Shown here: positions 1 to 64,000 of the stretch, piece after piece
How the letters are laid out: each line of letters begins with the position of its first letter
Position numbering within the stretch: position 1 is the stretch's first letter
Assembly (NCBI GenBank): GCA_947167075.1
Contig: CAMVGR010000004.1
Span: 73,597-137,596, forward strand
Direction: 5' to 3'
DNA: 64,000 nt
Source of the DNA: an uncultured Bacteroidales bacterium
GTDB taxonomy: Bacteria; Bacteroidota; Bacteroidia; Bacteroidales; P3
The notes under the pieces: generated by a model
Told to the model about the DNA's origin: nothing
What the model saw: the letters and a program-made list of their open reading frames with translations, nothing else
Databases searched by the model: none
Position numbers and translations under genes: made by a program

Positions 1-318
1 GACGGTGTCCACAAATGGACACATAATAACATTATAGCTAAATATATCCAATGCCCCCATAAATTCGTCTTGATTTCCTTTAAAGTACTTGACAGAATCC
101 ACCACATACTCGATGGTAAAGTAGATGGAGTCGGGTGCATAGGTGGTGTCGTCGTGTCCATATACGATGGAATCCTTGCGGAAGGATTCCTTATGGCCGG
201 TATCCTTTCCAAACCACAACCATGACGAATGGTAGCTGGCCGTGTCGGTCTGGGCCTGGGTCTGCATCCCGGCCAGCCCGAACAGAACCATGATGGCGAT
301 GTATGCAATTTTTTTCAT
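1..318 (-). CDS. Secreted hypothetical protein, N-terminal part only (runs off the window start); paralog of the 18882..20438 product
   Basis: Reverse-strand ATG at 318, 12 nt after the stop of 331..1608. 106 open codons reach the window edge (MKKIAYIAIMVLFGLAGMQTQAQTDTASYHSSWLWF...DSIVYGH...). It has a signal peptide and resembles MKKLALITIAVIYGLGQLQLQAQTDTTHYGDSWIWV...DSTIYGH by eye. It is absent from the ORF track because there is no stop in the window. Confidence 0.6.
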   Translation of the reverse strand, partial: MKKIAYIAIMVLFGLAGMQTQAQTDTASYHSSWLWFGKDTGHKESFRKDSIVYGHDDTTYAPDSIYFTIEYVVDSVKYFKGNQDEFMGALDIFSYNVIMCPFVDTV

Positions 319-330
319 CTTCGCTGTCTC

Positions 331-1608
331 CTAGTTTTGGTTCTTTTTCATGCATCCCACGCCCACACTGAACGTGGATACCCCTGTGTTTACAGAAAAC
401 GATGATATGGAGGGATTTGACTTCGGTTTAATTGTCCCTGGATTATCCATATAGTGCGGTGGGCGTGGTATTACATTGACCTGCAAAGAAGTCTCGCACG
501 AATTCGCCCATCCCGTGCTTTGGGTGTTCTGTAGCAACCAGTGATAGCCGCTGATCGTGAGAAAATAGTCGATAGACCATCGGTCGAGCGAACTGTACCG
601 CAAAGATGGCTGCAGCATATTGGCACTGTAATAGTTGATGACCATGGGCTGCCATTCCAGCACATAGGTGTCGTAGTTGACCAAATCGGTGTACAGCAAC
701 TCCAGACGCTGGGTGGCCGGAATGTATTTCAGGTCGTGGTATTGCGCACGGTGCAGGTTGACATACGTGTGTCGGTCGACGCATTGCATATTGGGCATCT
801 GGATGGTGAGTTGGTTCAGTTCAAAGATTGTGTCGCTGTTGACGGTTTGGTGCACCACGGCCAACCGGTCGTTGGTCATCAGGGTGGCGAGGCATCCTGT
901 GGAGATGACATGGGTGCCGGAGGTGGTGGGGTAATAACGCCACAGGTTGAACATTGTATCCATATGAGAAATAGTGTTCCTCCTGATGGTAATGCAATCC
1001 TCCGTGATGTCGGTGCCGATGTAGAATATCGAGCCGTTGTATAGCAGCACATCGTGGATTCTTTCCCCATTGGGTGTGGTAAAATCGAATTTGTTGCCAT
1101 TCGTGCTGCTGAAATCATAATTGACAACATAAGAGTCGCAGACAACCGCCACATTGTGCTGGGAGGTGCCATTGCTGAAGGCCACCAGGCGCCGAGGGGT
1201 ATTTATTGTGGTAATCTTCCTGCAGTCGATGATGACGGGCCCCGACCCTGCCAGGAGGTTGCCGACAGGAAAGTGCCCGATGAGAGCATCAGTGCCGTCG
1301 CTGCCGCAGAAATACAGCTCGGCACCGACAAAGCAGATGTCGTTGATTTCCCAGGTGCCGCTGACGTACATCCGGTTACCGTGTGTGAAAGGCAGCATGG
1401 CGACATTGGCCTGCACCGCGTAGAAATAGCCACCCCCGCTCCCTTTGAAGAAACCGATGGCGTAGTCGTCGTTGTAATTTCGGACCACGGAGCCGCCGGT
1501 ATTGGTGGGGAACATGGCACTGCCGTCCTCTTCCATGCTCAAGATCTGTGCCCGGGAGCAGGGAGTAAGCGCCAACAAAAAGATAAAAATAAGATAAATC
1601 TTTTTCAA
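331..1608 (-). CDS. Hypothetical secreted protein (425 aa)
   Basis: Long ORF with an N-terminal signal peptide (MKKIYLIFIFLLALTPCSRAQ). I recognise no family and see no T9SS C-terminal domain. Confidence 0.65.
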   Translation of the reverse strand: MKKIYLIFIFLLALTPCSRAQILSMEEDGSAMFPTNTGGSVVRNYNDDYAIGFFKGSGGGYFYAVQANVAMLPFTHGNRMYVSGTWEINDICFVGAELYFCGSDGTDALIGHFPVGNLLAGSGPVIIDCRKITTINTPRRLVAFSNGTSQHNVAVVCDSYVVNYDFSSTNGNKFDFTTPNGERIHDVLLYNGSIFYIGTDITEDCITIRRNTISHMDTMFNLWRYYPTTSGTHVISTGCLATLMTNDRLAVVHQTVNSDTIFELNQLTIQMPNMQCVDRHTYVNLHRAQYHDLKYIPATQRLELLYTDLVNYDTYVLEWQPMVINYYSANMLQPSLRYSSLDRWSIDYFLTISGYHWLLQNTQSTGWANSCETSLQVNVIPRPPHYMDNPGTIKPKSNPSISSFSVNTGVSTFSVGVGCMKKNQN

Positions 1609-1694
1609 AATGTATGTTTTAACCGGTTATTAATAAACTATATTGTTGAATTACAGCCTTATACTTGTGATGCTTGTCCAGTGGTTCGATGTTG

Positions 1695-1702
1695 CAAAGG
1701 TA
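1695..1702 (-). promoter_or_regulatory. Bacteroidota -7 promoter box (TACCTTTG) for 331..1608
   Basis: Top strand reads CAAAGGTA, which is TAnnTTTG on the minus strand, 87 nt upstream of the ATG at 1608. Confidence 0.5.
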
Positions 1703-1833
1703 CGAATACTATTTGAATCCACCAAATTTGTTTTTCGAATCCTGTGCAAGTGTTTCAATGCCAAACCGATGTATAGGAGGATGCATTCGTGTGGACAGGC
1801 CGCCGAGGGTCCGTGAAAACCCCGTTCCGCGAC

Positions 1834-1899
1834 GGTGCATGTACGGTGCATGTACGGTGCATGTACGGTGCATGTACGGATGAAGTACGGTGTAGGTAC
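1834..1899 (+). repeat. 11-bp phased tandem array, copy A: 4 perfect GGTGCATGTAC units plus 2 degenerate (GGATGAAGTAC, GGTGTAGGTAC)
   Basis: Read directly from the sequence. The array is intergenic, between 331..1608 and the EamA gene. Confidence 0.95.
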
Positions 1900-2082
1900 G
1901 AGGAAGGGGCTGATTTATATGTTTTTGTGAATTTTGAAGTATGGTAATATGTTGAGAATAAAAAGCTTGTAGCTGCAGAGTAGGGTACTTCTTTTGGGAT
2001 AGATATCGAATACGGGAAAGGTACCGACAGGGAATATGTGTATCCGGTCGGATAGAACGAAGGGGTGGATTGTGGGTGCAGA

Positions 2083-2988
2083 TTATCGGGTGGACTTGTG
2101 TTTCTTTCCAAGCACTACCAGCACGACAGCAGAGAGGATGAGCACTATACCGGCCAGCAGGCGCAGGGAGAAGGGCTCGTCGAAGACAAAGACACCGATG
2201 ATGACTGCCGTGGTTGGTTCGAGTGCTCCCAGTATGGCCGTTGGGGTGCTGCCCAGATATTTGGCGGCATATACCATCATGACTAGTGCCATGATGGCTG
2301 GTACAAGAGCTAGCCAACTCACCCATAGCCAGGCGCTAGGTGAGGGTGGAAGCATGAGCGGCTGATGGCTCAGCAATGCGTAGGCGGCCATTCCCAAAGC
2401 ACAGTAGAAGAGCACGTAGAAGTTTATCTTAAAGCTCGACATGTGGAGTGGCGATTTGTCGACCACGATGATATAGAGTGCATAGGTGAGTGCGGAGGCT
2501 AGTACGAGCATTACGCCGGTCATGCTGAGTGTTCCTTCGGCATCGCCCCAATAGAGTAGGACTACACCCGCCACAGAGAGCAGGATGGAAAAGAGGGTGG
2601 ACCACTGTATCTTTTCCTTGAAGAAGAGGGTCATGATGGCGGCAGTCATGACGGGGTAGGAGAAGAGTATGGTGGAGGCGATGCCGGCTGGCATGTGGTG
2701 GAAGCTGAGATAGAGCGTGAGCGAAGAGAGGATGAAGAGCAGTCCGAGCGAAGTGAGGGTGACGAACTCTCGTTTCGAGACGCGGAGTGTCTCTTGGCCG
2801 CGGACAGCCTTGTATAGCATCACGATGGCTATTATGACCCATGCTAGGCCGAACCGATAGAACAACACCGAGGGTGTGTTCATACCCTCGGCGTATAGGT
2901 TTAAGGCTCCCAGTGGATTGGTGCCGTAGCATACGGCGGCACCAATGGCACATACGATGCCAATAAGTTTTTTATTTCGGGTCATCAA
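2083..2988 (-). CDS. EamA/DMT-family membrane transporter
   Basis: 301 aa with about 10 hydrophobic segments and a duplicated EamA-like architecture. Its start overlaps the ftsZ stop. Confidence 0.7.
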   Translation of the reverse strand: MMTRNKKLIGIVCAIGAAVCYGTNPLGALNLYAEGMNTPSVLFYRFGLAWVIIAIVMLYKAVRGQETLRVSKREFVTLTSLGLLFILSSLTLYLSFHHMPAGIASTILFSYPVMTAAIMTLFFKEKIQWSTLFSILLSVAGVVLLYWGDAEGTLSMTGVMLVLASALTYALYIIVVDKSPLHMSSFKINFYVLFYCALGMAAYALLSHQPLMLPPSPSAWLWVSWLALVPAIMALVMMVYAAKYLGSTPTAILGALEPTTAVIIGVFVFDEPFSLRLLAGIVLILSAVVLVVLGKKHKSTR

Positions 2989-4607
2989 TCGGCTTGGTCG
3001 CGGAAGTAGGGGTTCTGTACTATGCGTCCATCGGCTCTGAGCGTGGTGGTAGACGACTCGCGCACGGCGGAATGGCGACCCTCGTAGAGGGGCGATTCGT
3101 CGGCGTTGTTGGCGGGCATGCTCTGCACCATGTCGGCTCCATTGGGGTTGTTGCGAAGCAGGTCGTGGATACGACGTATACGTTCGGCGGCAGCCTCGAC
3201 ATCGTTGTCGTTCATGAAAGCAGAGATGGGTTTCTCGACGATGGGTGCGGTGGCCACTGGCTCGATGGGTTTCTCTTGTGGTTCGGGCTGTACGATGTGG
3301 ATGTCGTCGACAAGGATGTCGGTCTGTGGCTCGTGGAGTTCGACCTGGGCCTGGGCAACAGTACGGGCCTGCTCGAGGGTGGGCTCGTCGTCTTCGAGTA
3401 TGAAGATGTGTTTTTCGGGTTCCTGTGCGGGTTCGGTGTGTTCGATGGCGACAGGTTCGACGATGACCTCGTCTGCAACGGGCTCATCGCGGTGTATCAC
3501 TACCATGCCTTCGTCGTCGGCTTTTGCTTCGGGTTCGACGATAGGGGTGGGGGTAGGTGTCTCGTCTTGTGGGAGGACGATGATCTGAGGCTCGGTTTTC
3601 TCGAGTTTGTTTTTCTCGAATCCTGTGGCGATGAGTATTACTTTTAGTTCGTCGCCCAGCGTCTCGTCGGGACCTGCTCCCCAGATGATGTCGGCGGTGC
3701 CGTTGGTTTTGTCGAGTACGTAGTCGGTGATTTCGGCTTGCTCGTCCATCGTCATCTCGTGTTCGGTCGAGTAGGTGAAATAGAGTAATACGTTTTTAGC
3801 ACCGCTGATGTCGCTGTCGTCGAGCAGTACGCTAGTGGTGGCTGCTTCGATGGCATCGTGTGCACGGTTGTCGCCGCGGCCACTGCCGGTACCCATCAGT
3901 GCGGTGCCACTATGCTCCATGACGGTGTTTACATCTTGGAAGTCGCGGTTGACGTAGGCGTTTTCGGTGATGATTTCGGCTATACCTTTGGCTGCGGTGA
4001 GGAGCACATCGTCGGCCATGCCGAAGGCTTCGCTGATGCGCATGTTGCCGAAGGAGCGTAGTTTGTCGTTGTTGATGACGATGATGGAGTCGACATGTTT
4101 GCGTAGCTCCTCGATACCGGCTTCGGCCTGTTCGCGCCGACGTTTGCCTTCGAAGCTGAAGGGGCGGGTGACGATGGCTACGACCAGTATTTTCTTGTTT
4201 TCGTCGTTCTCTAGATCGATACTCTTTGCTATTTCGGCGATGACGGGAGCTGCACCGGTGCCGGTGCCGCCGCCCATGCCGGCGGTGATGAAGAGCATCT
4301 GTGTGTTGTGGGCGATAGCTTCGCGTATGTCGTCGACTTTCGCTTCGGCGGCTTTGCGTGCACGCTCGGGTTTGTTGCCGGCTCCAAGTCCCAGGTCGCC
4401 CAGCGGTATTTTGTTGGGCACCGGTGAAGCGTTGAGGGCCTTCATATCAGTGTTGCAGACAATGAAGTCGACGCCTTCAATTCCCTCTTTGAACATGTGA
4501 TTGACTGCATTGCCGCCACCACCGCCAACACCGATCACTTTGATGTAAGAGGACTGCCCTTTGGGGGAATCGAATGTGAAAAAAGTGGAATTTGTGTTTT
4601 CTTCCAT
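2985..4607 (-). CDS. ftsZ: Cell division protein FtsZ
   Basis: Tubulin signature GVGGGGGNAVNHM and GGGTGTGAAP, followed by a long acidic/Pro-rich linker. It is the last gene of the dcw cluster. Confidence 0.97.
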   Translation of the reverse strand: MEENTNSTFFTFDSPKGQSSYIKVIGVGGGGGNAVNHMFKEGIEGVDFIVCNTDMKALNASPVPNKIPLGDLGLGAGNKPERARKAAEAKVDDIREAIAHNTQMLFITAGMGGGTGTGAAPVIAEIAKSIDLENDENKKILVVAIVTRPFSFEGKRRREQAEAGIEELRKHVDSIIVINNDKLRSFGNMRISEAFGMADDVLLTAAKGIAEIITENAYVNRDFQDVNTVMEHSGTALMGTGSGRGDNRAHDAIEAATTSVLLDDSDISGAKNVLLYFTYSTEHEMTMDEQAEITDYVLDKTNGTADIIWGAGPDETLGDELKVILIATGFEKNKLEKTEPQIIVLPQDETPTPTPIVEPEAKADDEGMVVIHRDEPVADEVIVEPVAIEHTEPAQEPEKHIFILEDDEPTLEQARTVAQAQVELHEPQTDILVDDIHIVQPEPQEKPIEPVATAPIVEKPISAFMNDNDVEAAAERIRRIHDLLRNNPNGADMVQSMPANNADESPLYEGRHSAVRESSTTTLRADGRIVQNPYFRDQAD

Positions 4608-4753
4608 TGTGCTTGTATATTTCTATCTTATTGATTAAGACTTCGTTATTTGTTTTTTGCTTATTCTTTTGGCAGTGTAAAATTACCAATTTTATTTGAC
4701 TCTATAACACTGATAATGCTTTATTTATCAACAGTGCGTTGTGAATTTCGTTT

Positions 4754-6145
4754 TTATTCCTCGTCGAGCCGCTCGTTGAATATGTTATCAAACCATCGTC
4801 CCACTACGCTGCCGAAGTTCTCACTATTCTTTTTCTTCTTAGTATCTTTCTTGGTGGAGGCATCGTCGTCTTCGGGTTTGGTGGGTGTGGAAGGTATGCT
4901 GTCCATGTCGGCGAAAAGATCGACTTTGGAGGAGGTGTTGCTCTTGGCCTGTTCTTCGTCGTTGGCTGGTTGTTCGGATGCTTCCGCCTTTTCCAGTCCA
5001 TAGAGCACCAGGCCGATGCCTGTGGCATACATGGGGTGCATCAGTTCGGTGTAGGAGATGCTTTCCGGATCGAGATGTTCGTTGGGTATTCCGATGCGGG
5101 TGTCGGTGGCTGTGATGAGTTCGCAGAGCTCTTTGATATTTTTCAGCTGTGCTCCGCCACCAGTCAGTACTACACCAGCGATCAGTTTCTTGCCAAATCC
5201 AGACAACTTAATCTCGTAGTCTACTTGCTCCATGATCATCTTGGTGCGTGCGTTGATGATTCCGGCAAGGGTTTTGACATAGATTTCGCGTGATTGCTGG
5301 CTGCGGATGCCAGGGATGCTGATTACGTCGTTTTCGCTGACAGCCTGCACTAGGCATGATCCGAACTTCACCTTCAGACTTTCGGCTTGCCGTTTGAGGA
5401 TATTGCAGCCTTCGCGTATATCGTTGGTGATCGCGTTGCCTGCCAATGGGAGGACGGATGTGTGACGTATGATTCCATCGTGGAAGATGGCAATGTCGGT
5501 GGTGCCACCGCCAATGTCTACCATGGCGACACCTGCATCGCGGTCGCTATCGTCGAGAACAGCCAGTGCCGATGCCACAGGTTCTAGTACTACGCCTTTT
5601 ATTTTCAGACCGGCACGTTCGACTGCGAGTTTGATGTATTGTAGATTCTGTACGTTGCCAGTGACCATGTGGAAGTCGGCAGTCAGGGTTTTGCCAGCGA
5701 CACCGACAGGAGGAATCTCTCTGCTCAGAGCTTCGCGGTCTACGTAGTACTGCTGTGGGAAGATGTGGATGATTTCCTCGCCAGGTTCCAGCATGGTGTT
5801 GTACTGGTCGCCGATGAGACGGTCGACATCTTCTTGCTCGATCAATACATGATCTTGTGGAATCATGACACTGCCCTGGGAGGGGCGCGATTTGATGTGC
5901 TGGCCTGCAATACCGACCCATACTTCCTCAATATCGACACCTGCTTGGTCGGCGGCTTCGTTGACAGCACGGGTGATGGAGTCGGCGGTCTGTGTAATAC
6001 CTTTCACCACCCCATGTTCCACTCCGAGCGATTCGGACTTGCCGAATCCAAGAATCTTTACTCTCCCATTTTCGCCTCTCATTCCCACAAAGCATGCTAT
6101 CTTGGTGGTTCCAATGTCGAGGCCTACAATAATTTCATTTGCCAT
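4754..6145 (-). CDS. ftsA: Cell division protein FtsA
   Basis: Actin-like ATPase motifs (VGLDIGTTKIACFVG, DIGGGTTDIAIF). I take the start at MANEIIVGLDIG (ATG 6145) rather than the ORF-track ATG 6247, which would overlap ftsQ. Confidence 0.93.
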   Translation of the reverse strand: MANEIIVGLDIGTTKIACFVGMRGENGRVKILGFGKSESLGVEHGVVKGITQTADSITRAVNEAADQAGVDIEEVWVGIAGQHIKSRPSQGSVMIPQDHVLIEQEDVDRLIGDQYNTMLEPGEEIIHIFPQQYYVDREALSREIPPVGVAGKTLTADFHMVTGNVQNLQYIKLAVERAGLKIKGVVLEPVASALAVLDDSDRDAGVAMVDIGGGTTDIAIFHDGIIRHTSVLPLAGNAITNDIREGCNILKRQAESLKVKFGSCLVQAVSENDVISIPGIRSQQSREIYVKTLAGIINARTKMIMEQVDYEIKLSGFGKKLIAGVVLTGGGAQLKNIKELCELITATDTRIGIPNEHLDPESISYTELMHPMYATGIGLVLYGLEKAEASEQPANDEEQAKSNTSSKVDLFADMDSIPSTPTKPEDDDASTKKDTKKKKNSENFGSVVGRWFDNIFNERLDEE

Positions 6146-6176
6146 AGTGTATGTATTTTTTGTTTTATTTGCTTCG

Positions 6177-6926
6177 CTATCTTTTGGTGCATACCACTTG
6201 CCCGTCGTATTTGAGGCTGATCCGTTTGTATGTATCCCATCCGGCACGAGGCATTCCTCGACGGTAGAATGCCAAGAGAGACTCGAACTTTGTGTCCAAA
6301 TGATCGATGGTTCCCAGCTCCACTACATGATTGCCTAGTTTAGGAACCATCATAAGATCACCATCAGCCTCGATATATATTTGATCGATTAGGTCGCCGT
6401 ATTTTTTCTGTCCATCGAAGAAGGAGGCCACTTTCCATAAATCAGTCAGATTAGTGGAAAGACTGTCGACCCGGAGTGGCTCGGTGTAATCGGCTCCTGC
6501 TATAAGAAGATTGAGGGAGTCGAAGAGCGGTGCTGGCATAACCGTTCCCTCATCGTCGTACAGGTATTCCCGTCCGCCATAGAAGAGTCGGGCGATGGGG
6601 CGTCGTTGTGTGGCACGTATTACTATCCGCCCGCTTACAGAGGTGGATGCACTGACATCCTTGAGGTAGGGAACCCGTTCGGCTGCTAAAGCGACAGCCT
6701 TGCGATCGACGGAACCGACAGAGTTCTGCATCACACCAGGCAGTGCGGACAAAATAGAGTCGCGCACAGTCTGTTGGGTGACCAACGCTGGAGTGTTTCC
6801 ATGGCGAATCACTACCTCGATACCTTTGACGGTAGAGTGGCTACGGTTAATGTTGGCCACCAGTACCAAAAGCGAAAGTACCAATGCTCCTACAAGAATG
6901 AGTAGTATGCGGACGGAACGTTTCAT
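6177..6926 (-). CDS. ftsQ: Cell division protein FtsQ (POTRA domain)
   Basis: Bitopic protein with one N-terminal TM segment (ILLILVGALVLSLLVLV). Its position between murC and ftsA matches ftsQ. Confidence 0.8.
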   Translation of the reverse strand: MKRSVRILLILVGALVLSLLVLVANINRSHSTVKGIEVVIRHGNTPALVTQQTVRDSILSALPGVMQNSVGSVDRKAVALAAERVPYLKDVSASTSVSGRIVIRATQRRPIARLFYGGREYLYDDEGTVMPAPLFDSLNLLIAGADYTEPLRVDSLSTNLTDLWKVASFFDGQKKYGDLIDQIYIEADGDLMMVPKLGNHVVELGTIDHLDTKFESLLAFYRRGMPRAGWDTYKRISLKYDGQVVCTKR

Positions 6927-8350
6927 ATCATTTGCTCTTTTAGCATTTGTTCCATACGTGGTACAAGTCTATCGATGTCACCAGCGCCAAGTGTTAACAC
7001 TACATCAGGACACAAGGCAGGTACCAGTTCGAGTACTTGGTCGGGTGTGCATAGATACTTGTTCATGGTGGGAATTTTGCGCAACACCATGCTGGAGGTT
7101 ACTCCTGCTATCGGTTTTTCGCGGGCAGGGTAGATGGGCATCATGATGATTTCGTCCAGTTGCTGCAGAACCTTTGCAAATTGGTCGGCAAAGTCACGTG
7201 TGCGACTATAGAGATGCGGCTGGAATATTCCGACCAGCCTTTTGTTGGGATAAAGGAAACGGACGCTCTCGATGGTCGACTGGATTTCGGCGGGGTGATG
7301 AGCATAATCGTCAATATAGACGATTTCTTTCTCACGGATGCGGTAGTCGAATCTGCGACGAACTCCTTTGAAGGTTTTCAGACCGTGGCGCAACTGGAAG
7401 TTGTCCACGCCGCAAGTAGTGGCCACGGCTGCGGCAACGACAGCATTTTCGACATTATAGGTGGCAGTACCACAGAGTTCGAGGTCGAACATGACACCGT
7501 TAGGGGTGCGTAAGTCGAAGAAGATATTGCCATTATAGCTTCTCACATTGATGGCATACCAGTCGGCATCTACACCATGTGCAGTATATGTCTGAATGTT
7601 GGTGGTCGAGAAGTCGTGAGCCGGCGTGTGATGGTGCACATGTTCGTGGTGCTCATGATCATGGTGGCTATACTCTACAAATGCCTCTCCGTCTTCACTC
7701 ATGAAAATGCCCTGTTTTAAAAATAGATGTCCATCAGTGTCTGTTTGATTAGCAAACTGTAGATATGCCTCAAGCATGTGTTCTTGGGTACCATAAATAT
7801 CGAGATGGTCTGCGTCGGTGGCTGTGATGACAGATATATGAGGATGCAATTGTAGAAATGAGCGGTCGTATTCGTCGGCTTCGACCACCATATAAGGACT
7901 TTTGTTGTCGACAAGAAGATTGCTTCCAAAGTTCTTGCTTATTCCTCCAAGAAAAGCAGTGCATCCGATCCCGGCGGTGTGTAGTAAATGGGCAATCAGT
8001 GTGCTAGTGGTGGTTTTTCCATGACTTCCTGCCACGGCGATACATTTCTTGTCTTTTGTTAGGTTTCCCAATACTTGAGACCGTTTCTCCATTGGAATCC
8101 CCATATCAGACAAGGCTTTCATTTCACCAAGGTCATTGGGTATGGCGGGCGTGTAGACTACAAGATCTATGTTTTGGGGTAAACGGTCGGGTGCATCATC
8201 ATAGTGTATATCAATTCCTTCAGCCTGCAATGCCTCGGTCAATTGGCTAGGCGTACGATCATAGCCACTTACTATGTCGCCACGCTGGTGAAAGAATCGA
8301 GCCAATGCACTCATTCCAATACCCCCAATACCTAGAAAATAGTATCTCAT
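6923..8350 (-). CDS. murC: UDP-N-acetylmuramate--L-alanine ligase MurC
   Basis: Mur ligase P-loop (AVAGSHGKTTTSTL) and a typical N-terminus (YFLGIGGIGMSALA), in the expected dcw position. It carries a His-rich insert (SHHDHEHHEHVHHHTPAHD). Confidence 0.93.
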   Translation of the reverse strand: MRYYFLGIGGIGMSALARFFHQRGDIVSGYDRTPSQLTEALQAEGIDIHYDDAPDRLPQNIDLVVYTPAIPNDLGEMKALSDMGIPMEKRSQVLGNLTKDKKCIAVAGSHGKTTTSTLIAHLLHTAGIGCTAFLGGISKNFGSNLLVDNKSPYMVVEADEYDRSFLQLHPHISVITATDADHLDIYGTQEHMLEAYLQFANQTDTDGHLFLKQGIFMSEDGEAFVEYSHHDHEHHEHVHHHTPAHDFSTTNIQTYTAHGVDADWYAINVRSYNGNIFFDLRTPNGVMFDLELCGTATYNVENAVVAAAVATTCGVDNFQLRHGLKTFKGVRRRFDYRIREKEIVYIDDYAHHPAEIQSTIESVRFLYPNKRLVGIFQPHLYSRTRDFADQFAKVLQQLDEIIMMPIYPAREKPIAGVTSSMVLRKIPTMNKYLCTPDQVLELVPALCPDVVLTLGAGDIDRLVPRMEQMLKEQMI

Positions 8351-9453
8351 TTTATAATCTTTTCTATTTCGTCAACTATTTTGTCTGCAGCACCGCGAAC
8401 TGCCAGTTTATTGATTGATTCTCTCATGGTGTCCATTCTTGTAGGATCCTTTAAGAGCCTACATACTTCCGGCAGACACTTTTCAGCGCACTCGGAATCA
8501 GGTACCATAATGGCGGCCCCCTTTTTAACTAGTGCCATAGCATTCTTAGTTTGGTGATCCTCGGCCACATTAGGAGAAGGTATTAGGATCACAGGTTTGC
8601 CTACTAAACACAGTTCGCTGATAGCAATGGCACCAGCACGTGAAACAACTACATCGGCTGCAGCATAGGCTAAGTCCATTCGCTGAATAAATTCGTGTAC
8701 CTTCACTTGGTCTTTAATACCAGCAGAATGTACTGCATCCATAGCATCTTGATAGCCCCAGCGTCCTGTTTGCCAGATTACTTGTAATCCATTCTCTCTA
8801 ACAAGCTTAAGGCTTGATGTCATCATACTGTTGATACTTCTGGCACCCAAACTTCCTCCTACAACCAGTAATACCGGTTTGTTTGGAAGCAAACCAAAAT
8901 GTGCTAGGCCTTCGTCGCGTGTACATGTCATTTGTTCAATATCCCATCGTACGGGATTACCTGTAAACACAATTCTTTCTTTCGGGAAAAACCGTTCCAT
9001 GCCATCGTAAGCCACACAAATTGTGTTAGCGTCTTTTGCAAGCAGTTTGTTGGTTAGGCCGGCATATGAGTTTTGTTCCTGGAGTAGTGTGGGAAAACCA
9101 AGCTTTGAGGCAGCTTTGAGTGTGGGTTCGGACGCAAATCCACCTACCCCAACTACAATGTCGGGTTGGAAGTTGGTGAGTATGGCCTTAACACGTCGGT
9201 TACTTTTCATCATTCTGAAAGGAAGCTGCAGATTCTTTATTATGTTTTTAACCGACAGTTTCCTCTGTAATCCGGCAATGGGTAGACCTTCGATGCGGTA
9301 GCCTGCGGCAGGTACCTTTTCCATTTCCATCCGTCCTTCTGCTCCAACAAATAGGATATCTATCTCCGGCCAGCGTTTTTTCATGGCGTTGGCTATAGCT
9401 ATTGCGGGGAATATATGTCCTCCGGATCCGCCTCCACTAACTATTGCTTTCAT
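8347..9453 (-). CDS. murG: Undecaprenyldiphospho-muramoylpentapeptide beta-N-acetylglucosaminyltransferase MurG
   Basis: N-terminal GGGSGGHIFPAIAIA motif and GT28 architecture, in the expected dcw position. Confidence 0.93.
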   Translation of the reverse strand: MKAIVSGGGSGGHIFPAIAIANAMKKRWPEIDILFVGAEGRMEMEKVPAAGYRIEGLPIAGLQRKLSVKNIIKNLQLPFRMMKSNRRVKAILTNFQPDIVVGVGGFASEPTLKAASKLGFPTLLQEQNSYAGLTNKLLAKDANTICVAYDGMERFFPKERIVFTGNPVRWDIEQMTCTRDEGLAHFGLLPNKPVLLVVGGSLGARSINSMMTSSLKLVRENGLQVIWQTGRWGYQDAMDAVHSAGIKDQVKVHEFIQRMDLAYAAADVVVSRAGAIAISELCLVGKPVILIPSPNVAEDHQTKNAMALVKKGAAIMVPDSECAEKCLPEVCRLLKDPTRMDTMRESINKLAVRGAADKIVDEIEKIIK

Positions 9454-9496
9454 TATGTTTGATTTTATTATTCTTTGATTATTAATACAAGTAATG

Positions 9497-10708
9497 TTAT
9501 TCTTCAGCTATCTGTTTTGTTTCTTGTTCGTTGCCTATTACCTTATTTGTTATCTTTTTATCTTCACTCTCATGCTTTGCTGTTATGTCTGCAGCTACTG
9601 ATTGTATAATTCCTAATCCAACACCCATAAATATATATGCAGTACCACCGTATGAGATGAATGGAAGTGTTTGCCCTGTTACAGGCAAAACACCTACGGC
9701 GACACTCATGTTTATCAATGCTTGCAGGTAGATTACTGTTCCAAGTCCCATCACGGTAAGAGCACCGAATCGGCCCTTGCATTGCCAAGCTACGCGGATA
9801 CACCTAAAATATAGTATGCTATATAGTAAAAAGACTATGACACCTCCTACCATACCCATTTCCTCTAAAATTGTGGCATATATAAAGTCATTATGAGCCT
9901 GTGTCATTAATCGGGCATGTACAGTGTTCCCTATACCCACACCAAATACCCCTCCGCGTGCGATAGCCATTCGTGCCATGTTCTCCTGCGTTAGTTTATC
10001 AGGTTGTGGATGCAGCCAGTTGTCGATTCGCTCAGCCCAAATGCCACTTCGATGTAATACCTCCCCACCTTCTGCTTGAATTGAAGTGTCATTCCTATTC
10101 AACATTATAAAAATTGCGATTCCGACTACAATAGCCAACCCTCCTGTTACTCTCCACCAGTATTTACGATTCACACCACCGACTAACATCATAAGATAAC
10201 ATACCAAAAAGATGAGGGCTGCCATCGAGAAATTCTCTGGAAGAATCAATACTACCACCCCTAGAATACTGATTAATAGTTGTAGGAATGTGCTTAGTTC
10301 GGATAACCCGTCTTTCTTCTTCAGTGCTAATAATCGTGCAACAAACACTACTAGAACTATTTTTGCAATTTCGGAGGGTTGAAATTGTCCAATGATGGGT
10401 ATCCGGAACCATCGTCCGCCGTTAAGTGCTAGCATGACTGCCAGCAACAGCAATGTAATCCAGTAGCCGAGTACTGCAAAACGAGAGAAGAATCGATAAT
10501 TGACTCGTGACAATAAGATAATTGTTATATAAGTAGCGACTACGATAATAAGATGACGCAGGAAGAGACTAGTCGGGCTTTTTGTTGCAAAGAAAGAGTA
10601 GGCATATAGCCCAATAGAGCTATACACCTCTACTAGGGATACAATACTGAGTAGTAGGAATACGACCCAGATTATCTTGTCACCCTGAAATATCTTTGTC
10701 AATTTCAT
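9497..10708 (-). CDS. ftsW: SEDS-family peptidoglycan polymerase FtsW
   Basis: Polytopic FtsW/RodA/SpoVE-like protein (motifs NDFIYATILEEMG, PFISYGGT), in the expected dcw position. Confidence 0.9.
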   Translation of the reverse strand: MKLTKIFQGDKIIWVVFLLLSIVSLVEVYSSIGLYAYSFFATKSPTSLFLRHLIIVVATYITIILLSRVNYRFFSRFAVLGYWITLLLLAVMLALNGGRWFRIPIIGQFQPSEIAKIVLVVFVARLLALKKKDGLSELSTFLQLLISILGVVVLILPENFSMAALIFLVCYLMMLVGGVNRKYWWRVTGGLAIVVGIAIFIMLNRNDTSIQAEGGEVLHRSGIWAERIDNWLHPQPDKLTQENMARMAIARGGVFGVGIGNTVHARLMTQAHNDFIYATILEEMGMVGGVIVFLLYSILYFRCIRVAWQCKGRFGALTVMGLGTVIYLQALINMSVAVGVLPVTGQTLPFISYGGTAYIFMGVGLGIIQSVAADITAKHESEDKKITNKVIGNEQETKQIAEE

Positions 10709-11247
10709 AATTCATTTACTTCACGACGGAATTTTTCACCTAGTTGATAGGTAGGAAAGCCATTGTAGCATGCAGGAGAATACACCACTTTAACTTCATC
10801 CACCGACTCATACTGATAGGCCATTTGTAGAGCATCTCCCATTGTTTCACAGCATTCGATTGTGGGTATGATGCCACGGAATGTGTGGTGCATCAAGTCT
10901 TCGCCGCTGCCAACAACAAGTAGCATTCTAACCTTGCGTAATGCAGGTGGCACTAATCGGCTATAGTCTCCTGGCATTTCGCAAGCATCGACAATCCAAA
11001 TGATTCCACCCTGTAGAGTCTCAAGTGTATACCATGTGGAATTGATGGTTCGAGCAGCAGCATCATTAATGTATTCTCTGCCACGGATTCTAGCTGTAAA
11101 TTCAAGACGATATTTGGTATCTTCTAGATGATTGAAGCAAGAACGTAGCCCCTCATTACGCATCGATTTTAGCCGTTGTACATCAATGCCTGCTAAACCG
11201 GTGTGGATCCTGTCACGGCCCTGTGTGGCCAAGGTTTCAATAGTCAT
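10705..11247 (-). CDS. Stand-alone MurD C-terminal-domain-like protein (180 aa) in the murD slot
   Basis: By eye it aligns only to roughly the last 40 percent of MurD. YINDAAARTINSTWYTLETL corresponds to WINDSKATNVGSTEAAL, and VVYSPACYNGFPTYQLGEKFRREV corresponds to [23 protein letters not shown]. There is no N-terminal Rossmann domain and no P-loop domain. Only 36 nt, with in-frame stops, separate it from mraY. Its stop and the ftsW start form an ATGA overlap. Confidence 0.7.
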   Translation of the reverse strand: MTIETLATQGRDRIHTGLAGIDVQRLKSMRNEGLRSCFNHLEDTKYRLEFTARIRGREYINDAAARTINSTWYTLETLQGGIIWIVDACEMPGDYSRLVPPALRKVRMLLVVGSGEDLMHHTFRGIIPTIECCETMGDALQMAYQYESVDEVKVVYSPACYNGFPTYQLGEKFRREVNEL

Positions 11248-11283
11248 ATTATTGATGATATGTTGTTAAATTATTATTTCTAA

Positions 11284-12462
11284 TTATCTTAATTTCAGTG
11301 TTGATAGAGTGAAGATGGCGAGCAGGATAGCAATGATAATAAATCTCATTACCACCTTTTCTTCAGCTATCCCCTTTTTCTGGTAATGATGATGTAATGG
11401 GGACATCAGAAATGGCCTCTTTTCTATCGGAACTATTACTCCGTTCGGCAAGTGATGTTTACGACGATACCTTTTACAGGCAGTAGTCTGGATAATCACA
11501 GATAGATCCTCTACTAGATATATGCCACACAGAATGGGTAATAATAGTTCTTTTCGAATCAAGATGGCAAACACGGCGATGATACCTCCAATCGCCAGTG
11601 ATCCAGTGTCACCCATAAAGATCTCGGCTGGGTGAGTGTTGAACCATAGGAAACCAAGGGTTGCACCAACAAATGCTGTACTGAAGATGGCAAGTTCTCC
11701 TATGTTGGGTAGGTACATGATGTTCAAGTAGCCTGCCATGATGATATTGCCGCTGACCCATGCAAGTAGAGCTAATGCACCACCATTAACTGCAGCTACT
11801 CCTGTGGCAATTCCATCAATGCCGTCTGTTAAGTTCGATGCATTGCTCACCGCAGTGACAATCAGAACTATGACTGCCACGAACAATATCCATGCATATT
11901 TTTCAGCCCAGGGTCCCATCCAACTCACCAACCATGTATAGTCGAATTCATTGTTTTTTACAAATGGAATGGTGGTTTTTAAAGGAGATGGTATGTCGGG
12001 ATGGAATGTCAATAGAATACCTACAGCTAGTCCTAGTATCACCTGTCCCAATACTTTGTATTTCCCTGGCAGTCCAGCTTTGCTACGTGTCTTCTTAAGG
12101 TAGTCGTCCAAGAAACCAAGTAGGCCGAGCCATACTGTTGTGGCAAGCATAATCTGTATATATATGTTGTCCAATTTTGCAAACAGCAATGTTGGTACTA
12201 TTATGGCTGTTAAAATGAGTAGGCCACCCATTGTCGGTGTTTGGGCTTTCCGTGCAGCTCCTTCAAGCCCCAGCTCTGTTCGTACCTCGTCCATCACACC
12301 CAATTTGTTCTGCATCCAGCGAATGAAGGGTCGTCCCAGCAGGAGCATTATAAGCAGTGATGTCACCATACTGGCTGCTGACCTAAAGCTGATGTATTGA
12401 AACACGCCAGCCCCGGGCAAATTCATTGTTTTATCAAACCAGTCAAATAGATAATATAGCAT
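11284..12462 (-). CDS. mraY: Phospho-N-acetylmuramoyl-pentapeptide transferase MraY
   Basis: Polytopic protein with MraY motifs (NLTDGIDGIA, FMGDTGSLAIGG, PLHHH), in the expected dcw position. Confidence 0.93.
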   Translation of the reverse strand: MLYYLFDWFDKTMNLPGAGVFQYISFRSAASMVTSLLIMLLLGRPFIRWMQNKLGVMDEVRTELGLEGAARKAQTPTMGGLLILTAIIVPTLLFAKLDNIYIQIMLATTVWLGLLGFLDDYLKKTRSKAGLPGKYKVLGQVILGLAVGILLTFHPDIPSPLKTTIPFVKNNEFDYTWLVSWMGPWAEKYAWILFVAVIVLIVTAVSNASNLTDGIDGIATGVAAVNGGALALLAWVSGNIIMAGYLNIMYLPNIGELAIFSTAFVGATLGFLWFNTHPAEIFMGDTGSLAIGGIIAVFAILIRKELLLPILCGIYLVEDLSVIIQTTACKRYRRKHHLPNGVIVPIEKRPFLMSPLHHHYQKKGIAEEKVVMRFIIIAILLAIFTLSTLKLR

Positions 12463-12490
12463 TCCAATCCTCCTTTTGTTGTCTTGAGTT

Positions 12491-13942
12491 TTATTGTTTT
12501 TCGTTCAAAATCTTTCTCAACTCTTCTACATCGTCGAAGTGTGACCTTACTCCATTCACCTCTTGATAGGTTTCATGCCCTTTTCCTGCCACTAGAATGA
12601 TGTCTCCTTCGCGTGCCATCAATACAGCTGTACGGATAGCTTGATGCCGATCGGTGATTCGAACTACGTGCGACAGTTGCTGCGGTGTTAGTCCGGCCTC
12701 CATTTCATCCAATATCGATTCGGGTTTCTCAGTGCGTGGATTGTCGGATGTGAGTACGACTTTGTCGCTTCCCTCTACCGCTATTTGTGCCATCTCCGGA
12801 CGCTTGCTACGGTCGCGGTCACCTCCGCATCCAACCACTGTGATGAGTTGCTGTTGGGGACGTCGTATCTCGTCGATGGTTCCGATCACGTTCTGCAGAG
12901 CATCAGGGGTATGAGCATAGTCCACAATGGCTGTGATTGTCTTGCCTTGTACATACTGGAATCGACCAGGAGCAGGCTCTAGGTTACTTAAAATTTTGAG
13001 TACATTTTGTTTTTCTATGCCACATAGTACGGCGGCTCCATAGATGGCGGTCAGATTGTATGCGTTGAACCGCCCTACCAGTCTGCACCACAATTCTTGA
13101 CCATCCAGCTCCATGTGCATTCCGTCGAATGAATCTTCTATCACGCGGCAGTGGAAATCGGCTGTATGTTGCAGTGCATAAGTATATGTCTTGGCACGGC
13201 TGTTTTGCACCATTATGCGACCATTCCTGTCGTCTATATTGGTCAATGCCCATGCTTCTTTTGGTAAGCTGTTGAAGAAACCTTGTTTGGCAGCAATGTA
13301 TGCAGCCATTGTCTTGTGGAAATCCAAGTGGTCATGTGTGATGTTGCTGAAGATACCTCCTGCAAATGTAAGCCCGCTGATGCGATGCTGAACCACGGCG
13401 TGGCTGCTTACCTCCATGAATGCGTATCGACAACCTGCATCCACCATCTGTCGCAGCAGTTGGTTGAGTTCCAACGCATCAGGTGTGGTATGGCTGGTGG
13501 ATATTTCTTTCTCGTCTATTTTGTTGACGATAGTAGACACCAATCCTGTATGGAAGCCCAGTTCGCGGAACATGTGATGGAGTAGGGTGACAGTGGTCGT
13601 TTTGCCATTGGTGCCCGTAATGCCCACCAGCTTTAGTTGTTTTGACGGATGTTCATAGTAGTTGTCGGCAGCCATTCCCAGTGCCTCACTGCTGTCATTG
13701 ACGATCACGTACGTAACTCCGGCGACTGGCTCCACTGGCTCCTTCTCGCACATTATCGCTGTGGCCCCTGCTTCGATGGCTTTGGGAATAAATGTGTGCC
13801 CATCTACCTTGGTGCCACGTTGTGCCACAAAGAACGTGTCTTGCTTCACCTTACGCGAGTCGAACTGGATGTCGGCCACTTCGGTTTCTACACTTCCTAT
13901 TATCTTAGCATCGATGCCTTTTAATATATTCTTTAATTCCAT
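12491..13942 (-). CDS. murE: UDP-N-acetylmuramoyl-L-alanyl-D-glutamate--2,6-diaminopimelate ligase MurE
   Basis: Mur ligase P-loop (GITGTNGKTTT) and a DNPR motif (LTSDNPRTE), in the expected dcw position. Confidence 0.92.
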   Translation of the reverse strand: MELKNILKGIDAKIIGSVETEVADIQFDSRKVKQDTFFVAQRGTKVDGHTFIPKAIEAGATAIMCEKEPVEPVAGVTYVIVNDSSEALGMAADNYYEHPSKQLKLVGITGTNGKTTTVTLLHHMFRELGFHTGLVSTIVNKIDEKEISTSHTTPDALELNQLLRQMVDAGCRYAFMEVSSHAVVQHRISGLTFAGGIFSNITHDHLDFHKTMAAYIAAKQGFFNSLPKEAWALTNIDDRNGRIMVQNSRAKTYTYALQHTADFHCRVIEDSFDGMHMELDGQELWCRLVGRFNAYNLTAIYGAAVLCGIEKQNVLKILSNLEPAPGRFQYVQGKTITAIVDYAHTPDALQNVIGTIDEIRRPQQQLITVVGCGGDRDRSKRPEMAQIAVEGSDKVVLTSDNPRTEKPESILDEMEAGLTPQQLSHVVRITDRHQAIRTAVLMAREGDIILVAGKGHETYQEVNGVRSHFDDVEELRKILNEKQ

Positions 13943-13948
13943 GACAAT

Positions 13949-16228
13949 CTAGTGTTTAAGAGTGAGTACTACCCTCGATCCTTTTTTTGCTTTGGCCCCT
14001 GGTGCAGGTACTTGATTAAGCACTTTCCCATAGCCCTCCACACGGACACGATACCCCTGCGTGTGCAGCAACTCTACTGCGTCTTTTGCTGTCATCCCGT
14101 TGCAGTTTGGAACCACTCCCGCCGTTGGTATATATGGATAGTATTGTCCCACAGTGCTGGTCGAATCCTTCTTGTATACCACCCAGTGGGCGGACGAGTC
14201 GGCACTGTAGAATGGCTGTCGGAGCAGTTTGTACAGCCGCCGCATCTCGCTTTGGTCACCCCTTGCCACCACCGGACGTTGGTTTGCCTTCATGCTGTCC
14301 GCCTCCAGTTTAGGCCATACAGACTTCACGGCTCCATCGCTCAATCGTTTGTCTACGGCAACTACGCAGTCGGATATGTTCTTGAATACCTCTGCTGCTT
14401 GCCGTCCATAGAAAGGGATACGTTCCAACACCACCAAACAGGTGTAGCGGGGATTTTCCGATGGGAAGAATCCAGCAAACGAAGCGTTGTAGACATTTTT
14501 GCTGGCATAGTTGTGTACAGCCGTACCTGTCTTGCCTGCAATACCGTAGGTGTTGTTTTTGATATTATTGCCGGTGCCATTTTCCACCACCCCCTCGAGC
14601 ATCGTACGCATCATACGTGCACTCTCGCGGCTACACATGCGTGGGTTGAGAACAATAGGCTTGTTTTCTACTAATCGGTCACCATCCATCACCCCTTTGC
14701 AGAATATCGGCTTCACCATTCGCCCTTCGGCGGCTAGACCGTTGTAAAAGGTGAGCACCTGCAGCGGCGAAACCCATGTGGAGTAGCCATAGCAGAAGTT
14801 TAGGAAGTCGCGCTTCGAAGCGTGTAGGTTGTTGATGCGTGAGTTGTATTCGCGGGCTTTTACGTCGGGATTCAGTTTCTGGTATGGGAACATCTTCTCG
14901 ACAAGCATTCTCAGTGTGTCGCGTCGGTCGGCATAGAAATCCCACCCCAGATCGCTCATACCCGTATTCGACGACTGTTCGATAATCTCCCTCACATTGA
15001 GCGAGTCGCGCAGCCGCCCCTCCTCATCCCTAATCTGGTGATCGTCCTTAATAACACCGTATTTCCCCCCAAAGTCCTTCGAGCCGGCACGGTACATTTT
15101 CGCAGTGTCGATTTTGATGGAGGGGTCGTTGAGCATGGCTGTCAGTATGACTGTTTTGAAGGTGGAGCCTGGCTCGTACATATCGCTTACTGCCACATTT
15201 CTGTCGCGCACCTCCAGATAGTCGTGTGCCGAAGTGTCGATGGCTAGGTTGGCACAAGCTAGGATGTATCCCGTCTGCATTTCCATTAGTATGGCACACC
15301 CCGCCTCTCCGCCATATCGACGCAGGGCGTTGCGTAGCGAGCTTTCGGCTATGTCTTGGTAGCGTGTGTCGATGGTGCTCACTATGCTCCGTCCGTCCAC
15401 TTTCTCTTGCAGCATTATGGTATCTACCCGATCCATATCGGTGCGTACGGGCACTTCCCGTCGCCCGTGTTGCTCGTCGTCAAGCCAGATGCTCTTGGTG
15501 AGGCGTCGACAGCGCAGTTTTCCATCCTGCCCACGTAGCAGGCTGTCGTATGCACCCTCCAGCCCTGTGTAGGTAGAGCTTTCGCGACGGTTCTGGAATC
15601 CAATGGTGTTCTTGGCCATGTTGCCATAGATATGAGCACGCTCCTGGCGGATGACGCTTTGGCCATTCACCTGTCTCACCACTCCGCGTTTCCATCCAGG
15701 CAGGTGGGTAATCTGGAGCCAAACGCTGTAGGGGACATGCCGCTCCACTAGGAAGCAGCGGCGTGGTTTCTCCTTGGCCCGCTCAGACACTATCCGGTCG
15801 TGGTAGTAAGAGGCCGTGCGGTTTGGCATCGCCTCGGCAAGCATCACACATAGGCTATCTATATATAATGTAAAGTTACTATCTATTATAGGCCCGCTCT
15901 CGATGGCCCGCCCAGCCTTGTCGTATTTGGGGTGGCCGTGTTCGTCGAGTACTACGGTGTCCATCAGGTCGAGGTAGAGGTCGCATTCGGTCACATTGGT
16001 TGCCAATATCTTGCCATCGCTCGAGTAGATATTGCCGCGCCGTGCGGGATCGCTACGCACATCGTCCACACGTCTCTCCCCGCGGGCACGCCATTCGTCG
16101 CCATGCACCCATTGTATGTTGATGATGCCGCCCACGATGGCTGCACCCACCCCGAGTGTGAGTATCAGGTAGAGTGCGGTCATGCCGCGGGTCATGCGTC
16201 GGTCTTCGTTATGTTCGTCTTTCTTCAT
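13949..16228 (-). CDS. ftsI: Division-specific class B penicillin-binding protein (FtsI/PBP3-like) with a C-terminal PASTA-like domain
   Basis: Transpeptidase motifs STFK (EPGSTFKT), SSN and KTGT (AGKTGTA). I take the start at MKKDEHNEDRR (ATG 16228) before the TM segment. The ORF-track start at 16474 would overlap the ftsL-like gene. Confidence 0.88.
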   Translation of the reverse strand: MKKDEHNEDRRMTRGMTALYLILTLGVGAAIVGGIINIQWVHGDEWRARGERRVDDVRSDPARRGNIYSSDGKILATNVTECDLYLDLMDTVVLDEHGHPKYDKAGRAIESGPIIDSNFTLYIDSLCVMLAEAMPNRTASYYHDRIVSERAKEKPRRCFLVERHVPYSVWLQITHLPGWKRGVVRQVNGQSVIRQERAHIYGNMAKNTIGFQNRRESSTYTGLEGAYDSLLRGQDGKLRCRRLTKSIWLDDEQHGRREVPVRTDMDRVDTIMLQEKVDGRSIVSTIDTRYQDIAESSLRNALRRYGGEAGCAILMEMQTGYILACANLAIDTSAHDYLEVRDRNVAVSDMYEPGSTFKTVILTAMLNDPSIKIDTAKMYRAGSKDFGGKYGVIKDDHQIRDEEGRLRDSLNVREIIEQSSNTGMSDLGWDFYADRRDTLRMLVEKMFPYQKLNPDVKAREYNSRINNLHASKRDFLNFCYGYSTWVSPLQVLTFYNGLAAEGRMVKPIFCKGVMDGDRLVENKPIVLNPRMCSRESARMMRTMLEGVVENGTGNNIKNNTYGIAGKTGTAVHNYASKNVYNASFAGFFPSENPRYTCLVVLERIPFYGRQAAEVFKNISDCVVAVDKRLSDGAVKSVWPKLEADSMKANQRPVVARGDQSEMRRLYKLLRQPFYSADSSAHWVVYKKDSTSTVGQYYPYIPTAGVVPNCNGMTAKDAVELLHTQGYRVRVEGYGKVLNQVPAPGAKAKKGSRVVLTLKH

Positions 16229-16251
16229 CGCTCTTGTCCGTTGCTCCAGTC

Positions 16252-16713
16252 TTATTTCTCTATTTCGTACGGCGGGCCGCTCGTTATGCCTACTCCTGTC
16301 TCGCGAAGGTCCTCTGCTATTTGCGAGATTTTGACAGATTGCTGATACTGCTTCTGCATCTGTATGCGATGCTCTCGCAGATAGTTGATTCGCTCCTCGG
16401 TGGCAGCCTTTTCGCGGCTGAGGCTTTCCACCTTGTAGCGGTTGCCCACTATCAGCAGCAGATAGATGAGGCATAGTAGCACCAGCGGAATCTGTTTCAG
16501 AACCATCCTGTCGGCCAGCACGTCGCCGCCTAGCACCTTGCCCAATCCTCGGGCTGTCTGGCTTCCCTTGCTGTGTCGGTGCGGTTTATTCTCGTCCACC
16601 ATTGTCTGAGGCTCTTCCACATCGACGGGCGCGGCAGTCGCCGACGGAGTCTCCTCCTTCCGGGGTTCTTCCAGTCCTTCTTCCACTATTTTCTCTCTGA
16701 ATCTGTTGCCCAT
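16252..16713 (-). CDS. FtsL-like small bitopic division protein
   Basis: 153 aa with a single TM segment (IPLVLLCLIYLLLIVG) followed by a coiled-coil-like region. Its position between rsmH and ftsI matches ftsL. Confidence 0.65.
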   Translation of the reverse strand: MGNRFREKIVEEGLEEPRKEETPSATAAPVDVEEPQTMVDENKPHRHSKGSQTARGLGKVLGGDVLADRMVLKQIPLVLLCLIYLLLIVGNRYKVESLSREKAATEERINYLREHRIQMQKQYQQSVKISQIAEDLRETGVGITSGPPYEIEK

Positions 16714-16759
16714 GGTGTTTTTATGCTTACTTATTGTTGTTTTGTTTCCAATCTTGTAC

Positions 16760-17707
16760 CTACCTGTCGTTGCTGTCCGGTTTCGTTGCGGCTGTTGCTA
16801 TCCGCTCTGCCACCCGCAGTCTTGCGCTGCGGGCCCTGCTGTTGGATTCCACCTCGCTGTCCGAGGCTTGTTTCTTGGCTATTTGACGCAGGGGCGACAG
16901 CGGATTGCCATAGAAGTCTTTCTCCACCTCTCCGTCGAAGTTGCCGGCTCGCATGTAGTTCTTCACCAGCCTATCCTCGAGCGAGTGATAGCTGATCACT
17001 ACCAGTCGTCCGCCTTCGCGAAGTATCTGTGTGGCTTGTTGCAACATGTCGCGCAGGGCCTCCAACTCGCCGTTCACCTCGATGCGCAATGCCTGAAAGA
17101 GCATGGCCAGGTATTTGTTCTCCGCCCCACGAGGCAGATGGCGCTGCACCGCTGCACGCAGGTCGCCAGTGGTGACCAACTCCTCCCGCGTGCGGGCTTG
17201 CACTATGGCGTGGGCCATTTGGCGGGCGTTGGGTAGCTCTCCGTATAGCCGGAGCAGGCGGACCATGTCGTTTTCCTCCATGCTGTTCACCAGCTCGCGA
17301 GCTGATGTGGGAGCATGACGGTCCATCCGCATATCCAACTCGCCGTCCAGCCGAGTGGAGAATCCACGTTCGGCGGTGTCGAACTGATGGCTGCTTACAC
17401 CGAGGTCGGCCAGCAGGCCGTCCACGTGGTGCACTCCCTGCAGCCGCAGAAAAGCTTTCAAGTGGCGGAAGTTCTCCCCAATCAGTGTAAATCGTGGGTC
17501 GTCGATGGCGTTGCGCTGTGCATCCTCGTCCTGATCGAAGGCTATCAGTCGCCCCTCTGGGTTCAACCGTTCGAGAATGGCACGCGAGTGGCCGCCGCCA
17601 CCGAAGGTGACATCGACATAGATGCCCGACGGATTGATATTCAGCCCGTCCAGCACCTCGGTGAGCATCACCGGTACGTGATAACTATTCTCACTGCTTG
17701 CTGTCAT
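16760..17707 (-). CDS. rsmH: 16S rRNA (cytosine1402-N4)-methyltransferase RsmH (MraW)
   Basis: YHVPVMLTEVL and DVTFGGGGHS motifs. I chose the start at MTASSENSYHVPVML (ATG 17707). It is the second gene of the dcw cluster. Confidence 0.92.
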   Translation of the reverse strand: MTASSENSYHVPVMLTEVLDGLNINPSGIYVDVTFGGGGHSRAILERLNPEGRLIAFDQDEDAQRNAIDDPRFTLIGENFRHLKAFLRLQGVHHVDGLLADLGVSSHQFDTAERGFSTRLDGELDMRMDRHAPTSARELVNSMEENDMVRLLRLYGELPNARQMAHAIVQARTREELVTTGDLRAAVQRHLPRGAENKYLAMLFQALRIEVNGELEALRDMLQQATQILREGGRLVVISYHSLEDRLVKNYMRAGNFDGEVEKDFYGNPLSPLRQIAKKQASDSEVESNSRARSARLRVAERIATAATKPDSNDR

Positions 17708-18158
17708 CGTCGACCGACATTGAGCCCAGCAGCTGTTCTGCACGTTGTGCATAGTCGCCGCCAGTCTGGTTCATCTTGTCGTAGGCCTGACGATCCCATA
17801 GCTCGATGAACTTGCCAGTCGATTGCAGTACCAGCTCTTTTGCCTTCGCTACCGTTGCCTTTTGCTCTGCCGGTATCAGCAAGCGATCGTTCGAATCGAG
17901 TTCGATGATGTTGCCCTCGGTCAGTTTGCGTAGCAAATCGCGATCCTCGCGACGGTAGGGGTTGAGCCGCTCTTGGAGTTTCTCCACTTCTTCCCTGAAA
18001 CTGGCATAGGTCCACAGCTCCAAACACTCGGCATAGACACTCTGGCGAATCACAAAACGTCCGTCCTCCGTCTCCAGTTGCCTCTTCAGGGCAATTGGAA
18101 ACTTGAACCGACCGTTCGAATCGACCTTACAGTATTCTTTTCCAAGTATTAACGCCAT
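17691..18158 (-). CDS. mraZ: Transcriptional regulator MraZ
   Basis: 155 aa with duplicated SpoVT/AbrB-like halves (DSNGRFKFP ... DSNDRLLIP). It is the first gene of the dcw cluster. Confidence 0.9.
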   Translation of the reverse strand: MALILGKEYCKVDSNGRFKFPIALKRQLETEDGRFVIRQSVYAECLELWTYASFREEVEKLQERLNPYRREDRDLLRKLTEGNIIELDSNDRLLIPAEQKATVAKAKELVLQSTGKFIELWDRQAYDKMNQTGGDYAQRAEQLLGSMSVDDDSKQ

Positions 18159-18606
18159 TTTTGCCTACTATTTTTCTGGGTGTAAAATTACGAAGAAAAA
18201 TCCAATTACTGCCTAAAAATGTTTTTTTTTACCTTTTTTATACAATTTTTGTTGTTCATAACCATAAACGCAGTTTTTAGGAAAAAGTTTCATGCAAATG
18301 AGTAAAAAACGCAATTGTCAAAATAAATACTTTATTATCAAGTATTTACGTGGTGCTCTTTTTGGCCATTTTATTATGATTTATCCCTTGCGGAAACTCC
18401 TGTTGGGTGTTGAAAACTTTTTCTGGGAATTCAGTTCGTCGTATGGTCACCCTTCAGCAATCAGCTCACCTCCCTCAACCATCCCCAACTATTCTCCTTT
18501 CTCCTCCCAATGCACAACCAGTCATTATAAAAAATGAAAGCTGTTGATAATTAGTACGATGCGCACATACGTGTACAGTAAATGGCTGATAAATAGTATC
18601 TTCTAC

Positions 18607-18661
18607 CTACCTGCGCCGTACTTCATCCGTACATGCACCGTACATGCACCGTAGATGAACC
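18607..18661 (-). repeat. 11-bp phased tandem array, copy B (2 perfect GTACATGCACC units on the top strand plus 3 degenerate)
   Basis: Top strand reads CTACCTGCGCC GTACTTCATCC GTACATGCACC GTACATGCACC GTAGATGAACC. This is the reverse complement of copy A's unit order. Confidence 0.95.
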
Positions 18662-18792
18662 GTGATTGCCGTGTGCCGACACGGACCTTTGGCGGAGTAT
18701 CCACCCTGTATATACTTCGGATCCTGCCTTGTGGGGCAACGCAAAGAGTGTCGTCGTTTGAAAAAAAATTTTGTCAGTTTCAAAATTATGTG

Positions 18793-18800
18793 TATTTTTG
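18793..18800 (+). promoter_or_regulatory. -7 promoter box (TATTTTTG) for 18882..20438
   Basis: Matches TAnnTTTG, 82 nt upstream of the ATG at 18882. Confidence 0.55.
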
Positions 18801-18881
18801 CATCGTCGAAGTAATGTCAAAAGTACATCTGCTCGACATAAAAAACATGTTTGTAAACGTATTAACCTAATCCTATACACT

Positions 18882-20438
18882 ATGAAAAAGTTAGCATTAA
18901 TAACGATAGCAGTGATCTATGGCTTGGGGCAATTGCAGCTACAGGCCCAGACCGACACGACGCACTATGGCGATTCGTGGATATGGGTTGAGCCCTTGGA
19001 CAGCAAAGTGGGGAAGATGGTAACTAAATGCAAAGACTCAACTATCTATGGGCATTGGGACACCGTTACAAATCCGTGGGAGAAATGGATTATCGATTCT
19101 ATTGTCTACTTTAGAAATATCTACAACAATATTTATGGCACACTTTGCAGTCCTAATTATGGATTCCCATATAGTGATACCGTCTCACAGACGATATATG
19201 GCATAGCGATTCCGATGCTGGTGTATGACCTAGACACCGACTGGTATTGGAAATATTGGAAAGAAACACAACATATTGATGAAAAAAATGTATGTGGCCG
19301 TAGAGAGGGCGACAGTGGCATTTGGGCAGGTATAACAAAGCCTGTAAAAACAATCAATGAACGCAACGAAAAAATCTATGTGTTTGAGGAATCGGTACGA
19401 TTGGGACCTAAGATGCTGACCGACGAGATAGATAAACTCATCGGCGGAACGGGTCAACTCCGCCGCACCTGTTTTATGTACGATTACGACACCACAGAGC
19501 CAGAAATGTATCGTCACGACACGGTGGAACTGCTCGAAATGTATTTCGACAAGCCCTACGAATACAAGGCAGGAGACACCATCTACGCATCCTACTTGCA
19601 TAATTACCCTGCAGGATACGATCTTGCAACGAGAATTATTTTCCCCTTTGTTGCAGATCATCCTAAATTAAAGACTAGCAAGTATAAGAATAAAAGACAA
19701 GTAGGGGCGAGTGGGTATGGTGGATTAAATGGTGAAGAGATCGATATAAGTGTTACCGACGATACTCTCTATGGTGGAAACCCAGGAACTACAGAAACAC
19801 CTCAAACTTTCCCCATAATAAAGTTGCGCTGCAGCACGCCGAGGGATTGGAGCATGACGACGGCGGCGGACTCGGCGGTGCTGACATGGCAGCACTTCGA
19901 CGGGGCCGAGGGCTACGAGCTGATGGTGAACAACATCACCCAGTGCGACAGCTCGGTGCTCCTCATCAGCGACCCCGACGCTGTGCAGCACACCCTGCAG
20001 GGGCTGGACAGCAACAGCTACTACCACGTGCGGCTGCGTAAGCTATGCCGCTATGCCACACCCACCTACGACACCATCGTGCCTAGCGACTGGACCGAGG
20101 TGTTCACCATCGGCAATCCCACTCCCCCCTGCGACACCACCGACACCACCATTGTAGACACCACCATCGTGGATACCACCGGCATACACCTAGCCGGCAG
20201 CCTGCGCCTCGAGCTGCAGCCCAACCCCGCCAGCGACATGGTGGAGCTGACGCTGGATGCCCCCGACGGAGGCCGGCTGACGCTGACCGACCTGGCAGGC
20301 CGCGAAGTGCTGCAGATGGCCATCCCCGCCCCGACCACCACCCTGCACCTCGACATCCACGCACTGCCCGCCGGAGCCTACCTGCTGAAGGTATCTACCC
20401 CCACCGGCACCGCCACCCGCAGGCTGCTGGTGCAGTGA
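18882..20438 (+). CDS. T9SS-secreted protein of unknown function (signal peptide, FN3-like module, C-terminal T9SS sorting domain)
   Basis: I take the start at MKKLALITIAVIYGLGQLQLQAQ (ATG 18882) rather than the ORF-track 18771. The C-terminus (LQPNPASDMVELTL...LPAGAYLLKVSTPTGTATRRLLVQ) is a typical Por/T9SS CTD. It contains a short DTTIVDTTIVDTT repeat. Confidence 0.8.
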   Translation: MKKLALITIAVIYGLGQLQLQAQTDTTHYGDSWIWVEPLDSKVGKMVTKCKDSTIYGHWDTVTNPWEKWIIDSIVYFRNIYNNIYGTLCSPNYGFPYSDTVSQTIYGIAIPMLVYDLDTDWYWKYWKETQHIDEKNVCGRREGDSGIWAGITKPVKTINERNEKIYVFEESVRLGPKMLTDEIDKLIGGTGQLRRTCFMYDYDTTEPEMYRHDTVELLEMYFDKPYEYKAGDTIYASYLHNYPAGYDLATRIIFPFVADHPKLKTSKYKNKRQVGASGYGGLNGEEIDISVTDDTLYGGNPGTTETPQTFPIIKLRCSTPRDWSMTTAADSAVLTWQHFDGAEGYELMVNNITQCDSSVLLISDPDAVQHTLQGLDSNSYYHVRLRKLCRYATPTYDTIVPSDWTEVFTIGNPTPPCDTTDTTIVDTTIVDTTGIHLAGSLRLELQPNPASDMVELTLDAPDGGRLTLTDLAGREVLQMAIPAPTTTLHLDIHALPAGAYLLKVSTPTGTATRRLLVQ

Positions 20439-20481
20439 CAAAGGAGAACATACAGTGTGCTTCGCCCTAACCTTTCTTCAT

Positions 20482-20517
20482 AAATCATCCGTCAGTAAGT
20501 ATGCTGGCGGATGATTT
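20482..20517 (+). terminator. Putative hairpin terminator after the T9SS cargo gene
   Basis: AAATCATCCG pairs with CGGATGATTT (10-bp stem, 16-nt loop), followed by a T-rich stretch. Confidence 0.45.
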
Positions 20518-20580
20518 GTTTAGGAGATGTAGTTTTTTGGAAAAAATGACTTTTCTTTTTGCCATGTGCAAAAAAAAACA

Positions 20581-20588
20581 TATCTTTG
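20581..20588 (+). promoter_or_regulatory. -7 promoter box (TATCTTTG) for the S46 peptidase gene
   Basis: Matches TAnnTTTG, 47 nt upstream of the ATG at 20635. Confidence 0.55.
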
Positions 20589-20634
20589 CATTTTCTAAAA
20601 ATAGTGTAATATAAATTTAAAACATAATAAAACA

Positions 20635-22785
20635 ATGAAAATTCGTACATTAGTGATTGCAATGGCCCTTATGGTGTTGGCTCCGAACGTGTCACGCGCC
20701 GACGAGGGTATGTGGCTTCTTTCCTTGATTGGGAAGAACTACGACGACATGAAACGTGCCGGTTTCCAACTGACACCCGAAGACATCTACAGTGTGAACC
20801 AAAGTTGCTTAAAGGATGCTATCGTTGGACTGGGACGAGCCGGTAGCCCCTTCTGGCATTTCTGCACGGGTGAGATTATCTCCAGTCAGGGACTGGTGAG
20901 CACCAACCATCACTGTGGCTATGGCTATCTGCAGAGCCACTCGACAGTGGAACACGACTATCTGCGCGATGGCTTCTGGGCATACACCAAGGAGCAAGAG
21001 TTGGCCAACCCAGGCCTCACAGCGTCTATCTTGGTCCGTATGGAAGATGTGACGGCTCGCGTCACCGAGAACCTCAGCGACGATATGAGCGAGGCCGACC
21101 GTGCCAAGGCTGTGGCCAAAGTGTGTAAGATTATCGAAGAAGAGGCTGTGGAGGGAACACAGTACAATGCCCAAGTAAAACCTATGTTTAACGGCAACCA
21201 GTATTTCCTGTTTGTCCATATTATCTACCGCGATGTCCGACTGGTGGGTGCACCTCCCTCATCGATGGGTAAATTCGGTGGCGATACCGACAACTGGTCG
21301 TGGCCGCGCCACACTTGCGATTTCTCGCTGTTCCGTATCTATACCGCCCCCGACGGAAGTCCTGCCGACTACGATCGCGACAATGTGCCCTTGCAACCCA
21401 AACGCCACCTGAAAGTGAACGCTGGAGAAATCAACGACGGCGACTTCGCAATGGTAATGGGATTCCCTGGCACCACCGACCGTTTCCTCACTAGCTATGG
21501 CCTGGAAGAGACGATGGATATTACCAACAAGTTGGTGTACGAACTCCGCACTGTAAAGATCAACATTCTCCGCGAGGAAATGGCCGCAGACCAGGCTATC
21601 CGTATCAAATATGCCTCCAAGTATGCCTCCTGCTCCAACTACTGGAAATATAGCAATGAGCAAAATAAAGCCTTGCGTACACTGAACACGATGGAACTGA
21701 AACGTCAGGTGGAACAAGACTACAGCCAATGGGCTCGCTATCAGCGTGCGTTCAAATACAACGAAGCACTGGATATGATTCGCAAGGGCTATGCCGACCG
21801 TCGTGATGTGCGCCGGGCTCAGATTTATTTGGGCGAAGGCTTGATCAGTGGTAGCGAGGCTATGCAGACTGCAGCATCGATTGGAACGGCTGTAGAATAC
21901 TATCCTGACAGAGATATTAGTGCTTACGGTGGATATATCAGCAATTTCTACAAAGACTATGACGAAAATGTGGATAAGCGTGTGGCTGCTGCCATGTTTG
22001 CACATGTGTATGCACATATGAGCCCCGAGTATTGCCCTGAATTCTTGGTGAAAGCCAATAAGAAGTACAAAGGCAACTGGACAAAATACGTGGATGCCCT
22101 TTATAAAGGCAGTGTCTTTGCCAATCAGGAGAAGTGGAATAAATTCATGGAGAAGCCCGATATGAAGAAACTGGCCAAGGATCCGCTTGTGGTGCTGGGT
22201 AAAGAGGTGAACGCTCTGTCGATGCAGTTGAGCAGCCAGGTGCCTACTGAAAGCAAAGAGAACCTGCAGAGAGGCATCCGCAACTTCACAGACGGTATCT
22301 TGCAGATCAATCAAGGCAAACGCCTAATGGCTCCGGATGCCAACTCGACTATTCGTCTCACCTATGGCAATGTGATGAGCTATGATCCTCAGGATGGTGT
22401 CAGCTATCACTACTACACCACCATGGATGGTGTCATCAAGAAAGAAGACCCAGACAATGCCGAATTCAATGTGCCCGAACGTCTGAAGAAACTATATAAA
22501 GAGAAGCAGTTCGGTAACTATACCAACCGGAAGGGAGAAATGCCTGTATGCTTCATTACCAATAACGACATCACTGGTGGTAACAGTGGCTCGCCGGTGA
22601 TTAATGCAAAGGGTGTGCTTATCGGACTTGCATTCGATGGCAATAGTGAGGCCATGAGTGGCGATATCGACTTCGAAGAGAACCTACAGCGTTGCATCTG
22701 CTTAGACAGCCGATATATGCTTTGGGTTATTGATGTGTATGCCGAAGCCAAGAACCTCATCGCCGAAATGGATATTGTCCGTTAA
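20635..22785 (+). CDS. S46-family dipeptidyl-peptidase, DPP7-type
   Basis: Signal peptide followed by the ADEGMWL hallmark, and catalytic GGNSGSPV. The residue 18 positions after the catalytic Ser is Gly (..AFDGN..). From memory, P. gingivalis DPP7 has Gly there and DPP11 has Arg. Confidence 0.88.
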   Translation: MKIRTLVIAMALMVLAPNVSRADEGMWLLSLIGKNYDDMKRAGFQLTPEDIYSVNQSCLKDAIVGLGRAGSPFWHFCTGEIISSQGLVSTNHHCGYGYLQSHSTVEHDYLRDGFWAYTKEQELANPGLTASILVRMEDVTARVTENLSDDMSEADRAKAVAKVCKIIEEEAVEGTQYNAQVKPMFNGNQYFLFVHIIYRDVRLVGAPPSSMGKFGGDTDNWSWPRHTCDFSLFRIYTAPDGSPADYDRDNVPLQPKRHLKVNAGEINDGDFAMVMGFPGTTDRFLTSYGLEETMDITNKLVYELRTVKINILREEMAADQAIRIKYASKYASCSNYWKYSNEQNKALRTLNTMELKRQVEQDYSQWARYQRAFKYNEALDMIRKGYADRRDVRRAQIYLGEGLISGSEAMQTAASIGTAVEYYPDRDISAYGGYISNFYKDYDENVDKRVAAAMFAHVYAHMSPEYCPEFLVKANKKYKGNWTKYVDALYKGSVFANQEKWNKFMEKPDMKKLAKDPLVVLGKEVNALSMQLSSQVPTESKENLQRGIRNFTDGILQINQGKRLMAPDANSTIRLTYGNVMSYDPQDGVSYHYYTTMDGVIKKEDPDNAEFNVPERLKKLYKEKQFGNYTNRKGEMPVCFITNNDITGGNSGSPVINAKGVLIGLAFDGNSEAMSGDIDFEENLQRCICLDSRYMLWVIDVYAEAKNLIAEMDIVR

Positions 22786-22793
22786 AGAATAGA

Positions 22794-25067
22794 ATGAAAC
22801 AAATTCAGCGACAGCAACTGCAGCAGAAGCTATCGCCTCAGCAAATACAGCTGATGCGATTGCTGCAGTTGCCTGTCACTGAGCTGGAAAAAGCTATCAA
22901 GGAGGAGATTGAAAAGAATCCCCTCCTTGATGCTGAAATCCAGGAGGAAAAACTGCTCCCACAAGAGAGTGGCAATCAGCAAGAGTGGGATGCTGATGAG
23001 GATGACGAGATGGGGTACGACTACAGGGAACACCTAGAAAGAGACCCCAATTATGTCAATCGTGAATATATTGTTAGTGATAGTACATCAGCAACAGAGA
23101 GGCTATTTCAGCAGTTGCACTTAAGGCAACTGTCAGAAAGACAACAACTAATCGCTACAGAAATAATAGGGACACTGGATGACTCGGGCTATTTGAGTCG
23201 AGACTTGACACTAATAGCCAACGACCTTGCATTCCGTCAAGGAATAGAGGCTACGGTGGAAGAGGTGGAAGAGGTGCTACATATAGTGCAGACGTTTGAC
23301 CCTCCGGGAGTGGGTGCCCGTAATTTGCGTGAATGCTTGCTATTGCAGTTGCAGCGGATGGATGAAAAGGAATATCCTTCGTTGGAGGTGGCGAGGAGAA
23401 TCATTAGAGATCATTTCAATGATTTTGCAGAACATCGCTATACACAGATATGCGATGCGATGCAGATAGATGAATCAACCTTAAAAGCAGCCACTCTTCT
23501 TATACGCCGCCTCAACCCTAAGCCTGCTGGCTCTACCGATGATGATAGTGAAACTGCAACAACTATAATCCCCGATATAATTCTCTCTCAGAATGAAGGT
23601 CAGTTGCAGTTCTATCTCAACGACCCCCACCTGCCACAACTAACTCTGAATGAATTCTACGTCAATATGCTGCATGAGCTGGAAAGTGCCAGGGGAGATA
23701 AAGAAGCAATCCGCTTTCTGCGTAATAATCAAAGCAATGCCCAGCAGTTTATCGATCTGCTACAACAAAGACATGACACCATCGTCCGTGTTATGCGATA
23801 TATTGTCAAACACCAGCGACAATACCTGCTGACAGGCAATCCCAACCTACTAAAACCTATGCGCCAGCGAGAAGTGGCAGAAGCAACGAACCTTGATATT
23901 AGCACTGTCTCGCGAATGGCAAACAGCAAATATATCCAGACAGACTTTGGAACTATACCTCTGAAGAATTGTTTTGCCAAAGGCATGGCAACCGATGAGG
24001 GTACAGAAATGTCGGTTGAAACAATAAAGCAACACATTTCAAATATTATCGAGACTGAAAACAAACAGGCTCCGCTTTCCGATGATGCACTTACAAAGCT
24101 GCTGAATAATCAGGGTATCCCTGTGGCACGTCGCACGGTGGCTAAATACCGAGAAATGCTGGGTATTCCTATCGCTAGACTAAGAAGGATCCTCTGTCTT
24201 ATACTTGTCCTTTCGCTTGGGACTCATCTTATGGCACAGCAATCGTACTATGATTCCATCATATCCGTTCGACTGGAGAAAGCAGACCGTGAGATGAAAA
24301 TGCAGAAGAAAAAGACCCCAGCAAGACAGGAAGCATTGCCACTGCGTTCGCCTACAGGATTGGATAATCAGAAGGAGCAAATACAGGTAAACAAAAAGAA
24401 TGTTGCTGCTATGCAGCATATTGTACCGCTTTGGTATGATGCTTTCCCTAGTCATCGTGTCAATCCTGGTGGTAAAACTGACTTGGGCCAAATGCCGGAT
24501 GAGATCAATATCCTGCTAATCCGAGACAGCGCGGATTTCTGTTTCCCTGTCGGCGGAATAAAAAGCAGTCCGTATGGATGGAGATGGCAACGTGGACATC
24601 ACGGGGTAGATATTTCGCTACGTTCCGGCGACCCTGTCCATGCTGCATTTGGTGGCACAGTGCGAGTAGCATCTCGTATGGGAGGGTATGGCAACTGTGT
24701 TGTTGTTCGCCATCCCAATGGGTTGGAGACTTTGTACGGCCACTTGTCAAAGATTAATGTGACTACAGGCCAAGATGTCTCGGCAGGAGAAGTGATAGGA
24801 TTGGGCGGTTCGACTGGTAATAGCACTGGCCCACACCTGCATTTCGAATGTAGATTTCTTTACCAGACATTTGACCCAGAATGGATTCTCGACTTTTCTA
24901 CAAGAAGTCTTCGCACTCGCAGGTTGCATTTAGACAAGAGCTATTTTGGGATACGTAAGCCGGAAAAAGGCGAACGAGTGGATTATAGAGCAGATAAAAG
25001 CATCATACATGAGAGCAAAAAGAGACCTAAAAACCAACTCCCTACAATAAATATACAAGACTTTTAA
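22794..25067 (+). CDS. rpoN: RNA polymerase sigma-54 (RpoN) reading in frame, without a stop, into a signal-peptide/TM segment and an M23 (LytM-type) metallopeptidase
   Basis: Residues 1 to about 465 are RpoN: the Gln-rich N-terminus (LSPQQIQLMRLLQLP) and the RpoN box (ARRTVAKYREMLGIPIARLRR). The frame continues directly into ILCLILVLSLGTHLMAQQ and then M23 motifs (HHGVDI...GSTGNSTGPHLHFE). An in-frame ATG at 24156 (MLGIPIARLRRILCLILVLSLG...) could start a separate 303-aa peptidase precursor (24156..25067). Confidence 0.75.
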   Translation: MKQIQRQQLQQKLSPQQIQLMRLLQLPVTELEKAIKEEIEKNPLLDAEIQEEKLLPQESGNQQEWDADEDDEMGYDYREHLERDPNYVNREYIVSDSTSATERLFQQLHLRQLSERQQLIATEIIGTLDDSGYLSRDLTLIANDLAFRQGIEATVEEVEEVLHIVQTFDPPGVGARNLRECLLLQLQRMDEKEYPSLEVARRIIRDHFNDFAEHRYTQICDAMQIDESTLKAATLLIRRLNPKPAGSTDDDSETATTIIPDIILSQNEGQLQFYLNDPHLPQLTLNEFYVNMLHELESARGDKEAIRFLRNNQSNAQQFIDLLQQRHDTIVRVMRYIVKHQRQYLLTGNPNLLKPMRQREVAEATNLDISTVSRMANSKYIQTDFGTIPLKNCFAKGMATDEGTEMSVETIKQHISNIIETENKQAPLSDDALTKLLNNQGIPVARRTVAKYREMLGIPIARLRRILCLILVLSLGTHLMAQQSYYDSIISVRLEKADREMKMQKKKTPARQEALPLRSPTGLDNQKEQIQVNKKNVAAMQHIVPLWYDAFPSHRVNPGGKTDLGQMPDEINILLIRDSADFCFPVGGIKSSPYGWRWQRGHHGVDISLRSGDPVHAAFGGTVRVASRMGGYGNCVVVRHPNGLETLYGHLSKINVTTGQDVSAGEVIGLGGSTGNSTGPHLHFECRFLYQTFDPEWILDFSTRSLRTRRLHLDKSYFGIRKPEKGERVDYRADKSIIHESKKRPKNQLPTINIQDF

Positions 25068-25070
25068 TAT

Positions 25071-25562
25071 ATGAAGAAGACCAACCTCTCTGAATACGAT
25101 TCTACGCAGATACCTAATGGAAGCCCATGGACGATCGCTGTGGTGGCGGCTGAATGGAATCCAGAAGTGACAGATGCTATGCTACAGGGTGCTATTGATA
25201 CCCTTCTGGAACATGGTTTGAAGAAAGAGAACCTTATTGTCCACCGTGTTCCCGGTACGTATGAATTGTCTTATGCAGCAAGTATGCTTGCTGGAAATAA
25301 GCGTATCGATGCAGTCATTTGCATCGGCTGTGTGATACAGGGGGAAACACGTCATTTCGAATTTATCTGCCAAGCGGTGTCCCAAGGTCTTACCAATGTA
25401 TCGCTCGCCACCCATAAGCCGATTATCTTCAGTGTCCTTACCACCAATACCATGGAGCAAGCCATGGAGCGTGCTGGTGGAAGGCATGGCAACAAAGGGG
25501 TAGAAGGAGCTGTGACTGCTTTGAAAATGCTGCAATTCACTGAAAAAGCAAAACAGGTGTGA
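25071..25562 (+). CDS. ribH: 6,7-dimethyl-8-ribityllumazine synthase
   Basis: 163 aa with typical RibH length and motifs (VPGTYELS, GCVIQGETRHFEFI). Confidence 0.9.
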   Translation: MKKTNLSEYDSTQIPNGSPWTIAVVAAEWNPEVTDAMLQGAIDTLLEHGLKKENLIVHRVPGTYELSYAASMLAGNKRIDAVICIGCVIQGETRHFEFICQAVSQGLTNVSLATHKPIIFSVLTTNTMEQAMERAGGRHGNKGVEGAVTALKMLQFTEKAKQV

Positions 25563-26497
25563 AAGTAGTTTTTTTTGGTACCCCCGATTTCGCGGTTGAG
25601 AGTTTGGATGCAATCAACCGTAGTTCACACCAAGTTGTGGCTGTGGTTACGGTCTCCGACAAACCGGCAGGACGTGGACAAAAGATGATTTCAAGTGCGG
25701 TCAAGGAGTATGCTATGGCTCATCAACTCCCACTAATGCAGCCTGAAAAGCTTCGCGACCCCATGTTTCTAGGTGCATTGGAGGCACTCCGGGCCGACTG
25801 CTTCGTGGTGGTGGCATTCCGAATGCTGCCGGAAGTGGTGTGGAATCTCCCCCCGAAAGGAACATTCAACCTGCATGCGTCACTTCTGCCACGCTATCGA
25901 GGTGCTGCTCCTATCAATTGGGCAATCATCAATGGCGAATCGGAGACAGGTGTCACTACATTTATGCTGAATCATAAGATCGATGAAGGTCAGGTATTGA
26001 TGCAGGAGCGAACCCCAATAGCAGCCGACGAGACGGCTGGAAGTCTGCACGACCGTCTCTCCATGATGGGTCGCGAACTTGTAGTACGCACTCTGGATGG
26101 TTTGCAGGACGGTACACTTGTTCCATACCCACAGGTGGGCGACAGTTGCGCCGCTCCAAAGATATTCAAGGACGACACCAAGATACCCTTCGGTCGACTT
26201 TCTGCCAAGGAGGTAGAACGCATGGTGCGGGGACTATCTCCGTATCCCGCAGCCACCATGTCTTTGGTAAATCCACAAGGCACGGAGGTGCCATTCAAAG
26301 TGTTCAAGTGCATGGCTACAGAGGAGAAGTGTACAGGTGATGAAACATTGAAAACCGATGGAAAAAGATGGTTAAAAATCGCAGCAAACGACTGTTTTAT
26401 CGAGGTTTTAGAGCTCCAAATGGCTGGAAAAAAGAAAAATAATATCGAAGATTTTCTTCGAGGAAATTCTTTAAGTGGTTGGAAATTAATGATATAG
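25559..26497 (+). CDS. fmt: Methionyl-tRNA formyltransferase
   Basis: GTG start overlapping the ribH stop (GTGTGA). Motifs VVFFGTPDFAV, NLHASLLPRYRGAAPI. Confidence 0.9.
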   Translation: MKVVFFGTPDFAVESLDAINRSSHQVVAVVTVSDKPAGRGQKMISSAVKEYAMAHQLPLMQPEKLRDPMFLGALEALRADCFVVVAFRMLPEVVWNLPPKGTFNLHASLLPRYRGAAPINWAIINGESETGVTTFMLNHKIDEGQVLMQERTPIAADETAGSLHDRLSMMGRELVVRTLDGLQDGTLVPYPQVGDSCAAPKIFKDDTKIPFGRLSAKEVERMVRGLSPYPAATMSLVNPQGTEVPFKVFKCMATEEKCTGDETLKTDGKRWLKIAANDCFIEVLELQMAGKKKNNIEDFLRGNSLSGWKLMI

Positions 26498-26563
26498 AGG
26501 AGCTGCAAGGAAAAAAATGAAAAAAAATGAAAAAAAATTTGGTGAAAATCAAAAAAAAAGTAT

Positions 26564-26571
26564 TACATTTG
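26564..26571 (+). promoter_or_regulatory. -7 promoter box (TACATTTG) for the HU gene, preceded by phased A-tracts
   Basis: Matches TAnnTTTG, 48 nt upstream of the ATG at 26619. A-runs begin at about 26511, 26520, 26530, 26545 and 26551. Confidence 0.55.
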
Positions 26572-26618
26572 CAGCGTAAAATTAAATAGTTAATTTTTAA
26601 CCCCTTAAATATAACCCA

Positions 26619-26903
26619 ATGAACAAAACAGAACTTGTTAATGCGATTGCCGCTAAAACCGGCATGACCAAGGTTGCTGCTAAAAATGCAGCTAATGCTT
26701 TCATGGCTACCGTCCAGGAGCAATTGAACAAAGGTGAGAGAGTTGCTCTCGTAGGCTTTGGCACTTTCAACGTCGTAGAGCGTAAAGCCCGCACCGCAAA
26801 GAACCCGATGACTGGCAAGCCCATCAAGGTCCCCGCCAAGAAGGTCGCGAAGTTCAAACCCGGTTCTACCCTGATTGCTCAAAAGAAGACCAGAAAGAAA
26901 TAA
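26619..26903 (+). CDS. hup: HU-family DNA-binding protein
   Basis: 94 aa; MNKTELVNAIA...GFGTF...RTAKNPMTGKPIKVPAKK is a typical HU/IHF fold signature. Confidence 0.92.
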   Translation: MNKTELVNAIAAKTGMTKVAAKNAANAFMATVQEQLNKGERVALVGFGTFNVVERKARTAKNPMTGKPIKVPAKKVAKFKPGSTLIAQKKTRKK

Positions 26904-26931
26904 GGTAGCCAATTTCATTTCAAACCAAAAA

Positions 26932-26959
26932 GGGCAATCCGCAAACGGATTGCCTTTTG
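26932..26959 (+). terminator. Rho-independent terminator after hup
   Basis: GGGCAATCCG-CAAA-CGGATTGCC hairpin followed by TTTTG. Confidence 0.75.
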
Positions 26960-27043
26960 TATTATTTGCAAAGCATGATATCGATCGGCTACGCTATAAT
27001 TTGAAAAAACAGTACGTATATCTGACAATCCATTTTTTTTGTG

Positions 27044-27051
27044 TATTTTTG
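27044..27051 (+). promoter_or_regulatory. -7 promoter box (TATTTTTG) for gpsA
   Basis: Matches TAnnTTTG, 61 nt upstream of the ATG at 27112. Confidence 0.5.
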
Positions 27052-27111
27052 CAATTTGAAAGGTACAATGTCGGATATTGACGACAGATTGAAAAAGAAA
27101 GAGAATCAGCG

Positions 27112-28077
27112 ATGATTGGAATGATTGGAAGCGGGAGCTGGGCGACTGCTGCGGTGAAAATACTTCTCGAGAAACCCTCTCAGAAAGTTGTGTGGTGGGT
27201 GCATAGCGATGCTGTGTGTCGTGGGTTGAGCCGTAGCGGACGCAATCCCAATCATCTTAGTGCCATGCGGCTGGATAAAGCCCGAATCCAGCCCACCACC
27301 CTCTTGACCGACGTGCTACAGTCCTGTTCCATGGTGGTGCTGGCAGTGCCGAGTGCCTATCTAGTGGCTACGATGGAGGGTGCTCCTTCCGAGATGTGGA
27401 AGGGGAAGAAGGTGGTGTCGTTGGTGAAAGGATATGTCCCAGAGACCAACTGTGGCGTTTCGGACTATCTGAATGGCTATAAAGGCATTCCATACGAAGA
27501 TATCTGCGTGGTGAGTGGTCCTAGCCATGCCGAGGAGGTGGCTGCCAATCTTACCACCTTCCTCAATGTGGCCTCGCATAGCAAGCCGTTGTCGTGCGAG
27601 GTGGCAGACTTGTTCAGATGCCAATATATCCATCCCATTGTGGTGGAGGATGTGCATGCTCTGGAGTTGTGTGGCATGTCGAAGAATGTGTATGCTGTGG
27701 GAGCTGGAATGGCATCTGCCCTAGGCAATGGCGACAATCTGATAGCCGTGCTTGCCTCCGCTGCCGCTCGCGAGATGTACAGCCTGATAGGGCATAGCGA
27801 AATCGGATTCCACCTGCTTGGCGATCTGATGGTTACCTGCTTCTCCCGCCACAGTCGCAACCGTGCACTCGGCGAAGCCATCGTCGCCGGACAGAGTTGC
27901 CAGGAATACTTCCGACGTACCGGCATGGTGGCCGAGGGCTACTATTCGTCGCTAGTCATGCACAATATGAAGAAATGTGCACCCACCCCCATCGCCGACC
28001 ATATCTACCGTGTACTATACGAGAACGCCGACCCGGAAGCGGTAATGAAAGAACTAATAGACAATCTTTTCCAATGA
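27112..28077 (+). CDS. gpsA: NAD(P)H-dependent glycerol-3-phosphate dehydrogenase
   Basis: N-terminal Rossmann motif (IGMIGSGSWATA), SGPSHAEEV and NVYAVGAGM motifs. 321 aa. Confidence 0.85.
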   Translation: MIGMIGSGSWATAAVKILLEKPSQKVVWWVHSDAVCRGLSRSGRNPNHLSAMRLDKARIQPTTLLTDVLQSCSMVVLAVPSAYLVATMEGAPSEMWKGKKVVSLVKGYVPETNCGVSDYLNGYKGIPYEDICVVSGPSHAEEVAANLTTFLNVASHSKPLSCEVADLFRCQYIHPIVVEDVHALELCGMSKNVYAVGAGMASALGNGDNLIAVLASAAAREMYSLIGHSEIGFHLLGDLMVTCFSRHSRNRALGEAIVAGQSCQEYFRRTGMVAEGYYSSLVMHNMKKCAPTPIADHIYRVLYENADPEAVMKELIDNLFQ

Positions 28078-29168
28078 ACTCATTCGATGATATCCGACCA
28101 TATTCGAACTCCGAAATCCATAATGCTCTGCAGCGTATTGTGGCGTGGCCGGCGCTGCCCGAGGTGATACGCTTTGTCTACCCTGACGAGGAAGTAGACT
28201 CGGTCTGCGAAAGATTGCTGAAGATCGACAGTGTGTCCGAATTGCAACGCACGGTAATGAACGATGCCATCCGTCGAATAATCGTGTCCACCACAGATGG
28301 TTTCACATGCGACGGACTGCAACATCTCGACCGCTCCACCCCCTACTTATTCATTTCCAACCATCGCGACATTGTCCTCGATGCCTTCCTGTTGCAGCAT
28401 GTGCTGGTAGAAAGCGGATTTGATACCTCGCACATCGTCTTTGGGCAGAATCTCATCTCGTCGCCCGTCATGAACGACATGTTCCGCTGCAACAAGCTGA
28501 TCCGTATGGAACGGGGAGGAACGCCGCGTGCTTTCTACGATAGCCTGTCGCACCTTTCGAAATATCTCAACCTCCTGATTCATGAAGAGCACCAGTCGGT
28601 GTGGATAGCCCAAAAGAACGGTCGTGCAAAGGATGGAGTCGACAAGACGGCTCCTGCTATGCTCAAAATGCTGTGCCTTGGAGGCAGTGGCGATGCATTG
28701 CATGTCCTCGCCGAGATGCACCCCGTACCCTTGAGCGTCAGCTACGAGTGGGATCCGTGCGATGCCATGAAAGCCAGCGAAATGTACCAAAGTTCGCTCG
28801 GCGAATACCATAAGGCACCGGACGAGGACTTCCGTTCGGTTTTGACAGGCATTACAGGGTATAAAGGCCATGTCCACCTGCAAATCGGAACGCCGCTGTC
28901 GATAAGCGAGTTGCAGCCCCAAAGCGATTGTGACCTGTTCGACCATGTGGCCCATGTGCTGGACAACCGCATACAGCACAGCTACCGCCTCCACCCGTCA
29001 AACTATGCTGCTTACAACATCCTTACCGGCCAAAAATCTGTCGATAGCAACACAGAGAAGGCCGAGGACCTACTGCGGCATCGAGTCGAGAAGCTCCCCG
29101 TCCCCGAAATGAAACATTACATGCTGGAGGCCTATGCAGCCCCCGTAAAGGCTGTTTCGGTAGAGTAG
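28074..29168 (+). CDS. PlsC/LPLAT-like acyltransferase
   Basis: I take the start at MNSFDDIRPY (ATG 28074), which forms an ATGA overlap with the gpsA stop. It has an acyltransferase-like block (FISNHRDIVLDAF), and coupling to gpsA fits lipid synthesis. The exact substrate is unknown. Confidence 0.55.
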   Translation: MNSFDDIRPYSNSEIHNALQRIVAWPALPEVIRFVYPDEEVDSVCERLLKIDSVSELQRTVMNDAIRRIIVSTTDGFTCDGLQHLDRSTPYLFISNHRDIVLDAFLLQHVLVESGFDTSHIVFGQNLISSPVMNDMFRCNKLIRMERGGTPRAFYDSLSHLSKYLNLLIHEEHQSVWIAQKNGRAKDGVDKTAPAMLKMLCLGGSGDALHVLAEMHPVPLSVSYEWDPCDAMKASEMYQSSLGEYHKAPDEDFRSVLTGITGYKGHVHLQIGTPLSISELQPQSDCDLFDHVAHVLDNRIQHSYRLHPSNYAAYNILTGQKSVDSNTEKAEDLLRHRVEKLPVPEMKHYMLEAYAAPVKAVSVE

Positions 29169-29260
29169 AGCACAAGTAAATCAGCTGTTTGCGACCTCCC
29201 TATCGGCTTATTTGTCCTTCACTGGCCCCTCATTGCAAGGTGAATGATACGTAGTTTCAC

Positions 29261-29315
29261 GGTGCATGTACGGTGCATGTACGGTGCATGTACGGTTGAA
29301 GTACGGTGTTGGTAC
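29261..29315 (+). repeat. 11-bp phased tandem array, copy C (3 perfect GGTGCATGTAC units plus GGTTGAAGTAC, GGTGTTGGTAC)
   Basis: Read directly. It lies in the convergent intergenic region between the acyltransferase and helicase genes. Confidence 0.95.
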
Positions 29316-29446
29316 GTACAGATGCCTGATTTATAGCTCAATAGGTATTGAACAATGCACTATCTGATTGATAGAATGGGTGTTGTGAAATGCGAATAAA
29401 TGCACTTGCAACAGTAGCATGACCGTAGGTATTGATAGGGTAGGGG

Positions 29447-30880
29447 TCAGTCTTTCCAAAACTGGGTGTCGAATCCCAGCAGATATATTCGCTCGGTGGC
29501 ACGAGTAAAGGCGGTGTATAACCAACGAAGGTAGTCGCGGTCGAACACCATGTCGGGCGGCATGAATCCAGCATCAATAATCACCGTTGGCCACTGTCCA
29601 CCCTGTGTTTTGTGGCATGTGAGGGCATAGCTGAACTTCACCTGCAGGGCGTTGTAGTAGGGGTTCTGTCGCAATTCGCGCATGCGATCCGACTTGTTAG
29701 GCAGGTCGGCATAGTCCTCCATCACTGTTGTGTAGAGGCGTTCCTGTTCGTCGGCTGTAAGCGATGGCGATTCGCTGTAGAGTGTGGAGAGCATGATTTT
29801 GCAGTCGTGCGTCTGTTCGTCGGGATAGTCGACGAAGCGTAGCGTGGCATCAGCAAAACGAAACCCGTAGATTTCCTGTATGTTGCGCACGCTGAGCACT
29901 TCGATTATATCGCCGTTGGCGATGAAACCGATGCTGCTATCCTGGTCTAGCCAGAAGTAGTTGTTCTTCACCACCATCAGATAGTCGCCGGCATTGACCT
30001 CCTCTTCGCGGAAAAGCACGCTGGCACGTATGCCTTGATTGTAGAGGTTGGCCCGCTTGTTGCTCCGAGTTATTACCACCACATCCTCGAGATTGGCACT
30101 GTCGTATTCGCGATTGAGGGTGTCCATCAGTTCGGTAGCGGGCAGGTTCACCACGTCAGAGGCGGTGGAAAACAGAGGCAGCGAAGCCTCGTCGTGGGGC
30201 ATCATGTCGGCGATAAAGCTGCGAAGCGAGGTGGCGTTGTCGAGGATGCCGGAGTGTTTCTGCTGTCGCACCACTTCGGTCAGTTCGCCGTCGGATACAT
30301 TCAGTGCATATACCGACTTCAGATACCGTGCGTCTAGGGCAGGGCTTTCGCTTTGTCCAACAGGGGGTAGCTGCGCTGTGTCGCCAATCAGCATCAAGCG
30401 GCAGTGGTTTCCGTCGTACACGTAATCGATCAGATCTTCGAGCAGACTATGCTGTGAGCCGGTGGGCTCTACTCCGATCATCGATGCTTCGTCGACGATA
30501 AAGAGGGTGTGGGTGTATTTATTGATGGCACGCACCATGTGCAGCTGACCGCTAGCGTCGGTGGCGGTCATGTAGATTTTCTTGTGGATTGTGAACGCCT
30601 GACGTTTGGAATAGCTGCTAAGCACTTTTGCTGCCCGCCCTGTGGGGGCCAGTAGCACACAGTTCACACGCATGGCCGGCAGCGATTGTATCAGAGCCGA
30701 CACCAGCGATGTCTTGCCGGTGCCTGCATAGCCACGCAAAAGAAAGGCAGATCGTGGGTCGCTATCGAAGAGGAACTTCGACATAGCAACACACACTTCC
30801 CTCTGCCCATCGGTGGGCAAATGAGGGAAGTGCGATAGAATGAGTCTGGCGGCTGCCTGCTCTACACCAGAGATGGCCAC
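29447..30880 (-). CDS. RecD/Pif1-like superfamily 1 DNA helicase
   Basis: Walker A (GYAGTGKTSLV), DEASM (Walker B) and a UvrD-like C-terminal motif (ALTCHKTQGGQWPTVII). 477 aa. Confidence 0.8.
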   Translation of the reverse strand: MAISGVEQAAARLILSHFPHLPTDGQREVCVAMSKFLFDSDPRSAFLLRGYAGTGKTSLVSALIQSLPAMRVNCVLLAPTGRAAKVLSSYSKRQAFTIHKKIYMTATDASGQLHMVRAINKYTHTLFIVDEASMIGVEPTGSQHSLLEDLIDYVYDGNHCRLMLIGDTAQLPPVGQSESPALDARYLKSVYALNVSDGELTEVVRQQKHSGILDNATSLRSFIADMMPHDEASLPLFSTASDVVNLPATELMDTLNREYDSANLEDVVVITRSNKRANLYNQGIRASVLFREEEVNAGDYLMVVKNNYFWLDQDSSIGFIANGDIIEVLSVRNIQEIYGFRFADATLRFVDYPDEQTHDCKIMLSTLYSESPSLTADEQERLYTTVMEDYADLPNKSDRMRELRQNPYYNALQVKFSYALTCHKTQGGQWPTVIIDAGFMPPDMVFDRDYLRWLYTAFTRATERIYLLGFDTQFWKD

Positions 30881-30882
30881 GA

Positions 30883-31209
30883 CTACTGTTGGTCAGCACC
30901 AGGGGTGGCCACAGGGCTGGCATTTTGCACAGGGCTCAAATCGCCGGCAGTGGTCAGTTCGGTGTTGATGGCATCTTCAGCATGATGCTTGGGAATGGAT
31001 ACCGTGGCGACGAGGCAGAGAACCACTAGGATGGCGGCAAGCCACCATGTGGCTTTCTCGATGAAGTCTGCCGACTGGCGTGCACCCAATACCTGTGTGG
31101 GAGCCGAGAAGTTGGCAGCCAATCCACCACCTTTGCTGTTCTGTACCAATACCACAAGTGCCAGCAGCACGCATACAATCAGAATCAAGATTACGATAAA
31201 TGTGTACAT
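30883..31209 (-). CDS. secG: Preprotein translocase subunit SecG
   Basis: 108 aa with two TM segments and the LVQNSKGGGL motif. Confidence 0.85.
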   Translation of the reverse strand: MYTFIVILILIVCVLLALVVLVQNSKGGGLAANFSAPTQVLGARQSADFIEKATWWLAAILVVLCLVATVSIPKHHAEDAINTELTTAGDLSPVQNASPVATPGADQQ

Positions 31210-31236
31210 GTATCTTTTATTGTTTTTGTTTTTGCT

Positions 31237-31830
31237 TTACTTTTTATTTGCTTCTATTAGAGAGCGCAGACGCTCGATTCGGGTTGCAAAAATACTAATT
31301 TTTTCGGGATTGCGTGCCAAAAGATTCTCGTAAACGGATATGGCTTTGTCGTATTTGCCCTGTTTCTCTAGTATAACTGCAAGTGTTTCAGTACCCAACA
31401 GCGAGTCGGTTGCTAGGCTTTTTTTCTCGCGTGTCTCTGCCGGTTTGGGCTCTTCTTGCGACAAATCTTCCTCATCGGTAGTGGCAATTTTCAAGAAGTT
31501 GGATAAAATCACACTCTTGGGGGCAGTTTTAAACGATACTTCTTGGAAAGTGTTGATTTCGTTCAATATGTCGAAACTCTGTGGTTCTGCCACAGCTTGT
31601 TTTACATCGTTGAGAAGAGTGGTGAGCCCATTGGAGTTGCACATGGTCAGCGACACAGCCCGTCGTTGGGTAGGCGTGTCGAAGCCATAAGCGTGGTCGG
31701 CCAGCAACGCCAGCACATTGACTACCGACGAATGCGGGTACTTGGACAGCATGGCACGCAGCCAGCCCCGTTCCTGTGGACTGAACTGGGTGGGATGTAC
31801 CACTTTGTTATTAAATTCCTTTTTATCCAT
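31237..31830 (-). CDS. Hypothetical protein with a C-terminal TPR-like motif
   Basis: I take the start at MDKKEFNNK (ATG 31830). The minus-strand -7 box at 31885..31892 lies downstream of the ORF-track ATG at 31911, so that start is unlikely. The C-terminus (GKYDKAISVYENLLARNPEK) is TPR-like. Confidence 0.6.
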   Translation of the reverse strand: MDKKEFNNKVVHPTQFSPQERGWLRAMLSKYPHSSVVNVLALLADHAYGFDTPTQRRAVSLTMCNSNGLTTLLNDVKQAVAEPQSFDILNEINTFQEVSFKTAPKSVILSNFLKIATTDEEDLSQEEPKPAETREKKSLATDSLLGTETLAVILEKQGKYDKAISVYENLLARNPEKISIFATRIERLRSLIEANKK

Positions 31831-31884
31831 TCTTAATTCTATTTCACCAATTTTAACACTAGCTTTGTGGATAAAATTGTTTTG

Positions 31885-31892
31885 CAAAGGTA
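31885..31892 (-). promoter_or_regulatory. -7 promoter box (TACCTTTG) for the 31237..31830/secG operon
   Basis: Top strand reads CAAAGGTA, 55 nt upstream of the ATG at 31830. Confidence 0.5.
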
Positions 31893-32018
31893 CATTTTTT
31901 TTTCGATACAAAAAAAATAAAATTATTTTTGCTACTGCATATATGTGTATATCAGCGATTTGTTGTTTTAAAAATAAAACGAAAGAGTTTTTTTTACCTT
32001 CATGTCAGAAAAAATATG

Positions 32019-32026
32019 TACTTTTG
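32019..32026 (+). promoter_or_regulatory. -7 promoter box (TACTTTTG) for rpmH
   Basis: Matches TAnnTTTG, 74 nt upstream of the ATG at 32100. Confidence 0.55.
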
Positions 32027-32099
32027 CACTTCCAAATTTGCCCCGGAGAATGGGCAGAACAACAGTAAAAAAGAAACGAAATTAAAATAATACTATAAA

Positions 32100-32246
32100 A
32101 TGAAGAGAACATTCCAACCCTCGACGAGAAAAAGAGCGAACAAGCACGGTTTCCGCAAGAGAATGTCTACCGCCAATGGTCGGAAAGTGCTTGCTGCCCG
32201 TCGCCGTAAAGGTAGAAAGAGACTGACTGTCTCGGACGAGCTTTAA
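32100..32246 (+). CDS. rpmH: 50S ribosomal protein L34
   Basis: I translated it by hand: [48 protein letters not shown] (48 aa). This is the canonical L34 sequence. It falls below the ORF-track length cut-off. Confidence 0.93.
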
Positions 32247-32314
32247 AGTAATTGGGCATCGCTGAGTAAAAGAAGTACCGGAAGATACTTCTTTTTTTCA
32301 TATACAGTAGATTT

Positions 32315-33730
32315 ATGAGCCGTAGAAACAAGGAGTTGCCCCTATTGGAGCATGTGACAATTGCCGACACAGGTGCAGAGGGAATGGCCGTGGCCAGGGT
32401 GGACGGATTGGTTGTCTTTGTGCCTTTCGTTGTGCCTGGCGACGAAGTGGATGTGAAGCTTTATAAGAAAAAGAAGAACTACGCGGAGGGTCGTGCTGTT
32501 AAATTCCATACCCTCTCGCCACTCCGTACCGAACCTTTGTGCCCACATTTTGGCGTGTGTGGAGGGTGTAAGTGGCAGACAATGAAGTACGAAGCACAGC
32601 TGGAGGCTAAGCAGAAGCAAGTACGTGACAATTTGGAACGAATTGGAGGGGTAGACTGCTCGCAGATGCGTCCTATTTTGGGGTCGGAAAATATAAAATA
32701 TTATCGTAATAAGCTGGAATTCACATTCTCGACTCGCTGTTGGCGAGAGAATCCTAACGATGTCCAACCCGAGCAGGGAGCACTAGGTTTCCACATTCCT
32801 CAGATGTTCGATAAGGTGCTGCCGATAAAGTATTGTGCTCTGCAACAAGACCCTAGCAACGACATCAGACTGGCAGTTGAACAATATGCGGCGGAAAATG
32901 GTCTTTCCTATTACGACATTCGAAACCATACGGGCCTGCTTCGCAACCTGGTGATCCGCTGTTCCTCGACGGGCGATTGGATGGTGATCCTTATCGTTGC
33001 GGAAGACAACCCGTCGGAGTATATGCCGCTCTTGGCTATGCTGCACGATAAGTTTCCGCAAATTACTGCTCTCCAATATATTGTCAATGCGAAGTTTAAT
33101 GACTCATACTCTGATCTGACGGTAAATACTTATGCTGGAAACGACTATATAGTCGAACGGATGCACACGCCCGAGGGCCGCGAGTTGCAGTACATAGTCA
33201 ACCCCAAATCGTTTTATCAAACCAATTCGGCACAGGCAGAACGGCTTTATTCTGTGGTGAGCGAGTTTGCAGAGTTGCGCCCGACGGATGTCCTGTACGA
33301 TTTATATACCGGAACGGGAACGATCGCTCTCTTCCTTGCTGACAAGGCAAAGAAGGTCGTAGGCATTGAATACGTGGAGGAAGCCATCGAGGATGCCAAG
33401 CAAAATGCTCGTCGCAATGGATTCGAGAATACAGCTTTCTACGCAGGCGACATGGCAAAGGTGCTTACGCCGGAATTCATCGCCGCAAACGGTCGACCAG
33501 ATGTCGTCGTCACAGATCCTCCACGTGCCGGAATGCATGAGAAAGTAGTGCAGCAACTACTTGCTTCTCAGCCCCGTAGAATAATATATGTCAGTTGCAA
33601 TCCCGCCACCCAAGCACGCGACTTGCAGCTCCTGTCGACCTCATACGACGTGAAGCGGATTCAGCCCGTGGACATGTTCCCCCACACCCAGCATGTAGAA
33701 AACATTGCAGAGTTGGTCCTACGGTCCTAA
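32315..33730 (+). CDS. rlmD: 23S rRNA (uracil-5-)-methyltransferase RlmD/RumA family
   Basis: N-terminal TRAM-like domain, an Fe-S Cys cluster (CPHFGVCGGCKWQ), a SAM-MTase core (DLYTGTGTIAL, DPPRAGM) and a catalytic Cys (YVSCNPAT). Confidence 0.88.
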   Translation: MSRRNKELPLLEHVTIADTGAEGMAVARVDGLVVFVPFVVPGDEVDVKLYKKKKNYAEGRAVKFHTLSPLRTEPLCPHFGVCGGCKWQTMKYEAQLEAKQKQVRDNLERIGGVDCSQMRPILGSENIKYYRNKLEFTFSTRCWRENPNDVQPEQGALGFHIPQMFDKVLPIKYCALQQDPSNDIRLAVEQYAAENGLSYYDIRNHTGLLRNLVIRCSSTGDWMVILIVAEDNPSEYMPLLAMLHDKFPQITALQYIVNAKFNDSYSDLTVNTYAGNDYIVERMHTPEGRELQYIVNPKSFYQTNSAQAERLYSVVSEFAELRPTDVLYDLYTGTGTIALFLADKAKKVVGIEYVEEAIEDAKQNARRNGFENTAFYAGDMAKVLTPEFIAANGRPDVVVTDPPRAGMHEKVVQQLLASQPRRIIYVSCNPATQARDLQLLSTSYDVKRIQPVDMFPHTQHVENIAELVLRS

Positions 33731-33755
33731 AGTAGTTGATTTACTAAGATAGATT

Positions 33756-33787
33756 CACTCCACAGGCAAGATTTGCTTTGTGGAGTG
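33756..33787 (+). terminator. Putative hairpin terminator after rlmD
   Basis: CACTCCACA pairs with TGTGGAGTG (9-bp stem) and is followed by a T-rich stretch. Confidence 0.5.
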
Positions 33788-33916
33788 TTGCTTTATATCC
33801 TGTGTGTCAATCTCTTGGCACACGATAAAACCATTTGTTTTAATTCAACGAAACAGTAGGCAAAAATGCCCTCAAAAGCCACTTTTGCAACATCCTGTAA
33901 ATCAACCATAAAGACC

Positions 33917-33970
33917 TACCATGTCTTACTCAACTCTTACTCATCTCCTACTCATCCATTTACCATCCTT
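33917..33970 (-). repeat. Degenerate 11-bp phased array (copy G)
   Basis: CTTACTCAACT CTTACTCATCT CCTACTCATCC ATTTACCATCC. TAC recurs at spacings of 10, 11, 11 and 12 nt. The reverse complement, AGATGAGTAAG, resembles the GGATGAAGTAC flank unit of copies A and B. Confidence 0.6.
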
Positions 33971-34306
33971 TTATCCTGTAAGAGATGGGTAATTGAAGAG
34001 TACTTTATCGATAGGGAAAAGTAGGTGATTAATCTATCGTTTAGGTATAGATTTTGGAAGAACAGTAGCGTCCAGTCGGCTTTCTGCACGGAGCGTACCT
34101 CCGGCTACAACCTAATGCAAGCGTGCCGATCTAACAGGAGGTTAATAACAAGCCGAACAGGATACGTTTGCAGTCCCCATCCATTCGTCAAGCATCATTG
34201 CCTGTTCGTCGTAGAACTGCCTATGTTCTTTGGGATGATAATGTATTAAAATATTATAAAAGCATTAAATTTTATACAAAATAGTCGTTGTTTGAAAAAA
34301 AAGTCT

Positions 34307-34314
34307 TATCTTTG
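34307..34314 (+). promoter_or_regulatory. -7 promoter box (TATCTTTG) for 34403..36661
   Basis: Matches TAnnTTTG, 89 nt upstream of the ATG at 34403. Confidence 0.55.
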
Positions 34315-34402
34315 CATATTCAACGTAAAGCAAATATTGTCATATTTCTTTACACAAGAATTTAGAATATAAATAGATAGAAAAAAATAAAAATACATAA
34401 GC

Positions 34403-36661
34403 ATGATGAAAAAAGTATTTCTGAGTTTACTGATGGCTCTTGTATGCCTACCAACAGTATTCGCACAGGTCAATGTGGGGCATGTGATTAAAATTGACAG
34501 TGTCACTACCTGTCACGACTATGTGTGGGAACGCAACAACGTCACTTACACCACTGACACGGTGGCGATGTACTCGACTGCCGACACCACTTTTATCCTT
34601 AACTTCACAAAGTTGATGTCGTTCTACGATACGGCCAATGCCATACAGATAGCCGGCGAGTGCAAAGCTAGCTGGGGCGGCAAGTCCTGGACAGAGAGTG
34701 GCACCTTCTACGATACTTTGGAAAGTGTGGATGGATGTGATAGTATTATCCGTTTGGAAGTCGTGATTGCCAGTGCCGATGCCAACCTCGTGGTAGAAGC
34801 TTGTGGCTCATATACAGCTCCGTGGGGCGAAGTGTATACAGAAAGCAAAGAAATCGATACACTCATTGTAAAGCCGAATTGCACCTATCAGAGCACAATC
34901 AGCCTAACCATTCATCCGACCTATGAGATCGACGATGTAATGGTGGAGGCTGGCTGCTACTATGTGTGGGGAGACACCGTCATCACCGACACCGACCCCC
35001 ATACACGTACACTCAAAACAGCTGAGTACCAGTGCGACAGTGTGGTAACACTCACCGTCACAGCTTTCTCTGGCGAGCAGTACGATACCGTGCAGGTCGT
35101 AGCATGCGATAAGTATAAACCAGCATGGACTACAGAGCAGACCACCAGTGGCTACTACAGCACCGACAGCCTCATCACAGTCGGTGGCGAATCCTGTTCG
35201 AAACATTACACTATCGACCTCACCATCGTGGAAAGCAACAACGACACAGCCAATACCACCCCGATAGATGTGACTGCAGGATGCTCCTACATTTGGAACA
35301 AAGACACCATCACCGATACGGATGTACATTATCACCTCTATGAGAGCGTGATTGGAGGTTGCGACAGCCTGGTTGCTATCAAGGTGGCCTACACAAATAA
35401 GACCTACGATACCACACATGTGGAATTCTGTGGCAAGTCGTATAATTGGAAAAACGACAATAGTAAACTGCCCGGCAATGCCTCCAAGTATGTTTACACC
35501 CAAGACACTATTGCCAAAGATTCCGTCACAAACGATGGTTGCACGACAGTGTATGTCCTTGATCTGAAGTTTATCAACAAACATGACACCGTCTACAAAT
35601 ACTATTGTGGAGATAGTTACGAACACAAATTCACCAGATTGACTGCCACCGGCACTCAGAGTGCAACTACCAAGTTCGATGCAAGCGGCTACTACACAGT
35701 TAGCTCGGAAGGCGACACTATGTACGATGTATCCTCTTCAGGCTGCAAGACCGTGCGCACTTTGAACCTCGAGCTGAATATTCCCGAAGTCCGCTACCGC
35801 AAGGATACCACAGTGGCTGAAGCATGCGAGCGCTATCGTTTCAAAGCAGACAATCTCTATGGCAAATGGCTCACCTTCACAGCCAGCTGCGATTCGGATG
35901 TGGTTCATCAACAGCATAGCCAAAACAATAAGGACCAGTGCTACGACTCGGTGGCCCACCTCACCCTGACCATCTATAGTCACACTCGCCAAACCACCAC
36001 TGCTCGTGCTTGCGACAAGTATGTGTGGTCGGTTAACGATACAATAATCGGCACATTCACCGAGACAGGTACCTATCGCGACACACTGGATGCTCCCGAT
36101 ACCAATGGCTGCCTGCAGATTGGTACACTGAACCTCACTATCTTTAAGACACCCGTAGTGGACATCGAAGGCAAGTGGATGCTTGCCCCCGGCGAAAGCA
36201 CTGTCTTAAGAGCTGTTCCTTCAGCAGATAGTGACCCCATCAACGGTGGCTATAAATGGTTCGTCGATGAACAGCAAGTCAGTAACAAGGATTCTGTCGA
36301 ACTTACCAACGTGGTCAAGAATACTGATGTCCGCCTCGAATCTGTTGCTACCCACGGTTCTCTCAAATGCGTCGCTACCAACTGGATTACCGTTACTGCC
36401 AACTTGGGTATCGACGAAGTGGAAGCCCTCCATGTCAATATCTACCCGAATCCTGCCAGCCGTATGATCAACATCGAGAGCGATGAGACCATCAAAGAGG
36501 TGGTTATCTACAGTGCTAATGGTCAGCAGGTGTTTATGACTGAGGCCAATTCCCGTAGCATCCAGGTCAACCTTGAGAATCTTGTCAATGGTACCTATAT
36601 GATGAACATCATTGATGTCAACGGAATGCAGAGCACTCGTAAACTCGTTGTAAGCAAATGA
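34403..36661 (+). CDS. T9SS-secreted protein built from about ten tandem Cys-pair repeat modules
   Basis: Signal peptide (MMKKVFLSLLMALVCLPTVFAQ). Repeated modules of about 60-70 aa follow the pattern C-x2-Y-x-W ... (G)CDS-x3-L-x-L (for example AGCYYVWGDTVITDTD...YQCDSVVTLTVTA and AGCSYIWNKDTITDTD...GGCDSLVAIKVAY). Typical T9SS CTD at the end (NIYPNPASRMINIE...GTYMMNIIDVNG...KLVVSK). Confidence 0.8.
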   Translation: MMKKVFLSLLMALVCLPTVFAQVNVGHVIKIDSVTTCHDYVWERNNVTYTTDTVAMYSTADTTFILNFTKLMSFYDTANAIQIAGECKASWGGKSWTESGTFYDTLESVDGCDSIIRLEVVIASADANLVVEACGSYTAPWGEVYTESKEIDTLIVKPNCTYQSTISLTIHPTYEIDDVMVEAGCYYVWGDTVITDTDPHTRTLKTAEYQCDSVVTLTVTAFSGEQYDTVQVVACDKYKPAWTTEQTTSGYYSTDSLITVGGESCSKHYTIDLTIVESNNDTANTTPIDVTAGCSYIWNKDTITDTDVHYHLYESVIGGCDSLVAIKVAYTNKTYDTTHVEFCGKSYNWKNDNSKLPGNASKYVYTQDTIAKDSVTNDGCTTVYVLDLKFINKHDTVYKYYCGDSYEHKFTRLTATGTQSATTKFDASGYYTVSSEGDTMYDVSSSGCKTVRTLNLELNIPEVRYRKDTTVAEACERYRFKADNLYGKWLTFTASCDSDVVHQQHSQNNKDQCYDSVAHLTLTIYSHTRQTTTARACDKYVWSVNDTIIGTFTETGTYRDTLDAPDTNGCLQIGTLNLTIFKTPVVDIEGKWMLAPGESTVLRAVPSADSDPINGGYKWFVDEQQVSNKDSVELTNVVKNTDVRLESVATHGSLKCVATNWITVTANLGIDEVEALHVNIYPNPASRMINIESDETIKEVVIYSANGQQVFMTEANSRSIQVNLENLVNGTYMMNIIDVNGMQSTRKLVVSK

Positions 36662-37695
36662 TCTCACGAATAATCTTACAAAGCGTTCGGCATCGCCGTG
36701 CCGAACGCTTTTTTTATTTGTCCGCAGTTCTGCTATTGTTGTCCTGTCGGCACACAGAGCCGCCTATACAGATCGCAGGCACGGCCCAGGGTACATACTA
36801 TTCTGTTCAGTATTGTGATAAGGAACACCGAAACCTTCAGCCGCAGATCGACTCCCTGCTCGATGCTTTCGACCAGTCGGTGTCGCTGTGGGTGGATAGT
36901 TCGTTGCTCCGCCAAATCAACTCAGGAAAGACTGATTCGCTGGACGACATTCTGCAAAGTCTGCTGGAAAAGTCGCTCATGATAGAGCAATATACGGATG
37001 GTGCTTTCAACTGCAAGGTGGGGCGACTCGTTCAGTCGTGGGGGTTCAGCTTTTCCAAACGTAGTATTCCGGACAGCCTCTCATTGCAGACGATGCTTGA
37101 TGCAGCCCATGCCGATGTGTCTATTGCCAACCATCGTCTAGTTCGAACCAATTCCAGTACGGAGCTCGACTTTAACGCCATTGCACAGGGATATGCCTCC
37201 GACCTCATTGCACAGATGTTGGAACGGTACGGCATTAGTGATTATCTTGTAGATATTGGAGGCGAAGTGGTGGCACATGGCAAGAAACCGGATGGATCGT
37301 TGTGGCGTGTAGGTATCGAGGAACCCTCTAAAGATTCGTGCAGTGCCCCGATTGTCTATTCGGCCATCCAGCTTAGCGATGCTTCTGTTGTCACTTCGGG
37401 CAGCTACCGAAAGTACTACGAGCGCGACGGACTACGTTTTTCCCACACTATCGACCCCGCTACGGGCCAGCCAGTGCAGCATACGTTGCTCAGTGTGTCC
37501 GTCGTCGAAAAAGAGTGCTGGCTTGCCGATGCCATGGCGACAGCCTATATGGTGATGGGACTGGAGAATGCCAAGGCGTTCATTGCCTCGCATCCACATG
37601 GCCCTGGCACCGATGCTGTCCTCTTTATTTATGACCGAGGTGGTGCTTTAGAATCCTATGCCACTCCGGGTTTCGATAAATTGATCATAAAATAA
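36658..37695 (+). CDS. apbE: FAD:protein FMN transferase ApbE (lipoprotein)
   Basis: Lipobox-like LLLLSC. ApbE motifs DFNAIAQGYA, DIGGEV, SGSYRKY, SHTIDPATGQP. ATGA overlap with the upstream stop. Confidence 0.85.
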   Translation: MISRIILQSVRHRRAERFFYLSAVLLLLSCRHTEPPIQIAGTAQGTYYSVQYCDKEHRNLQPQIDSLLDAFDQSVSLWVDSSLLRQINSGKTDSLDDILQSLLEKSLMIEQYTDGAFNCKVGRLVQSWGFSFSKRSIPDSLSLQTMLDAAHADVSIANHRLVRTNSSTELDFNAIAQGYASDLIAQMLERYGISDYLVDIGGEVVAHGKKPDGSLWRVGIEEPSKDSCSAPIVYSAIQLSDASVVTSGSYRKYYERDGLRFSHTIDPATGQPVQHTLLSVSVVEKECWLADAMATAYMVMGLENAKAFIASHPHGPGTDAVLFIYDRGGALESYATPGFDKLIIK

Positions 37696-37704
37696 TACAT
37701 ATAT

Positions 37705-38565
37705 ATGAAATCAATGACTGGATATGCCAAGACACAATGCGAAGTGGCAGACTGTGTCTATGACATCGAAATTAAAACCTTAAACAGCAAGCAACTCGAC
37801 CTTATCGTCAAAGTGCCAGCCATGCTCCGTTCTCATGAGTTGGATATACGAACTATGCTAGGCCAATTAGAGCGCGGCAAGATAGAGTGCACTATCTCTG
37901 AGATCTCGACACAATCAAGCGTCGCAATCAATGAAGATATGCTAACTAGCCGGTATAAAACACTCTTTAAGGTGGCAAACGAACTGGGGGCAAATACAGA
38001 ACATCTGTTCGACAGCCTGGCCCTGATGGGCGACATCTGGAATGTTGGTGCCGGAAAAGAGATCGATGAGCCGTCGTGGAACGTAGTAAGGCAGTCGGTG
38101 CAGCAGGCCATCGACCTCTGTGATACATTCCGCAGCCAAGAGGGATCTGTGTTGGAAAACGACTTCAATCGGCATGTGGACCTTATCGAACAGCTACTTG
38201 GCGAGATACCTCACTACGAAGAGGAGCGCATACAGACTGCCAAAGACCGTATTCGTAAGTGGATGTCCGAGGCAAAGATTGCCGAGGTCGACGAGAATCG
38301 CTTCGAGCAGGAGCTTATCTATTATCTCGAGAAGCTGGATATTACCGAGGAGAAGGTACGCCTGCAGAAGCATATCGACTACTTCCGCCAGACCATGCGC
38401 GACGAGGTCATCTGTGGCAAGAAGCTAGGCTTTGTGGCTCAGGAGATGGGTAGGGAGATCAACACCACGGGTTCGAAAGCGAACCATGTAGAGATACAAC
38501 GTATAGTGGTGCGTATGAAAGACGAGCTGGAGAAGATAAAGGAGCAGCTTGGAAACGTGCTGTAG
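37705..38565 (+). CDS. yicC: YicC-family stress-induced protein (endoribonuclease-like)
   Basis: MKSMTGYAK N-terminus and conserved C-terminus (QEMGREINTTGSKAN...KEQLGNV). 286 aa. Confidence 0.85.
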   Translation: MKSMTGYAKTQCEVADCVYDIEIKTLNSKQLDLIVKVPAMLRSHELDIRTMLGQLERGKIECTISEISTQSSVAINEDMLTSRYKTLFKVANELGANTEHLFDSLALMGDIWNVGAGKEIDEPSWNVVRQSVQQAIDLCDTFRSQEGSVLENDFNRHVDLIEQLLGEIPHYEEERIQTAKDRIRKWMSEAKIAEVDENRFEQELIYYLEKLDITEEKVRLQKHIDYFRQTMRDEVICGKKLGFVAQEMGREINTTGSKANHVEIQRIVVRMKDELEKIKEQLGNVL

Positions 38566-38591
38566 CGCTATTCTGCTCTAGTTTGTATAAT

Positions 38592-38625
38592 AAGAAAGGC
38601 GATGCCAATTGGCATCGCCTTTCTT
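38592..38625. terminator. Bidirectional hairpin terminator between convergent genes
   Basis: AAGAAAGGCGATGCC-AATT-GGCATCGCCTTTCTT, a perfect 15-bp stem flanked by A/T runs on both sides. Confidence 0.8.
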
Positions 38626-38647
38626 GTTTGTATGCTATCAGTGAGGT

Positions 38648-41407
38648 TTAGCGAACGATCAGTTTCTCAACCTTGCTGAAGTTGTCGTTGGTGACGCGCA
38701 CGAAGTATGCGCCAGCGGGAACACCATTGAGGTCGATGGTCTGCTCGCTGCCAGCGTTGAAGTTGGAGTTGTAGATCTCGCGGCCACTCATGTCGATGAT
38801 GCTGCAGTTCACCATGCCGGTCATACCAGAGACATTGAGGCGAACCTGAGAGGTGGCAGGATTGGGCGAGAGGGCAACGCGAACCAGAGCCTCAGCCTCG
38901 TTGATGCCGAGCTCGTGATAGCTGGCGACAGCGGAGATGGTGTAGTTCTGGTCGATTTCGCGCAGGGTCAAGCGGTAGTAGTTACGCTCGAGCAGTGGGG
39001 GCCAAGGATCGGAGGTGCCTTCAGCATGCTCGGGATCGATCACATTGTATTCGGTAGCGGTAACCATGTTCTCGTCGTCGAGGTCGATAGGCTCACCGTT
39101 GACAAGGATTTGGTCGATGACCATGTGTCCGAAGACGTTGCTTTCCTCGTCAAATTCCTCAATGGTACCGGGGATGATGTAGTAGCTCATGCTCGAGTTC
39201 TCACCAACTGTGTCAATGTAGCCGCACATGTTCTGAGTGGAACCGGTGGTCATCCAATAGCTGGTGTCGTCGGTGCACTGCAGGGTGACAGTGTACTGAG
39301 GAATGTCCATTCTCGGGCCAACGATGGCACGAATCATGGGGAAGCGGTCGATGTTCCAACCACTGCAGCTACGACCATAGATGGGGTCGTATGCCAATAC
39401 GCTGTACACTCTGTAGAGAGGGCTGTACTGGTTGTAGTAGGGAGCGATGGCGCTGTTGTTGGAGTAGCGGACGGAGCTGTCGGCAGTCTCCATATAGGAG
39501 TACTGTGTACCTGCCACTGCGAAGTGACCACCCTGGTTGACATAACCAATGAAGTAGTTCACATTGGGCCATATTTCGGGTTGGCCGGGGAAGGTGATGT
39601 CGTATGCATAGTAGGGAGAGCCGGGCTGTGCCACACCATACTCAACTTCTTCGGGAGCCGAGGTGTAACCATCGATGGTGAATACTTGGTCGCCAGCAAT
39701 ACCGGTGCCAGGTACATCCCACAGGCCAATTTGGTCTTCCTCGATAGGCTGCGAGTACCAAAGAACTGGGGTGATCTTGGAACCGTCGATTTGCTCGGAG
39801 GTGAGGGTGGTGGCTGTTACATATTCTAGGCCACGGAACACATAGGGTTTGCCATTCTCATCGAGGGGGATCTCGCTGGGCGAGTTGAAGCTGGTGAACA
39901 CCTCGTAGTCGGGCTCATAGTGGTGAGCCACTGAAGGATCGTCGGTGACGTAGCCATCCTCGGTGAATTGGAATGCGAACTCACTGCCCGAGGGGACAAC
40001 GCTGTTGTCGTAACCCCAGCGGTAGCCTTCGATGGTGCGGCCCATGGTCGAGTCTGCATCCTGGAAGGGGCTGACGTAGTAGGCCATGGTGTCGAGGCTG
40101 GTGGATAAGCCTTCGTTGTTGTTGGCGATAAGAGCAAATTGGTTCAGACCGCTAGTCGAGGTGGGCAGACCACGGAGTTTGTACTTCGAGGGCATGTCGG
40201 CAGCGTCAGCACCGTAGTTGTCTGCATTCTCCCAATATTGGGGCAGCGACTGATAGAAGCCGGAGGTGTTGTCAAGACCACGGTCGGTGATCATATAACC
40301 ACGCTCGTTGATGGTCATCAAATAGACCTTCTGAGGATCGCCAGCAGGCAGGTCGCTCTGTGAAGCGGAGAGCACGTTGTCGCCAGTCTGCACGTGGTTG
40401 ACATCGAGGGTGATGCCGGTGAGGTTATCGATACCACGGTTGCGGCTGTAGACCACGTATCCCAGAGGAATGTTGAAGCCCTGAGGAATGGTGCCATAGA
40501 AACCGTCCATGTAGCCGGGTTGGATGAAGTCCCAGCGGGTGGTGCTGGCGGGGATGACAACGTTCACATTGTCGATGGCCCAGAAGTAGCCGTACACCTG
40601 GCTGGCATCGCTAGCGCTGACGCGGAAGCGGATCTTCAGGCTCTCTTGGTCGGCTGCTGCGGGAGGCAGGGTCAGCACATAGTGGGCGGGCGAGGTGCCG
40701 TTGACGTTTACGTCGATATTGGGCACGTTGACCTCGACGGCATACCATTTGCTGCCTTTCTGATAGTCCACATAGCAGCTCTCGTAGAATTTACGATGAT
40801 ACTGACGCCAGTCGACATCGATGAGTTTGGTGCCTTCGGGAAGATCGATAACGGGTAGTTCGAAGTAGGCGTTGATGTTGCCCTTACCGGTGTTGTTGAA
40901 GGTCTCGATCAGGCCCATGAACATGAAGCCGTTATCATCGTTGATGCCATTTTGCGAACCCATGTAGGGAGGAATGTTGATAGCACCATACTGAATCGAG
41001 TTGGGATAGGTGGAGAAGAACTCCTTCGAGTCAGCGGAGGCTGTGTCGGTGATGACAGAGGTCGATTTGACACGGGTCCAGTAGTAGAACGATTCGCTAC
41101 GGCCGTGGCAAGTGGTGGAACTGAAGGTGGAGTCCTTGCCGTCGAAGTTGATGACGTCTTTGTCTTTCACGACGTAGTTGGAACCATAACCAATGCCGGT
41201 CATGTTTTCGCTGGCAAAGTCGAATGTGGCAATGACTTCATCATCATCTTTGGTGAAGATGGAAGCCTTGTAGTCGACAGGAGCTTCAAGAGCTTTGCTA
41301 GGGAGCACTTTGGCGGGGCCGCCAATCTTGCCGACCGCTTTCGATGTCTGTGCCATGGACAGGGTGGTGCACATGGCTAGACCTAATACGAATAGTACTT
41401 TTTTCAT
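38648..41407 (-). CDS. Large T9SS-secreted protein of unknown function (919 aa)
   Basis: Signal peptide (MKKVLFVLGLAMCTTLSMAQ) and a typical T9SS CTD (LSPNPATSQVRLNV...VPAGAYFVRVTNDNFSKVEKLIVR). Confidence 0.8.
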   Translation of the reverse strand: MKKVLFVLGLAMCTTLSMAQTSKAVGKIGGPAKVLPSKALEAPVDYKASIFTKDDDEVIATFDFASENMTGIGYGSNYVVKDKDVINFDGKDSTFSSTTCHGRSESFYYWTRVKSTSVITDTASADSKEFFSTYPNSIQYGAINIPPYMGSQNGINDDNGFMFMGLIETFNNTGKGNINAYFELPVIDLPEGTKLIDVDWRQYHRKFYESCYVDYQKGSKWYAVEVNVPNIDVNVNGTSPAHYVLTLPPAAADQESLKIRFRVSASDASQVYGYFWAIDNVNVVIPASTTRWDFIQPGYMDGFYGTIPQGFNIPLGYVVYSRNRGIDNLTGITLDVNHVQTGDNVLSASQSDLPAGDPQKVYLMTINERGYMITDRGLDNTSGFYQSLPQYWENADNYGADAADMPSKYKLRGLPTSTSGLNQFALIANNNEGLSTSLDTMAYYVSPFQDADSTMGRTIEGYRWGYDNSVVPSGSEFAFQFTEDGYVTDDPSVAHHYEPDYEVFTSFNSPSEIPLDENGKPYVFRGLEYVTATTLTSEQIDGSKITPVLWYSQPIEEDQIGLWDVPGTGIAGDQVFTIDGYTSAPEEVEYGVAQPGSPYYAYDITFPGQPEIWPNVNYFIGYVNQGGHFAVAGTQYSYMETADSSVRYSNNSAIAPYYNQYSPLYRVYSVLAYDPIYGRSCSGWNIDRFPMIRAIVGPRMDIPQYTVTLQCTDDTSYWMTTGSTQNMCGYIDTVGENSSMSYYIIPGTIEEFDEESNVFGHMVIDQILVNGEPIDLDDENMVTATEYNVIDPEHAEGTSDPWPPLLERNYYRLTLREIDQNYTISAVASYHELGINEAEALVRVALSPNPATSQVRLNVSGMTGMVNCSIIDMSGREIYNSNFNAGSEQTIDLNGVPAGAYFVRVTNDNFSKVEKLIVR

Positions 41408-41521
41408 TGCTGTTTTAATTTTGATGAATAATATTTTTGTTTCTTTAATTTCGTTTTATCTTTTTCGTTGTCAATACTCTGTGTGTTTTTGGGCTAAAAC
41501 ATCACTTCCTGTTTCGAAATG

Positions 41522-41529
41522 CAAATATA
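41522..41529 (-). promoter_or_regulatory. -7 promoter box (TATATTTG) for 38648..41407
   Basis: Top strand reads CAAATATA, 115 nt upstream of the ATG at 41407. Confidence 0.5.
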
Positions 41530-41756
41530 CCACTTTTTTTTCACATGGATTGCAATTTTTGATTTTTTATGATTTATTGAGGTTTCGCGGTGCTCTTTTA
41601 TCATTTAGTCCCTTTTGGGTTGGATTACTTGCAGGTCGATGCAATCGGCTGTGTGTCAGCATGGCGATGGGCACCACTGCAGAATGAGGCCAAAGTCGGC
41701 TACCGCCTCCGGCATTTTAAGTCCGCACACGGTGCCTTCCGACACGGTGCTTATGC

Positions 41757-41811
41757 GAGGATGGTACGGTGCATGTACGGTGCATGTACGGTTCAAGTAC
41801 GGTGGAGGTGC
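41757..41811 (+). repeat. 11-bp phased tandem array, copy D (2 perfect GGTGCATGTAC units plus GAGGATGGTAC, GGTTCAAGTAC, GGTGGAGGTGC)
   Basis: Read directly. It lies in the divergent intergenic region between 38648..41407 (-) and 41886..43529 (+). Confidence 0.95.
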
Positions 41812-41885
41812 GTCTAGAATACTGAATGTGTGTTTATTTGGAGTTCGACACAATAAAACAGCCCAGTTGCAGTTAATGTGGTGGT

Positions 41886-43529
41886 ATGAAAAATAAGGAG
41901 ATTCTAATTATATTATTTTCTGTGTTGGCATTTGGTTCTTGCAGTAGTCCCAAGCCGACAGCGGAGTCCAAGGTTTCGCCCTTTGCACGCAAGCCTATCA
42001 AGGAGGTGACGGAGGCTCGACTGAAGACCGATGGGTTGCTAATCGATGCTCTGGCCCTGCAGGAGAGTGGCCGCTTCGACGAGGCCTTGTCTGCCTTTGC
42101 TGCCATCACAGCTTCCGATCCGACAGAGGCCGTGGCATGGTATGAACAGGGCCAGCTCTTGGCCCGCAAGGGGTGGGTCGACAGTGCACGCCGCTGCTGC
42201 GAGCGTGCTGTGGCTGCAAACGGGGCGAATACGTGGTATCTTCTGGCACTGGCCCGGATGCAGGGTGCGTCAGGCCTCAATAGCGACATGGCAGCCACGT
42301 GGGAACGTATTGTCGCGCAGAATCCCGACGTGCTCGACTATTACTACCAGCTGAGCAATGCCTATCTTGCTGCCAACAACCTGGAGTCGGCTGTAGAGGT
42401 GCTGAACCGTGTAGAGCGTAGGGTAGGGGTGACCGAGGCTGTGTCGCTCCAAAAGCAGCGCCTATGGGATGCCGCCGGCAAGCACGACCGCGCCACACGC
42501 GAAGTGGAGGCACTGGCCGACGCTATGCCGCAGGAGAAACGCTACCAGTCGCTCCTCGCCCAGATGTATATGCAGGAGAAGAAATATGCCAAGGCCAAGC
42601 GATTCTACGACCGCATATTGGCAGCCGACCCGCAGGACGAATATATCCATGTGCAACTAGCCGAGTATTACAAAGCGGTGGGCAAACCGACCGAGGCCGA
42701 CAGCGAGATGGTGCGTGCTTTCGCCAATCCACGTCTGGCTCCCCGCACCAAGTTGCAACTCCTCAGCTCGTTCTACAACGAGGACGAATTCTATAACACC
42801 CATCGCGATGTGTGTTTCCGGCTGTTGGAACAGACGGTGAAGGAGTCGGACGACCCACGCGAATATGCGGTGCTGTATGGCGATGTGCTGATGCGGCAGG
42901 AGCGCTACGACGAGGCTGCATTGCAGCTGCGCTCGGCTCTGCAGCGCGACAGTAGCCAGTATGCCCTATGGGAGGCATTGCTTATCTGCCTAGCCAGCAC
43001 CCCTGGCCAAGACGAGGCCATGGTCGACTATGCTCGCAGGGCCTCGCGGCTATTCCCGATGCACACCCTGCCGCTCTACCTGCAGGGCCTGTATGCTGTG
43101 CGCAACGAGCACTATGCCGATGCACTCCCCCCGCTCGAACGAGCCAATAAATGGGGCTTCAGCCGAGGATACCTCGAGGCCGAGACGGTGGGACTGATGG
43201 CCGAGGCCTACTATCGGACGGGACAATACGACAGAGCATGGGCGGCATTCGAGCGATACATCAAGCTCCGCCCCGACGATTGGAACATGCTCAACAATTA
43301 TGCCTACTACCTTTCCGAGCAGAAGGAACGACTCGACGAGGCTCTGGCCATGAGTCGCCGAACCATCGATGCCGAACCCGACAATGCCAACAGCCTCGAT
43401 ACTTACGCATGGATATTGCACCTGCTGGGACGCGACGGCGAGGCACTGCCATATATGCGCAAGGCTGTGGCACTGGATCCAGACAGCGAGACCCTGCGCA
43501 ATCACCTGAAAACCATCGAGCAGCAATGA
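41886..43529 (+). CDS. Tetratricopeptide-repeat lipoprotein
   Basis: Lipobox (LAFGSCSS) followed by multiple TPR-like repeats along 547 aa. Confidence 0.75.
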   Translation: MKNKEILIILFSVLAFGSCSSPKPTAESKVSPFARKPIKEVTEARLKTDGLLIDALALQESGRFDEALSAFAAITASDPTEAVAWYEQGQLLARKGWVDSARRCCERAVAANGANTWYLLALARMQGASGLNSDMAATWERIVAQNPDVLDYYYQLSNAYLAANNLESAVEVLNRVERRVGVTEAVSLQKQRLWDAAGKHDRATREVEALADAMPQEKRYQSLLAQMYMQEKKYAKAKRFYDRILAADPQDEYIHVQLAEYYKAVGKPTEADSEMVRAFANPRLAPRTKLQLLSSFYNEDEFYNTHRDVCFRLLEQTVKESDDPREYAVLYGDVLMRQERYDEAALQLRSALQRDSSQYALWEALLICLASTPGQDEAMVDYARRASRLFPMHTLPLYLQGLYAVRNEHYADALPPLERANKWGFSRGYLEAETVGLMAEAYYRTGQYDRAWAAFERYIKLRPDDWNMLNNYAYYLSEQKERLDEALAMSRRTIDAEPDNANSLDTYAWILHLLGRDGEALPYMRKAVALDPDSETLRNHLKTIEQQ

Positions 43530-44041
43530 GTAGAATATACCAATGGGCATTGTTGGCACTGCTGACCTTAAGCCTCGGTGCATGCCACACAACGAAGCCG
43601 TCTGTCCGAACACAGCCCCCCGACGCGGGCAAGCCGACAGAACAGCCGGTGCCGAAGAGGGAATATACGGTGGTGCAGTTCGAGGCAGCGGTGGAAGGAA
43701 TGTTGGTCAACGGACAGCTGCGGATGGCCGAAGACAGTGTGATATGGATTTCGGTAAACAAATATATCGAGGTGGGGCGTGCCTTGGCCACTACCGATTC
43801 GCTCTTTCTGCATGCCCCACTGCTGAATCGTGAGGAGGCAACCGACTACGAGTCGCTGCAGCGACGCACCGGCATCAAGACCACCCTGGCCGACCTGCAG
43901 CAGATGGTGGTGGATCCCGATGCCGAGAGCCGTATGGCAGATATAGCAAGGCGACTGGGCTCAGATGCCAAGATCCATATTGTCTCCATACGGAAAGTGG
44001 ACCAGCTTACATTCCCTTATACTAAACCGACACAACAATGA
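43526..44041 (+). CDS. Hypothetical lipoprotein (171 aa)
   Basis: I take the start at MSRIYQWALLALLTLSLGACHT (ATG 43526, ATGA overlap with the TPR gene stop). The ORF-track start at 43151 lies inside the TPR gene. Confidence 0.65.
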   Translation: MSRIYQWALLALLTLSLGACHTTKPSVRTQPPDAGKPTEQPVPKREYTVVQFEAAVEGMLVNGQLRMAEDSVIWISVNKYIEVGRALATTDSLFLHAPLLNREEATDYESLQRRTGIKTTLADLQQMVVDPDAESRMADIARRLGSDAKIHIVSIRKVDQLTFPYTKPTQQ

Positions 44042-44766
44042 AAGGAAAAATTGCACTGTTGCTACTACTGATTCCGATGTGGATACAGGCACAGGATTCG
44101 GCACAGATGGTGGTGAATCGATATTTGGAATTGCTCAACTACGAGGCATTGCCCAAAGACAGTATGCTGGTGATGGAGACCACTATCACCTTCAGAGAGT
44201 CGCTGGATACATTCACGATGCATCGCTACTTTCAGTCGCCAGGCATGATGCGTGTCGAGGTGTGGTACGGCGACAGCCTGACAGAGGCCTTCTGCACCAA
44301 TGGGTCGACGCGCCATCGCATCTATTCGCCTAGCCAGGAGTGGTGGGACGATTATCCACACGAGGAGTTCCACAGTAGAATACAGCCCTATGACTTCCGC
44401 GGGCCACTCTACGCCTGGAAGGGGTTCGACATCAAGCTGACGTGGTTGGGCATGTCGAATGTGGACGGCCATCGCTTGCAGACAGTGAAAACCGAGCAGA
44501 AGGACCACTACAACCGCATCTATTTCTTCGATCCGCAGAGTGGCCTGCTGGTGCTGATTATGGAGGAGGATGCAATGCCGGAGGGTAGCTACAAGAGCCC
44601 TTTGGCAGAGCCACCTATCGATTTCAAGTTTATCCACGAGTATATGCCGGTGGGTGCTAGCCTGATTCCCTCTCAAGAGAGCTACCGTCGCAAAGGCGAC
44701 CTAACCATTATGCAGACGGTCTTCAGCCTAAAACCGAGAAATGACTTGCTTTTTAACCAAGACTAG
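44038..44766 (+). CDS. Hypothetical secreted protein (242 aa)
   Basis: Signal peptide (MKGKIALLLLLIPMWIQAQ). ATGA overlap with the upstream gene. I recognise no family. Confidence 0.65.
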   Translation: MKGKIALLLLLIPMWIQAQDSAQMVVNRYLELLNYEALPKDSMLVMETTITFRESLDTFTMHRYFQSPGMMRVEVWYGDSLTEAFCTNGSTRHRIYSPSQEWWDDYPHEEFHSRIQPYDFRGPLYAWKGFDIKLTWLGMSNVDGHRLQTVKTEQKDHYNRIYFFDPQSGLLVLIMEEDAMPEGSYKSPLAEPPIDFKFIHEYMPVGASLIPSQESYRRKGDLTIMQTVFSLKPRNDLLFNQD

Positions 44767-44770
44767 ACAG

Positions 44771-45217
44771 ATGAGCATATTCGACAATTCGGACGAATTC
44801 TATATGCAGCAGGCACTGCGCGAGGCCCGTGCTGCGGCTGCCGAGGGCGAGGTGCCGATAGGAGCAGTCATTGTGTCGGGCGACCGTGTGATAGCGCGTG
44901 CTCACAATCAGACCGAACTCTTGCACGACACCACGGCCCATGCAGAGATGCTTGCTTTCACGGCTGCTAGCGAGGCAATAGGTGCCAAATACTTGACGGA
45001 TTGCACACTGTATGTCACCGTAGAACCCTGCCCGATGTGTGCGGGTGCTGCCGGATGGACCCAAGTGAGCCGCATTGTGTATGGTGCCAGCGATCCGAAG
45101 CGTGGCTATTCGTTGCTGAAAGGCAATATCCTCCATCCACGCACCGAGGTGGTGGCAGGAGTGATGGCCGAAGAGTGCGAGGCTCTGATGAAGGACTTCT
45201 TCAAGAAGAAGAGATAA
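44771..45217 (+). CDS. tadA: tRNA adenosine(34) deaminase TadA
   Basis: CDA zinc motifs (HAEMLAF, PCPMCAGA). I chose the start at MSIFDNSDEFYMQQAL (ATG 44771), after the upstream stop. Confidence 0.88.
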   Translation: MSIFDNSDEFYMQQALREARAAAAEGEVPIGAVIVSGDRVIARAHNQTELLHDTTAHAEMLAFTAASEAIGAKYLTDCTLYVTVEPCPMCAGAAGWTQVSRIVYGASDPKRGYSLLKGNILHPRTEVVAGVMAEECEALMKDFFKKKR

Positions 45218-45289
45218 AATTCGGCTAGAGATACTTTGTGGACATTAATGTCGTTAATCAATATAGGAAAAGATTAAAACAAGAATAAT

Positions 45290-46180
45290 ATGAAACCAAC
45301 ATTACTTGTACTTGCTGCCGGAATGGGCAGTCGCTATGGAGGATTGAAACAGATGGATGGTGTGGGTCCTCATGGCGAGATAATCATGGATTACAGCGTC
45401 GAGGATGCTATCAGGGCCGGCTTTGGCAAGGTGGTGTTCGTTATCAGACACTCGTTTGCTGACGAATTTAAGCGCCACATCAACGCCGATCACTTTGGAG
45501 GAAGAATCGCTGTGGAATATGTCTATCAGGAGTTGGATTGTCTCCCAGCGGGGTTCTCTGTGCCAGAGGGACGCGAGAAACCATGGGGTACAAACCATGC
45601 TATCCTGATGGCTCGCGATGTTATTCACGAACCCTTCGCCATTATCAACGCTGACGATTTCTACGGTCGCGATGCTTTCATGGTGATGGCCGATTATTTG
45701 AGCAAGCTGGAGGGCACCGAAGGACGCTATTGTATGGTCGGATACAGGCTGGAAAACACATTGAGCGAGAATGGAACTGTGAGTCGTGGTGTGTGTCAGA
45801 CCGACAAGGACGGCTTGTTGGTGGGTATGACAGAGCGCACCAGCATCGGACGCACAGCCAATGGCATAGAGTACAAGGATACTGATGGCACTATGCATCC
45901 ACTGGCAGGAGATGCCACCGTGAGCATGAACCTCTTCGGATTCACGCCCGACTATTTCGCCAAGAGCGAGCGTCTCTTTGTCGATTTTCTGCGGGAACAC
46001 GGTCAGGAAATGAAGTCGGAATACTATATTCCGTTTGCTGTCAACACATTTATTGCCAATGGAACGGCAACCATGACAGTCTTGAAAACCACAGCACAGT
46101 GGTTTGGGGTGACGTACAAGGAGGATCGTCCAATGGTAGTGAAGCGTTTGCAGCAGTTGCATGACGAGGGAATCTATTGA
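45290..46180 (+). CDS. Sugar-phosphate nucleotidyltransferase family protein
   Basis: N-terminal LAAGMGSRYGGLKQ signature of the NTP-transferase fold. 296 aa. Substrate unknown. Confidence 0.7.
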   Translation: MKPTLLVLAAGMGSRYGGLKQMDGVGPHGEIIMDYSVEDAIRAGFGKVVFVIRHSFADEFKRHINADHFGGRIAVEYVYQELDCLPAGFSVPEGREKPWGTNHAILMARDVIHEPFAIINADDFYGRDAFMVMADYLSKLEGTEGRYCMVGYRLENTLSENGTVSRGVCQTDKDGLLVGMTERTSIGRTANGIEYKDTDGTMHPLAGDATVSMNLFGFTPDYFAKSERLFVDFLREHGQEMKSEYYIPFAVNTFIANGTATMTVLKTTAQWFGVTYKEDRPMVVKRLQQLHDEGIY

Positions 46181-47339
46181 TTTTGCCCGTCTCCATTTGC
46201 ACGACGATAGCGTGCGGCTGCTCCTGTCAGCCACACGCTATCAAGGTATTGATATGCCTGCTGCGGTACAGCAGATAGAAGGTCTGCGGACAGCGGTTGC
46301 CAAGTGGCCCTCATTGTTCCAGTGCGAAACCTATGAGTATCCACCACGATTGAACCGAGAGCAATCGTCGTCGGAGGCTACAGCACGTCATAAGGCTTTC
46401 GTTGTGGGTCATGTGGATCGCGTGGCCGACCTAACAGGGGGAATGGGGGTGGATACATGGGCATTCTCTGAGAGGGCTAAACATGTGGATTATGTGGAAC
46501 ATGATGCTGAACTATGCAGGCTCATGGAGCGTAATTGTCAGGCATTGAAGCTGAGGAATGTGGATGTACACTGTGCAGACAGCGTGGCGTGGCTCAACGA
46601 ACAGGGAATGTTCGATTTGTTATATATCGACCCAGCACGCAGATCGGCGAGTGGAAGAAAGGTGGTGGCTTTTGATAATTGCACTCCTGATTTGTTGGCA
46701 TGTCTTCCGTTGCTGTATTCTCACACAAAACGATTGCTCGTTAAGTCATCGCCCATGATAGATATTTCAGTGGCACAAGAGCAGTTGCAAAGAGTGCGAG
46801 AAGTGCATGTAGTGGCTGTCAAAGGCGAATGCAAGGAGGTGCTCTTTCTGTGTGGGGAGGGATCAGACGAGCCTCTGATACATTGCACTAACCTGTGTAC
46901 AGACCATAAAGAGGTGTTCGTGTTTCGACGTAGTGAGGAGAAATCTGCTGTTATCGACTTTGCCTCATCGGTTGGGGCATACCTCTACGACCCCAATGCT
47001 GCCATTATGAAGGGAGGACCGTACAAATTACTGGCGAAGCATTTCCCCGGAATAGAAAAAGTCGCTCCCTCTACACATCTCTATACGTCGCATCATTTGT
47101 GCGAAGGTTTTCCAGGTCGTGTGTTCGAGGTGATTCAACAGATTACATTGGATTATCGCACAGTAAGGAAACTACTACCTGAAGGTAGGGCTCATGTGGT
47201 GGTGTGCAATTTTCCCCAGGAAGCCGTGGAATTGCAGCGCCAGCTGAAACTACAGGAGGGTGGAGACAAGTATGTGGTGGCGACAACCATGGCCGACGGA
47301 GGGCGTGTGGGGTTGCTCTGCAGCATGATACGGAAATAG
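46161..47339 (+). CDS. Class I SAM-dependent methyltransferase with a C-terminal THUMP-like region
   Basis: SAM-binding motif (VADLTGGMGVD) and IDPARR motif. 392 aa. It overlaps the upstream gene by 20 nt. Confidence 0.6.
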   Translation: MTRESIDFARLHLHDDSVRLLLSATRYQGIDMPAAVQQIEGLRTAVAKWPSLFQCETYEYPPRLNREQSSSEATARHKAFVVGHVDRVADLTGGMGVDTWAFSERAKHVDYVEHDAELCRLMERNCQALKLRNVDVHCADSVAWLNEQGMFDLLYIDPARRSASGRKVVAFDNCTPDLLACLPLLYSHTKRLLVKSSPMIDISVAQEQLQRVREVHVVAVKGECKEVLFLCGEGSDEPLIHCTNLCTDHKEVFVFRRSEEKSAVIDFASSVGAYLYDPNAAIMKGGPYKLLAKHFPGIEKVAPSTHLYTSHHLCEGFPGRVFEVIQQITLDYRTVRKLLPEGRAHVVVCNFPQEAVELQRQLKLQEGGDKYVVATTMADGGRVGLLCSMIRK

Positions 47340-47340
47340 C

Positions 47341-47365
47341 AAAGGCCGATGATTTGTCGGCCTTT
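47341..47365. terminator. Bidirectional hairpin terminator between convergent genes
   Basis: AAAGGCCGA-TGATTTG-TCGGCCTTT, with T/A runs on both sides. Confidence 0.7.
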
Positions 47366-47403
47366 TGCATTGATGAGTATTTAGTGCTTGCTTGTATTGC
47401 TCA

Positions 47404-49977
47404 TTAACTGCATTTGCTCCATCCACAGTTGGGACAGCTCTTACAGCCATTGTTGTAGACCAGTTTGCCTCCACAGTCGGGACACACTTCTTCGGTCTCT
47501 GTACCATCTTTTATGTAGCGTTTCAGTGCTCGTGCCACACCATTGCTCCAAGTGGTGATGCTGTCGTTGTCGAAGTTCAGTTTTCCGATGAGCTCCACTA
47601 CATTGGGGATAGGCATTCCATGGCGCAGGATACCGGAGATGAGTTTGGCATAGTTCCAGTACTCTTTACGGAACATGCGAGATAGGCCTTCCATGGTGAC
47701 ATGGTAGCCGTCTTGGTCTTGGTATTGGAAATCGTAGCGTGCGTGTTCGTCGCCCTTCTCTTTCACTCGGATTACCCATCCTTTCTCTACCCATTTCGGC
47801 AGGAGGAAGCTTTCGGAGCGTCCGGTGAAGATTTCATATGGACGACCCTCGTACATGCCTACCACAGCAATCCAGTCCTCTTTCTCGTTTTTGAACCTTA
47901 CTACTTCGGCTTCCAGTTTCTTGGGACGTTTTGGAGCTTTGCTGTCGCCGAACACAGGGGTGTCTTTCTTTCCTTCGCTACTGCTTACCAGTACGCCTGT
48001 ACGCGAGCCATCACGATAGATGGTGCAACCTTTGCATCCGCTTTCCCATGCTGCTTCGTAGATTTTGGCGACGGTTTCCTTGGTGGTCTCCTTCGGTATA
48101 TTGACAGTGACGCTGATCGAATGGTCGACCCACTTCTGTATCTCTCCCTGCATGCGAACTTTTGCTACCCAGTCAATGTCGGCACTCGTGGCATGGAAAT
48201 AGGGGCTCTTCTCGACCAGGTTGTTTAGGTCGCTATCCTCCATTTGCTGAACCTGGTTAATGTCGTAGCCATTCACCTTGGCCCATTCTAGGAATTTGGG
48301 ATGGAACACATTGTATTCCTCAAAGTAGTCGCCATTTTCGTCTTTGATGATTCTGTGCTGTGACGAGTCTTTGTCGTTGGGGTTGATCTTTTTGCGTCTT
48401 TTGTAGTTGACAAGGAACACCGGCTCAATTCCTGACGTTGTCTGTGTGCAGATGCTAACAGTTCCAGTGGGTGCTATGGTGAGAAGAGCGATATTTCGTC
48501 GCCCATATTTGGTCATTTCTTGATACAGTTCGGGGTCTGCTTCACGAATGCGGGTGATGAGGGGGTTATTCTCTTCCCGCTTGGCGTTGTAGATGGGGAA
48601 GGCTCCGCGTTCTTTTGCCAGTTGAACGCTCGAGCTGTACGCAGCTAGGCAAAGGGTGCGATGTACATTCACCGCAAATTTGATGCCCTCGTCGGTGCCG
48701 TATTTCAGCCCTAATGCTGCTAGCATGTCGCCCTCTGCGGTGATTCCAAAACCGGAACGGCGCCCTTCCAGGCACTTGAGCTTGATGTTAAGCCACAGGT
48801 TGTGCTCCACTTGCTTTATTTCCTCACTTTCCGGATCGCTTTCGATCTTCTTTAGTATCTGGTCTACTTTTTCTAGTTCCAGGTCGATAAGGTCGTCCAT
48901 TAGGCGTTGTCCTTTTTGGACATGCTCACGGAAAAGGTCGAAGTCGAACTGTGCATGAGGTGTGAATGGATCTTTGACGTAACTATATAGGTTGATGGCT
49001 TGCAGTCGGCAGCTGTCGTATGGACAGAGGGGTATTTCGCCGCAGGGGTTGGTACTGACAGTTCTGTAGCCAAAGTCGGCATAGCAGTCGGGGACGCTTT
49101 CACGAAGTATGGTGTCCCAAAAAAGCACTCCAGGTTCAGCTGCACTCCATGCATTGGCAATAATCTTATTCCATAATGCTTTTGCATCGATCTCTTTTAC
49201 TACGGTTGGATTCTTGGAATCGATGGGGTACTGCTGTTTGAAAGGCTTGCCAGAACGCACGCATTCCATGAATTCATCGGTGATTTTTACACTCACATTG
49301 GCTCCAGTGATCTTCCCTTGCTCAAGCTTTGCATCGATAAACTGCTCTGCATCAGGGTGCTTGATGCTTATCGATAGCATTAGGGCTCCGCGTCGCCCAC
49401 CCTGTGCCACCTCGCGGGTGGTGTTAGAGTAGCGTTGCATAAAGGGTACTATACCAGTCGATGTAAGGGCTGAGTTTTTGACAGGACTGCCTCCCGGACG
49501 AATGTGGCTAAGGTCATGCCCCACACCTCCGCGGCGTTTCATCAGTTGCACCTGCTCCTGGTCGATCTTCATGATGCCGCCATAGCTGTCGCTTTCACCC
49601 TGATTGCCAATGACAAAACAATTACTGAGTGATACTATCTGGAAGTTATTCCCTATTCCGCTCATCGGACTTCCTTGAGGTACAATGTAGCGGAAATCCT
49701 TCAGTAGTTGGTATATTTTCTCTTCCCCCAATGGGTTGGGGTATTTCTGCTCGATACGTGCATACTCATGTGCCAATCGCCGGTGCATCATATCGGGGTT
49801 GAGTTCGAATATTCTGTCCCCGTCGCGCAAGGCATACTTGTTCATCCATACGTTTGCCGCTAGCTCGTCGCCGTGAAAATATTCCACGCTCGATTCCATG
49901 ATCTCCTGTGTGGTGTACTGCTTCAACTCTTGCGGAGTCGTCTGTTGTTCCGTCGATGTAAAAAGATTGCCTTGCAT
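47404..49977 (-). CDS. nrdJ: Adenosylcobalamin-dependent (class II) ribonucleotide reductase
   Basis: 857 aa with the class II-type active-site motif STNPCGEIPL and a C-terminal Cys4 zinc ribbon (CPDCGGKLVYNNGCKSCPNCG). Confidence 0.85.
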   Translation of the reverse strand: MQGNLFTSTEQQTTPQELKQYTTQEIMESSVEYFHGDELAANVWMNKYALRDGDRIFELNPDMMHRRLAHEYARIEQKYPNPLGEEKIYQLLKDFRYIVPQGSPMSGIGNNFQIVSLSNCFVIGNQGESDSYGGIMKIDQEQVQLMKRRGGVGHDLSHIRPGGSPVKNSALTSTGIVPFMQRYSNTTREVAQGGRRGALMLSISIKHPDAEQFIDAKLEQGKITGANVSVKITDEFMECVRSGKPFKQQYPIDSKNPTVVKEIDAKALWNKIIANAWSAAEPGVLFWDTILRESVPDCYADFGYRTVSTNPCGEIPLCPYDSCRLQAINLYSYVKDPFTPHAQFDFDLFREHVQKGQRLMDDLIDLELEKVDQILKKIESDPESEEIKQVEHNLWLNIKLKCLEGRRSGFGITAEGDMLAALGLKYGTDEGIKFAVNVHRTLCLAAYSSSVQLAKERGAFPIYNAKREENNPLITRIREADPELYQEMTKYGRRNIALLTIAPTGTVSICTQTTSGIEPVFLVNYKRRKKINPNDKDSSQHRIIKDENGDYFEEYNVFHPKFLEWAKVNGYDINQVQQMEDSDLNNLVEKSPYFHATSADIDWVAKVRMQGEIQKWVDHSISVTVNIPKETTKETVAKIYEAAWESGCKGCTIYRDGSRTGVLVSSSEGKKDTPVFGDSKAPKRPKKLEAEVVRFKNEKEDWIAVVGMYEGRPYEIFTGRSESFLLPKWVEKGWVIRVKEKGDEHARYDFQYQDQDGYHVTMEGLSRMFRKEYWNYAKLISGILRHGMPIPNVVELIGKLNFDNDSITTWSNGVARALKRYIKDGTETEEVCPDCGGKLVYNNGCKSCPNCGWSKCS

Positions 49978-50478
49978 TGTGCTATATTTTTGTCTATTTT
50001 ATTCTATTATTGAACGATATGTTGGATCGAACTATCTTCTTTCAAGATACGAAAGTAGATAGAAAATACCAAATCGCAGCAAATAGTTATCCACAAAAAA
50101 TGACATTTTATTACAAAACAATTACAGATACAATAGTTTGGTCGGTTGATAACTTGCCCTTTTGTGAGAAACTGTACAAACTAAATTTCACATTTGGGAC
50201 ATAATCATAAGATGTCGACTTTTCTCTAATGAAATAATTTGCAATTATTATATAATATTGATTTTCAAAAAGATGTATGCATATTTAACGTGACGACAGT
50301 ATTTGGGTGAAAAAACGTAATTTACCAACAATAGTTTGGATTATTTATACATCCTCTAGGTGTTAATAGAGAGAGTTAAACAAAAAAAACTATTATAATA
50401 GTATGCTGAAAAACAATGGTGTGTGAAGTAATATAAGGTTTTTTGAAAAAAAAATTTTGCCACGTCGAAATTAATGTG

Positions 50479-50486
50479 TACTTTTG
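50479..50486 (+). promoter_or_regulatory. -7 promoter box (TACTTTTG) for tRNA-Ala
   Basis: Matches TAnnTTTG, 25 nt upstream of the tRNA 5' end. Confidence 0.6.
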
Positions 50487-50510
50487 CAGCCGATTTAGAA
50501 AGAACAGTGA

Positions 50511-50584
<74 letters not shown>

Positions 50585-50590
50585 CAAATT

Positions 50591-50620
50591 AGAGAGGATT
50601 CAAATGAATCCTCTCTTTTT
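50591..50620 (+). terminator. Rho-independent terminator after tRNA-Ala
   Basis: AGAGAGGATTC-AAAT-GAATCCTCTCT followed by TTTT. Confidence 0.8.
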
Positions 50621-50658
50621 ATCTTTTTTATTGAGTGTGAGGCAACGTCATGCAATGA

Positions 50659-51261
50659 TCAGACGGCAATTACCACATCCTTTATCACCGACGATAGTCC
50701 GCCAGCAAACAGCTTGACGCTCATTGCCAACAGGATAACACCGAAGAACTTACGCAGTACATATATAATCTCGCCACCCAGTCGATTGGCGATCTTGTCG
50801 AGGAAGCGAATTACCATATAGTCGAGCAGAATATTCAGTAGCAGTCCCAACAGGATGTTGATGGTTGCGTATTCGGCCCGAAGCGATATAAGGGCTGTGA
50901 TAGCTCCTGGTCCAGCTATAAGTGGGAATGCAATGGGAACAATGCTTGCTCCCGACATGGTGGGCTCGTTCTTGATAATTTCACGCCCAAGCACCATTTC
51001 TAGAGCCAAGATAAACAATACCAACGATCCAGCAACAGCAAAACTGCCGGTATCGATACTGAACAATCGCAGCAAAGCATCTCCCAAGAAGTAGAAGGCC
51101 ACGAAGATGAGCAGTGCCGCACCTGTTGCTTGAAGTGCATTAATCTTTTTCCCCTGCTCGCGCATCGAGACAAAGATGGGTATAGACCCGGTAATATCTA
51201 TGATGGCAAACATTACGAGAAATGTACTGAAAATCTCTACAATATTTATTGATTGAAACAT
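50659..51261 (-). CDS. MarC-family (UPF0056) integral membrane protein
   Basis: 200 aa with six hydrophobic segments and a typical MarC N-terminus (FLVMFAIIDITGSIPIF). Confidence 0.75.
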   Translation of the reverse strand: MFQSINIVEIFSTFLVMFAIIDITGSIPIFVSMREQGKKINALQATGAALLIFVAFYFLGDALLRLFSIDTGSFAVAGSLVLFILALEMVLGREIIKNEPTMSGASIVPIAFPLIAGPGAITALISLRAEYATINILLGLLLNILLDYMVIRFLDKIANRLGGEIIYVLRKFFGVILLAMSVKLFAGGLSSVIKDVVIAV

Positions 51262-51272
51262 AATAAGATGAT

Positions 51273-52193
51273 TTAAGATTCGTCAATATTGTCTAATATG
51301 TTTAAATAATTCTGATAGCGCTCGGAGCTGATGGTGCCACTTTCGACTGCTTCTTTTACTGCACACTGTGGTTCATGACGGTGGGTGCAGTTGGCGTAGT
51401 GGCATCTTGGTATCAATGGGCGCATCTCTGGAAAGAAGTGTGACAGTTCCTGTGCCGAAAAATCGACCATTCCAAACTCTTTTATGCCAGGAGTATCGAT
51501 CAGGTAAGTCTCTTGTGGTAGGGGATATATCTCGGCAAATGTGGTGGTGTGTTTCCCTTTCAAGCTCCACTCCGAGAGCTGACCGACACGCAACTGCAAT
51601 TCGGGACAGATGGCGTTCAGCAAAGCACTCTTTCCTACTCCGCTGTGTCCGCTGAATAGCACCGTCCGACCTGCTATCAGCTGTTTCACCTCGTCGATAT
51701 GGTCTCCTCTCAATGCCGACACCTCCAGCACAGGGTAACCCGCTTTTCTGTATATGTCGACATACTCCTTTTGAAGTGCTTGCAGGGCTGAATCCTGAAG
51801 CATATCCGACTTGTTTAATATCAAACATGCTGGGATATGATAAGCCTCTGCCGTAACAAGCAGGCGATCGATAAAGCCCGTCGAGGTGCGAGGCAAAGCC
51901 ACTGTCGCTACTACGCACAGCAGGTCGATATTGGAGGCGATGACGTGGGTCTGCTTGCTGAGTTTGGTAGCTCGCCGGACGATATAGTTTCGGCGGTCGC
52001 ACACATCGTTGATGATGCCGGTGCCGTCTTCCTGCAATTCGAACATCACATGGTCGCCAACTGCCACAGGATTTGTCTGCTTCGAACCACGCAGGCGGTA
52101 GTTGCCTCTCAATCGGCATTCGACTGGGCCAGGCATCACTCTGTACCAGCTGCCGGTAGTCCGTATCACCAACCCCTCAATCATTGCTGCCAT
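51273..52193 (-). CDS. rsgA: Ribosome small subunit-dependent GTPase A
   Basis: Circularly permuted GTPase (NKSD ... GHSGVGKSALLN ... DTPG) plus a C-terminal zinc motif (CHYANCTHRHEPQC). Confidence 0.9.
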   Translation of the reverse strand: MAAMIEGLVIRTTGSWYRVMPGPVECRLRGNYRLRGSKQTNPVAVGDHVMFELQEDGTGIINDVCDRRNYIVRRATKLSKQTHVIASNIDLLCVVATVALPRTSTGFIDRLLVTAEAYHIPACLILNKSDMLQDSALQALQKEYVDIYRKAGYPVLEVSALRGDHIDEVKQLIAGRTVLFSGHSGVGKSALLNAICPELQLRVGQLSEWSLKGKHTTTFAEIYPLPQETYLIDTPGIKEFGMVDFSAQELSHFFPEMRPLIPRCHYANCTHRHEPQCAVKEAVESGTISSERYQNYLNILDNIDES

Positions 52194-52719
52194 TCTCCTT
52201 GTAGTGTATCGGGCGGCCTATCCCTTTATATCTCTTGCGATAGTAGGGCTCGGTGCTGCGAGTGTAGCGTACTCCGTCGCTGGCTGCATGGATGAAACGG
52301 AAACCAGACGAATCGACCTCGGTAACCAATCCCACATGCCCTATGGCCTCTCCTCCGCCACGTCCGCCGTAGAAGACCAGATCGCCAGGCTGTACAGCTG
52401 TGTCTGCCACATGCTCGCATTGACGATACTGTCCGCCCGCCGAGGCTGCTAGTTCGAGTCCGTATTTCAGAAAGACATATCGTGTGAATCCTGCACAATC
52501 GAATCCTTTAGGACTTTTTCCACCATAGCGATAGGGGGCACCCAAGTGGCTACTGGCGTAGGCTATCACGGTATCGGCTTCCACCGCCACCTCTTGTCCT
52601 GCAACGGGTGTCGACAAGAGCATTATAACCCAGGCCACTAGCATTATTTGTATTGCAGAACACCATTGTGCCAGAGGTTTATGTCCGCAGCCAATTCTCT
52701 GTCCTTTTTTCTCGATCAT
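52177..52719 (-). CDS. NlpC/P60 (C40) family peptidoglycan peptidase
   Basis: Catalytic Cys motif (GFDCAGFTRYVF) and a conserved His (GHVGLV). I chose the start at MIEKKGQ (ATG 52719), which forms an ATGA overlap with the upstream stop. Confidence 0.8.
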   Translation of the reverse strand: MIEKKGQRIGCGHKPLAQWCSAIQIMLVAWVIMLLSTPVAGQEVAVEADTVIAYASSHLGAPYRYGGKSPKGFDCAGFTRYVFLKYGLELAASAGGQYRQCEHVADTAVQPGDLVFYGGRGGGEAIGHVGLVTEVDSSGFRFIHAASDGVRYTRSTEPYYRKRYKGIGRPIHYKENGSND

Positions 52720-53816
52720 TCCGGAAGCTTTATCTCTTTGAATCGACGCTGCCGCTGCTGCCAACGCTCGCGGGCATACTGCTGCATGTCCGTCACCTCG
52801 TCGCTCTCGTCAATTATTTCCAAACCGAAAATGGTTTCGATAATGTCCTCGAGGGTTATAATTCCCTGGAATGCACCATATTCATCGATAATGCCTCCGA
52901 TCTGTTCCTTGTGTTTCAGAAGCGAGTCCCAGATGTCGGCCACCGACATTTCCTCGTTGAACAGCGGTATGGGGCGTTTGATGTCGCCCAGTGTCTTTTG
53001 GAAATGATCCTCAGCCAGCTCCTCCAGTGCCTCGCTACGCAGCACATAGCCGGTAATGAAATCCTCGTCGTCGGCATAGAGGGGAATGCGCGAGAAGTGT
53101 GAGCAATCTGCCATCTTGTAGAAATCGCGAAGGGTCATCGACTCTGGCGCTATGGCCGCCACCACACGTGGGGTCATCACATCGTAGGCCTTCACGTCGT
53201 TTAGCTTGATGACATTTTGGATGATCTTGTTCTCATCCTCGTCGATCACTCCTTCATCCTCGCCCATATCAGCCATGGCCGCCACTTCCTCACGACTCAC
53301 CGAGGCTTCGTCGTCGTCTTTGGGTGCAATCAGCTTGGTGAGCCACTCCACCAGTAGCACCACAGGATACAACACTACAATAAGTAGGCGGATGATGTAC
53401 GCCGTGGGTATCATCAGTCTGCGCCACTGGCTGGTACCGATAGTTTTAGGTATGATCTCGCTGAAAATGAGGATAAGCACCGTAGTGACAGCACTCACCA
53501 CACCAAACCACTCGCTACCAAACACCAGCGTTGCCTGACGACCCACGCCTGCTGCACCTATGGTGTTGGCTATGGTGTTCAGCGACAGAATGGCTGCAAT
53601 GGCCCGTGCATTGTCCAGCTTGTAGCGTTTGAACAGTGCTGCTCCTCGGCTGCCACGTTTGCGCTTAACACTACTTCCGTCTTCCGGCTCTTCGTTGCCC
53701 TCATCCTCTCGCATGGTGACATAACTCAGCGGTGTCGACATCAAAACACTCTCCAGCACCGAGCAGAGGAAAGAGATACACATCGCCGAAGCGAGAAATA
53801 CTATCAATAAAGTCAT
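52716..53816 (-). CDS. CNNM/DUF21-CBS family membrane protein (hemolysin/CorC-like)
   Basis: N-terminal DUF21-type TM region followed by a CBS-pair region (DVMTPRV...). 366 aa. Confidence 0.75.
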   Translation of the reverse strand: MTLLIVFLASAMCISFLCSVLESVLMSTPLSYVTMREDEGNEEPEDGSSVKRKRGSRGAALFKRYKLDNARAIAAILSLNTIANTIGAAGVGRQATLVFGSEWFGVVSAVTTVLILIFSEIIPKTIGTSQWRRLMIPTAYIIRLLIVVLYPVVLLVEWLTKLIAPKDDDEASVSREEVAAMADMGEDEGVIDEDENKIIQNVIKLNDVKAYDVMTPRVVAAIAPESMTLRDFYKMADCSHFSRIPLYADDEDFITGYVLRSEALEELAEDHFQKTLGDIKRPIPLFNEEMSVADIWDSLLKHKEQIGGIIDEYGAFQGIITLEDIIETIFGLEIIDESDEVTDMQQYARERWQQRQRRFKEIKLPE

Positions 53817-53840
53817 TTATTTTACGTATAAAAAGCGATG

Positions 53841-53848
53841 CAAAAGTA
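53841..53848 (-). promoter_or_regulatory. -7 promoter box (TACTTTTG) for the CNNM operon
   Basis: Top strand reads CAAAAGTA, 25 nt upstream of the ATG at 53816. Confidence 0.5.
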
Positions 53849-54063
53849 CACAATTTTTTTGACATGTACGGGAACATATTTCCTTTTGCCTTTTTTATTA
53901 TAAACATATAAATTTGTAAGCCATTTATATTCATATATATGCGCTTCTTGTCGTTGGACTACTTGCCGCATATCATCAGCTCGTATCCGCTCCTTTCGAC
54001 TTCTTTTTGCACCCTTTTCTAACGCACTTGGCTCATCTTCGGCTCAATACACCCCTCTTCCAC

Positions 54064-54118
54064 GTATCACTACCGTACTTCAACCGTACATGCACCGTAC
54101 ATGCACCGTACATGAACC
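54064..54118 (-). repeat. 11-bp phased tandem array, copy E (top strand GTATCACTACC GTACTTCAACC GTACATGCACC GTACATGCACC GTACATGAACC)
   Basis: Read directly. It is intergenic, with the same unit order as copy B. Confidence 0.95.
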
Positions 54119-54228
54119 GTGACGATACGTGGGCAACATGGAGTATCGACGGTGCATCGACCTGCGGTGATGGAAGCAATGCCATGATGTTGGGGGAGAA
54201 AATATTGCGGCGATTGAAGAAAAGTTTG

Positions 54229-54236
54229 TATATTTG
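54229..54236 (+). promoter_or_regulatory. -7 promoter-like box (TATATTTG) 110 nt downstream of array E
   Basis: Matches TAnnTTTG. The next plus-strand gene is 54524..55240, beyond the antisense tRNA-Val. Confidence 0.4.
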
Positions 54237-54353
54237 CATTGTTTTTCACAACATCAAACAACAGTAAAACATGAACGAAACAAGCCGATTGGCTTTCTGG
54301 AACAGAATAGAAACCAACACGATGCACAGAATGGAACGGAAAAAGGGGACATC

Positions 54354-54376
54354 AAAAAAAGCCCTTGCAGAAGGGC
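54354..54376 (-). terminator. Rho-independent terminator after tRNA-Val
   Basis: On the minus strand, a GCCCTT-CTGC-AAGGGC hairpin followed by TTTTTTT. Confidence 0.7.
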
Positions 54377-54383
54377 TTCGGAG

Positions 54384-54458
54384 TGGTCTGTGGGAGATTC
54401 GAACTCTCGACCTCTTCCGTGTGAAGGAAGCGCTCTAAACCAACTGAGCTAACAGACC
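54384..54458 (-). tRNA. tRNA-Val (anticodon CAC)
   Basis: I folded the cloverleaf by hand from the reverse complement: acceptor GGTCTGT/ACAGACC, D-arm GCTC-AGTTGGTTTA-GAGC, anticodon loop TTCACAC, T-loop TTCGAAT. There is one A-C mismatch in the T-stem. 75 nt. Confidence 0.88.
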
Positions 54459-54480
54459 TTTGATTTCTCAAAATCGGGTG

Positions 54481-54488
54481 CAAAAATA
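54481..54488 (-). promoter_or_regulatory. -7 promoter box (TATTTTTG) for tRNA-Val
   Basis: Top strand reads CAAAAATA, 23 nt upstream of the tRNA 5' end. Confidence 0.6.
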
Positions 54489-54523
54489 CACACTTTTTTT
54501 CAACTGGCAAAATTTTATTTCTA

Positions 54524-55240
54524 ATGAAAAGAAAAAAAGACTCCAACGGACACTCACAGATCATCGGTATAGTTTGGTTATCAGTAGCATTAGCGATTTT
54601 TGTATTGTTGGTAATTTTTTCGAGGCATAATGGTAGACCAGCCGATAATTCTTCCGATTTATCCGATACCACGATAGCAAATTTGTCCCACCAAGAAGAC
54701 TCGGCATACCAGATTCGTCGCAAGGAAAAGAATTTCAATGTGGTATACGATAAACCTACACATAATAGCCCCACTAAGGAGATCCCCACAGAGCAGCCGA
54801 ACATGAAGTCGAATATCACACGCCAGCCGCTGGTGGTGGAACTGAATTCATCCGACACTATCACCCTACAATTGCTCCATGGAATTGGCCCTACATTTGC
54901 CGATAGGATTGTCCGCTATCGCAATCGGCTGGGCGGTTTCGTTAGCACCGACCAACTGCTCGAAGTCTACGGTTTTTCGCCCGAACTACTGGCACACATA
55001 GCACCCTATATCAAGGTGGACACTACTCAGATTAGGACTATTCCCATCAACACCATTGCGTTGAAAGAACTGATAAGACATCCCTACGTAGAATACTATC
55101 AAGCTAGGGATATAGTCCGCTTGCGACAGCAAGGCATCCTCATCCACTCTATCGACGATTTGCGTGCAGTTCCATCCATGACCGACTCTACCATCGAAAA
55201 ACTCATCCCCTATATCGACTTTTCGATTCGCGAAGAATGA
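54524..55240 (+). CDS. ComEA-like helix-hairpin-helix DNA-binding membrane protein
   Basis: N-terminal TM segment (IIGIVWLSVALAIFVLLVIF) and two HhH-type motifs (LLHGIGPTFADRIVRYRNRLGGF ... ). 238 aa. Confidence 0.7.
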   Translation: MKRKKDSNGHSQIIGIVWLSVALAIFVLLVIFSRHNGRPADNSSDLSDTTIANLSHQEDSAYQIRRKEKNFNVVYDKPTHNSPTKEIPTEQPNMKSNITRQPLVVELNSSDTITLQLLHGIGPTFADRIVRYRNRLGGFVSTDQLLEVYGFSPELLAHIAPYIKVDTTQIRTIPINTIALKELIRHPYVEYYQARDIVRLRQQGILIHSIDDLRAVPSMTDSTIEKLIPYIDFSIREE

Positions 55241-55339
55241 GAGACCGTCACCAAGCATAACCTTCTTAACAAAAGCCTATCGGAAGGTGATATTTTTACT
55301 TTAACTAACATTTTATTCTTCTAATTCGAATAATTTGTG

Positions 55340-55347
55340 TATCTTTG
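55340..55347 (+). promoter_or_regulatory. Orphan -7 promoter-like box (TATCTTTG) abutting the flippase fragment
   Basis: Matches TAnnTTTG on the plus strand, but the sequence downstream of it is the antisense of the gene fragment at 55353..55583. Confidence 0.3.
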
Positions 55348-55352
55348 CCACT

Positions 55353-55583
55353 TCATATCTCGCTCTTGAACCACGGGAAGAAGCGCACGATGCTGGCGTT
55401 GGTGCCCAGCTGGGCGAGGGAGGAGAAGAGCAGGGCAGCGTCGACCATGACGCGCGTGAGGCCGATTTCCTCCTGCGTCAGGTAGCGCGTCAGTACGAAA
55501 AAGGAGACGAAGAAACCAATGGCCACCCCAAGATAGTTGGCCATCGCCCCTTTGATACTTTGTCGTGCTATTACTCCCATCAT
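55353..55583 (-). pseudogene. N-terminal fragment (76 codons) of a polysaccharide/oligosaccharide flippase-like (Wzx/MOP-type) gene
   Basis: MMGVIARQSIKGAMANYLGVAIGFFVSFFVLTRYLTQEEIGLTRVMVDAALLF... looks like the first two TM helices of a flippase of about 450-500 aa. The ORF stops abruptly at a sequence junction. The family assignment is from memory. Confidence 0.4.
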
Positions 55584-55763
55584 GATTTTTCTCCTAACGG
55601 CATTTCTTTTTATTTATAGTGTATGATAAAAAATTATCGAGATAATATAAAGTTGTAAAGATATGAAAAATGCTCCATCTGCCTAACGGACAGATAGATG
55701 TGTCTGTTCCCTGAGTCCGCTTCCCCCAAGGGAATACACCAGGCAAACTCCCTGTCGACTCTT

Positions 55764-55811
55764 GTATTGTGACTATACTTCGACCATACGCCCACCATAC
55801 ACCCACCTGTG
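55764..55811 (-). repeat. Degenerate 11-bp phased array (copy H)
   Basis: The reverse complement reads GGTGGGTGTAT GGTGGGCGTAT GGTCGAAGTAT AGTCACAATAC. It has the same architecture as copy A (core units, then a GAAGTAY unit). ATAC recurs every 11 nt on the top strand. Confidence 0.65.
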
Positions 55812-55911
55812 GGTGGTTCGTGCATGCGGCATCTCCCGCTGTCCATTGGGCGGATGGGGTGAAAAAAAATGTCAAAAAAGGATATTTTTTTGCGATATCA
55901 AAAAAAAGTTG

Positions 55912-55919
55912 TATTTTTG
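55912..55919 (+). promoter_or_regulatory. -7 promoter box (TATTTTTG) for 55956..59333
   Basis: Matches TAnnTTTG, 37 nt upstream of the ATG at 55956. Confidence 0.55.
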
Positions 55920-55955
55920 CACGTTTTATTACTAAGGTGATTTGTTTGTAAATAT

Positions 55956-58900
55956 ATGTATTTCAACGTTGTCACTATAAAAACTACTGGGGTCGTACGG
56001 CTCTTGCTCCTGTGCCTAATGCTACTCGTGGGTATCGGTGTCTCTGCACAGACGGAAATCACATCTTTGGGAAGCATCTCGCCCACTGGCAACTACAAGA
56101 TTGTTGCTGATATCGACGCCTCTTCTTTTTCCACCATCTCCTCCTTCAGCGGCACCCTCGAGGCCGCCATCAATCCCGAGACGCACATGCCCTATCGCAT
56201 CACGAACCTCTCCGCCCCCCTCTTCAACATCCTCGCGGGTACGGTGAAGAACCTGGTGATTGAGAGTGTCGCCATCAGCGGGCACACCGGCAACACCGGT
56301 GCCATTGCCTGCACCGCCAATGGCGCGGCGCGCATCTACAATGTGGGCATCCTCTCTGGCTCGGTGGGCGGCACAGGCAACACCGGCGGCCTGGTGGGCT
56401 ACCTCGACGGCACCGCCCGTGTGGTCAACTGCTATTCCTTCGCCGACATTACCAGCGGCACGGAGAAGGGCGGCCTGGTGGGCTACAACAACTATGCCAC
56501 CAAGTACAACGACCTGAAGACCATGGTGATGAACTGCATGTTCTACGGCGACATCACCGAGGGTGGTACTATTTCACCCATTTACGGGGGCTCCGCCATC
56601 AGCAACGACTACAATGCGAATAACACCAACCGGTTAAACAACTACAACTATTACCTCTACGAGTCACCCTTCAGCAAAAACAACACAACATCACACCCTG
56701 TCATCTCATCCTACAACTGTGCCCTCGCTGCCGAGCAACGTTTCCTGGTGCGCTTCGAATTCTACCGCCACCTGCTCAATTCCACTCGCGAGCTGGCCGC
56801 TTGGTATGCCACTGGCACTGCCAGCCAAAGCAGCATGCACAAATGGGTGCTCGACCTCAACATTGCCCCCTACCCCATACTGAAAGAGCAAGGCAAGTAT
56901 CCGTCGGTGGTGAACTACGACGCAACCTACACCTACATCGACGGAGCAAAGCAGAAGCGCGACACCATCACCGTACGCAACCACGGTGGGCAACTCGGCA
57001 CATTGACGGTTAATATCAGCCATCCGGCAACACCCACGGCAGGCCAATCATGGCCTTCAGGTGTCACCATCAGTCACGCCTCGCTCCAGATTCCCATACT
57101 TGACAAAGACACTGCCAACTATAATTTCAACTATCGAAAAATCCAACTTCCCTACTACAACGACGTGGGCGACAAGAACTACACCGACAACAAGGTGGTG
57201 ACGGGATGGATGATTACAGAAATGACAAACGGCACCCAGGGCAGCTACACCGAAACCAATTACGACTACCCCAACTACAACTACGCAGACCGCAGTACCT
57301 ATGCCAAAGACCTCTATAGTGAGAGTAGTCGCATCTTCTCCCAGGGCGGCTACTTCAATGTCCCCGATGGTGTGACGGCCATCACCATCGAACCCTACTG
57401 GGGTAAGGCGGCCTACCTCTCCGACGCCTGCTACGACCGCTACGGCTATAACAACACCGACAACCTGACTCAGGTTGGCGGGCAGCGTTACACCAACGGC
57501 AACACCTATACCATCAACGGCAGCAGCCAAGCGGTGTATACCACTGCCGCCAACGCTTTGGCGGCACTAACCGATGTTGCGTCACCTACGGTCTATGACT
57601 ATGCCGTGGTGCTGGTGGGCAACTACCACCACCATGCCACAACTGGCAAAAGCGGCCCCGAAATATCAAACGGCACGAAACCCTTCACCATCATGTCCAT
57701 CGACCTTAACCAGGACAACGAACCCGATTATTGTCTCATCTATCGAAGCGGCAAGAACCAACAGATTTCTCCCATCCGCTTCGACTTCATCACGGTGCCC
57801 GGCATGGTCATGGCGCACAAGATGGCATCACATGCCGACCTCGGCATCCCCGGCAACTGCACACCCAGAGGATGGTTTGAGATCACCACCACCGGCTTGA
57901 TTAAGTACGGACAGTTTGAGCACAGTTACAACGGCAAATCATTGGCACCCGTCATCTTCATGGGCGGTGTCATCGACCAGTTTGTTGCCAACAATACAGG
58001 TACTGGCGAGAACTATAATAATAAGACCAAATACATGCTTTTGGGCGACAATGTGTGGTTCAAGATGCTTAGTAATGGAGCGCACATGGACAAACAAAGC
58101 CCTACTCCTCATCGACCCATCTCTCTGACAGGAGGCGAGTACGAAAAACTCTATCTTTCAGGGTATTTCCGTCCCGACGCCAATGCATGCACAACTGCTA
58201 ATGGCGACCGCAACGCCGAATGCTACATTGACGGCGGCCGCTTCGGCGAAGTAGCCGGTGCCGGGCAGGAACAAATTTCGGGCAACGTCACATGGATGAT
58301 AGACCATGCCGACATGGAGAGTTTCTATGGCGGTGGCATCAACAAGGAGAACCCTATAACAGGCGACATAAGCACCACCATAAAGAACAGCCATGTGAAA
58401 CTTTTCTGCGGTGGTCCCAAGTTTGGTGATATGGCGACAGACAAAACCGTCACCACCGTGGCCACAGATTGCGTCTTCGGCACCTATTTCGGCGCCGGCT
58501 ACGGCGGCACCTCAATCTACAGGGAATGCCCGTCGGCATATAACCAATTCAACGACAAGAACTATAATTTCAATAGCTGGGTCAGCGGAAGTTATGGCAA
58601 AGCTGACGGCGCAAGCTACCGCGGAAAATACACATCGGGGAAGGGTGTGGCCTGTGGTCACGAGTACGAATTCTTTGGCGGATCGGCAGGCAATGTGGGT
58701 CGTCTGTATCTCAAATATGCCTCCTTCTCGTTGGCAAAGACCAACAATGTCACCTCCACGCTGACGGGCTGCACCGTGACAGGTAATTTCTATGGCGGCG
58801 GCAGTCTCGGCGAAGTCGTCGGCAGCGTTACATCCACACTCACCAGCTGTACGGTCAACGGGAGTGTGTATGGCGCGGGTTTTTCGGCCACCATCCCCTC

Positions 58901-59333
58901 GGCGAGTGTCATGGCGACAGGTGGCTATACACTGAACGGCAGCGCAACCAACCCATATTATAACGAGACCACCGGTGTGTATGAAAAGGCCGACCCTCCT
59001 GCCACTACCGAATACACGTGGACGAATGTCGAGAACCTCGACGGCGGTACTCAGACGTTATCGGACGACGGCTTTACTGTCAAAACCACAGAAAACCTTG
59101 ATGCTCTTGGTTCTGTGACGGGTGCCGTCACTCTCACCATCGGCGGTTCCAGCATTATTGGCACCGCTGGCAACCCTGCAACAGGCAATGTCTTCGGCGG
59201 TGGCGAAGAGAGTGCCGTAGAAGGCGATATCGAGGTTACGCTGCAGGACGAGACCGAAGTGCTTGGGAACGTCTACGGCGGCGGCAACCGCGGCGCCGTG
59301 ACAGGCAACACCTCGGTGCTCCTCAAAGACTGA
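55956..59333 (+). CDS. Large secreted repeat protein (1125 aa) with GGLVGY (GLUG-like) and GxxYGGG beta-helix-like repeats; no T9SS CTD
   Basis: Signal peptide (LLLLCLMLLVGIGVSAQ). N-terminal repeats (GNTGGLVGYLDG, EKGGLVGYNNY). C-terminal repeats (GNFYGGGSLGEVVG, GSVYGAGF, GNVFGGGEESAVEG, GNVYGGGNRGAVTG). The ORF ends inside the repeat run. Confidence 0.75.
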   Translation: MYFNVVTIKTTGVVRLLLLCLMLLVGIGVSAQTEITSLGSISPTGNYKIVADIDASSFSTISSFSGTLEAAINPETHMPYRITNLSAPLFNILAGTVKNLVIESVAISGHTGNTGAIACTANGAARIYNVGILSGSVGGTGNTGGLVGYLDGTARVVNCYSFADITSGTEKGGLVGYNNYATKYNDLKTMVMNCMFYGDITEGGTISPIYGGSAISNDYNANNTNRLNNYNYYLYESPFSKNNTTSHPVISSYNCALAAEQRFLVRFEFYRHLLNSTRELAAWYATGTASQSSMHKWVLDLNIAPYPILKEQGKYPSVVNYDATYTYIDGAKQKRDTITVRNHGGQLGTLTVNISHPATPTAGQSWPSGVTISHASLQIPILDKDTANYNFNYRKIQLPYYNDVGDKNYTDNKVVTGWMITEMTNGTQGSYTETNYDYPNYNYADRSTYAKDLYSESSRIFSQGGYFNVPDGVTAITIEPYWGKAAYLSDACYDRYGYNNTDNLTQVGGQRYTNGNTYTINGSSQAVYTTAANALAALTDVASPTVYDYAVVLVGNYHHHATTGKSGPEISNGTKPFTIMSIDLNQDNEPDYCLIYRSGKNQQISPIRFDFITVPGMVMAHKMASHADLGIPGNCTPRGWFEITTTGLIKYGQFEHSYNGKSLAPVIFMGGVIDQFVANNTGTGENYNNKTKYMLLGDNVWFKMLSNGAHMDKQSPTPHRPISLTGGEYEKLYLSGYFRPDANACTTANGDRNAECYIDGGRFGEVAGAGQEQISGNVTWMIDHADMESFYGGGINKENPITGDISTTIKNSHVKLFCGGPKFGDMATDKTVTTVATDCVFGTYFGAGYGGTSIYRECPSAYNQFNDKNYNFNSWVSGSYGKADGASYRGKYTSGKGVACGHEYEFFGGSAGNVGRLYLKYASFSLAKTNNVTSTLTGCTVTGNFYGGGSLGEVVGSVTSTLTSCTVNGSVYGAGFSATIPSASVMATGGYTLNGSATNPYYNETTGVYEKADPPATTEYTWTNVENLDGGTQTLSDDGFTVKTTENLDALGSVTGAVTLTIGGSSIIGTAGNPATGNVFGGGEESAVEGDIEVTLQDETEVLGNVYGGGNRGAVTGNTSVLLKD

Positions 59334-59360
59334 TTTTTCCAACTTTTTTTTCTTTTTTTT

Positions 59361-59388
59361 CAATTTTCAATTTTCAATTTTCAATTTT
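59361..59388 (+). repeat. (CAATTTT)4 heptanucleotide tandem repeat directly upstream of the EF-G2 promoter box
   Basis: Read directly. It is preceded by two T-runs (T9 C T8) and followed 5 nt later by the -7 box. Confidence 0.95.
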
Positions 59389-59393
59389 CTTTG

Positions 59394-59401
59394 TATCTTT
59401 G
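59394..59401 (+). promoter_or_regulatory. -7 promoter box (TATCTTTG) for the EF-G paralog
   Basis: Matches TAnnTTTG, 93 nt upstream of the ATG at 59494. Confidence 0.55.
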
Positions 59402-59493
59402 CACCCTCATACCACACCGCTGCACATAGTGGCGAGTGCGTTTATGACACTATCGTTCAACGAAATAAAGAATAAAAATAAATAACAGTAACA

Positions 59494-61626
59494 ATGAAAA
59501 TTTATCAGACACAGGACATTCGCAACATCGCCCTCGTAGGCGGTGCCAAGAGCGGCAAGACCAGCATGGCCGAGGCCATGGCCTTCTGCGGAGGCCTCAT
59601 CAACCGTCGTGGCAGCGTAGACAGCAAAAACACCATCAGTGACTATCGCGACATCGAGCACGACCGCGGCTATTCCGTGGAGAACACCCTCATGTACACC
59701 GAATTTGGTGGCAAGAAGGTGAATATTCTCGATGTGCCTGGCTTTGCCGACTATCAGGGTGAGCTCGACAGTGCCCTCAACGTGGTCGAGGCTGCCGTCG
59801 TTGTGGTCAATGCCCAAAGTGGTGTTGAGGTGGGCACCGAGATTGCCAACCGCTACGCCGCCAAGCTCGACACCCCGATGATCTTCGTTATCAACCACCT
59901 CGATGCAGAGAAGGCCAACTTCGATGAGAGCGTCAACCAACTGAAGGACTACTTCGGTGGCAAGTGCACTGTGCTGCAGTTCCCGACCAATGCCGGTCTG
60001 GGATTCAACCAGGTGGTCGACATCGTGGCCAACAAGATGTACACCTTCACCGACGGTAAAATGACCGAAGCCGACATCCCTGCCGAGTATGCAGACAAGG
60101 CCGAAGAGATGCGCATGGCTCTCGTCGAGGAAGCTGCTGCTGCCGACGATGCCCTGATGGAGAAATACTTCGAGAATGGTGACCTCACTGCTGAGGAGCT
60201 TACCCAGGCCCTTAAGCTTGCCATCGACAAGCGCGACCTTTTCCCCATCCTCTGCACCAGCGCAAAGGAGAACTTCGGTGTAAACCGTCTGCTGGAGTTC
60301 ATCTGCCAGAACGTCCCCGCCCCCTGCGAGGTGGCCGACTGCAAGAAGACCAAGGGCGGCAAAGAGCTGAAGAGCAACAGTGCCAACCCCACCGTGGCTT
60401 TCTGCTTCAAGAGCGCTAAGGATAAGAATCTTGGTGAAATCAGCTATCTCCGCATCTACGACGGCGAGCTGGCCGAGGCACAAGATGTGGTCAACGCTTG
60501 CAATCAGAGCAAGGAGCGCGTCAGCCAGGTGCTCGTGTGCAGTGGCAGCAACCGTCAGCGTGTCGAGAAGGCTTGCGCCGGCGACATTGTCTGCACCATC
60601 AAGCTGAAAGATGTCAAGATCAACCACACCCTCACCACCCCGAAGAACACCGACGACGCCGTGTGCGAAATCGAGTTCCCGACTCCTATCTACACCGTCG
60701 CAGTGAAGGCCGCCAACAGCAACGACGACGAGAAGGTCGGCGCCGCGCTGAAGGACCTCGTCACCTACGACCGCTGCCTCACGCTCGAGAACAGCCGCGA
60801 GCTGCGCCAGGTCATCCTCGGCTGCCAGGGCGAGCTGCACCTCAACACCGTGAAGTGGTACTTCGAGAACCAGTACAAGCTGGCCGTCAACTTCACCGCC
60901 CCCAACATCCCCTACCGCGAGACCATCACCAAGAGCGCCGAGGCCATGTATCGCCACAAGAAACAGTCGGGTGGTAGCGGTCAGTTTGGTGAGGTGCACA
61001 TGCTCATAGAGCCCTACTACGACGGCATGCCCAACCAGACCAAGTACCCTATCCGCGACACCCAGGAGTATCCGCTGGAGTGGGGCGGCAAGCTGGTCTT
61101 CAACAACTGCATCGTGGGCGGTTCGATCGACGCCCGCTTCATGCCCGCCATCCTCAAGGGTATCATGGAGAAGATGGAGCAGGGTCCTCTCACCGGTTCC
61201 TATGCCCGCGACATCGTCGTCAACATCTACGACGGTAAGATGCACCCCGTCGACTCCAACGAAACGGCCTTCAAGATTGCCGGCCGTACCGCCTTCCGCG
61301 AGGCCTTCAAGCAGGCTGCCCCGAAGATCAAGGAGCCTATCTACGACATCGCCGTCACCGTGCCCACCGAGGCACAGGGTGGCGTGATGACCGACCTGCA
61401 GGGTCGCCGCGCCATCGTCATGGGCATGGATGCCGAAGGCAAGTACACCACGCTGAAAGCCAAGGCCCCCTTGGCCGAGATGAACCGCTACTGCACCGCC
61501 CTGAGCTCCCTCACCAGCGGCCGCGGTACCTTCACCATGACCTTCAGCAGCTACGAGCTCGTCCCCGCCGATGTCCAGCAGGCTCTCCTCAAAGCCTACG
61601 AGGAAGCCGCCGCCGAGGAAGAGTAG
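59494..61626 (+). CDS. Elongation factor G paralog (EF-G2-type) with degenerate GTPase motifs
   Basis: Five-domain EF-G-like protein of 710 aa. G1 is GGAKSGKTS. G3 is DVPGFADY, where canonical EF-G has DTPGHVDF, so Phe replaces the catalytic His. G4 is NHLD where the canonical motif is NKxD. Strong GC3 codon bias. Confidence 0.85.
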   Translation: MKIYQTQDIRNIALVGGAKSGKTSMAEAMAFCGGLINRRGSVDSKNTISDYRDIEHDRGYSVENTLMYTEFGGKKVNILDVPGFADYQGELDSALNVVEAAVVVVNAQSGVEVGTEIANRYAAKLDTPMIFVINHLDAEKANFDESVNQLKDYFGGKCTVLQFPTNAGLGFNQVVDIVANKMYTFTDGKMTEADIPAEYADKAEEMRMALVEEAAAADDALMEKYFENGDLTAEELTQALKLAIDKRDLFPILCTSAKENFGVNRLLEFICQNVPAPCEVADCKKTKGGKELKSNSANPTVAFCFKSAKDKNLGEISYLRIYDGELAEAQDVVNACNQSKERVSQVLVCSGSNRQRVEKACAGDIVCTIKLKDVKINHTLTTPKNTDDAVCEIEFPTPIYTVAVKAANSNDDEKVGAALKDLVTYDRCLTLENSRELRQVILGCQGELHLNTVKWYFENQYKLAVNFTAPNIPYRETITKSAEAMYRHKKQSGGSGQFGEVHMLIEPYYDGMPNQTKYPIRDTQEYPLEWGGKLVFNNCIVGGSIDARFMPAILKGIMEKMEQGPLTGSYARDIVVNIYDGKMHPVDSNETAFKIAGRTAFREAFKQAAPKIKEPIYDIAVTVPTEAQGGVMTDLQGRRAIVMGMDAEGKYTTLKAKAPLAEMNRYCTALSSLTSGRGTFTMTFSSYELVPADVQQALLKAYEEAAAEEE

Positions 61627-61692
61627 TTTCATGCTTCGCGTGGTGCAGTCGCGAATTTCGCGACCATCAGCGTCCCGCATCATCAACATCAA

Positions 61693-61721
61693 AGGGTGTC
61701 CCCATCGGGATGCCCTTTTTT
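61693..61721 (+). terminator. Rho-independent terminator after the EF-G paralog
   Basis: AGGGTGTCCC-CATC-GGGATGCCCT hairpin (two G-U pairs) followed by TTTTT. Confidence 0.7.
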
Positions 61722-61816
61722 AACGCCATTTTTTTCATAACGATAGATGCCTCCATACCCCCATTGGGATGCACACACACATCTCTTCTTGTGCTGTCCC
61801 CTATAATAATATATAT

Positions 61817-61842
61817 ATATATTCTTCTTAAGAAGAATATAT
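61817..61842. repeat. Perfect 26-bp AT-rich palindrome
   Basis: ATATATTCTTCTT|AAGAAGAATATAT, a perfect dyad that I verified base by base. Confidence 0.9.
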
Positions 61843-61931
61843 GAATCAAGTAGTTACATATATCTATAAGTCCATGCCATCCCTATATTAAGCCTATACT
61901 ATCTCTATACCAAGTCTATAGTAACAAGGAA

Positions 61932-61986
61932 GTACCTCCGGTGTACCGCTTATGTACCTTCGGTGTTCCTTCGTCCTTCCGATACC
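61932..61986. repeat. Degenerate 11-bp phased array (copy F)
   Basis: GTACCTCCGGT GTACCGCTTAT GTACCTTCGGT GTTCCTTCGTC CTTCCGATACC. GTACC/GTTCC/CTTCC recur at exactly 11-nt spacing. Confidence 0.65.
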
Positions 61987-62040
61987 CTAGGCATATCCAT
62001 CCCTCGCTCTACCCTTACCCGTTGGGTATGCCTAGGGTAT
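61982..62040. other. Long imperfect hairpin (18-bp stem, 23-nt loop) upstream of 62112..62807
   Basis: ATACCCTAGGCATATCCA (61982-61999) pairs with TGGGTATGCCTAGGGTAT (62023-62040), with one G-U pair. The core is a 12-bp perfect inverted repeat, ACCCTAGGCATA / TATGCCTAGGGT. Confidence 0.8.
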
Positions 62041-62111
62041 GCCTGCCTGCAGTATGGCTGCAGCACAATAAAACCGACCGTCCTTCGTTATTATCCTAAA
62101 ACACAGCAGTT

Positions 62112-62807
62112 ATGGCAAGAAAACAGGGCGATACCGAGAGCGGTAAACACGGCAACAAGATTCTCTACAAATGGCATGGACGGCAGTGCGAGCGCTCCAT
62201 GCCCACCTCTGTGGCCAATCCGCAAACCGAGGCGCAGCAGGCTCACCGCAGCAACTTCGCGATGATTTCCAAACTCTCGTCGTATATGAAGGCTGCTCAC
62301 CTCGTCGGACTTCATTGGCATGCGGTACGTGAGCACAATAGCACCTATGCAATCTTCCGCCAGCTCAACAGAGACTGCTTCACCACCGACGGCGAGATTG
62401 ACCTACCGTGCGTCATCGTCAGTCGCGGAACAGTGGAACGGGTGGAAATCACTTCAGCATCCATCGACAACGGTGTCCTCACCGTCATTTTCGACAGCCA
62501 TATTTATGGTGGCAAAGCCACCGACGAGTTCTTCCTCTTCGTTTACTGTCCCGCACTCTGCACCGGTCGCCTCGCCACCCCCGTCCCCCGATTTTCCGGC
62601 CTTGCCACCGCCGTCCTCCCTCCAGAATGGCTCCACCCTACAGAACCCACCCAAACAGACACTAACACATTAACGCATTCTCACTCCACCTCTACGCCTT
62701 CCTCCGCTCCACCCGTCCCGCACCTCCGACACCATCCATATCTCTTTGCCTGTCTGAGTTCACATTTTTTTCTCGGTTTCAGAAAGATTTCATATCTTTG
62801 CAAATGA
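62112..62807 (+). CDS. Hypothetical protein (possibly DUF6266-like), with an odd low-complexity C-terminal tail
   Basis: The N-terminus (MARKQGDTESGKHGNKILYKWHGRQCERSMPTSVANPQTEAQQAHRSNF) resembles a Bacteroidota-specific conserved hypothetical family; this is from memory and low certainty. The last 60 or so codons (PTQTDTNTLTHSHSTSTPSSAPP...) run into the next gene's promoter and may not be native coding sequence. Confidence 0.5.
   Translation: MARKQGDTESGKHGNKILYKWHGRQCERSMPTSVANPQTEAQQAHRSNFAMISKLSSYMKAAHLVGLHWHAVREHNSTYAIFRQLNRDCFTTDGEIDLPCVIVSRGTVERVEITSASIDNGVLTVIFDSHIYGGKATDEFFLFVYCPALCTGRLATPVPRFSGLATAVLPPEWLHPTEPTQTDTNTLTHSHSTSTPSSAPPVPHLRHHPYLFACLSSHFFLGFRKISYLCK
62793..62800 (+). 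promoter_or_regulatory. -7 promoter box (TATCTTTG) for the WYL regulator gene
   Basis: Matches TAnnTTTG, 77 nt upstream of the ATG at 62877. Confidence 0.55.
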
Positions 62808-62876
62808 ATTCGTGCGCAAAAAGATTGCACATGCATCCCGTACTTTTGTAGTCGGAAACAACAAGAAAGAATAGTT

Positions 62877-63953
62877 ATGCCAGCAAACAAAAACGCCGAG
62901 ACACGATACAAGATACTTGACAAGCTCCTTGCCAGACGGTATGCCAATTATACGATGGAAGACCTTCGTCGACTCGTCAACGAGGAATTATTGGATATTT
63001 TAGGCGAGGAGAAGTTCAAGCCGGTCAGCATCCGTTCCATCCAGTACGACCTCAATTACATTCAAGGAGAGCCGTTTCTTGCCGACATCGAGAAATACCC
63101 CTTCAACGACGTAAGTCAGAACAACCCTAACAAGACCGTCAAGAAGACTTGCTATCGCTACCGTGACCGTTCTTTCTCAATCTATCAGCAGAAGATGAAC
63201 GACGACGAGAAGCAGCTTCTTGGCGAAGCCATGAAACTGCTCGGCCAGTTCGATGGGCTGCCCCACATGAATGGGCTGGAAAAGCTGCGTGCAGGACTCA
63301 ATATCAAGTCAGACAGGCAAATAATCTCATTTTCCAAGAATCCACTTGAAAATAGCAACCTTCTTGGTGAGCTCTTCACTGCAATCTCGCAGAAACAAGT
63401 GATTGAGTTGCACTATCACACATTCTCTGAACTCGACAATGTACGTCAGGTGGTGCTTCACCCATACTTACTCAAGGAGTACAATCGCCGCTGGTATCTT
63501 ATCGCAGCTTCTGACGATACCAGGAAACTGCTTAATTTCAGACTTGACCAGATTGACAAGTTCATTCCATTACCGACACGTCGGTATCTCCCCTACATAG
63601 GCGACCTCAACGAACGGTATGAGGACATTGTGGGTGTAACATTATATGAGGACCGTCCTTTGCAAACCATTCTTTTCTGGGTCAGCGATGCTTCGAAGGG
63701 TTATGTCGTAACAAAGCCCCTGCATGAATCGCAACGTCATTATCACGGAGAGAAAGAAGAGACATTGCATCAACAGTACCAAATGCTTAAAGGCGGCGCC
63801 TTCTTCTCCATCGAGTGTATCGAGAACTACGAGCTCATCCGTGAGTTGTCTTCCTTTGGGAAAGACCTCATTGTTCTATCGCCCGACAATATTAGGCAGA
63901 AAGTCTTCGACCATGTGGTAGAACAATGCAAGGCCTACCAGCGTTCAAAATGA
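62877..63953 (+). CDS. WYL-domain transcriptional regulator (HTH-WYL-WCX architecture)
   Basis: 358 aa. N-terminal wHTH-like region (ETRYKILDKLLARRYANYTMEDL...SIRSIQYDLNYI), a central WYL-like block (LHPYLLKEYNRRWYLIAASDD) and a C-terminal extension (LSSFGKDLIVLSPDNIRQKV). Confidence 0.75.
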   Translation: MPANKNAETRYKILDKLLARRYANYTMEDLRRLVNEELLDILGEEKFKPVSIRSIQYDLNYIQGEPFLADIEKYPFNDVSQNNPNKTVKKTCYRYRDRSFSIYQQKMNDDEKQLLGEAMKLLGQFDGLPHMNGLEKLRAGLNIKSDRQIISFSKNPLENSNLLGELFTAISQKQVIELHYHTFSELDNVRQVVLHPYLLKEYNRRWYLIAASDDTRKLLNFRLDQIDKFIPLPTRRYLPYIGDLNERYEDIVGVTLYEDRPLQTILFWVSDASKGYVVTKPLHESQRHYHGEKEETLHQQYQMLKGGAFFSIECIENYELIRELSSFGKDLIVLSPDNIRQKVFDHVVEQCKAYQRSK

Positions 63954-63977
63954 TTTTGCCATATCACATGTTCTTCG

Positions 63978-63985
63978 TATATTTG
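63978..63985 (+). promoter_or_regulatory. -7 promoter box (TATATTTG) for a gene beyond the window end
   Basis: Matches TAnnTTTG, 25 nt after the WYL gene stop. No gene start is visible before position 64000. Confidence 0.45.
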
Positions 63986-64000
63986 CAGTCGATATATAGA

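Follow-up and report, generated by a model that had tools for sequence, protein, structure and literature searches.

The arrays scattered through this stretch of Bacteroidales DNA are copies of one element, an ordered block of about 100 bp that in each copy consists of nine to ten 11-mers in a single register and that lies between genes. The family is a lineage-specific, non-coding, dispersed repeat, for which we use the term minisatellite element, and helically phased protein-binding sites are the best physical reading of its arrays. Taken as a whole, we tentatively regard it as a REP/BrickBuilt-like element whose sites, aligned on one face of the helix, would probably bind an oligomerising protein.

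In the window, which is the whole 64-kb stretch of DNA that was analysed, GGTGCATGTAC has 16 matches with at most one mismatch where 1.38 are expected, a number that 0 of 100 shuffles attained, and the pattern GTACGG-N5-GTACGG-N5-GTAC has 12 matches against 0.00 expected. The dispersed family described in the first-pass annotation is thus real, and its five clear arrays (A1 to A5, Table 1) lie where that annotation had placed them, with exactly the numbers of perfect units it had counted, i.e., 2, 3 or 4 depending on the locus. Strict phasing at one helical turn, likewise claimed there, is borne out: TRF called period 11 at all eight loci, and the (G)TACGG core recurs every 11 bp in one register, which places the cores on one helix face. 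The three copies that had been called degenerate are also true 11-bp arrays, but they are unequal in kind, A6 having another unit, A7 being a diverged copy and A8 a composite. The only other dispersed repeat in the window is the promoter consensus. The host is an uncultured gut/rumen-type Bacteroidales genome with many copies of the element.

Each copy follows one fixed order: a head, two to four perfect GGTGCATGTAC units, GGWTSAAGTAC, GGTGnnGGTAS and a two-unit tail. The element is therefore longer than first annotated, since it is extended in the same 11-nt register by one 11-mer at the head (CGTnnnnnCAC) and two at the tail (GTnGAAGAnnC and TGATTTATAGC). The previously described order of units is kept in all five clear copies with only small deviations in its last unit (GGCGCAGGTAG in A2, GGTAGTGATAC in A5). 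Pairwise homology between copies covers no more than about -4 to +77 relative to the array and ends at the element edges. The 12-mer GGTGCATGTACC, which is the unit plus one base, is a near-perfect dyad. All eight arrays lie outside called genes, and the element is non-coding, as had been stated. Nor is it a CRISPR array: the units abut without spacers, and no cas genes were found among the scanned neighbours. In agreement with the first reading, neither a terminal inverted repeat nor a target duplication was found at the element edges, and no transposase or integrase was found near the window copies; inverted repeats do flank the arrays at A1 and A5. A search for a published description of an 11-bp element family of this structure found none, in line with the annotation's statement that it knew of no such element.

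Table 1. Copies of the element in the window, with one associated promoter box. Units are listed in order.
Feature	Position	Strand	Units	Context
A1	1823..1921	+	head CGTTCCGCGAC, 4 perfect GGTGCATGTAC (1834-1877), GGATGAAGTAC, GGTGTAGGTAC, tail GAGGAAGGGGC TGATTTATATG	184 bp past stop of EamA gene (2083-2988, -); 132 bp upstream of -7 box TACCTTTG (1702-1695, -) of gene 331-1608
A2	18585..18672	-	head ACGGCAATCAC, GGTTCATCTAC, 2 perfect units (18629-18650), GGATGAAGTAC, GGCGCAGGTAG, tail	between divergent genes: mraZ (17691-18158, -), T9SS C-terminal-domain gene (18882-20438, +)
-7 box, Bacteroidota-type	18793..18800	+	TATTTTTG	gene 18882-20438; 132 bp from A2 end
A3	29250..29337	+	head CGTAGTTTCAC, 3 perfect units (29261-29293), GGTTGAAGTAC, GGTGTTGGTAC, tail GTACAGATGCC TGATTTATAGC	between convergent genes: acyltransferase (28074-29168, +), PIF1-type helicase (29447-30784, -)
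A4	41735..41833	+	head CCTTCCGACAC, GGTGCTTATGC, GAGGATGGTAC, 2 perfect units (41768-41789), GGTTCAAGTAC, GGTGGAGGTGC, tail	between divergent genes: T9SS C-terminal-domain gene (38648-41407, -), TPR lipoprotein gene (41886-43529, +)
A5	54042..54129	-	head CGTATCGTCAC, GGTTCATGTAC, 2 perfect units (54086-54107), GGTTGAAGTAC, GGTAGTGATAC, tail; extra 1-mismatch unit at 54108-54118	bracketed by 9-bp inverted repeat CCACGTATC/GATACGTGG; 111 bp upstream of -7 box at 54229 (+); tRNA-Val nearby (54383-54458, -)
A6	33917..33970	+	CTTACTCATCT-type array of a different unit: CTTACTCAWCT x3, then ATTTACCATCC	inside ~500 bp of intergenic DNA missing from sister species
A7	55764..55811	-	diverged copy, ATAC cores: TGGTCGAAGTA, TGGTGGGCGTA, AGGTGGGTGTA	101 bp upstream of -7 box at 55912 (+), gene 55956-59333
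A8	about 61879..61988	+	composite: 4 CTATAC-type units, then GTAC-type units; best orientation probably opposite to other copies	between EF-G (59494-61626, +) and DUF6266 gene (62112-62807, +)

Arrays in strains and sister species

The arrays are stable between strains, their unit number and sequence being the same where the flanks diverge by 3-6%. For instance, A3 has three units in three strains with flanks 94-97% identical, and in two strains it shows 0 changes in 96 bp, the remaining 182 bp of its gap having 10-11. A1 has four units, and A2 has two in the array-spanning contigs L117 and L118, the shorter L122 and L123 being cut inside the array; what varies at A2 is confined to the last unit and the flanks. 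The degenerate copy A6 varies like its flanks. The invariance of A3 and of all but the last unit of A2 indicates constraint or homogenisation; even in the absence of selection, the arrays could be held identical by gene conversion between copies. As a sign of spread, short-read contigs from this species are broken within arrays, and by coordinate arithmetic the contig NODE_310 appears to start at about A4.

Between species the arrays are lineage-specific. A3 and A6 are missing at the syntenic positions in two sister species whose gene order is the same: the gap between helicase and acyltransferase measures 278 bp with A3 here versus 2 bp or an overlap there, and the gap of A6 measures 672 bp versus 171-188 bp, with the promoter-proximal 180 bp conserved. 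This indicates lineage-specific insertions rather than conserved operators. A further sign of spread is that the element also occurs elsewhere: 190 bp (18599-18788, overlapping A2) are 85% identical to the metagenome locus L002, where the neighbour genes are unrelated. L002 is a metagenome contig of 41% G+C.

Period-11 arrays across Bacteroidota

Arrays of period 11, with a conserved core (often TACGG) and a variable filler, recur widely across Bacteroidota. This period accounts for 8 of the 18 tandem arrays in the window, 4 of 12 at sister-species loci and 12 of 324 at loci from other phyla. The TACGG-core class was found with a pattern demanding GTACGG at 11-bp spacing, so its core frequency is biased by the search; the sister-species arrays are built on other cores, TCCGAC and TTTTGCA. 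Many of the Bacteroidota arrays hold the core constant over a variable 5-nt filler, and opposed arrays exist. Three Bacteroidales species have orthologous arrays at the argC/argF' locus, and these keep their cores and change their filler, which looks like an array of sites rather than plain slippage. A Paludibacteraceae locus has another unit, GGTGATAGTAC, but this is followed by GGTGAAAGTAC and GGTGGAG, with the order of these variant units unchanged, again a sign of spread.

Phages and one gene family carry such arrays as well. In one group of Bacteroides phages, an array of three to four CTCCGTACC units begins 8 bp past the stop of a tyrosine integrase with an Arm-DNA-bind_5 domain, and about 95 bp including the array are common to these attP regions and to the chromosomal argC/argF' gap of Bacteroidales, which suggests that such arrays may be used as phage attachment sites. 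An 11-bp array also precedes genes of the DUF6266 family at four of six independent loci. At one DUF6266 locus (L257), the array is placed after the -7 box and ahead of the ATG.

Readings of the arrays

The first-pass annotation had proposed upstream operator or enhancer sites for a regulator of exported and T9SS-cargo genes. Bacteroidota promoters have the consensus -33 TTTG, -7 TAnnTTTG, and by this consensus -7 boxes lie 101-132 bp downstream of A1, A2, A5 and A7. An array occupies the gap upstream of each of the three T9SS C-terminal-domain genes in the window and also that of the operon of 331-1608, where a further Por_Secre_tail protein is encoded by the next gene, and BrickBuilt elements of Porphyromonas gingivalis likewise often adjoin PorSS C-terminal-domain genes (PMC4596501). 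The six downstream genes singled out in the annotation do all have signal-peptide-like or TM-like N-termini, but half of all genes pass the same crude test. Moreover, of the 11 intergenic gaps in the window that measure 250 bp or more, 8 hold an array, so that a position upstream of exported-protein genes is confounded with a position in long intergenic DNA. The reported orientation holds insofar as six of the eight arrays face a gene start, but three of those six are in divergent gaps, in which an array points to a gene whichever way it is turned. Position and strand relative to transcription are inconsistent, as A3 sits in a convergent gap with no gene to regulate, A4 is 228 bp from its promoter, and both A1 and A3 are positioned 3' of genes. 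The sister-species ortholog of T9SS gene 34403 keeps its promoter without an array, one strain has lost the T9SS gene 18882-20438 and retained A2, and the genes beside arrays at 31 other Bacteroidota loci are ordinary housekeeping genes. Together with the syntenic sites that lack A3 and A6, these observations leave regulator sites for surface-protein genes an improbable reading. A conserved operator of a T9SS/exported-protein regulon was rejected because A3 and A6 are missing in the sister species and the arrays lie 101-228 bp from -7 boxes, even if direct repeats at 10-11 bp centre to centre, as expected of such operators, are present. The annotation's other idea was a contingency element prone to slippage; on this view the number of units would switch the expression of the flanking gene. 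In its favour, the numbers of perfect units differ among loci; the same locus, however, keeps its units across strains, which argues against it, and the arrays lie outside ORFs and at a long distance from the -33/-7 spacer. We consider that idea scarcely credible.

A MITE/REP-like dispersed repeat, selfish or neutral and without a function for the host, kept identical by recent spread and gene conversion and with period 11 as a by-product of its origin, would account for the near-identity of copies, their presence or absence between sister species, the occurrence of the same element in another organism and the drift of A6 with its flanks. It would also fit the absence of a functional theme among neighbour genes and the use of tandem, divergent and convergent gaps roughly as gap length predicts. 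Against it stand the missing hallmarks of transposition, the order of variant units kept even in another family-level taxon, the invariance of A3 between diverging flanks and the recurrence of period 11 in arrays whose units are unrelated in sequence, which speaks for a constraint set by the helix and not for chance; on balance we hold this reading to be unlikely. An RNA element is more doubtful still. Its G-rich strand would be transcribed into a long G-U hairpin (a small RNA, leader or terminator), or its C-rich, G-poor strand would form a periodic, rut-like Rho-loading site downstream of genes. With G-U pairs allowed, GGUGCAUGUACC is self-complementary, and folding is better than in shuffled controls for the G-rich strand (z = -1.6 to -2.6) but not for the other (z ~0). 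The homology between A2 and L002 starts exactly at a -7-like box on the G-rich strand, at L257 the array sits downstream of the -7 box, and in tandem gene contexts 10 of 13 arrays (window included) are co-oriented with transcription so that the C-rich strand is read. However, the covariation term is ~0, most copies lack a shared promoter or terminator, three of the eight copies lie between divergent genes with strand inconsistent relative to neighbours, and arrays with variable filler are unable to form hairpins. Rfam gave no match to the element: at gathering score only two tRNAs were found in the window, and around A2 nothing credible at E <=10. The phage arrays directly after an integrase with an arm-binding domain, and the ~95 bp shared with chromosomes, could be taken to mean that integration sites or integrase arm-type repeats were left by integrative elements. 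We judge this very improbable: neither the window nor the genes adjoining 31 genomic arrays yielded an integrase or mobile-element gene, the window copies are separated by core genes (dcw cluster, secG, EF-G), the phage unit differs in sequence from that of the window, and tblastn of the phage integrase against the window gave no match.

Phased protein sites remain our preferred, if tentative, reading of an element that has been copied into the intergenic DNA of this Bacteroidales species. Each array would recruit a DNA-binding protein, dimeric or oligomerising, that coats or bends about 60-100 bp of intergenic DNA, as at iteron/parC-type or OmpR-type direct repeats, and at half of the loci this binding would fall 100-140 bp upstream of a Bacteroidota-type promoter, where it might influence transcription. 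Several points count against this reading. No binding protein or DNA-binding gene linked to the family was identified, and the window copies are near-identical between loci, unlike real operator sets, which are normally degenerate. The inconsistent positions of A1, A3 and A4 and the possible gene conversion between copies weigh against it as well. More broadly, period-11 core arrays might be the footprint of an undescribed Bacteroidota system in which a protein with sequence specificity forms polymers along one face of intergenic DNA and serves as a site-specific nucleoid, insulator or promoter-architecture factor, with the GGTGCATGTAC family as the version of one lineage, phages using arrays as attachment sites and DUF6266 genes possibly belonging to it; we rate this as rather unlikely.

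The family explains assembly breaks in intergenic regions of this Bacteroidales group and the large differences in intergenic gaps between sister species. If the proposed binding is true, it points to a new DNA-binding factor with a simple rule (an 11-bp period and a short core), by which the sites of that factor could be mapped across a major gut phylum with poorly known promoter architecture and nucleoid proteins. That phage attP regions have an array in common with a chromosomal arg locus suggests a further role of such arrays as integration targets.

Comparison with known systems

Short tandemly repeated repetitive sequences (STRR) are dispersed arrays of short units. TAACTGA heptamer arrays are found in cyanobacteria, Beggiatoaceae and some Bacteroidetes (PMC4679880). 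Like the present family, STRR and TAACTGA arrays are dispersed, intergenic sets of two to tens of short tandem units with an orientation bias to downstream genes. They differ in having period 7 rather than 11, in often lying a few nucleotides from start codons and in lacking the fixed head/variant/tail architecture. REPs are single imperfect palindromes of ~35 bp that lie mostly in transcribed DNA 3' of genes and are linked to RAYTs, and the REP/BIME sequences of E. coli are bound by the host proteins gyrase and IHF. Such elements share high copy number, non-coding and intergenic character and near-palindromic units with the family described here, which in contrast forms phased tandem arrays and has three of eight copies between divergent genes. 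No RAYT was seen in the 64-kb window, which is too short to judge the genome.

Helically phased direct repeats are known from the 11-bp iterons of R1 parC (bound by ParR), the 11-bp repeats of OmpR/PhoB/ArcA type and integrase arm-type sites. As in our arrays, a spacing of 10-11 bp centre to centre sets proteins on one helix face for cooperative binding, and the Bacteroides phage array with the same core directly follows an integrase with an arm-binding domain. The window copies differ in lacking a neighbouring par or int gene and any link to a response regulator, in being near-identical sites with many copies per genome, and in lying about 100-240 bp from promoters versus -35 to -100. A Pfam scan of the array-flanking genes found no partition-type domains, and the resemblance to R1 parC is one of mechanism only.

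BrickBuilt, a minisatellite-bearing MITE of P. gingivalis (Klein et al. 2015, PMC4596501), was compared by its description, as its unit sequence is not printed in the text of that paper. It has a 23-nt unit versus 11 here, reaches 991 nt, and has IS5-like terminal inverted repeats (TGCAAAGGTCTC) and some target duplications, whereas our family has neither that unit length nor IS5-like ends: with up to 3 mismatches, TGCAAAGGTCTC is matched in the window 54 times against 54.8 expected, i.e., at chance level, and CAAAGGTC twice against 1.8 expected. Promoter activity has been reported in or near BrickBuilt (PMC4596501). Nevertheless, both families belong to Bacteroidales, both place spacer-less tandem units between a conserved leader and tail, both vary in unit number among copies, and both are dispersed (~19 copies in BrickBuilt) and always intergenic, with many copies adjoining T9SS (PorSS) C-terminal-domain genes (PMC4596501).

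A dispersed, intergenic 11-bp repeat family

The window (49.8% G+C) carries, among other genes, a dcw cluster, T9SS cargo genes and S46 peptidases, and the nearest named relatives of its proteins are entered as "MAG: Bacteroidales bacterium". Spread through its intergenic DNA is a lineage-specific, non-coding repeat family with a fixed internal order. The unit GGTGCATGTAC is matched 16 times at ≤1 mismatch, against 1.38 expected from shuffles, and a looser pattern, GTACGG-N5-GTACGG-N5-GTAC, gives 12 matches where 0 are expected. Tandem Repeats Finder called a period of 11 at all eight loci where the first-pass annotation, made from the sequence alone, had reported 11-bp arrays; these results confirm that observation, and its coordinates and perfect-unit numbers for the five clear copies (4, 2, 3, 2 and 2 for A1 to A5) match ours exactly. 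All eight arrays lie outside genes, as had been claimed, both by our own ORF list and by gene calls on same-species contigs, which rules out a coding repeat, and the absence of spacers between units likewise rules out a CRISPR array. Besides the promoter consensus, no other dispersed sequence was found in the window.

All copies were placed in a single 11-nt register for unit-by-unit comparison, and the element then extends beyond its originally annotated limits, from a head through perfect and variant units to a tail (see table). The dispersed unit is sharply bounded, for the similarity seen in local alignments of the copies ends at about -4 and +77 relative to the array; its length comes to about 80 bp from these alignments and to about 100 bp when counted in register. 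As first described, the element ends show no terminal inverted repeat and no edge duplication. Apart from two mismatches of the G/A type, each 12-mer GGTGCATGTACC forms a dyad, so that the G-rich strand, and not its complement, could self-fold as RNA via G-U pairs. The three copies originally grouped as degenerate are unlike in kind: A6 has a unit type that differs from the family's, A7 is a diverged copy with ATAC in every core, and A8 is a composite array.

Intrinsic static curvature was rejected. Under a dinucleotide wedge model A1-A5, A7 and A8 rank only between the 58th and 88th percentiles for the window; A6, with its different unit type, reaches the 98th percentile, and a phased A-tract control scored high. 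A restriction-site avoidance or methylation cluster was also rejected, neither GTAC (observed/expected 0.85) nor CATG (0.87) being avoided. The most under-represented 4-bp palindrome over the whole window is GATC (0.55), followed by CTAG (0.60) and GCGC (0.67).

Array copies, element units and related features.
Feature	Coordinates or motif	Context
A1	1823..1921	co-directional gap
A2	18585..18672	divergent gap
A3	29250..29337	convergent gap
A4	41735..41833	divergent gap
A5	54042..54129	divergent gap
A6	33917-33970	co-directional gap
A7	55764-55811	co-directional gap
A8	61879-61986	co-directional gap
Head	11-mer CGTnnnnnCAC	first in order
Degenerate unit	GGTTCATSTAC	after head, in some copies
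Perfect units	GGTGCATGTAC x2-4	after head or degenerate unit
First variant unit	GGWTSAAGTAC	after perfect units
Second variant unit	GGTGnnGGTAS	after GGWTSAAGTAC
Tail	two 11-mers, GTnGAAGAnnC then TGATTTATAGC	last in order
~95-bp common segment	L168:8625-8735	viral contig
~95-bp common segment	L098:4760-4940	Bacteroidales genome
~95-bp common segment	L104:5430-5610	Bacteroidales genome
~95-bp common segment	L095:5625-5850	Bacteroidales genome
DUF6266 gene	window 62112-62807 (+)	array A8
DUF6266 gene	L247:19949-20725 (-)	array L247 20814-20836
DUF6266 gene	L071:2632-3411 (-)	array L071 3724-3762
DUF6266 gene	L257:1501-2271	array L257 1388-1432, between -7 box and ATG

Conservation and occurrence of the arrays

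Several same-species strains were found through contigs on which MraZ, SecG and further small proteins are identical. Three strains share the three perfect units of A3, and in two of them none of the 10-11 differences across the 278-bp gap falls inside the element's 96 bp (29241-29336). At A2 the last unit and the flanks vary, with no change in the perfect units or the GAAGTAC unit; the degenerate array A6 varies between strains like its own flanks. Short-read contigs terminate within arrays. The family is thus stable in unit number, and its core, conserved between strains, is either constrained or homogenised. One strain (ERZ12289773 NODE_131) lacks 18741-20304 (1564 bp), a deletion that takes most of T9SS C-terminal-domain gene 18882-20438 together with its promoter; array A2 is kept.

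Homologs of the helicase, about 80% identical, pointed to two syntenic loci in sister species. In these the acyltransferase gene overlaps the helicase gene or is 2 bp away from it, against 278 bp with A3 in the window, and the T9SS gene is preceded by a gap of 171-188 bp, against 672 bp with A6; in the alignment of this second gap the promoter-proximal 180 bp are conserved, and about 500 bp including A6 are extra in the window. A3 and A6 are therefore lineage-specific additions. One sister species has period-11 arrays of its own, with units unrelated to the window family, in opposed pairs (L146:8415-8503 and L146:13529-13649): in one pair (TTTCTTTTGCA)n is opposed to (TGCAAAAGAAA)n, in the other (TCCGACnnnnn)5 to (GTCGGAnnnnn)6. 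Cores are retained and fillers differ, and an additional unit in one arm means that these are not simple hairpins.

None of 185,579 species-representative genomes contains the exact 22-mer, which was found in only three metagenome contigs, one of them a eukaryote-like minisatellite. The metagenome contig L002 (41% G+C) has a copy that matches A2 plus the flank on its head side at 85% identity across 190 bp, among unrelated neighbouring genes (DUF3990, an AbiEii-like ATPase), and a Paludibacteraceae locus (L012) has a related element in which unit GGTGATAGTAC is followed by GGTGAAAGTAC and GGTGGAG, in the order seen in the window. A degenerate search for three GTACGG motifs at 11-bp intervals listed more than 113 genomic loci, a lower bound, many of them Bacteroidota arrays with constant core and variable filler. 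Among the matches listed, the neighbours are housekeeping genes, with no enrichment of integrases or transposases among 103 neighbours of other arrays, and the gaps are tandem (10), divergent (7) or convergent (3). Among tandem arrays, 8 of the window's 18 and 4 of the 12 at the sister-species loci have period 11; for additional arrays the share is 19/95 at other Bacteroidota loci versus 12/324 at loci of other phyla, figures that are indicative only because the loci were chosen for holding one such array each. The period-11, conserved-core pattern appears to be phylum-wide. Composite phased arrays were also seen in other Bacteroidota classes (L014:1100-2200, from a Saprospiraceae MAG, L038 and L055), such as seven GTGGGAAnnnn then five GTACGGAnnnn units, present twice about 920 bp apart, or TCGAAGGATGn units then GTACGG units.

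Annotated phage and plasmid collections gave no match; among viral contigs, the degenerate search retrieved recurrent Bacteroides phage groups. In one group, a CTCCGTACC x3-4 array, of a unit family different from the window's, starts 8 bp past the stop codon of a tyrosine integrase gene whose product bears an Arm-DNA-bind_5 domain, and is followed by TTTGCA palindromes. About 95 bp, comprising this array and GTTTGCAAGGTTTGCATGCAAACTTTGCAAAC, are nearly identical between the phage region and an argC-like/argF'-like gap in three Bacteroidales genomes, and integrases only 48% identical adjoin this same sequence, which looks like a long common attP/attB segment. The argC/argF' arrays conserve their cores between species and not their fillers. 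This case demonstrates that a host can conserve arrays of this class beside operator-like sequence, and that phages use them. In two phage groups (viral contigs L185:7532-7559 and L163:4754-4781) a GGTACGG x3 array, preceded by GTTTGCA repeats at 11-bp spacing, sits inside very long ORFs, one for a polyvalent protein of 3593 aa that has both InPase and C-5 methylase domains, the other of 1256 aa; in related phages the variation sits in the filler positions.

Genes and promoters around the arrays

Bacteroidota promoters have the consensus -33 TTTG, -7 TAnnTTTG. Such -7 boxes lie beyond the head end by 132 bp at A1 and A2, 111 bp at A5, 101 bp at A7 and 228 bp at A4; none was found at A3. DUF6266, an uncharacterised family, has an 11-bp phased array 69-313 bp upstream in four of six independent loci (see table), and the remaining two groups have a conserved leader motif, GCCGTATTTGGTCAATGTTTC, instead. 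It was rejected as a phage gene, having neither viral relatives nor a PHROG match. Segmental duplication of a gene with its upstream region was also rejected as the origin of the copies, because the proteins downstream of A1 and A2 are unrelated.

Several other features were observed nearby. A strong Bacteroidota-type promoter, TTTGTATATTTGCA (54229-54380 region), lies 111 bp from A5 and has nothing in front of it except a short ORF (54271-54438), which runs into both the terminator and the body of tRNA-Val on the opposite strand (54383-54458). The region could encode a small RNA or small protein. Directly adjoining the -7 box TATCTTTGCA ahead of the plus-strand EF-G gene (59494-61626) is a perfect heptamer array (TTTTCAA x4.7, 59357-59389). 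The 761-aa minus-strand ORF 59407-61692 has no Pfam match and is a shadow of that gene, whose product has EF-G domains. The right window end (62877-63953) and the next 10 kb (L249:10001-21077), with a WYL regulator, DUF4062/HATPase_c_4, a caspase-like Peptidase_C14, a 1038-aa CHAT protein and a PIF1-type helicase, look like a defence island.

We infer that each array provides sites for a dimeric or oligomerising DNA-binding protein on one helix face, which would fit the one-turn phasing of the cores, the dyad-like units, the conservation of core over filler in related arrays, and the opposed arrays. At half of the loci, the proposed sites would lie 100-140 bp upstream of a promoter. Taken together, a dispersed, stable repeat family that doubles as a one-face protein-binding array is the account towards which we lean, tentatively and a little short of calling it probable. 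Its main rival, a selfish or neutral repeat whose uniformity would come from spread and conversion, we consider rather unlikely. The interpretation in the first-pass annotation is partly supported. Its proposal that the arrays control exported-protein or T9SS genes is improbable: the six genes it named do have signal-peptide-like or TM-like N-termini, but 23 of the window's 46 genes pass that crude test too, and since arrays occupy 8 of the 11 window gaps of at least 250 bp (our own tally), "upstream of exported-protein genes" is inseparable from "in long gaps". Its other proposal, a slippage-prone contingency locus, is hardly credible given the same unit number across strains.

Readings at the RNA level, whether a hairpin RNA from the G-rich strand or a periodic C-rich Rho-loading site, seem to us jointly about as doubtful as exported-gene control; a conserved RNA structure was rejected on a covariation term near 0 (three sequences), which leaves only a strand asymmetry in folding energy, and Rfam gave no match at the gathering score or at E up to 10. 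Integrase attachment or arm sites are very improbable: the phage link does not make attachment sites of the window copies, since the window has no integrase or transposase homolog and core genes lie between the copies.

Relation to known systems

The nearest mechanistic models for a one-face protein-binding array are 11-bp iterons (R1 parC), OmpR-type direct repeats and integrase arm sites. OmpR-type sites lie near the -35 and are kept at orthologous promoters, whereas the window arrays do neither; integrase arm sites have an adjacent integrase or a mobile-element boundary, and the window arrays have neither of these. Full-text literature searches turned up no account of the motif, nor of Bacteroidota arrays phased at 11 bp, and a dCas12f/sigma-E paper proved unrelated. 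The closest published element, the BrickBuilt minisatellite of P. gingivalis, is dispersed and always intergenic; it has a leader and a tail, its unit is 23 nt long, it carries IS5-like terminal inverted repeats, and it often sits beside T9SS cargo genes (PMC4596501). The window family is likewise dispersed and intergenic but lacks IS5-like terminal inverted repeats: sequences of the BrickBuilt/IS5 type occur in the window at chance level, and terminal inverted repeats of that kind were rejected. Heptamer arrays (PMC4679880) and REP/BIME are looser parallels. We rate the window family as belonging among the dispersed intergenic tandem-repeat elements.

What the first reader, a model, noticed from the sequence alone, without database searches (positions are those of the whole stretch)
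22794..25067. rpoN lacks a stop codon and reads in frame into a signal-peptide/TM segment and a periplasmic M23 peptidase
The sigma-54 ORF runs through its C-terminal RpoN box (ARRTVAKYREMLGIPIARLRR, about 24126-24188). Homologs normally end within a few codons of that point. Here the frame continues into RR-ILCLILVLSLGTHLMA-QQ, a textbook signal peptide or N-in TM helix, and then an M23/LytM domain (HHGVDI ... GPHLHFE, about 24590-24860). This gives a single 757-codon ORF. One reading is a real membrane-tethered sigma-54 fused to a peptidase, whose topology would obey the positive-inside rule; I am not aware of a precedent. A second reading is that the peptidase is translated separately from the in-frame ATG at 24156, nested in the last 12 rpoN codons, while sigma-54 is made as a fusion or processed. 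A third reading is that a stop codon was lost through mutation or sequencing error; a TAA lies in a shifted frame at 24179-24181.
Basis: seen in the sequence. Interest (0 to 1): 0.65.

Follow-up and report, generated by a model that had tools for sequence, protein, structure and literature searches.

The report
Sigma-54 fused to exported cell-wall peptidase
In a lineage of uncultured gut and rumen Bacteroidales, the transcription factor sigma-54 and a secreted cell-wall-cutting enzyme are encoded as one continuous protein joined by an internal export signal, so the sigma factor must be made as a precursor and probably has to be cut free at the membrane.

Summary
ORF 22794-25067 encodes a complete sigma-54 (residues 1-465), a 16-residue hydrophobic segment, and an M23 peptidase with intact zinc and catalytic motifs.

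It is not an error. Four independent assemblies agree with no indels. At least 120 protein clusters (63-98% identity) and 75 metagenome loci have the same open junction.

Every fused homologue has the same junction: RLR(R/K), then 15-21 mainly hydrophobic residues ending in A|Q (Q in 128 of 128), then SYYDS. This is a Bacteroidota type-I signal peptide obeying the Q-rule. It aligns with the N-terminal signal peptides of unfused orthologues.

The in-frame ATG at 24156 is not conserved: 30 of 67 distinct junctions have no ATG. The shifted-frame TAA is not conserved either.

Relatives show the ancestral order rpoN, a ~200-aa membrane protein, M23(-LysM), ribH. Intermediates exist (ATGA overlap; same-frame stop). 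A second, independent fusion (P0141) joins at the same point.

Best reading: a polyprotein. Sec exports the peptidase and signal peptidase I cuts at A481|Q482. Sigma-54 keeps a short hydrophobic tail that is probably trimmed. Processing is inferred, not shown. I found no published description.

The parts
22794..25067 (+). Single 757-codon ORF (plus stop) encoding sigma-54, an internal signal peptide and an M23 peptidase.
   Evidence: The identical protein is on an independent contig. No indels in four assemblies. At least 120 fused homologue clusters.
22794..24188 (+). Sigma-54 (RpoN) moiety, residues 1-465: AID 2-46, core-binding domain 92-289, DNA-binding domain 308-465.
   Evidence: Pfam. 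TIGR02395 at 414 bits, full profile length. dN/dS at most 0.32 with dS saturated. AF2 pLDDT 80-90 in the CBD and DBD.
24126..24155 (+). RpoN box ARRTVAKYRE (residues 445-454).
   Evidence: Invariant in 59 aligned fusions.
24156..24158 (+). It is not conserved.
   Evidence: Codon table of 67 distinct junctions: Met in 20, Gln in 37 at this position, and 30 junctions with no in-frame ATG before the hydrophobic core.
24180..24188 (+). L463-R464-R465. This is the normal end of RpoN (relatives have ...ARLRKEL*). Here it doubles as the positively charged n-region of the signal peptide.
   Evidence: The stand-alone orthologue has MEKR in the equivalent place.
24189..24236 (+). Hydrophobic core plus c-region, ILCLILVLSLGTHLMA (residues 466-481). 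The predicted signal peptidase I site is between A481 and Q482 (nt 24236|24237).
   Evidence: In 128 fused sequences, the distance from RR to the -1 residue is 15-21 aa. Position -1 is Ala in 122 and Ser, Thr or Gly in the other 6. Position +1 is Gln in all 128. Q-rule: PMC5837995 and PMC10653852.
24237..24428 (+). Predicted mature N-terminus (QQSYYDSIISVRLE..., a helix) followed by a poorly conserved Lys/Pro/Ala-rich linker, residues 482-545.
   Evidence: SYYDS is near-invariant. Linker consensus frequency is 0.34 and dN/dS 0.70.
24594..24878 (+). Peptidase_M23 domain, residues 601-695. Zinc and catalytic residues H602 and D606 (HxxxD), H650, and H681 and H683 (HxH).
   Evidence: Pfam 4.6e-32. 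These residues are invariant in 59 fusions. The closest solved structures are periplasmic peptidoglycan peptidases: 6muk, 3slu, TagE, ShyA. dN/dS 0.15.
24879..25064 (+). Conserved C-terminal tail of the peptidase (FDPEWILDF ... LHLDKSYFGIR ... YKADKS). More distant fused relatives carry a LysM domain after it.
25071..26903 (+). Downstream genes ribH (25071-25562), fmt (25559-26497) and an HU-like gene (26619-26903). The same order follows both the unfused and the independently fused M23 genes in relatives.

Best explanation
This is a genuine, old and stably inherited gene fusion. It makes sigma-54 and a periplasmic M23 peptidoglycan peptidase from one polypeptide joined by an internal type-I signal peptide.

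Origin (shown by comparison). The ancestral gene order was rpoN, a ~200-aa membrane protein, M23(-LysM), ribH. The middle gene was lost and the peptidase gene came to abut rpoN. Then the rpoN stop codon and the peptidase start codon disappeared. The RLRR end of RpoN now serves as the n-region of the peptidase's signal peptide.

Mechanism (inferred).
1. Ribosomes starting at 22794 make the whole sigma-54, which stays in the cytoplasm.
2. When residues 464-481 emerge, they engage SRP/Sec as an N-in signal sequence.
3. The C-terminal 276 residues are translocated.
4. Signal peptidase I cuts between A481 and Q482. This frees a soluble periplasmic peptidase with an N-terminal Gln, which is cyclised to pyroglutamate as in other Bacteroidota exported proteins.
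5. Sigma-54 is left carrying a 16-residue hydrophobic C-terminal tail in the inner membrane.

The tail is too short to be a stable anchor. It is most likely clipped by the housekeeping enzymes that clear spent signal peptides (a site-2 protease of the RseP type, or SppA). That would release a near-normal sigma-54.

Consequences: sigma-54 and the peptidase are made in a fixed 1:1 ratio, and every sigma-54 molecule passes through a membrane-bound stage.

My confidence in each part: the fusion is real and translated as one chain, about 0.97. The segment is a cleaved signal peptide and the peptidase is exported, about 0.75. Sigma-54 is then released constitutively, about 0.45. The overall figure of 0.6 is for the polyprotein model with signal peptidase cleavage, leaving open how sigma-54 is released.
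For: Real and conserved:
- Four assemblies agree with no indel, and the identical protein is on an independent contig.
- The best 120 protein clusters (63-98% identity, 723-781 aa) all carry the three sigma-54 domains plus M23.
- At 50% clustering there are at least seven further fused representatives.
- Of 120 metagenome loci with the FDPEWILDF motif, 75 are fused, 26 are cut at the 5' end and 19 are unfused.
- Synonymous sites are saturated (dS about 1), yet sigma-54 has dN/dS 0.32 and the M23 domain 0.15.

Signal peptide:
- The segment from RR to the -1 residue is 15-21 aa. Position -1 is Ala in 122 of 128 and +1 is Gln in 128 of 128.
- This fits the Bacteroidetes Q-rule for signal peptidase I substrates (PMC5837995, PMC10653852).
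- Another exported protein in the window has the same pattern...LSMA|QTS.
- The A|Q aligns with the cleavage region of the N-terminal signal peptides of stand-alone orthologues such as P0128, L085, L192 and L202.

The peptidase must act outside the cytoplasm:
- The M23 zinc and catalytic residues are invariant.
- The closest solved relatives are periplasmic peptidoglycan hydrolases.
- Distant fused forms add a peptidoglycan-binding LysM domain.

No separate start or stop:
- 30 of 67 junctions lack any in-frame ATG.
- GTG at the Val codon (37 of 57) is no commoner than at another Val codon (53 of 67).
- The out-of-frame TAA is not conserved.
- The junction is 71% GC and 10% A, against 41% and 37% upstream of the true start, in all 58 loci compared.

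Evolutionary path:
- rpoN, X, M23, ribH in L202 and L203 and in L085, L096, L129, L134 and L148.
- ATGA overlap in L093, and a same-frame TGA followed by two codons and ATG in L082.
- An independent fusion, P0141/L204, joins RLRK directly to the hydrophobic core with the same ribH-fmt-HU flank, while its closest RpoN relatives are unfused.

Precedents for each step:
- Signal peptidase cuts the type-II anti-sigma factors RsiV and RsiP, and a site-2 protease then acts (PMC4183432, PMC8844934).
- RseP eliminates remnant signal peptides (PMC8144685).
- The sigma/anti-sigma fusion IutY is released by Prc and RseP (PMC8999054).
Against: - No protein-level evidence exists. Cleavage at A481|Q482, export of the peptidase, and the fate of the sigma-54 tail are all inferred from sequence.
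- I know of no natural bacterial protein with a cleaved signal peptide placed after a 465-residue folded cytoplasmic domain.
- In this window an in-frame ATG does exist at 24156, so internal initiation in this particular organism cannot be excluded.
- GTG or TTG codons occur in all but 2 of 67 junctions.
- I could not check whole genomes for a second, ordinary rpoN copy.
- RNA evidence is thin: low-depth metatranscriptome contigs, only one of which spans the junction.
- The AF2 model is of low overall confidence (pTM 0.33) and says nothing about processing.
Confidence: 0.6

Rival explanations
1. Regulated release. The same precursor and signal peptidase cut occur, but sigma-54 stays membrane-tethered and transcriptionally inactive until a regulated intramembrane cleavage frees it. 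Alternatively, the signal peptidase step itself is gated by the state of the peptidase domain or the cell wall. Either way, the sigma-54 regulon would be linked to envelope status.
For: - The architecture parallels anti-sigma factors and the IutY sigma/anti-sigma fusion, which are released by regulated proteolysis.
- In RsiV the signal peptidase step is itself the regulated step (PMC4183432, PMC6066255).
- A conserved amphipathic-looking helix, SYYDSIIxxRLE, directly follows the cut site in the fused clade.
- The fusion has been kept through saturating divergence and has arisen twice.
Against: - Nothing in the sequence marks a regulated step.
- The segment looks like an ordinary constitutive signal peptide, identical in form to those of unfused orthologues.
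- The SYYDS motif is also present in stand-alone orthologues (P0128, L085, L192), so it did not evolve for the fusion.
Confidence: 0.15
2. Permanent tether. The hydrophobic segment is an uncleaved signal-anchor. The 85-kDa protein sits in the inner membrane with sigma-54 inside and the peptidase outside, and sigma-54 works at the membrane.
For: - The topology fits the positive-inside rule (RLRR before the hydrophobic core).
- Membrane-bound DNA-binding regulators are known in general (my own knowledge).
- No experiment shows cleavage.
Against: - The hydrophobic core is about 11-14 residues, typical of signal peptides and short for a stable span.
- The strict A(-1) and Q(+1) pattern (122 of 128 and 128 of 128) has no reason to be conserved in an uncleaved anchor.
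- Only about 10 residues separate the DNA-contacting RpoN box from the membrane core, which would press promoter DNA and RNA polymerase against the bilayer.
Confidence: 0.1
3. Two products by internal initiation. Most of the peptidase is translated on its own from a start codon inside the last rpoN codons (ATG 24156 here). The full-length fusion is a tolerated by-product.
For: - An in-frame ATG at 24156 would give MLGIPIARLRR-ILCL..., a plausible signal peptide.
- 37 of 67 junctions have some in-frame ATG nearby, and 65 of 67 have an ATG, GTG or TTG.
- Unfused neighbours show tight translational coupling and some use non-ATG starts.
Against: - No start codon is conserved in position, and 30 of 67 junctions have no ATG.
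- The sequence before the core is 71% GC and 10% A in all 58 loci, unlike real start regions in these genomes.
- This does not remove the fusion. Without a stop codon, every sigma-54 chain still continues into the signal peptide and peptidase.
Confidence: 0.13
4. Artefact or decay. A sequencing or assembly error, or a recent inactivating mutation, removed the stop codon.
For: None found. Only the lone P0141 fusion rests on a single contig.
Against: - Four assemblies agree.
- Hundreds of divergent fused sequences exist.
- Both halves are under purifying selection.
Confidence: 0.01

Closest known systems
Canonical sigma-54 (RpoN; TIGR02395; Pfam Sigma54_AID, Sigma54_CBD and Sigma54_DBD)
   Same: All three domains and the RpoN box are present, full length and conserved.
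   Different: Canonical proteins stop 0-5 residues after ARLRK. This one has no stop there and continues for 292 more residues into an export signal and a periplasmic enzyme.
ECF sigma factors fused through a membrane segment to an extracytoplasmic domain (IutY of Pseudomonas putida; groups ECF48, ECF52 and ECF53, e.g. SCO4117)
   Same: A sigma factor in the cytoplasm is joined through one membrane segment to an outside domain. For IutY, release by Prc plus the site-2 protease RseP has been shown (PMC8999054, PMC5826349).
   Different: Those are sigma-70-family proteins. Their extension is an anti-sigma or sensor module with a true transmembrane helix. Here the sigma factor is sigma-54, the joint looks like a cleavable signal peptide, and the outside part is an ordinary cell-wall hydrolase that exists as a separate gene in relatives.
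Anti-sigma factors RsiV and RsiP, cut at site 1 by signal peptidase and then by the site-2 protease RasP
   Same: Signal peptidase I cuts an N-in/C-out membrane protein that has a cytoplasmic N-terminal domain, and an intramembrane protease then clears the stub (PMC4183432, PMC8844934).
   Different: There the membrane protein is the inhibitor of a sigma factor and the cut is ligand-gated. Here the sigma factor itself carries the segment and no ligand control is evident.
Viral polyproteins with internal signal peptides (for example the flavivirus capsid-prM junction)
   Same: One translation product is split by the host signal peptidase on the far side of the membrane. The upstream cytosolic protein stays held by the spent signal sequence until a second cut frees it (my own knowledge; papers of this kind are listed).
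   Different: Those are eukaryotic viruses using the ER membrane. I know of no cellular bacterial example that yields a cytoplasmic transcription factor and a periplasmic enzyme.
Periplasmic M23/LytM peptidoglycan peptidases (Neisseria NMB0315/NGO1686 as in 3slu and 6muk; ShyA; MepM; TagE; Csd3)
   Same: The M23 fold signature is present with HxxxD and HxH and an export signal. Relatives have a LysM domain.
   Different: In those proteins the signal peptide is at the N-terminus of a stand-alone protein.
Pro-sigma-K and pro-sigma-E of Bacillus subtilis
   Same: A sigma factor is synthesised as a membrane-associated precursor and activated by proteolysis, by a site-2 protease in the case of pro-sigma-K (my own knowledge).
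   Different: Those have an N-terminal pro-sequence, belong to the sigma-70 family, and have no exported partner.

Membership tests
Sigma-54 (RpoN) | Region I, the activator-interacting domain | tested here: met
   PF00309 at residues 2-46, 4.8e-13.
Sigma-54 (RpoN) | Core-binding domain | tested here: met
   PF04963 at residues 92-289, 9.2e-56.
Sigma-54 (RpoN) | DNA-binding domain with the RpoN box ARRTVAKYRE | tested here: met
   PF04552 at residues 308-465. The box lies at residues 445-454 and is invariant in 59 fusions. TIGR02395 scores 414 bits against a cut-off of 277.
Sigma-54 (RpoN) | The protein ends just after the RpoN box region | tested here: not met
   Unfused relatives end 0-5 residues after ARLRK. 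This ORF runs on for 292 residues.
Sigma-54 (RpoN) | Binds core RNA polymerase and -24/-12 promoters, and depends on AAA+ activators | not testable with these tools
   The window contains no GAFTGA activator gene. Its single TGGCAC-N5-TTGCT match lies inside an ORF and is within chance expectation (0.17).
Peptidase M23 (LytM-type zinc peptidoglycan peptidase) | HxxxD and HxH zinc-binding and catalytic motifs in an M23 domain | tested here: met
   PF01551 at residues 601-695, 4.6e-32. H602, D606, H650, H681 and H683 are invariant. The match to 6muk/3slu scores 6.6e-26.
Peptidase M23 (LytM-type zinc peptidoglycan peptidase) | Extracytoplasmic location | tested here: inconclusive
   A signal-peptide-like segment precedes the domain, and related fusions carry LysM. 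Export has not been shown.
Sec / signal peptidase I signal peptide (Bacteroidota Q-rule type) | Basic n-region, hydrophobic core of about 10-15 residues, a small residue at -1, and Gln at +1 | tested here: met
   RLRR, then 15-21 residues to the -1 position. Position -1 is Ala in 122 of 128 and +1 is Gln in 128 of 128. Q-rule papers.
Sec / signal peptidase I signal peptide (Bacteroidota Q-rule type) | Located at the N-terminus of the precursor | tested here: not met
   It starts at residue 464 of 757. No conserved internal start codon would make it N-terminal.
Sec / signal peptidase I signal peptide (Bacteroidota Q-rule type) | Actually cleaved by signal peptidase I | not testable with these tools
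   This needs protein chemistry.
Sigma/anti-sigma fusion ECF factors (IutY-like, ECF52-like) | Sigma-70-family regions 2 and 4 | tested here: not met
   Only sigma-54 domains were found.
Sigma/anti-sigma fusion ECF factors (IutY-like, ECF52-like) | C-terminal membrane segment plus an extracytoplasmic domain on the same chain | tested here: met
   Residues 466-481 are hydrophobic and are followed by the M23 domain. The segment looks cleavable rather than being a stable helix.

The most novel reading that the evidence does not exclude
Sigma-54 in this lineage is a membrane-gated transcription factor. Every molecule is born tethered to the inner membrane by the spent signal peptide of a cell-wall hydrolase. 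Its release, by a site-2 protease or through gated signal peptidase cleavage, is regulated. The sigma-54 regulon would then respond to Sec traffic or to the state of the cell wall. This would be the first regulated-proteolysis control of a sigma-54, and the first bacterial cellular polyprotein split by signal peptidase into a cytoplasmic regulator and a periplasmic enzyme.
Probability: 0.15. Interest if true: 0.9.

Novelty: new variant of a known kind. Interest (0 to 1): 0.74.

Why it matters
Sigma-54 is regarded as a free cytoplasmic protein controlled only through its AAA+ activators. No sigma-54 with a membrane or exported extension, and no proteolytic maturation of sigma-54, has been described in the papers I could search.

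Here a whole lineage of gut and rumen Bacteroidales has no way to make sigma-54 except as the front half of a precursor whose back half must cross the membrane. If processing works as inferred, it shows three things. Ordinary bacterial secretion enzymes can resolve a natural polyprotein. Gene fusion can replace a translation start in a phylum with weak ribosome-binding signals. A global sigma factor can be tied 1:1 to a cell-wall hydrolase.

It also matters for annotation. Public records label these 720-840-aa proteins simply as "RNA polymerase factor sigma-54", which hides the peptidase and the signal peptide.

Tried and rejected
- **Sequencing or assembly error.** Rejected.
- **Programmed frameshift onto the out-of-frame TAA.** Rejected: the TAA is really at 24181-24183 and depends on CTA-AGA codons, which most homologues replace with CTG-CGC. 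The RNA fold of 24100-24260 is unremarkable, z = -0.88.
- **A conserved internal start codon.** Rejected as a general feature.
- **An internal promoter or terminator at the junction.** The simple scans gave only weak consensus matches near background. Nothing was followed further.
- **RNA evidence.** Only Logan contigs of low-depth metatranscriptomes were available. Both halves are represented and one 237-nt contig (X25) spans 23998-24234. No 5' ends can be read from contigs.
- **AlphaFold2 of the full protein with 59 sequences.** pTM was 0.33. The sigma-54 domains are confident, one long helix runs through residues 458-503, and there is no confident packing of M23 against sigma-54. This is uninformative about processing, so I ran no fold search.
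- **Sigma-54 regulon clues in the window.** There is no GAFTGA activator. The one promoter-like match lies inside an ORF and is at chance level.
- **Taxonomy.** Source names say only "Bacteroidales bacterium". The GTDB representative with the fusion is the rumen MAG RUG377, and a literature search for that name found nothing.
- **Two apparently unfused loci inside fused clades (L187, L198).** Each has only 84-91 nt of unrelated sequence upstream at the contig end, so I treated them as uninformative.
- **L086.** It is a frameshifted copy of an unfused orthologue.
Full report
**1.
The window has one ATG-initiated ORF at 22794-25067 (+), 757 codons. Pfam places the three sigma-54 domains at residues 2-46, 92-289 and 308-465, and a Peptidase_M23 domain at 601-695. 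The NCBIfam equivalog for rpoN matches over its full length at 414 bits, against a cut-off of 277. The DNA reads ...ARRTVAKYREMLGIPIARLRR (24126-24188), then ILCLILVLSLGTHLMA (24189-24236), then QQSYYDS... There is no stop codon.

The out-of-frame TAA is at 24181-24183, not 24179-24181.

Ordinary Bacteroidota rpoN genes stop almost exactly where this one continues. In about 65 unfused loci from a genome-collection scan, the protein ends 0-5 residues after ARLRK, usually as ...ARLRKEL*.

**2. It is not an error.**
Contigs assembled from four independent public runs (gut and sheep-gut metagenomes, and one coded organism) cover 24000-24400 without any insertion or deletion. The identical 757-aa protein is also called on an unrelated ENA contig with the same neighbours.

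The fusion is widespread:
- The best 120 clusters returned for the whole protein are 63-98% identical and 723-781 aa long, and every one carries all four Pfam domains.
- A search of the C-terminal 292 residues against 50%-identity representatives found further fused forms of 760-839 aa: P0123 to P0127, P0129 and P0141.
- I scanned metagenome contigs with a pattern for the peptidase motif FDPEWILDF. Of 120 loci, 75 have the open rpoN-peptidase junction at the DNA level, 26 are cut off at the 5' end, and 19 are unfused.
- The samples are largely ruminant and other herbivore gut metagenomes.
- Source names say only "Bacteroidales bacterium". The species representative with the fusion in the genome sample is the rumen MAG RUG377.

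**3. Anatomy of the junction.**
Across 128 fused sequences the pattern is fixed:
- RpoN box, about ten residues, then RLR(R/K).
- Then 15-21 residues, mostly 16-17, with a hydrophobic core of about 11-14 residues.
- A -1 residue that is Ala in 122 sequences and Ser, Thr or Gly in the other 6.
- A +1 residue that is Gln in all 128, followed by (x)SYYDSII.

The core itself varies freely (consensus frequency 0.54) while the A|Q is fixed. This is the form of a Bacteroidota type-I signal peptide. In this phylum, most signal peptidase I substrates expose an N-terminal Gln that is cyclised to pyroglutamate, the "Q-rule" (PMC5837995, PMC10653852). Another exported protein in the same window shows the same ending...LSMA|QTS. 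The segment is too short to be a comfortable permanent transmembrane helix.

Stand-alone orthologues of the peptidase have ordinary N-terminal signal peptides whose A/G|Q lines up with the fused A|Q. An example is MEKRLFIFFSLLMSLSMFSYA|QKD.... In the fusion, the basic end of RpoN simply takes the place of the M-x-K/R n-region.

**4. The back half has to be outside the cell.**
The M23 zinc and catalytic residues H602, D606, H650, H681 and H683 are invariant in 59 aligned fusions. The nearest solved structures are periplasmic peptidoglycan peptidases: Neisseria 3slu/6muk, TagE and ShyA. The more distant fused forms and the unfused orthologues end in a peptidoglycan-binding LysM domain.

**5. Both halves are maintained.**
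Among 58 distinct fused genes, synonymous sites are saturated (dS about 1). Even so, dN/dS is 0.32 for sigma-54 and 0.15 for the M23 domain. The signal segment (0.51) and the linker (0.70) are looser. With saturation these ratios are upper bounds.

**6. No hidden start or stop.**
In 67 distinct junction DNAs:
- The Met of the window's ATG at 24156 is present in only 20; Gln is the usual residue there.
- 30 junctions have no in-frame ATG between the box and the hydrophobic core.
- GTG at the Val of IPVARLRR (37 of 57) is no more frequent than at the Val inside the RpoN box (53 of 67).
- The CTA-AGA codons that create the window's out-of-frame TAA are replaced by CTG-CGC in most homologues.

The 30 nt before the core average 71% GC and 10% A. 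The 30 nt before the true rpoN start average 41% GC and 37% A. The junction is the more GC-rich of the two in all 58 loci. It therefore does not resemble a start region in these genomes.

Whatever happens at minor internal starts, a ribosome that begins at the rpoN ATG cannot terminate before codon 757. The fused chain is therefore necessarily made.

**7. How it arose.**
Relatives preserve the intermediate steps.
- L202 and L203 have the order rpoN (477 aa), a 208-aa membrane protein, M23-LysM, ribH. The same rpoN, X, M23 order is seen in L085, L096, L129, L134 and L148.
- The small membrane protein (FHPLL motif, no Pfam match) is the usual gene after rpoN across Bacteroidota.
- In another clade X is gone and the peptidase gene abuts rpoN. 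L093 has an ATGA overlap. L082 has a same-frame TGA, two codons, then ATG, so it is one substitution away from a fusion. L194, L102, L111 and L114 have the peptidase ORF opening within a few nucleotides of the rpoN stop, and the last three probably use TTG starts.
- The window keeps the downstream ribH, fmt, HU order.

In a neighbour-joining tree of the last 300 RpoN residues, 71 fused sequences form one clade. A group of four (the P0125 type) sits beside it together with one unfused locus. The M23 tree interleaves fused and unfused clades.

P0141 is a separate event. Its nearest RpoN relatives (63-65% identity, about 60 clusters) are all unfused, at 455-480 aa. Yet its locus has rpoN joined to M23-LysM at ...ARLRK|GFFLALFLFIFNFISFG|QKN..., with the same flanks. 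P0141 rests on a single contig. However, a clean in-frame loss of about 700 nt that lands the hydrophobic core directly after RLRK is not what an error looks like.

So the same join has been made at least twice.

**8. Most likely mechanism** (inferred, step by step).
1. Sigma-54 is translated and folds in the cytoplasm.
2. Residues 464-481 act as an N-in signal sequence for SRP/Sec.
3. The last 276 residues are translocated.
4. Signal peptidase I cuts at A481|Q482, releasing the peptidase.
5. Sigma-54 retains a 16-residue hydrophobic tail.

Each step has a precedent. Signal peptidase cuts the N-in/C-out anti-sigma factors RsiV and RsiP, after which a site-2 protease acts (PMC4183432, PMC8844934). 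E. coli RseP also clears spent signal peptides (PMC8144685). The sigma/anti-sigma fusion IutY is freed by Prc and RseP (PMC8999054).

The simplest expectation is that housekeeping clearance of the spent signal peptide releases sigma-54 constitutively. The more interesting alternative is that this release is regulated. Sequence alone cannot separate the two.

**9. What remains uncertain.**
- There is no protein evidence.
- RNA evidence is limited to low-depth metatranscriptome contigs, one of which crosses the junction.
- The structure model is weak overall (pTM 0.33) and shows no docking between the two halves.
- I could not survey whole genomes for a second rpoN or for activators. The window contains none.

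**10. Comparison and novelty.**
The front half is a member of the sigma-54 family in every tested feature except where it ends. The back half is an M23 peptidase. The joint meets every sequence criterion of a Q-rule signal peptide except its position in the chain.

The arrangement works like the fused ECF sigma factors, and like signal-peptidase-then-site-2-protease cascades. It is not a member of those families: it belongs to a different sigma family, it has no anti-sigma module, and its joint is cleavable. It also resembles viral polyproteins with internal signal peptides.

Full-text searches found no description of a sigma-54-peptidase fusion, nor of a sigma-54 with a membrane or exported extension. 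Public records label these proteins only as sigma-54. I rate it a new variant of known kinds of system, with high interest because the precursor form is obligatory for a global sigma factor across a whole lineage.

Noticed in passing
window 20635-26903 (+): A tightly packed same-strand run. The S46 dipeptidyl-peptidase gene ends at 22785, 8 nt before the rpoN ATG. The fused ORF ends at 25067, 3 nt before ribH. ribH and fmt overlap by 4 nt. An HU-like gene follows at 26619. The part from ribH to HU is also conserved after the independent P0141 fusion (L204), and ribH follows the unfused M23 gene in L202.
   Followed up: partly
window 11284-17752 (-): Part of a cell-division and cell-wall cluster lies about 5 kb upstream on the other strand. 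It includes rsmH/mraW (16760-17752), an FtsI-type penicillin-binding protein with a C-terminal PASTA domain (13949-16474) and a Mur ligase (12491-13942). A PASTA domain on a Bacteroidales PBP seemed unusual to me.
   Followed up: no
window 39695-39710 (-): This is the only perfect TGGCAC-N5-TTGCT (sigma-54 -24/-12 type) match in the window. It lies inside a 919-aa ORF (38648-41407) that resembles a type-IX-secretion cargo protein. Chance expectation is 0.17 per window, so it is probably coincidental.
   Followed up: yes
window 18771-20438 (+) and 38648-41407 (-): Two large secreted-protein ORFs. The first has a type-IX secretion C-terminal sorting domain by Pfam; the second resembles such cargo but was not run through Pfam. 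The second has an N-terminal signal peptide ending ...LSMA|QTS, an in-window example of the Q-rule.
   Followed up: partly
L085, L096, L129, L134, L148, L202 and many of L004-L081: A conserved ~200-aa multi-pass membrane protein with an N-terminal (F/S)HPLLMP-like motif and no Pfam match is the usual gene directly after rpoN across Bacteroidota. It is the gene that was lost before the fusion. Its function is unknown.
   Followed up: partly
L102, L111, L114, L150 (unfused neighbours): The peptidase gene directly after the rpoN stop has no ATG before its signal-peptide core. It probably starts at TTG within 10-30 nt of the stop. This suggests termination-reinitiation coupling to rpoN in the lineage that stayed unfused.
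   Followed up: partly
fused clade junction (window 24183-24188): The residue pair before the hydrophobic core is RR in 61 of 67 fused junctions, whereas unfused RpoN proteins mostly end RLRK. The switch may strengthen the positive-inside signal. A twin-arginine (Tat) reading seems unlikely given the very hydrophobic core, but I did not test it.
   Followed up: no
window 50511-50584 (+) and 54384-54458 (-): Two tRNA genes are the only Rfam matches in the window.
   Followed up: no
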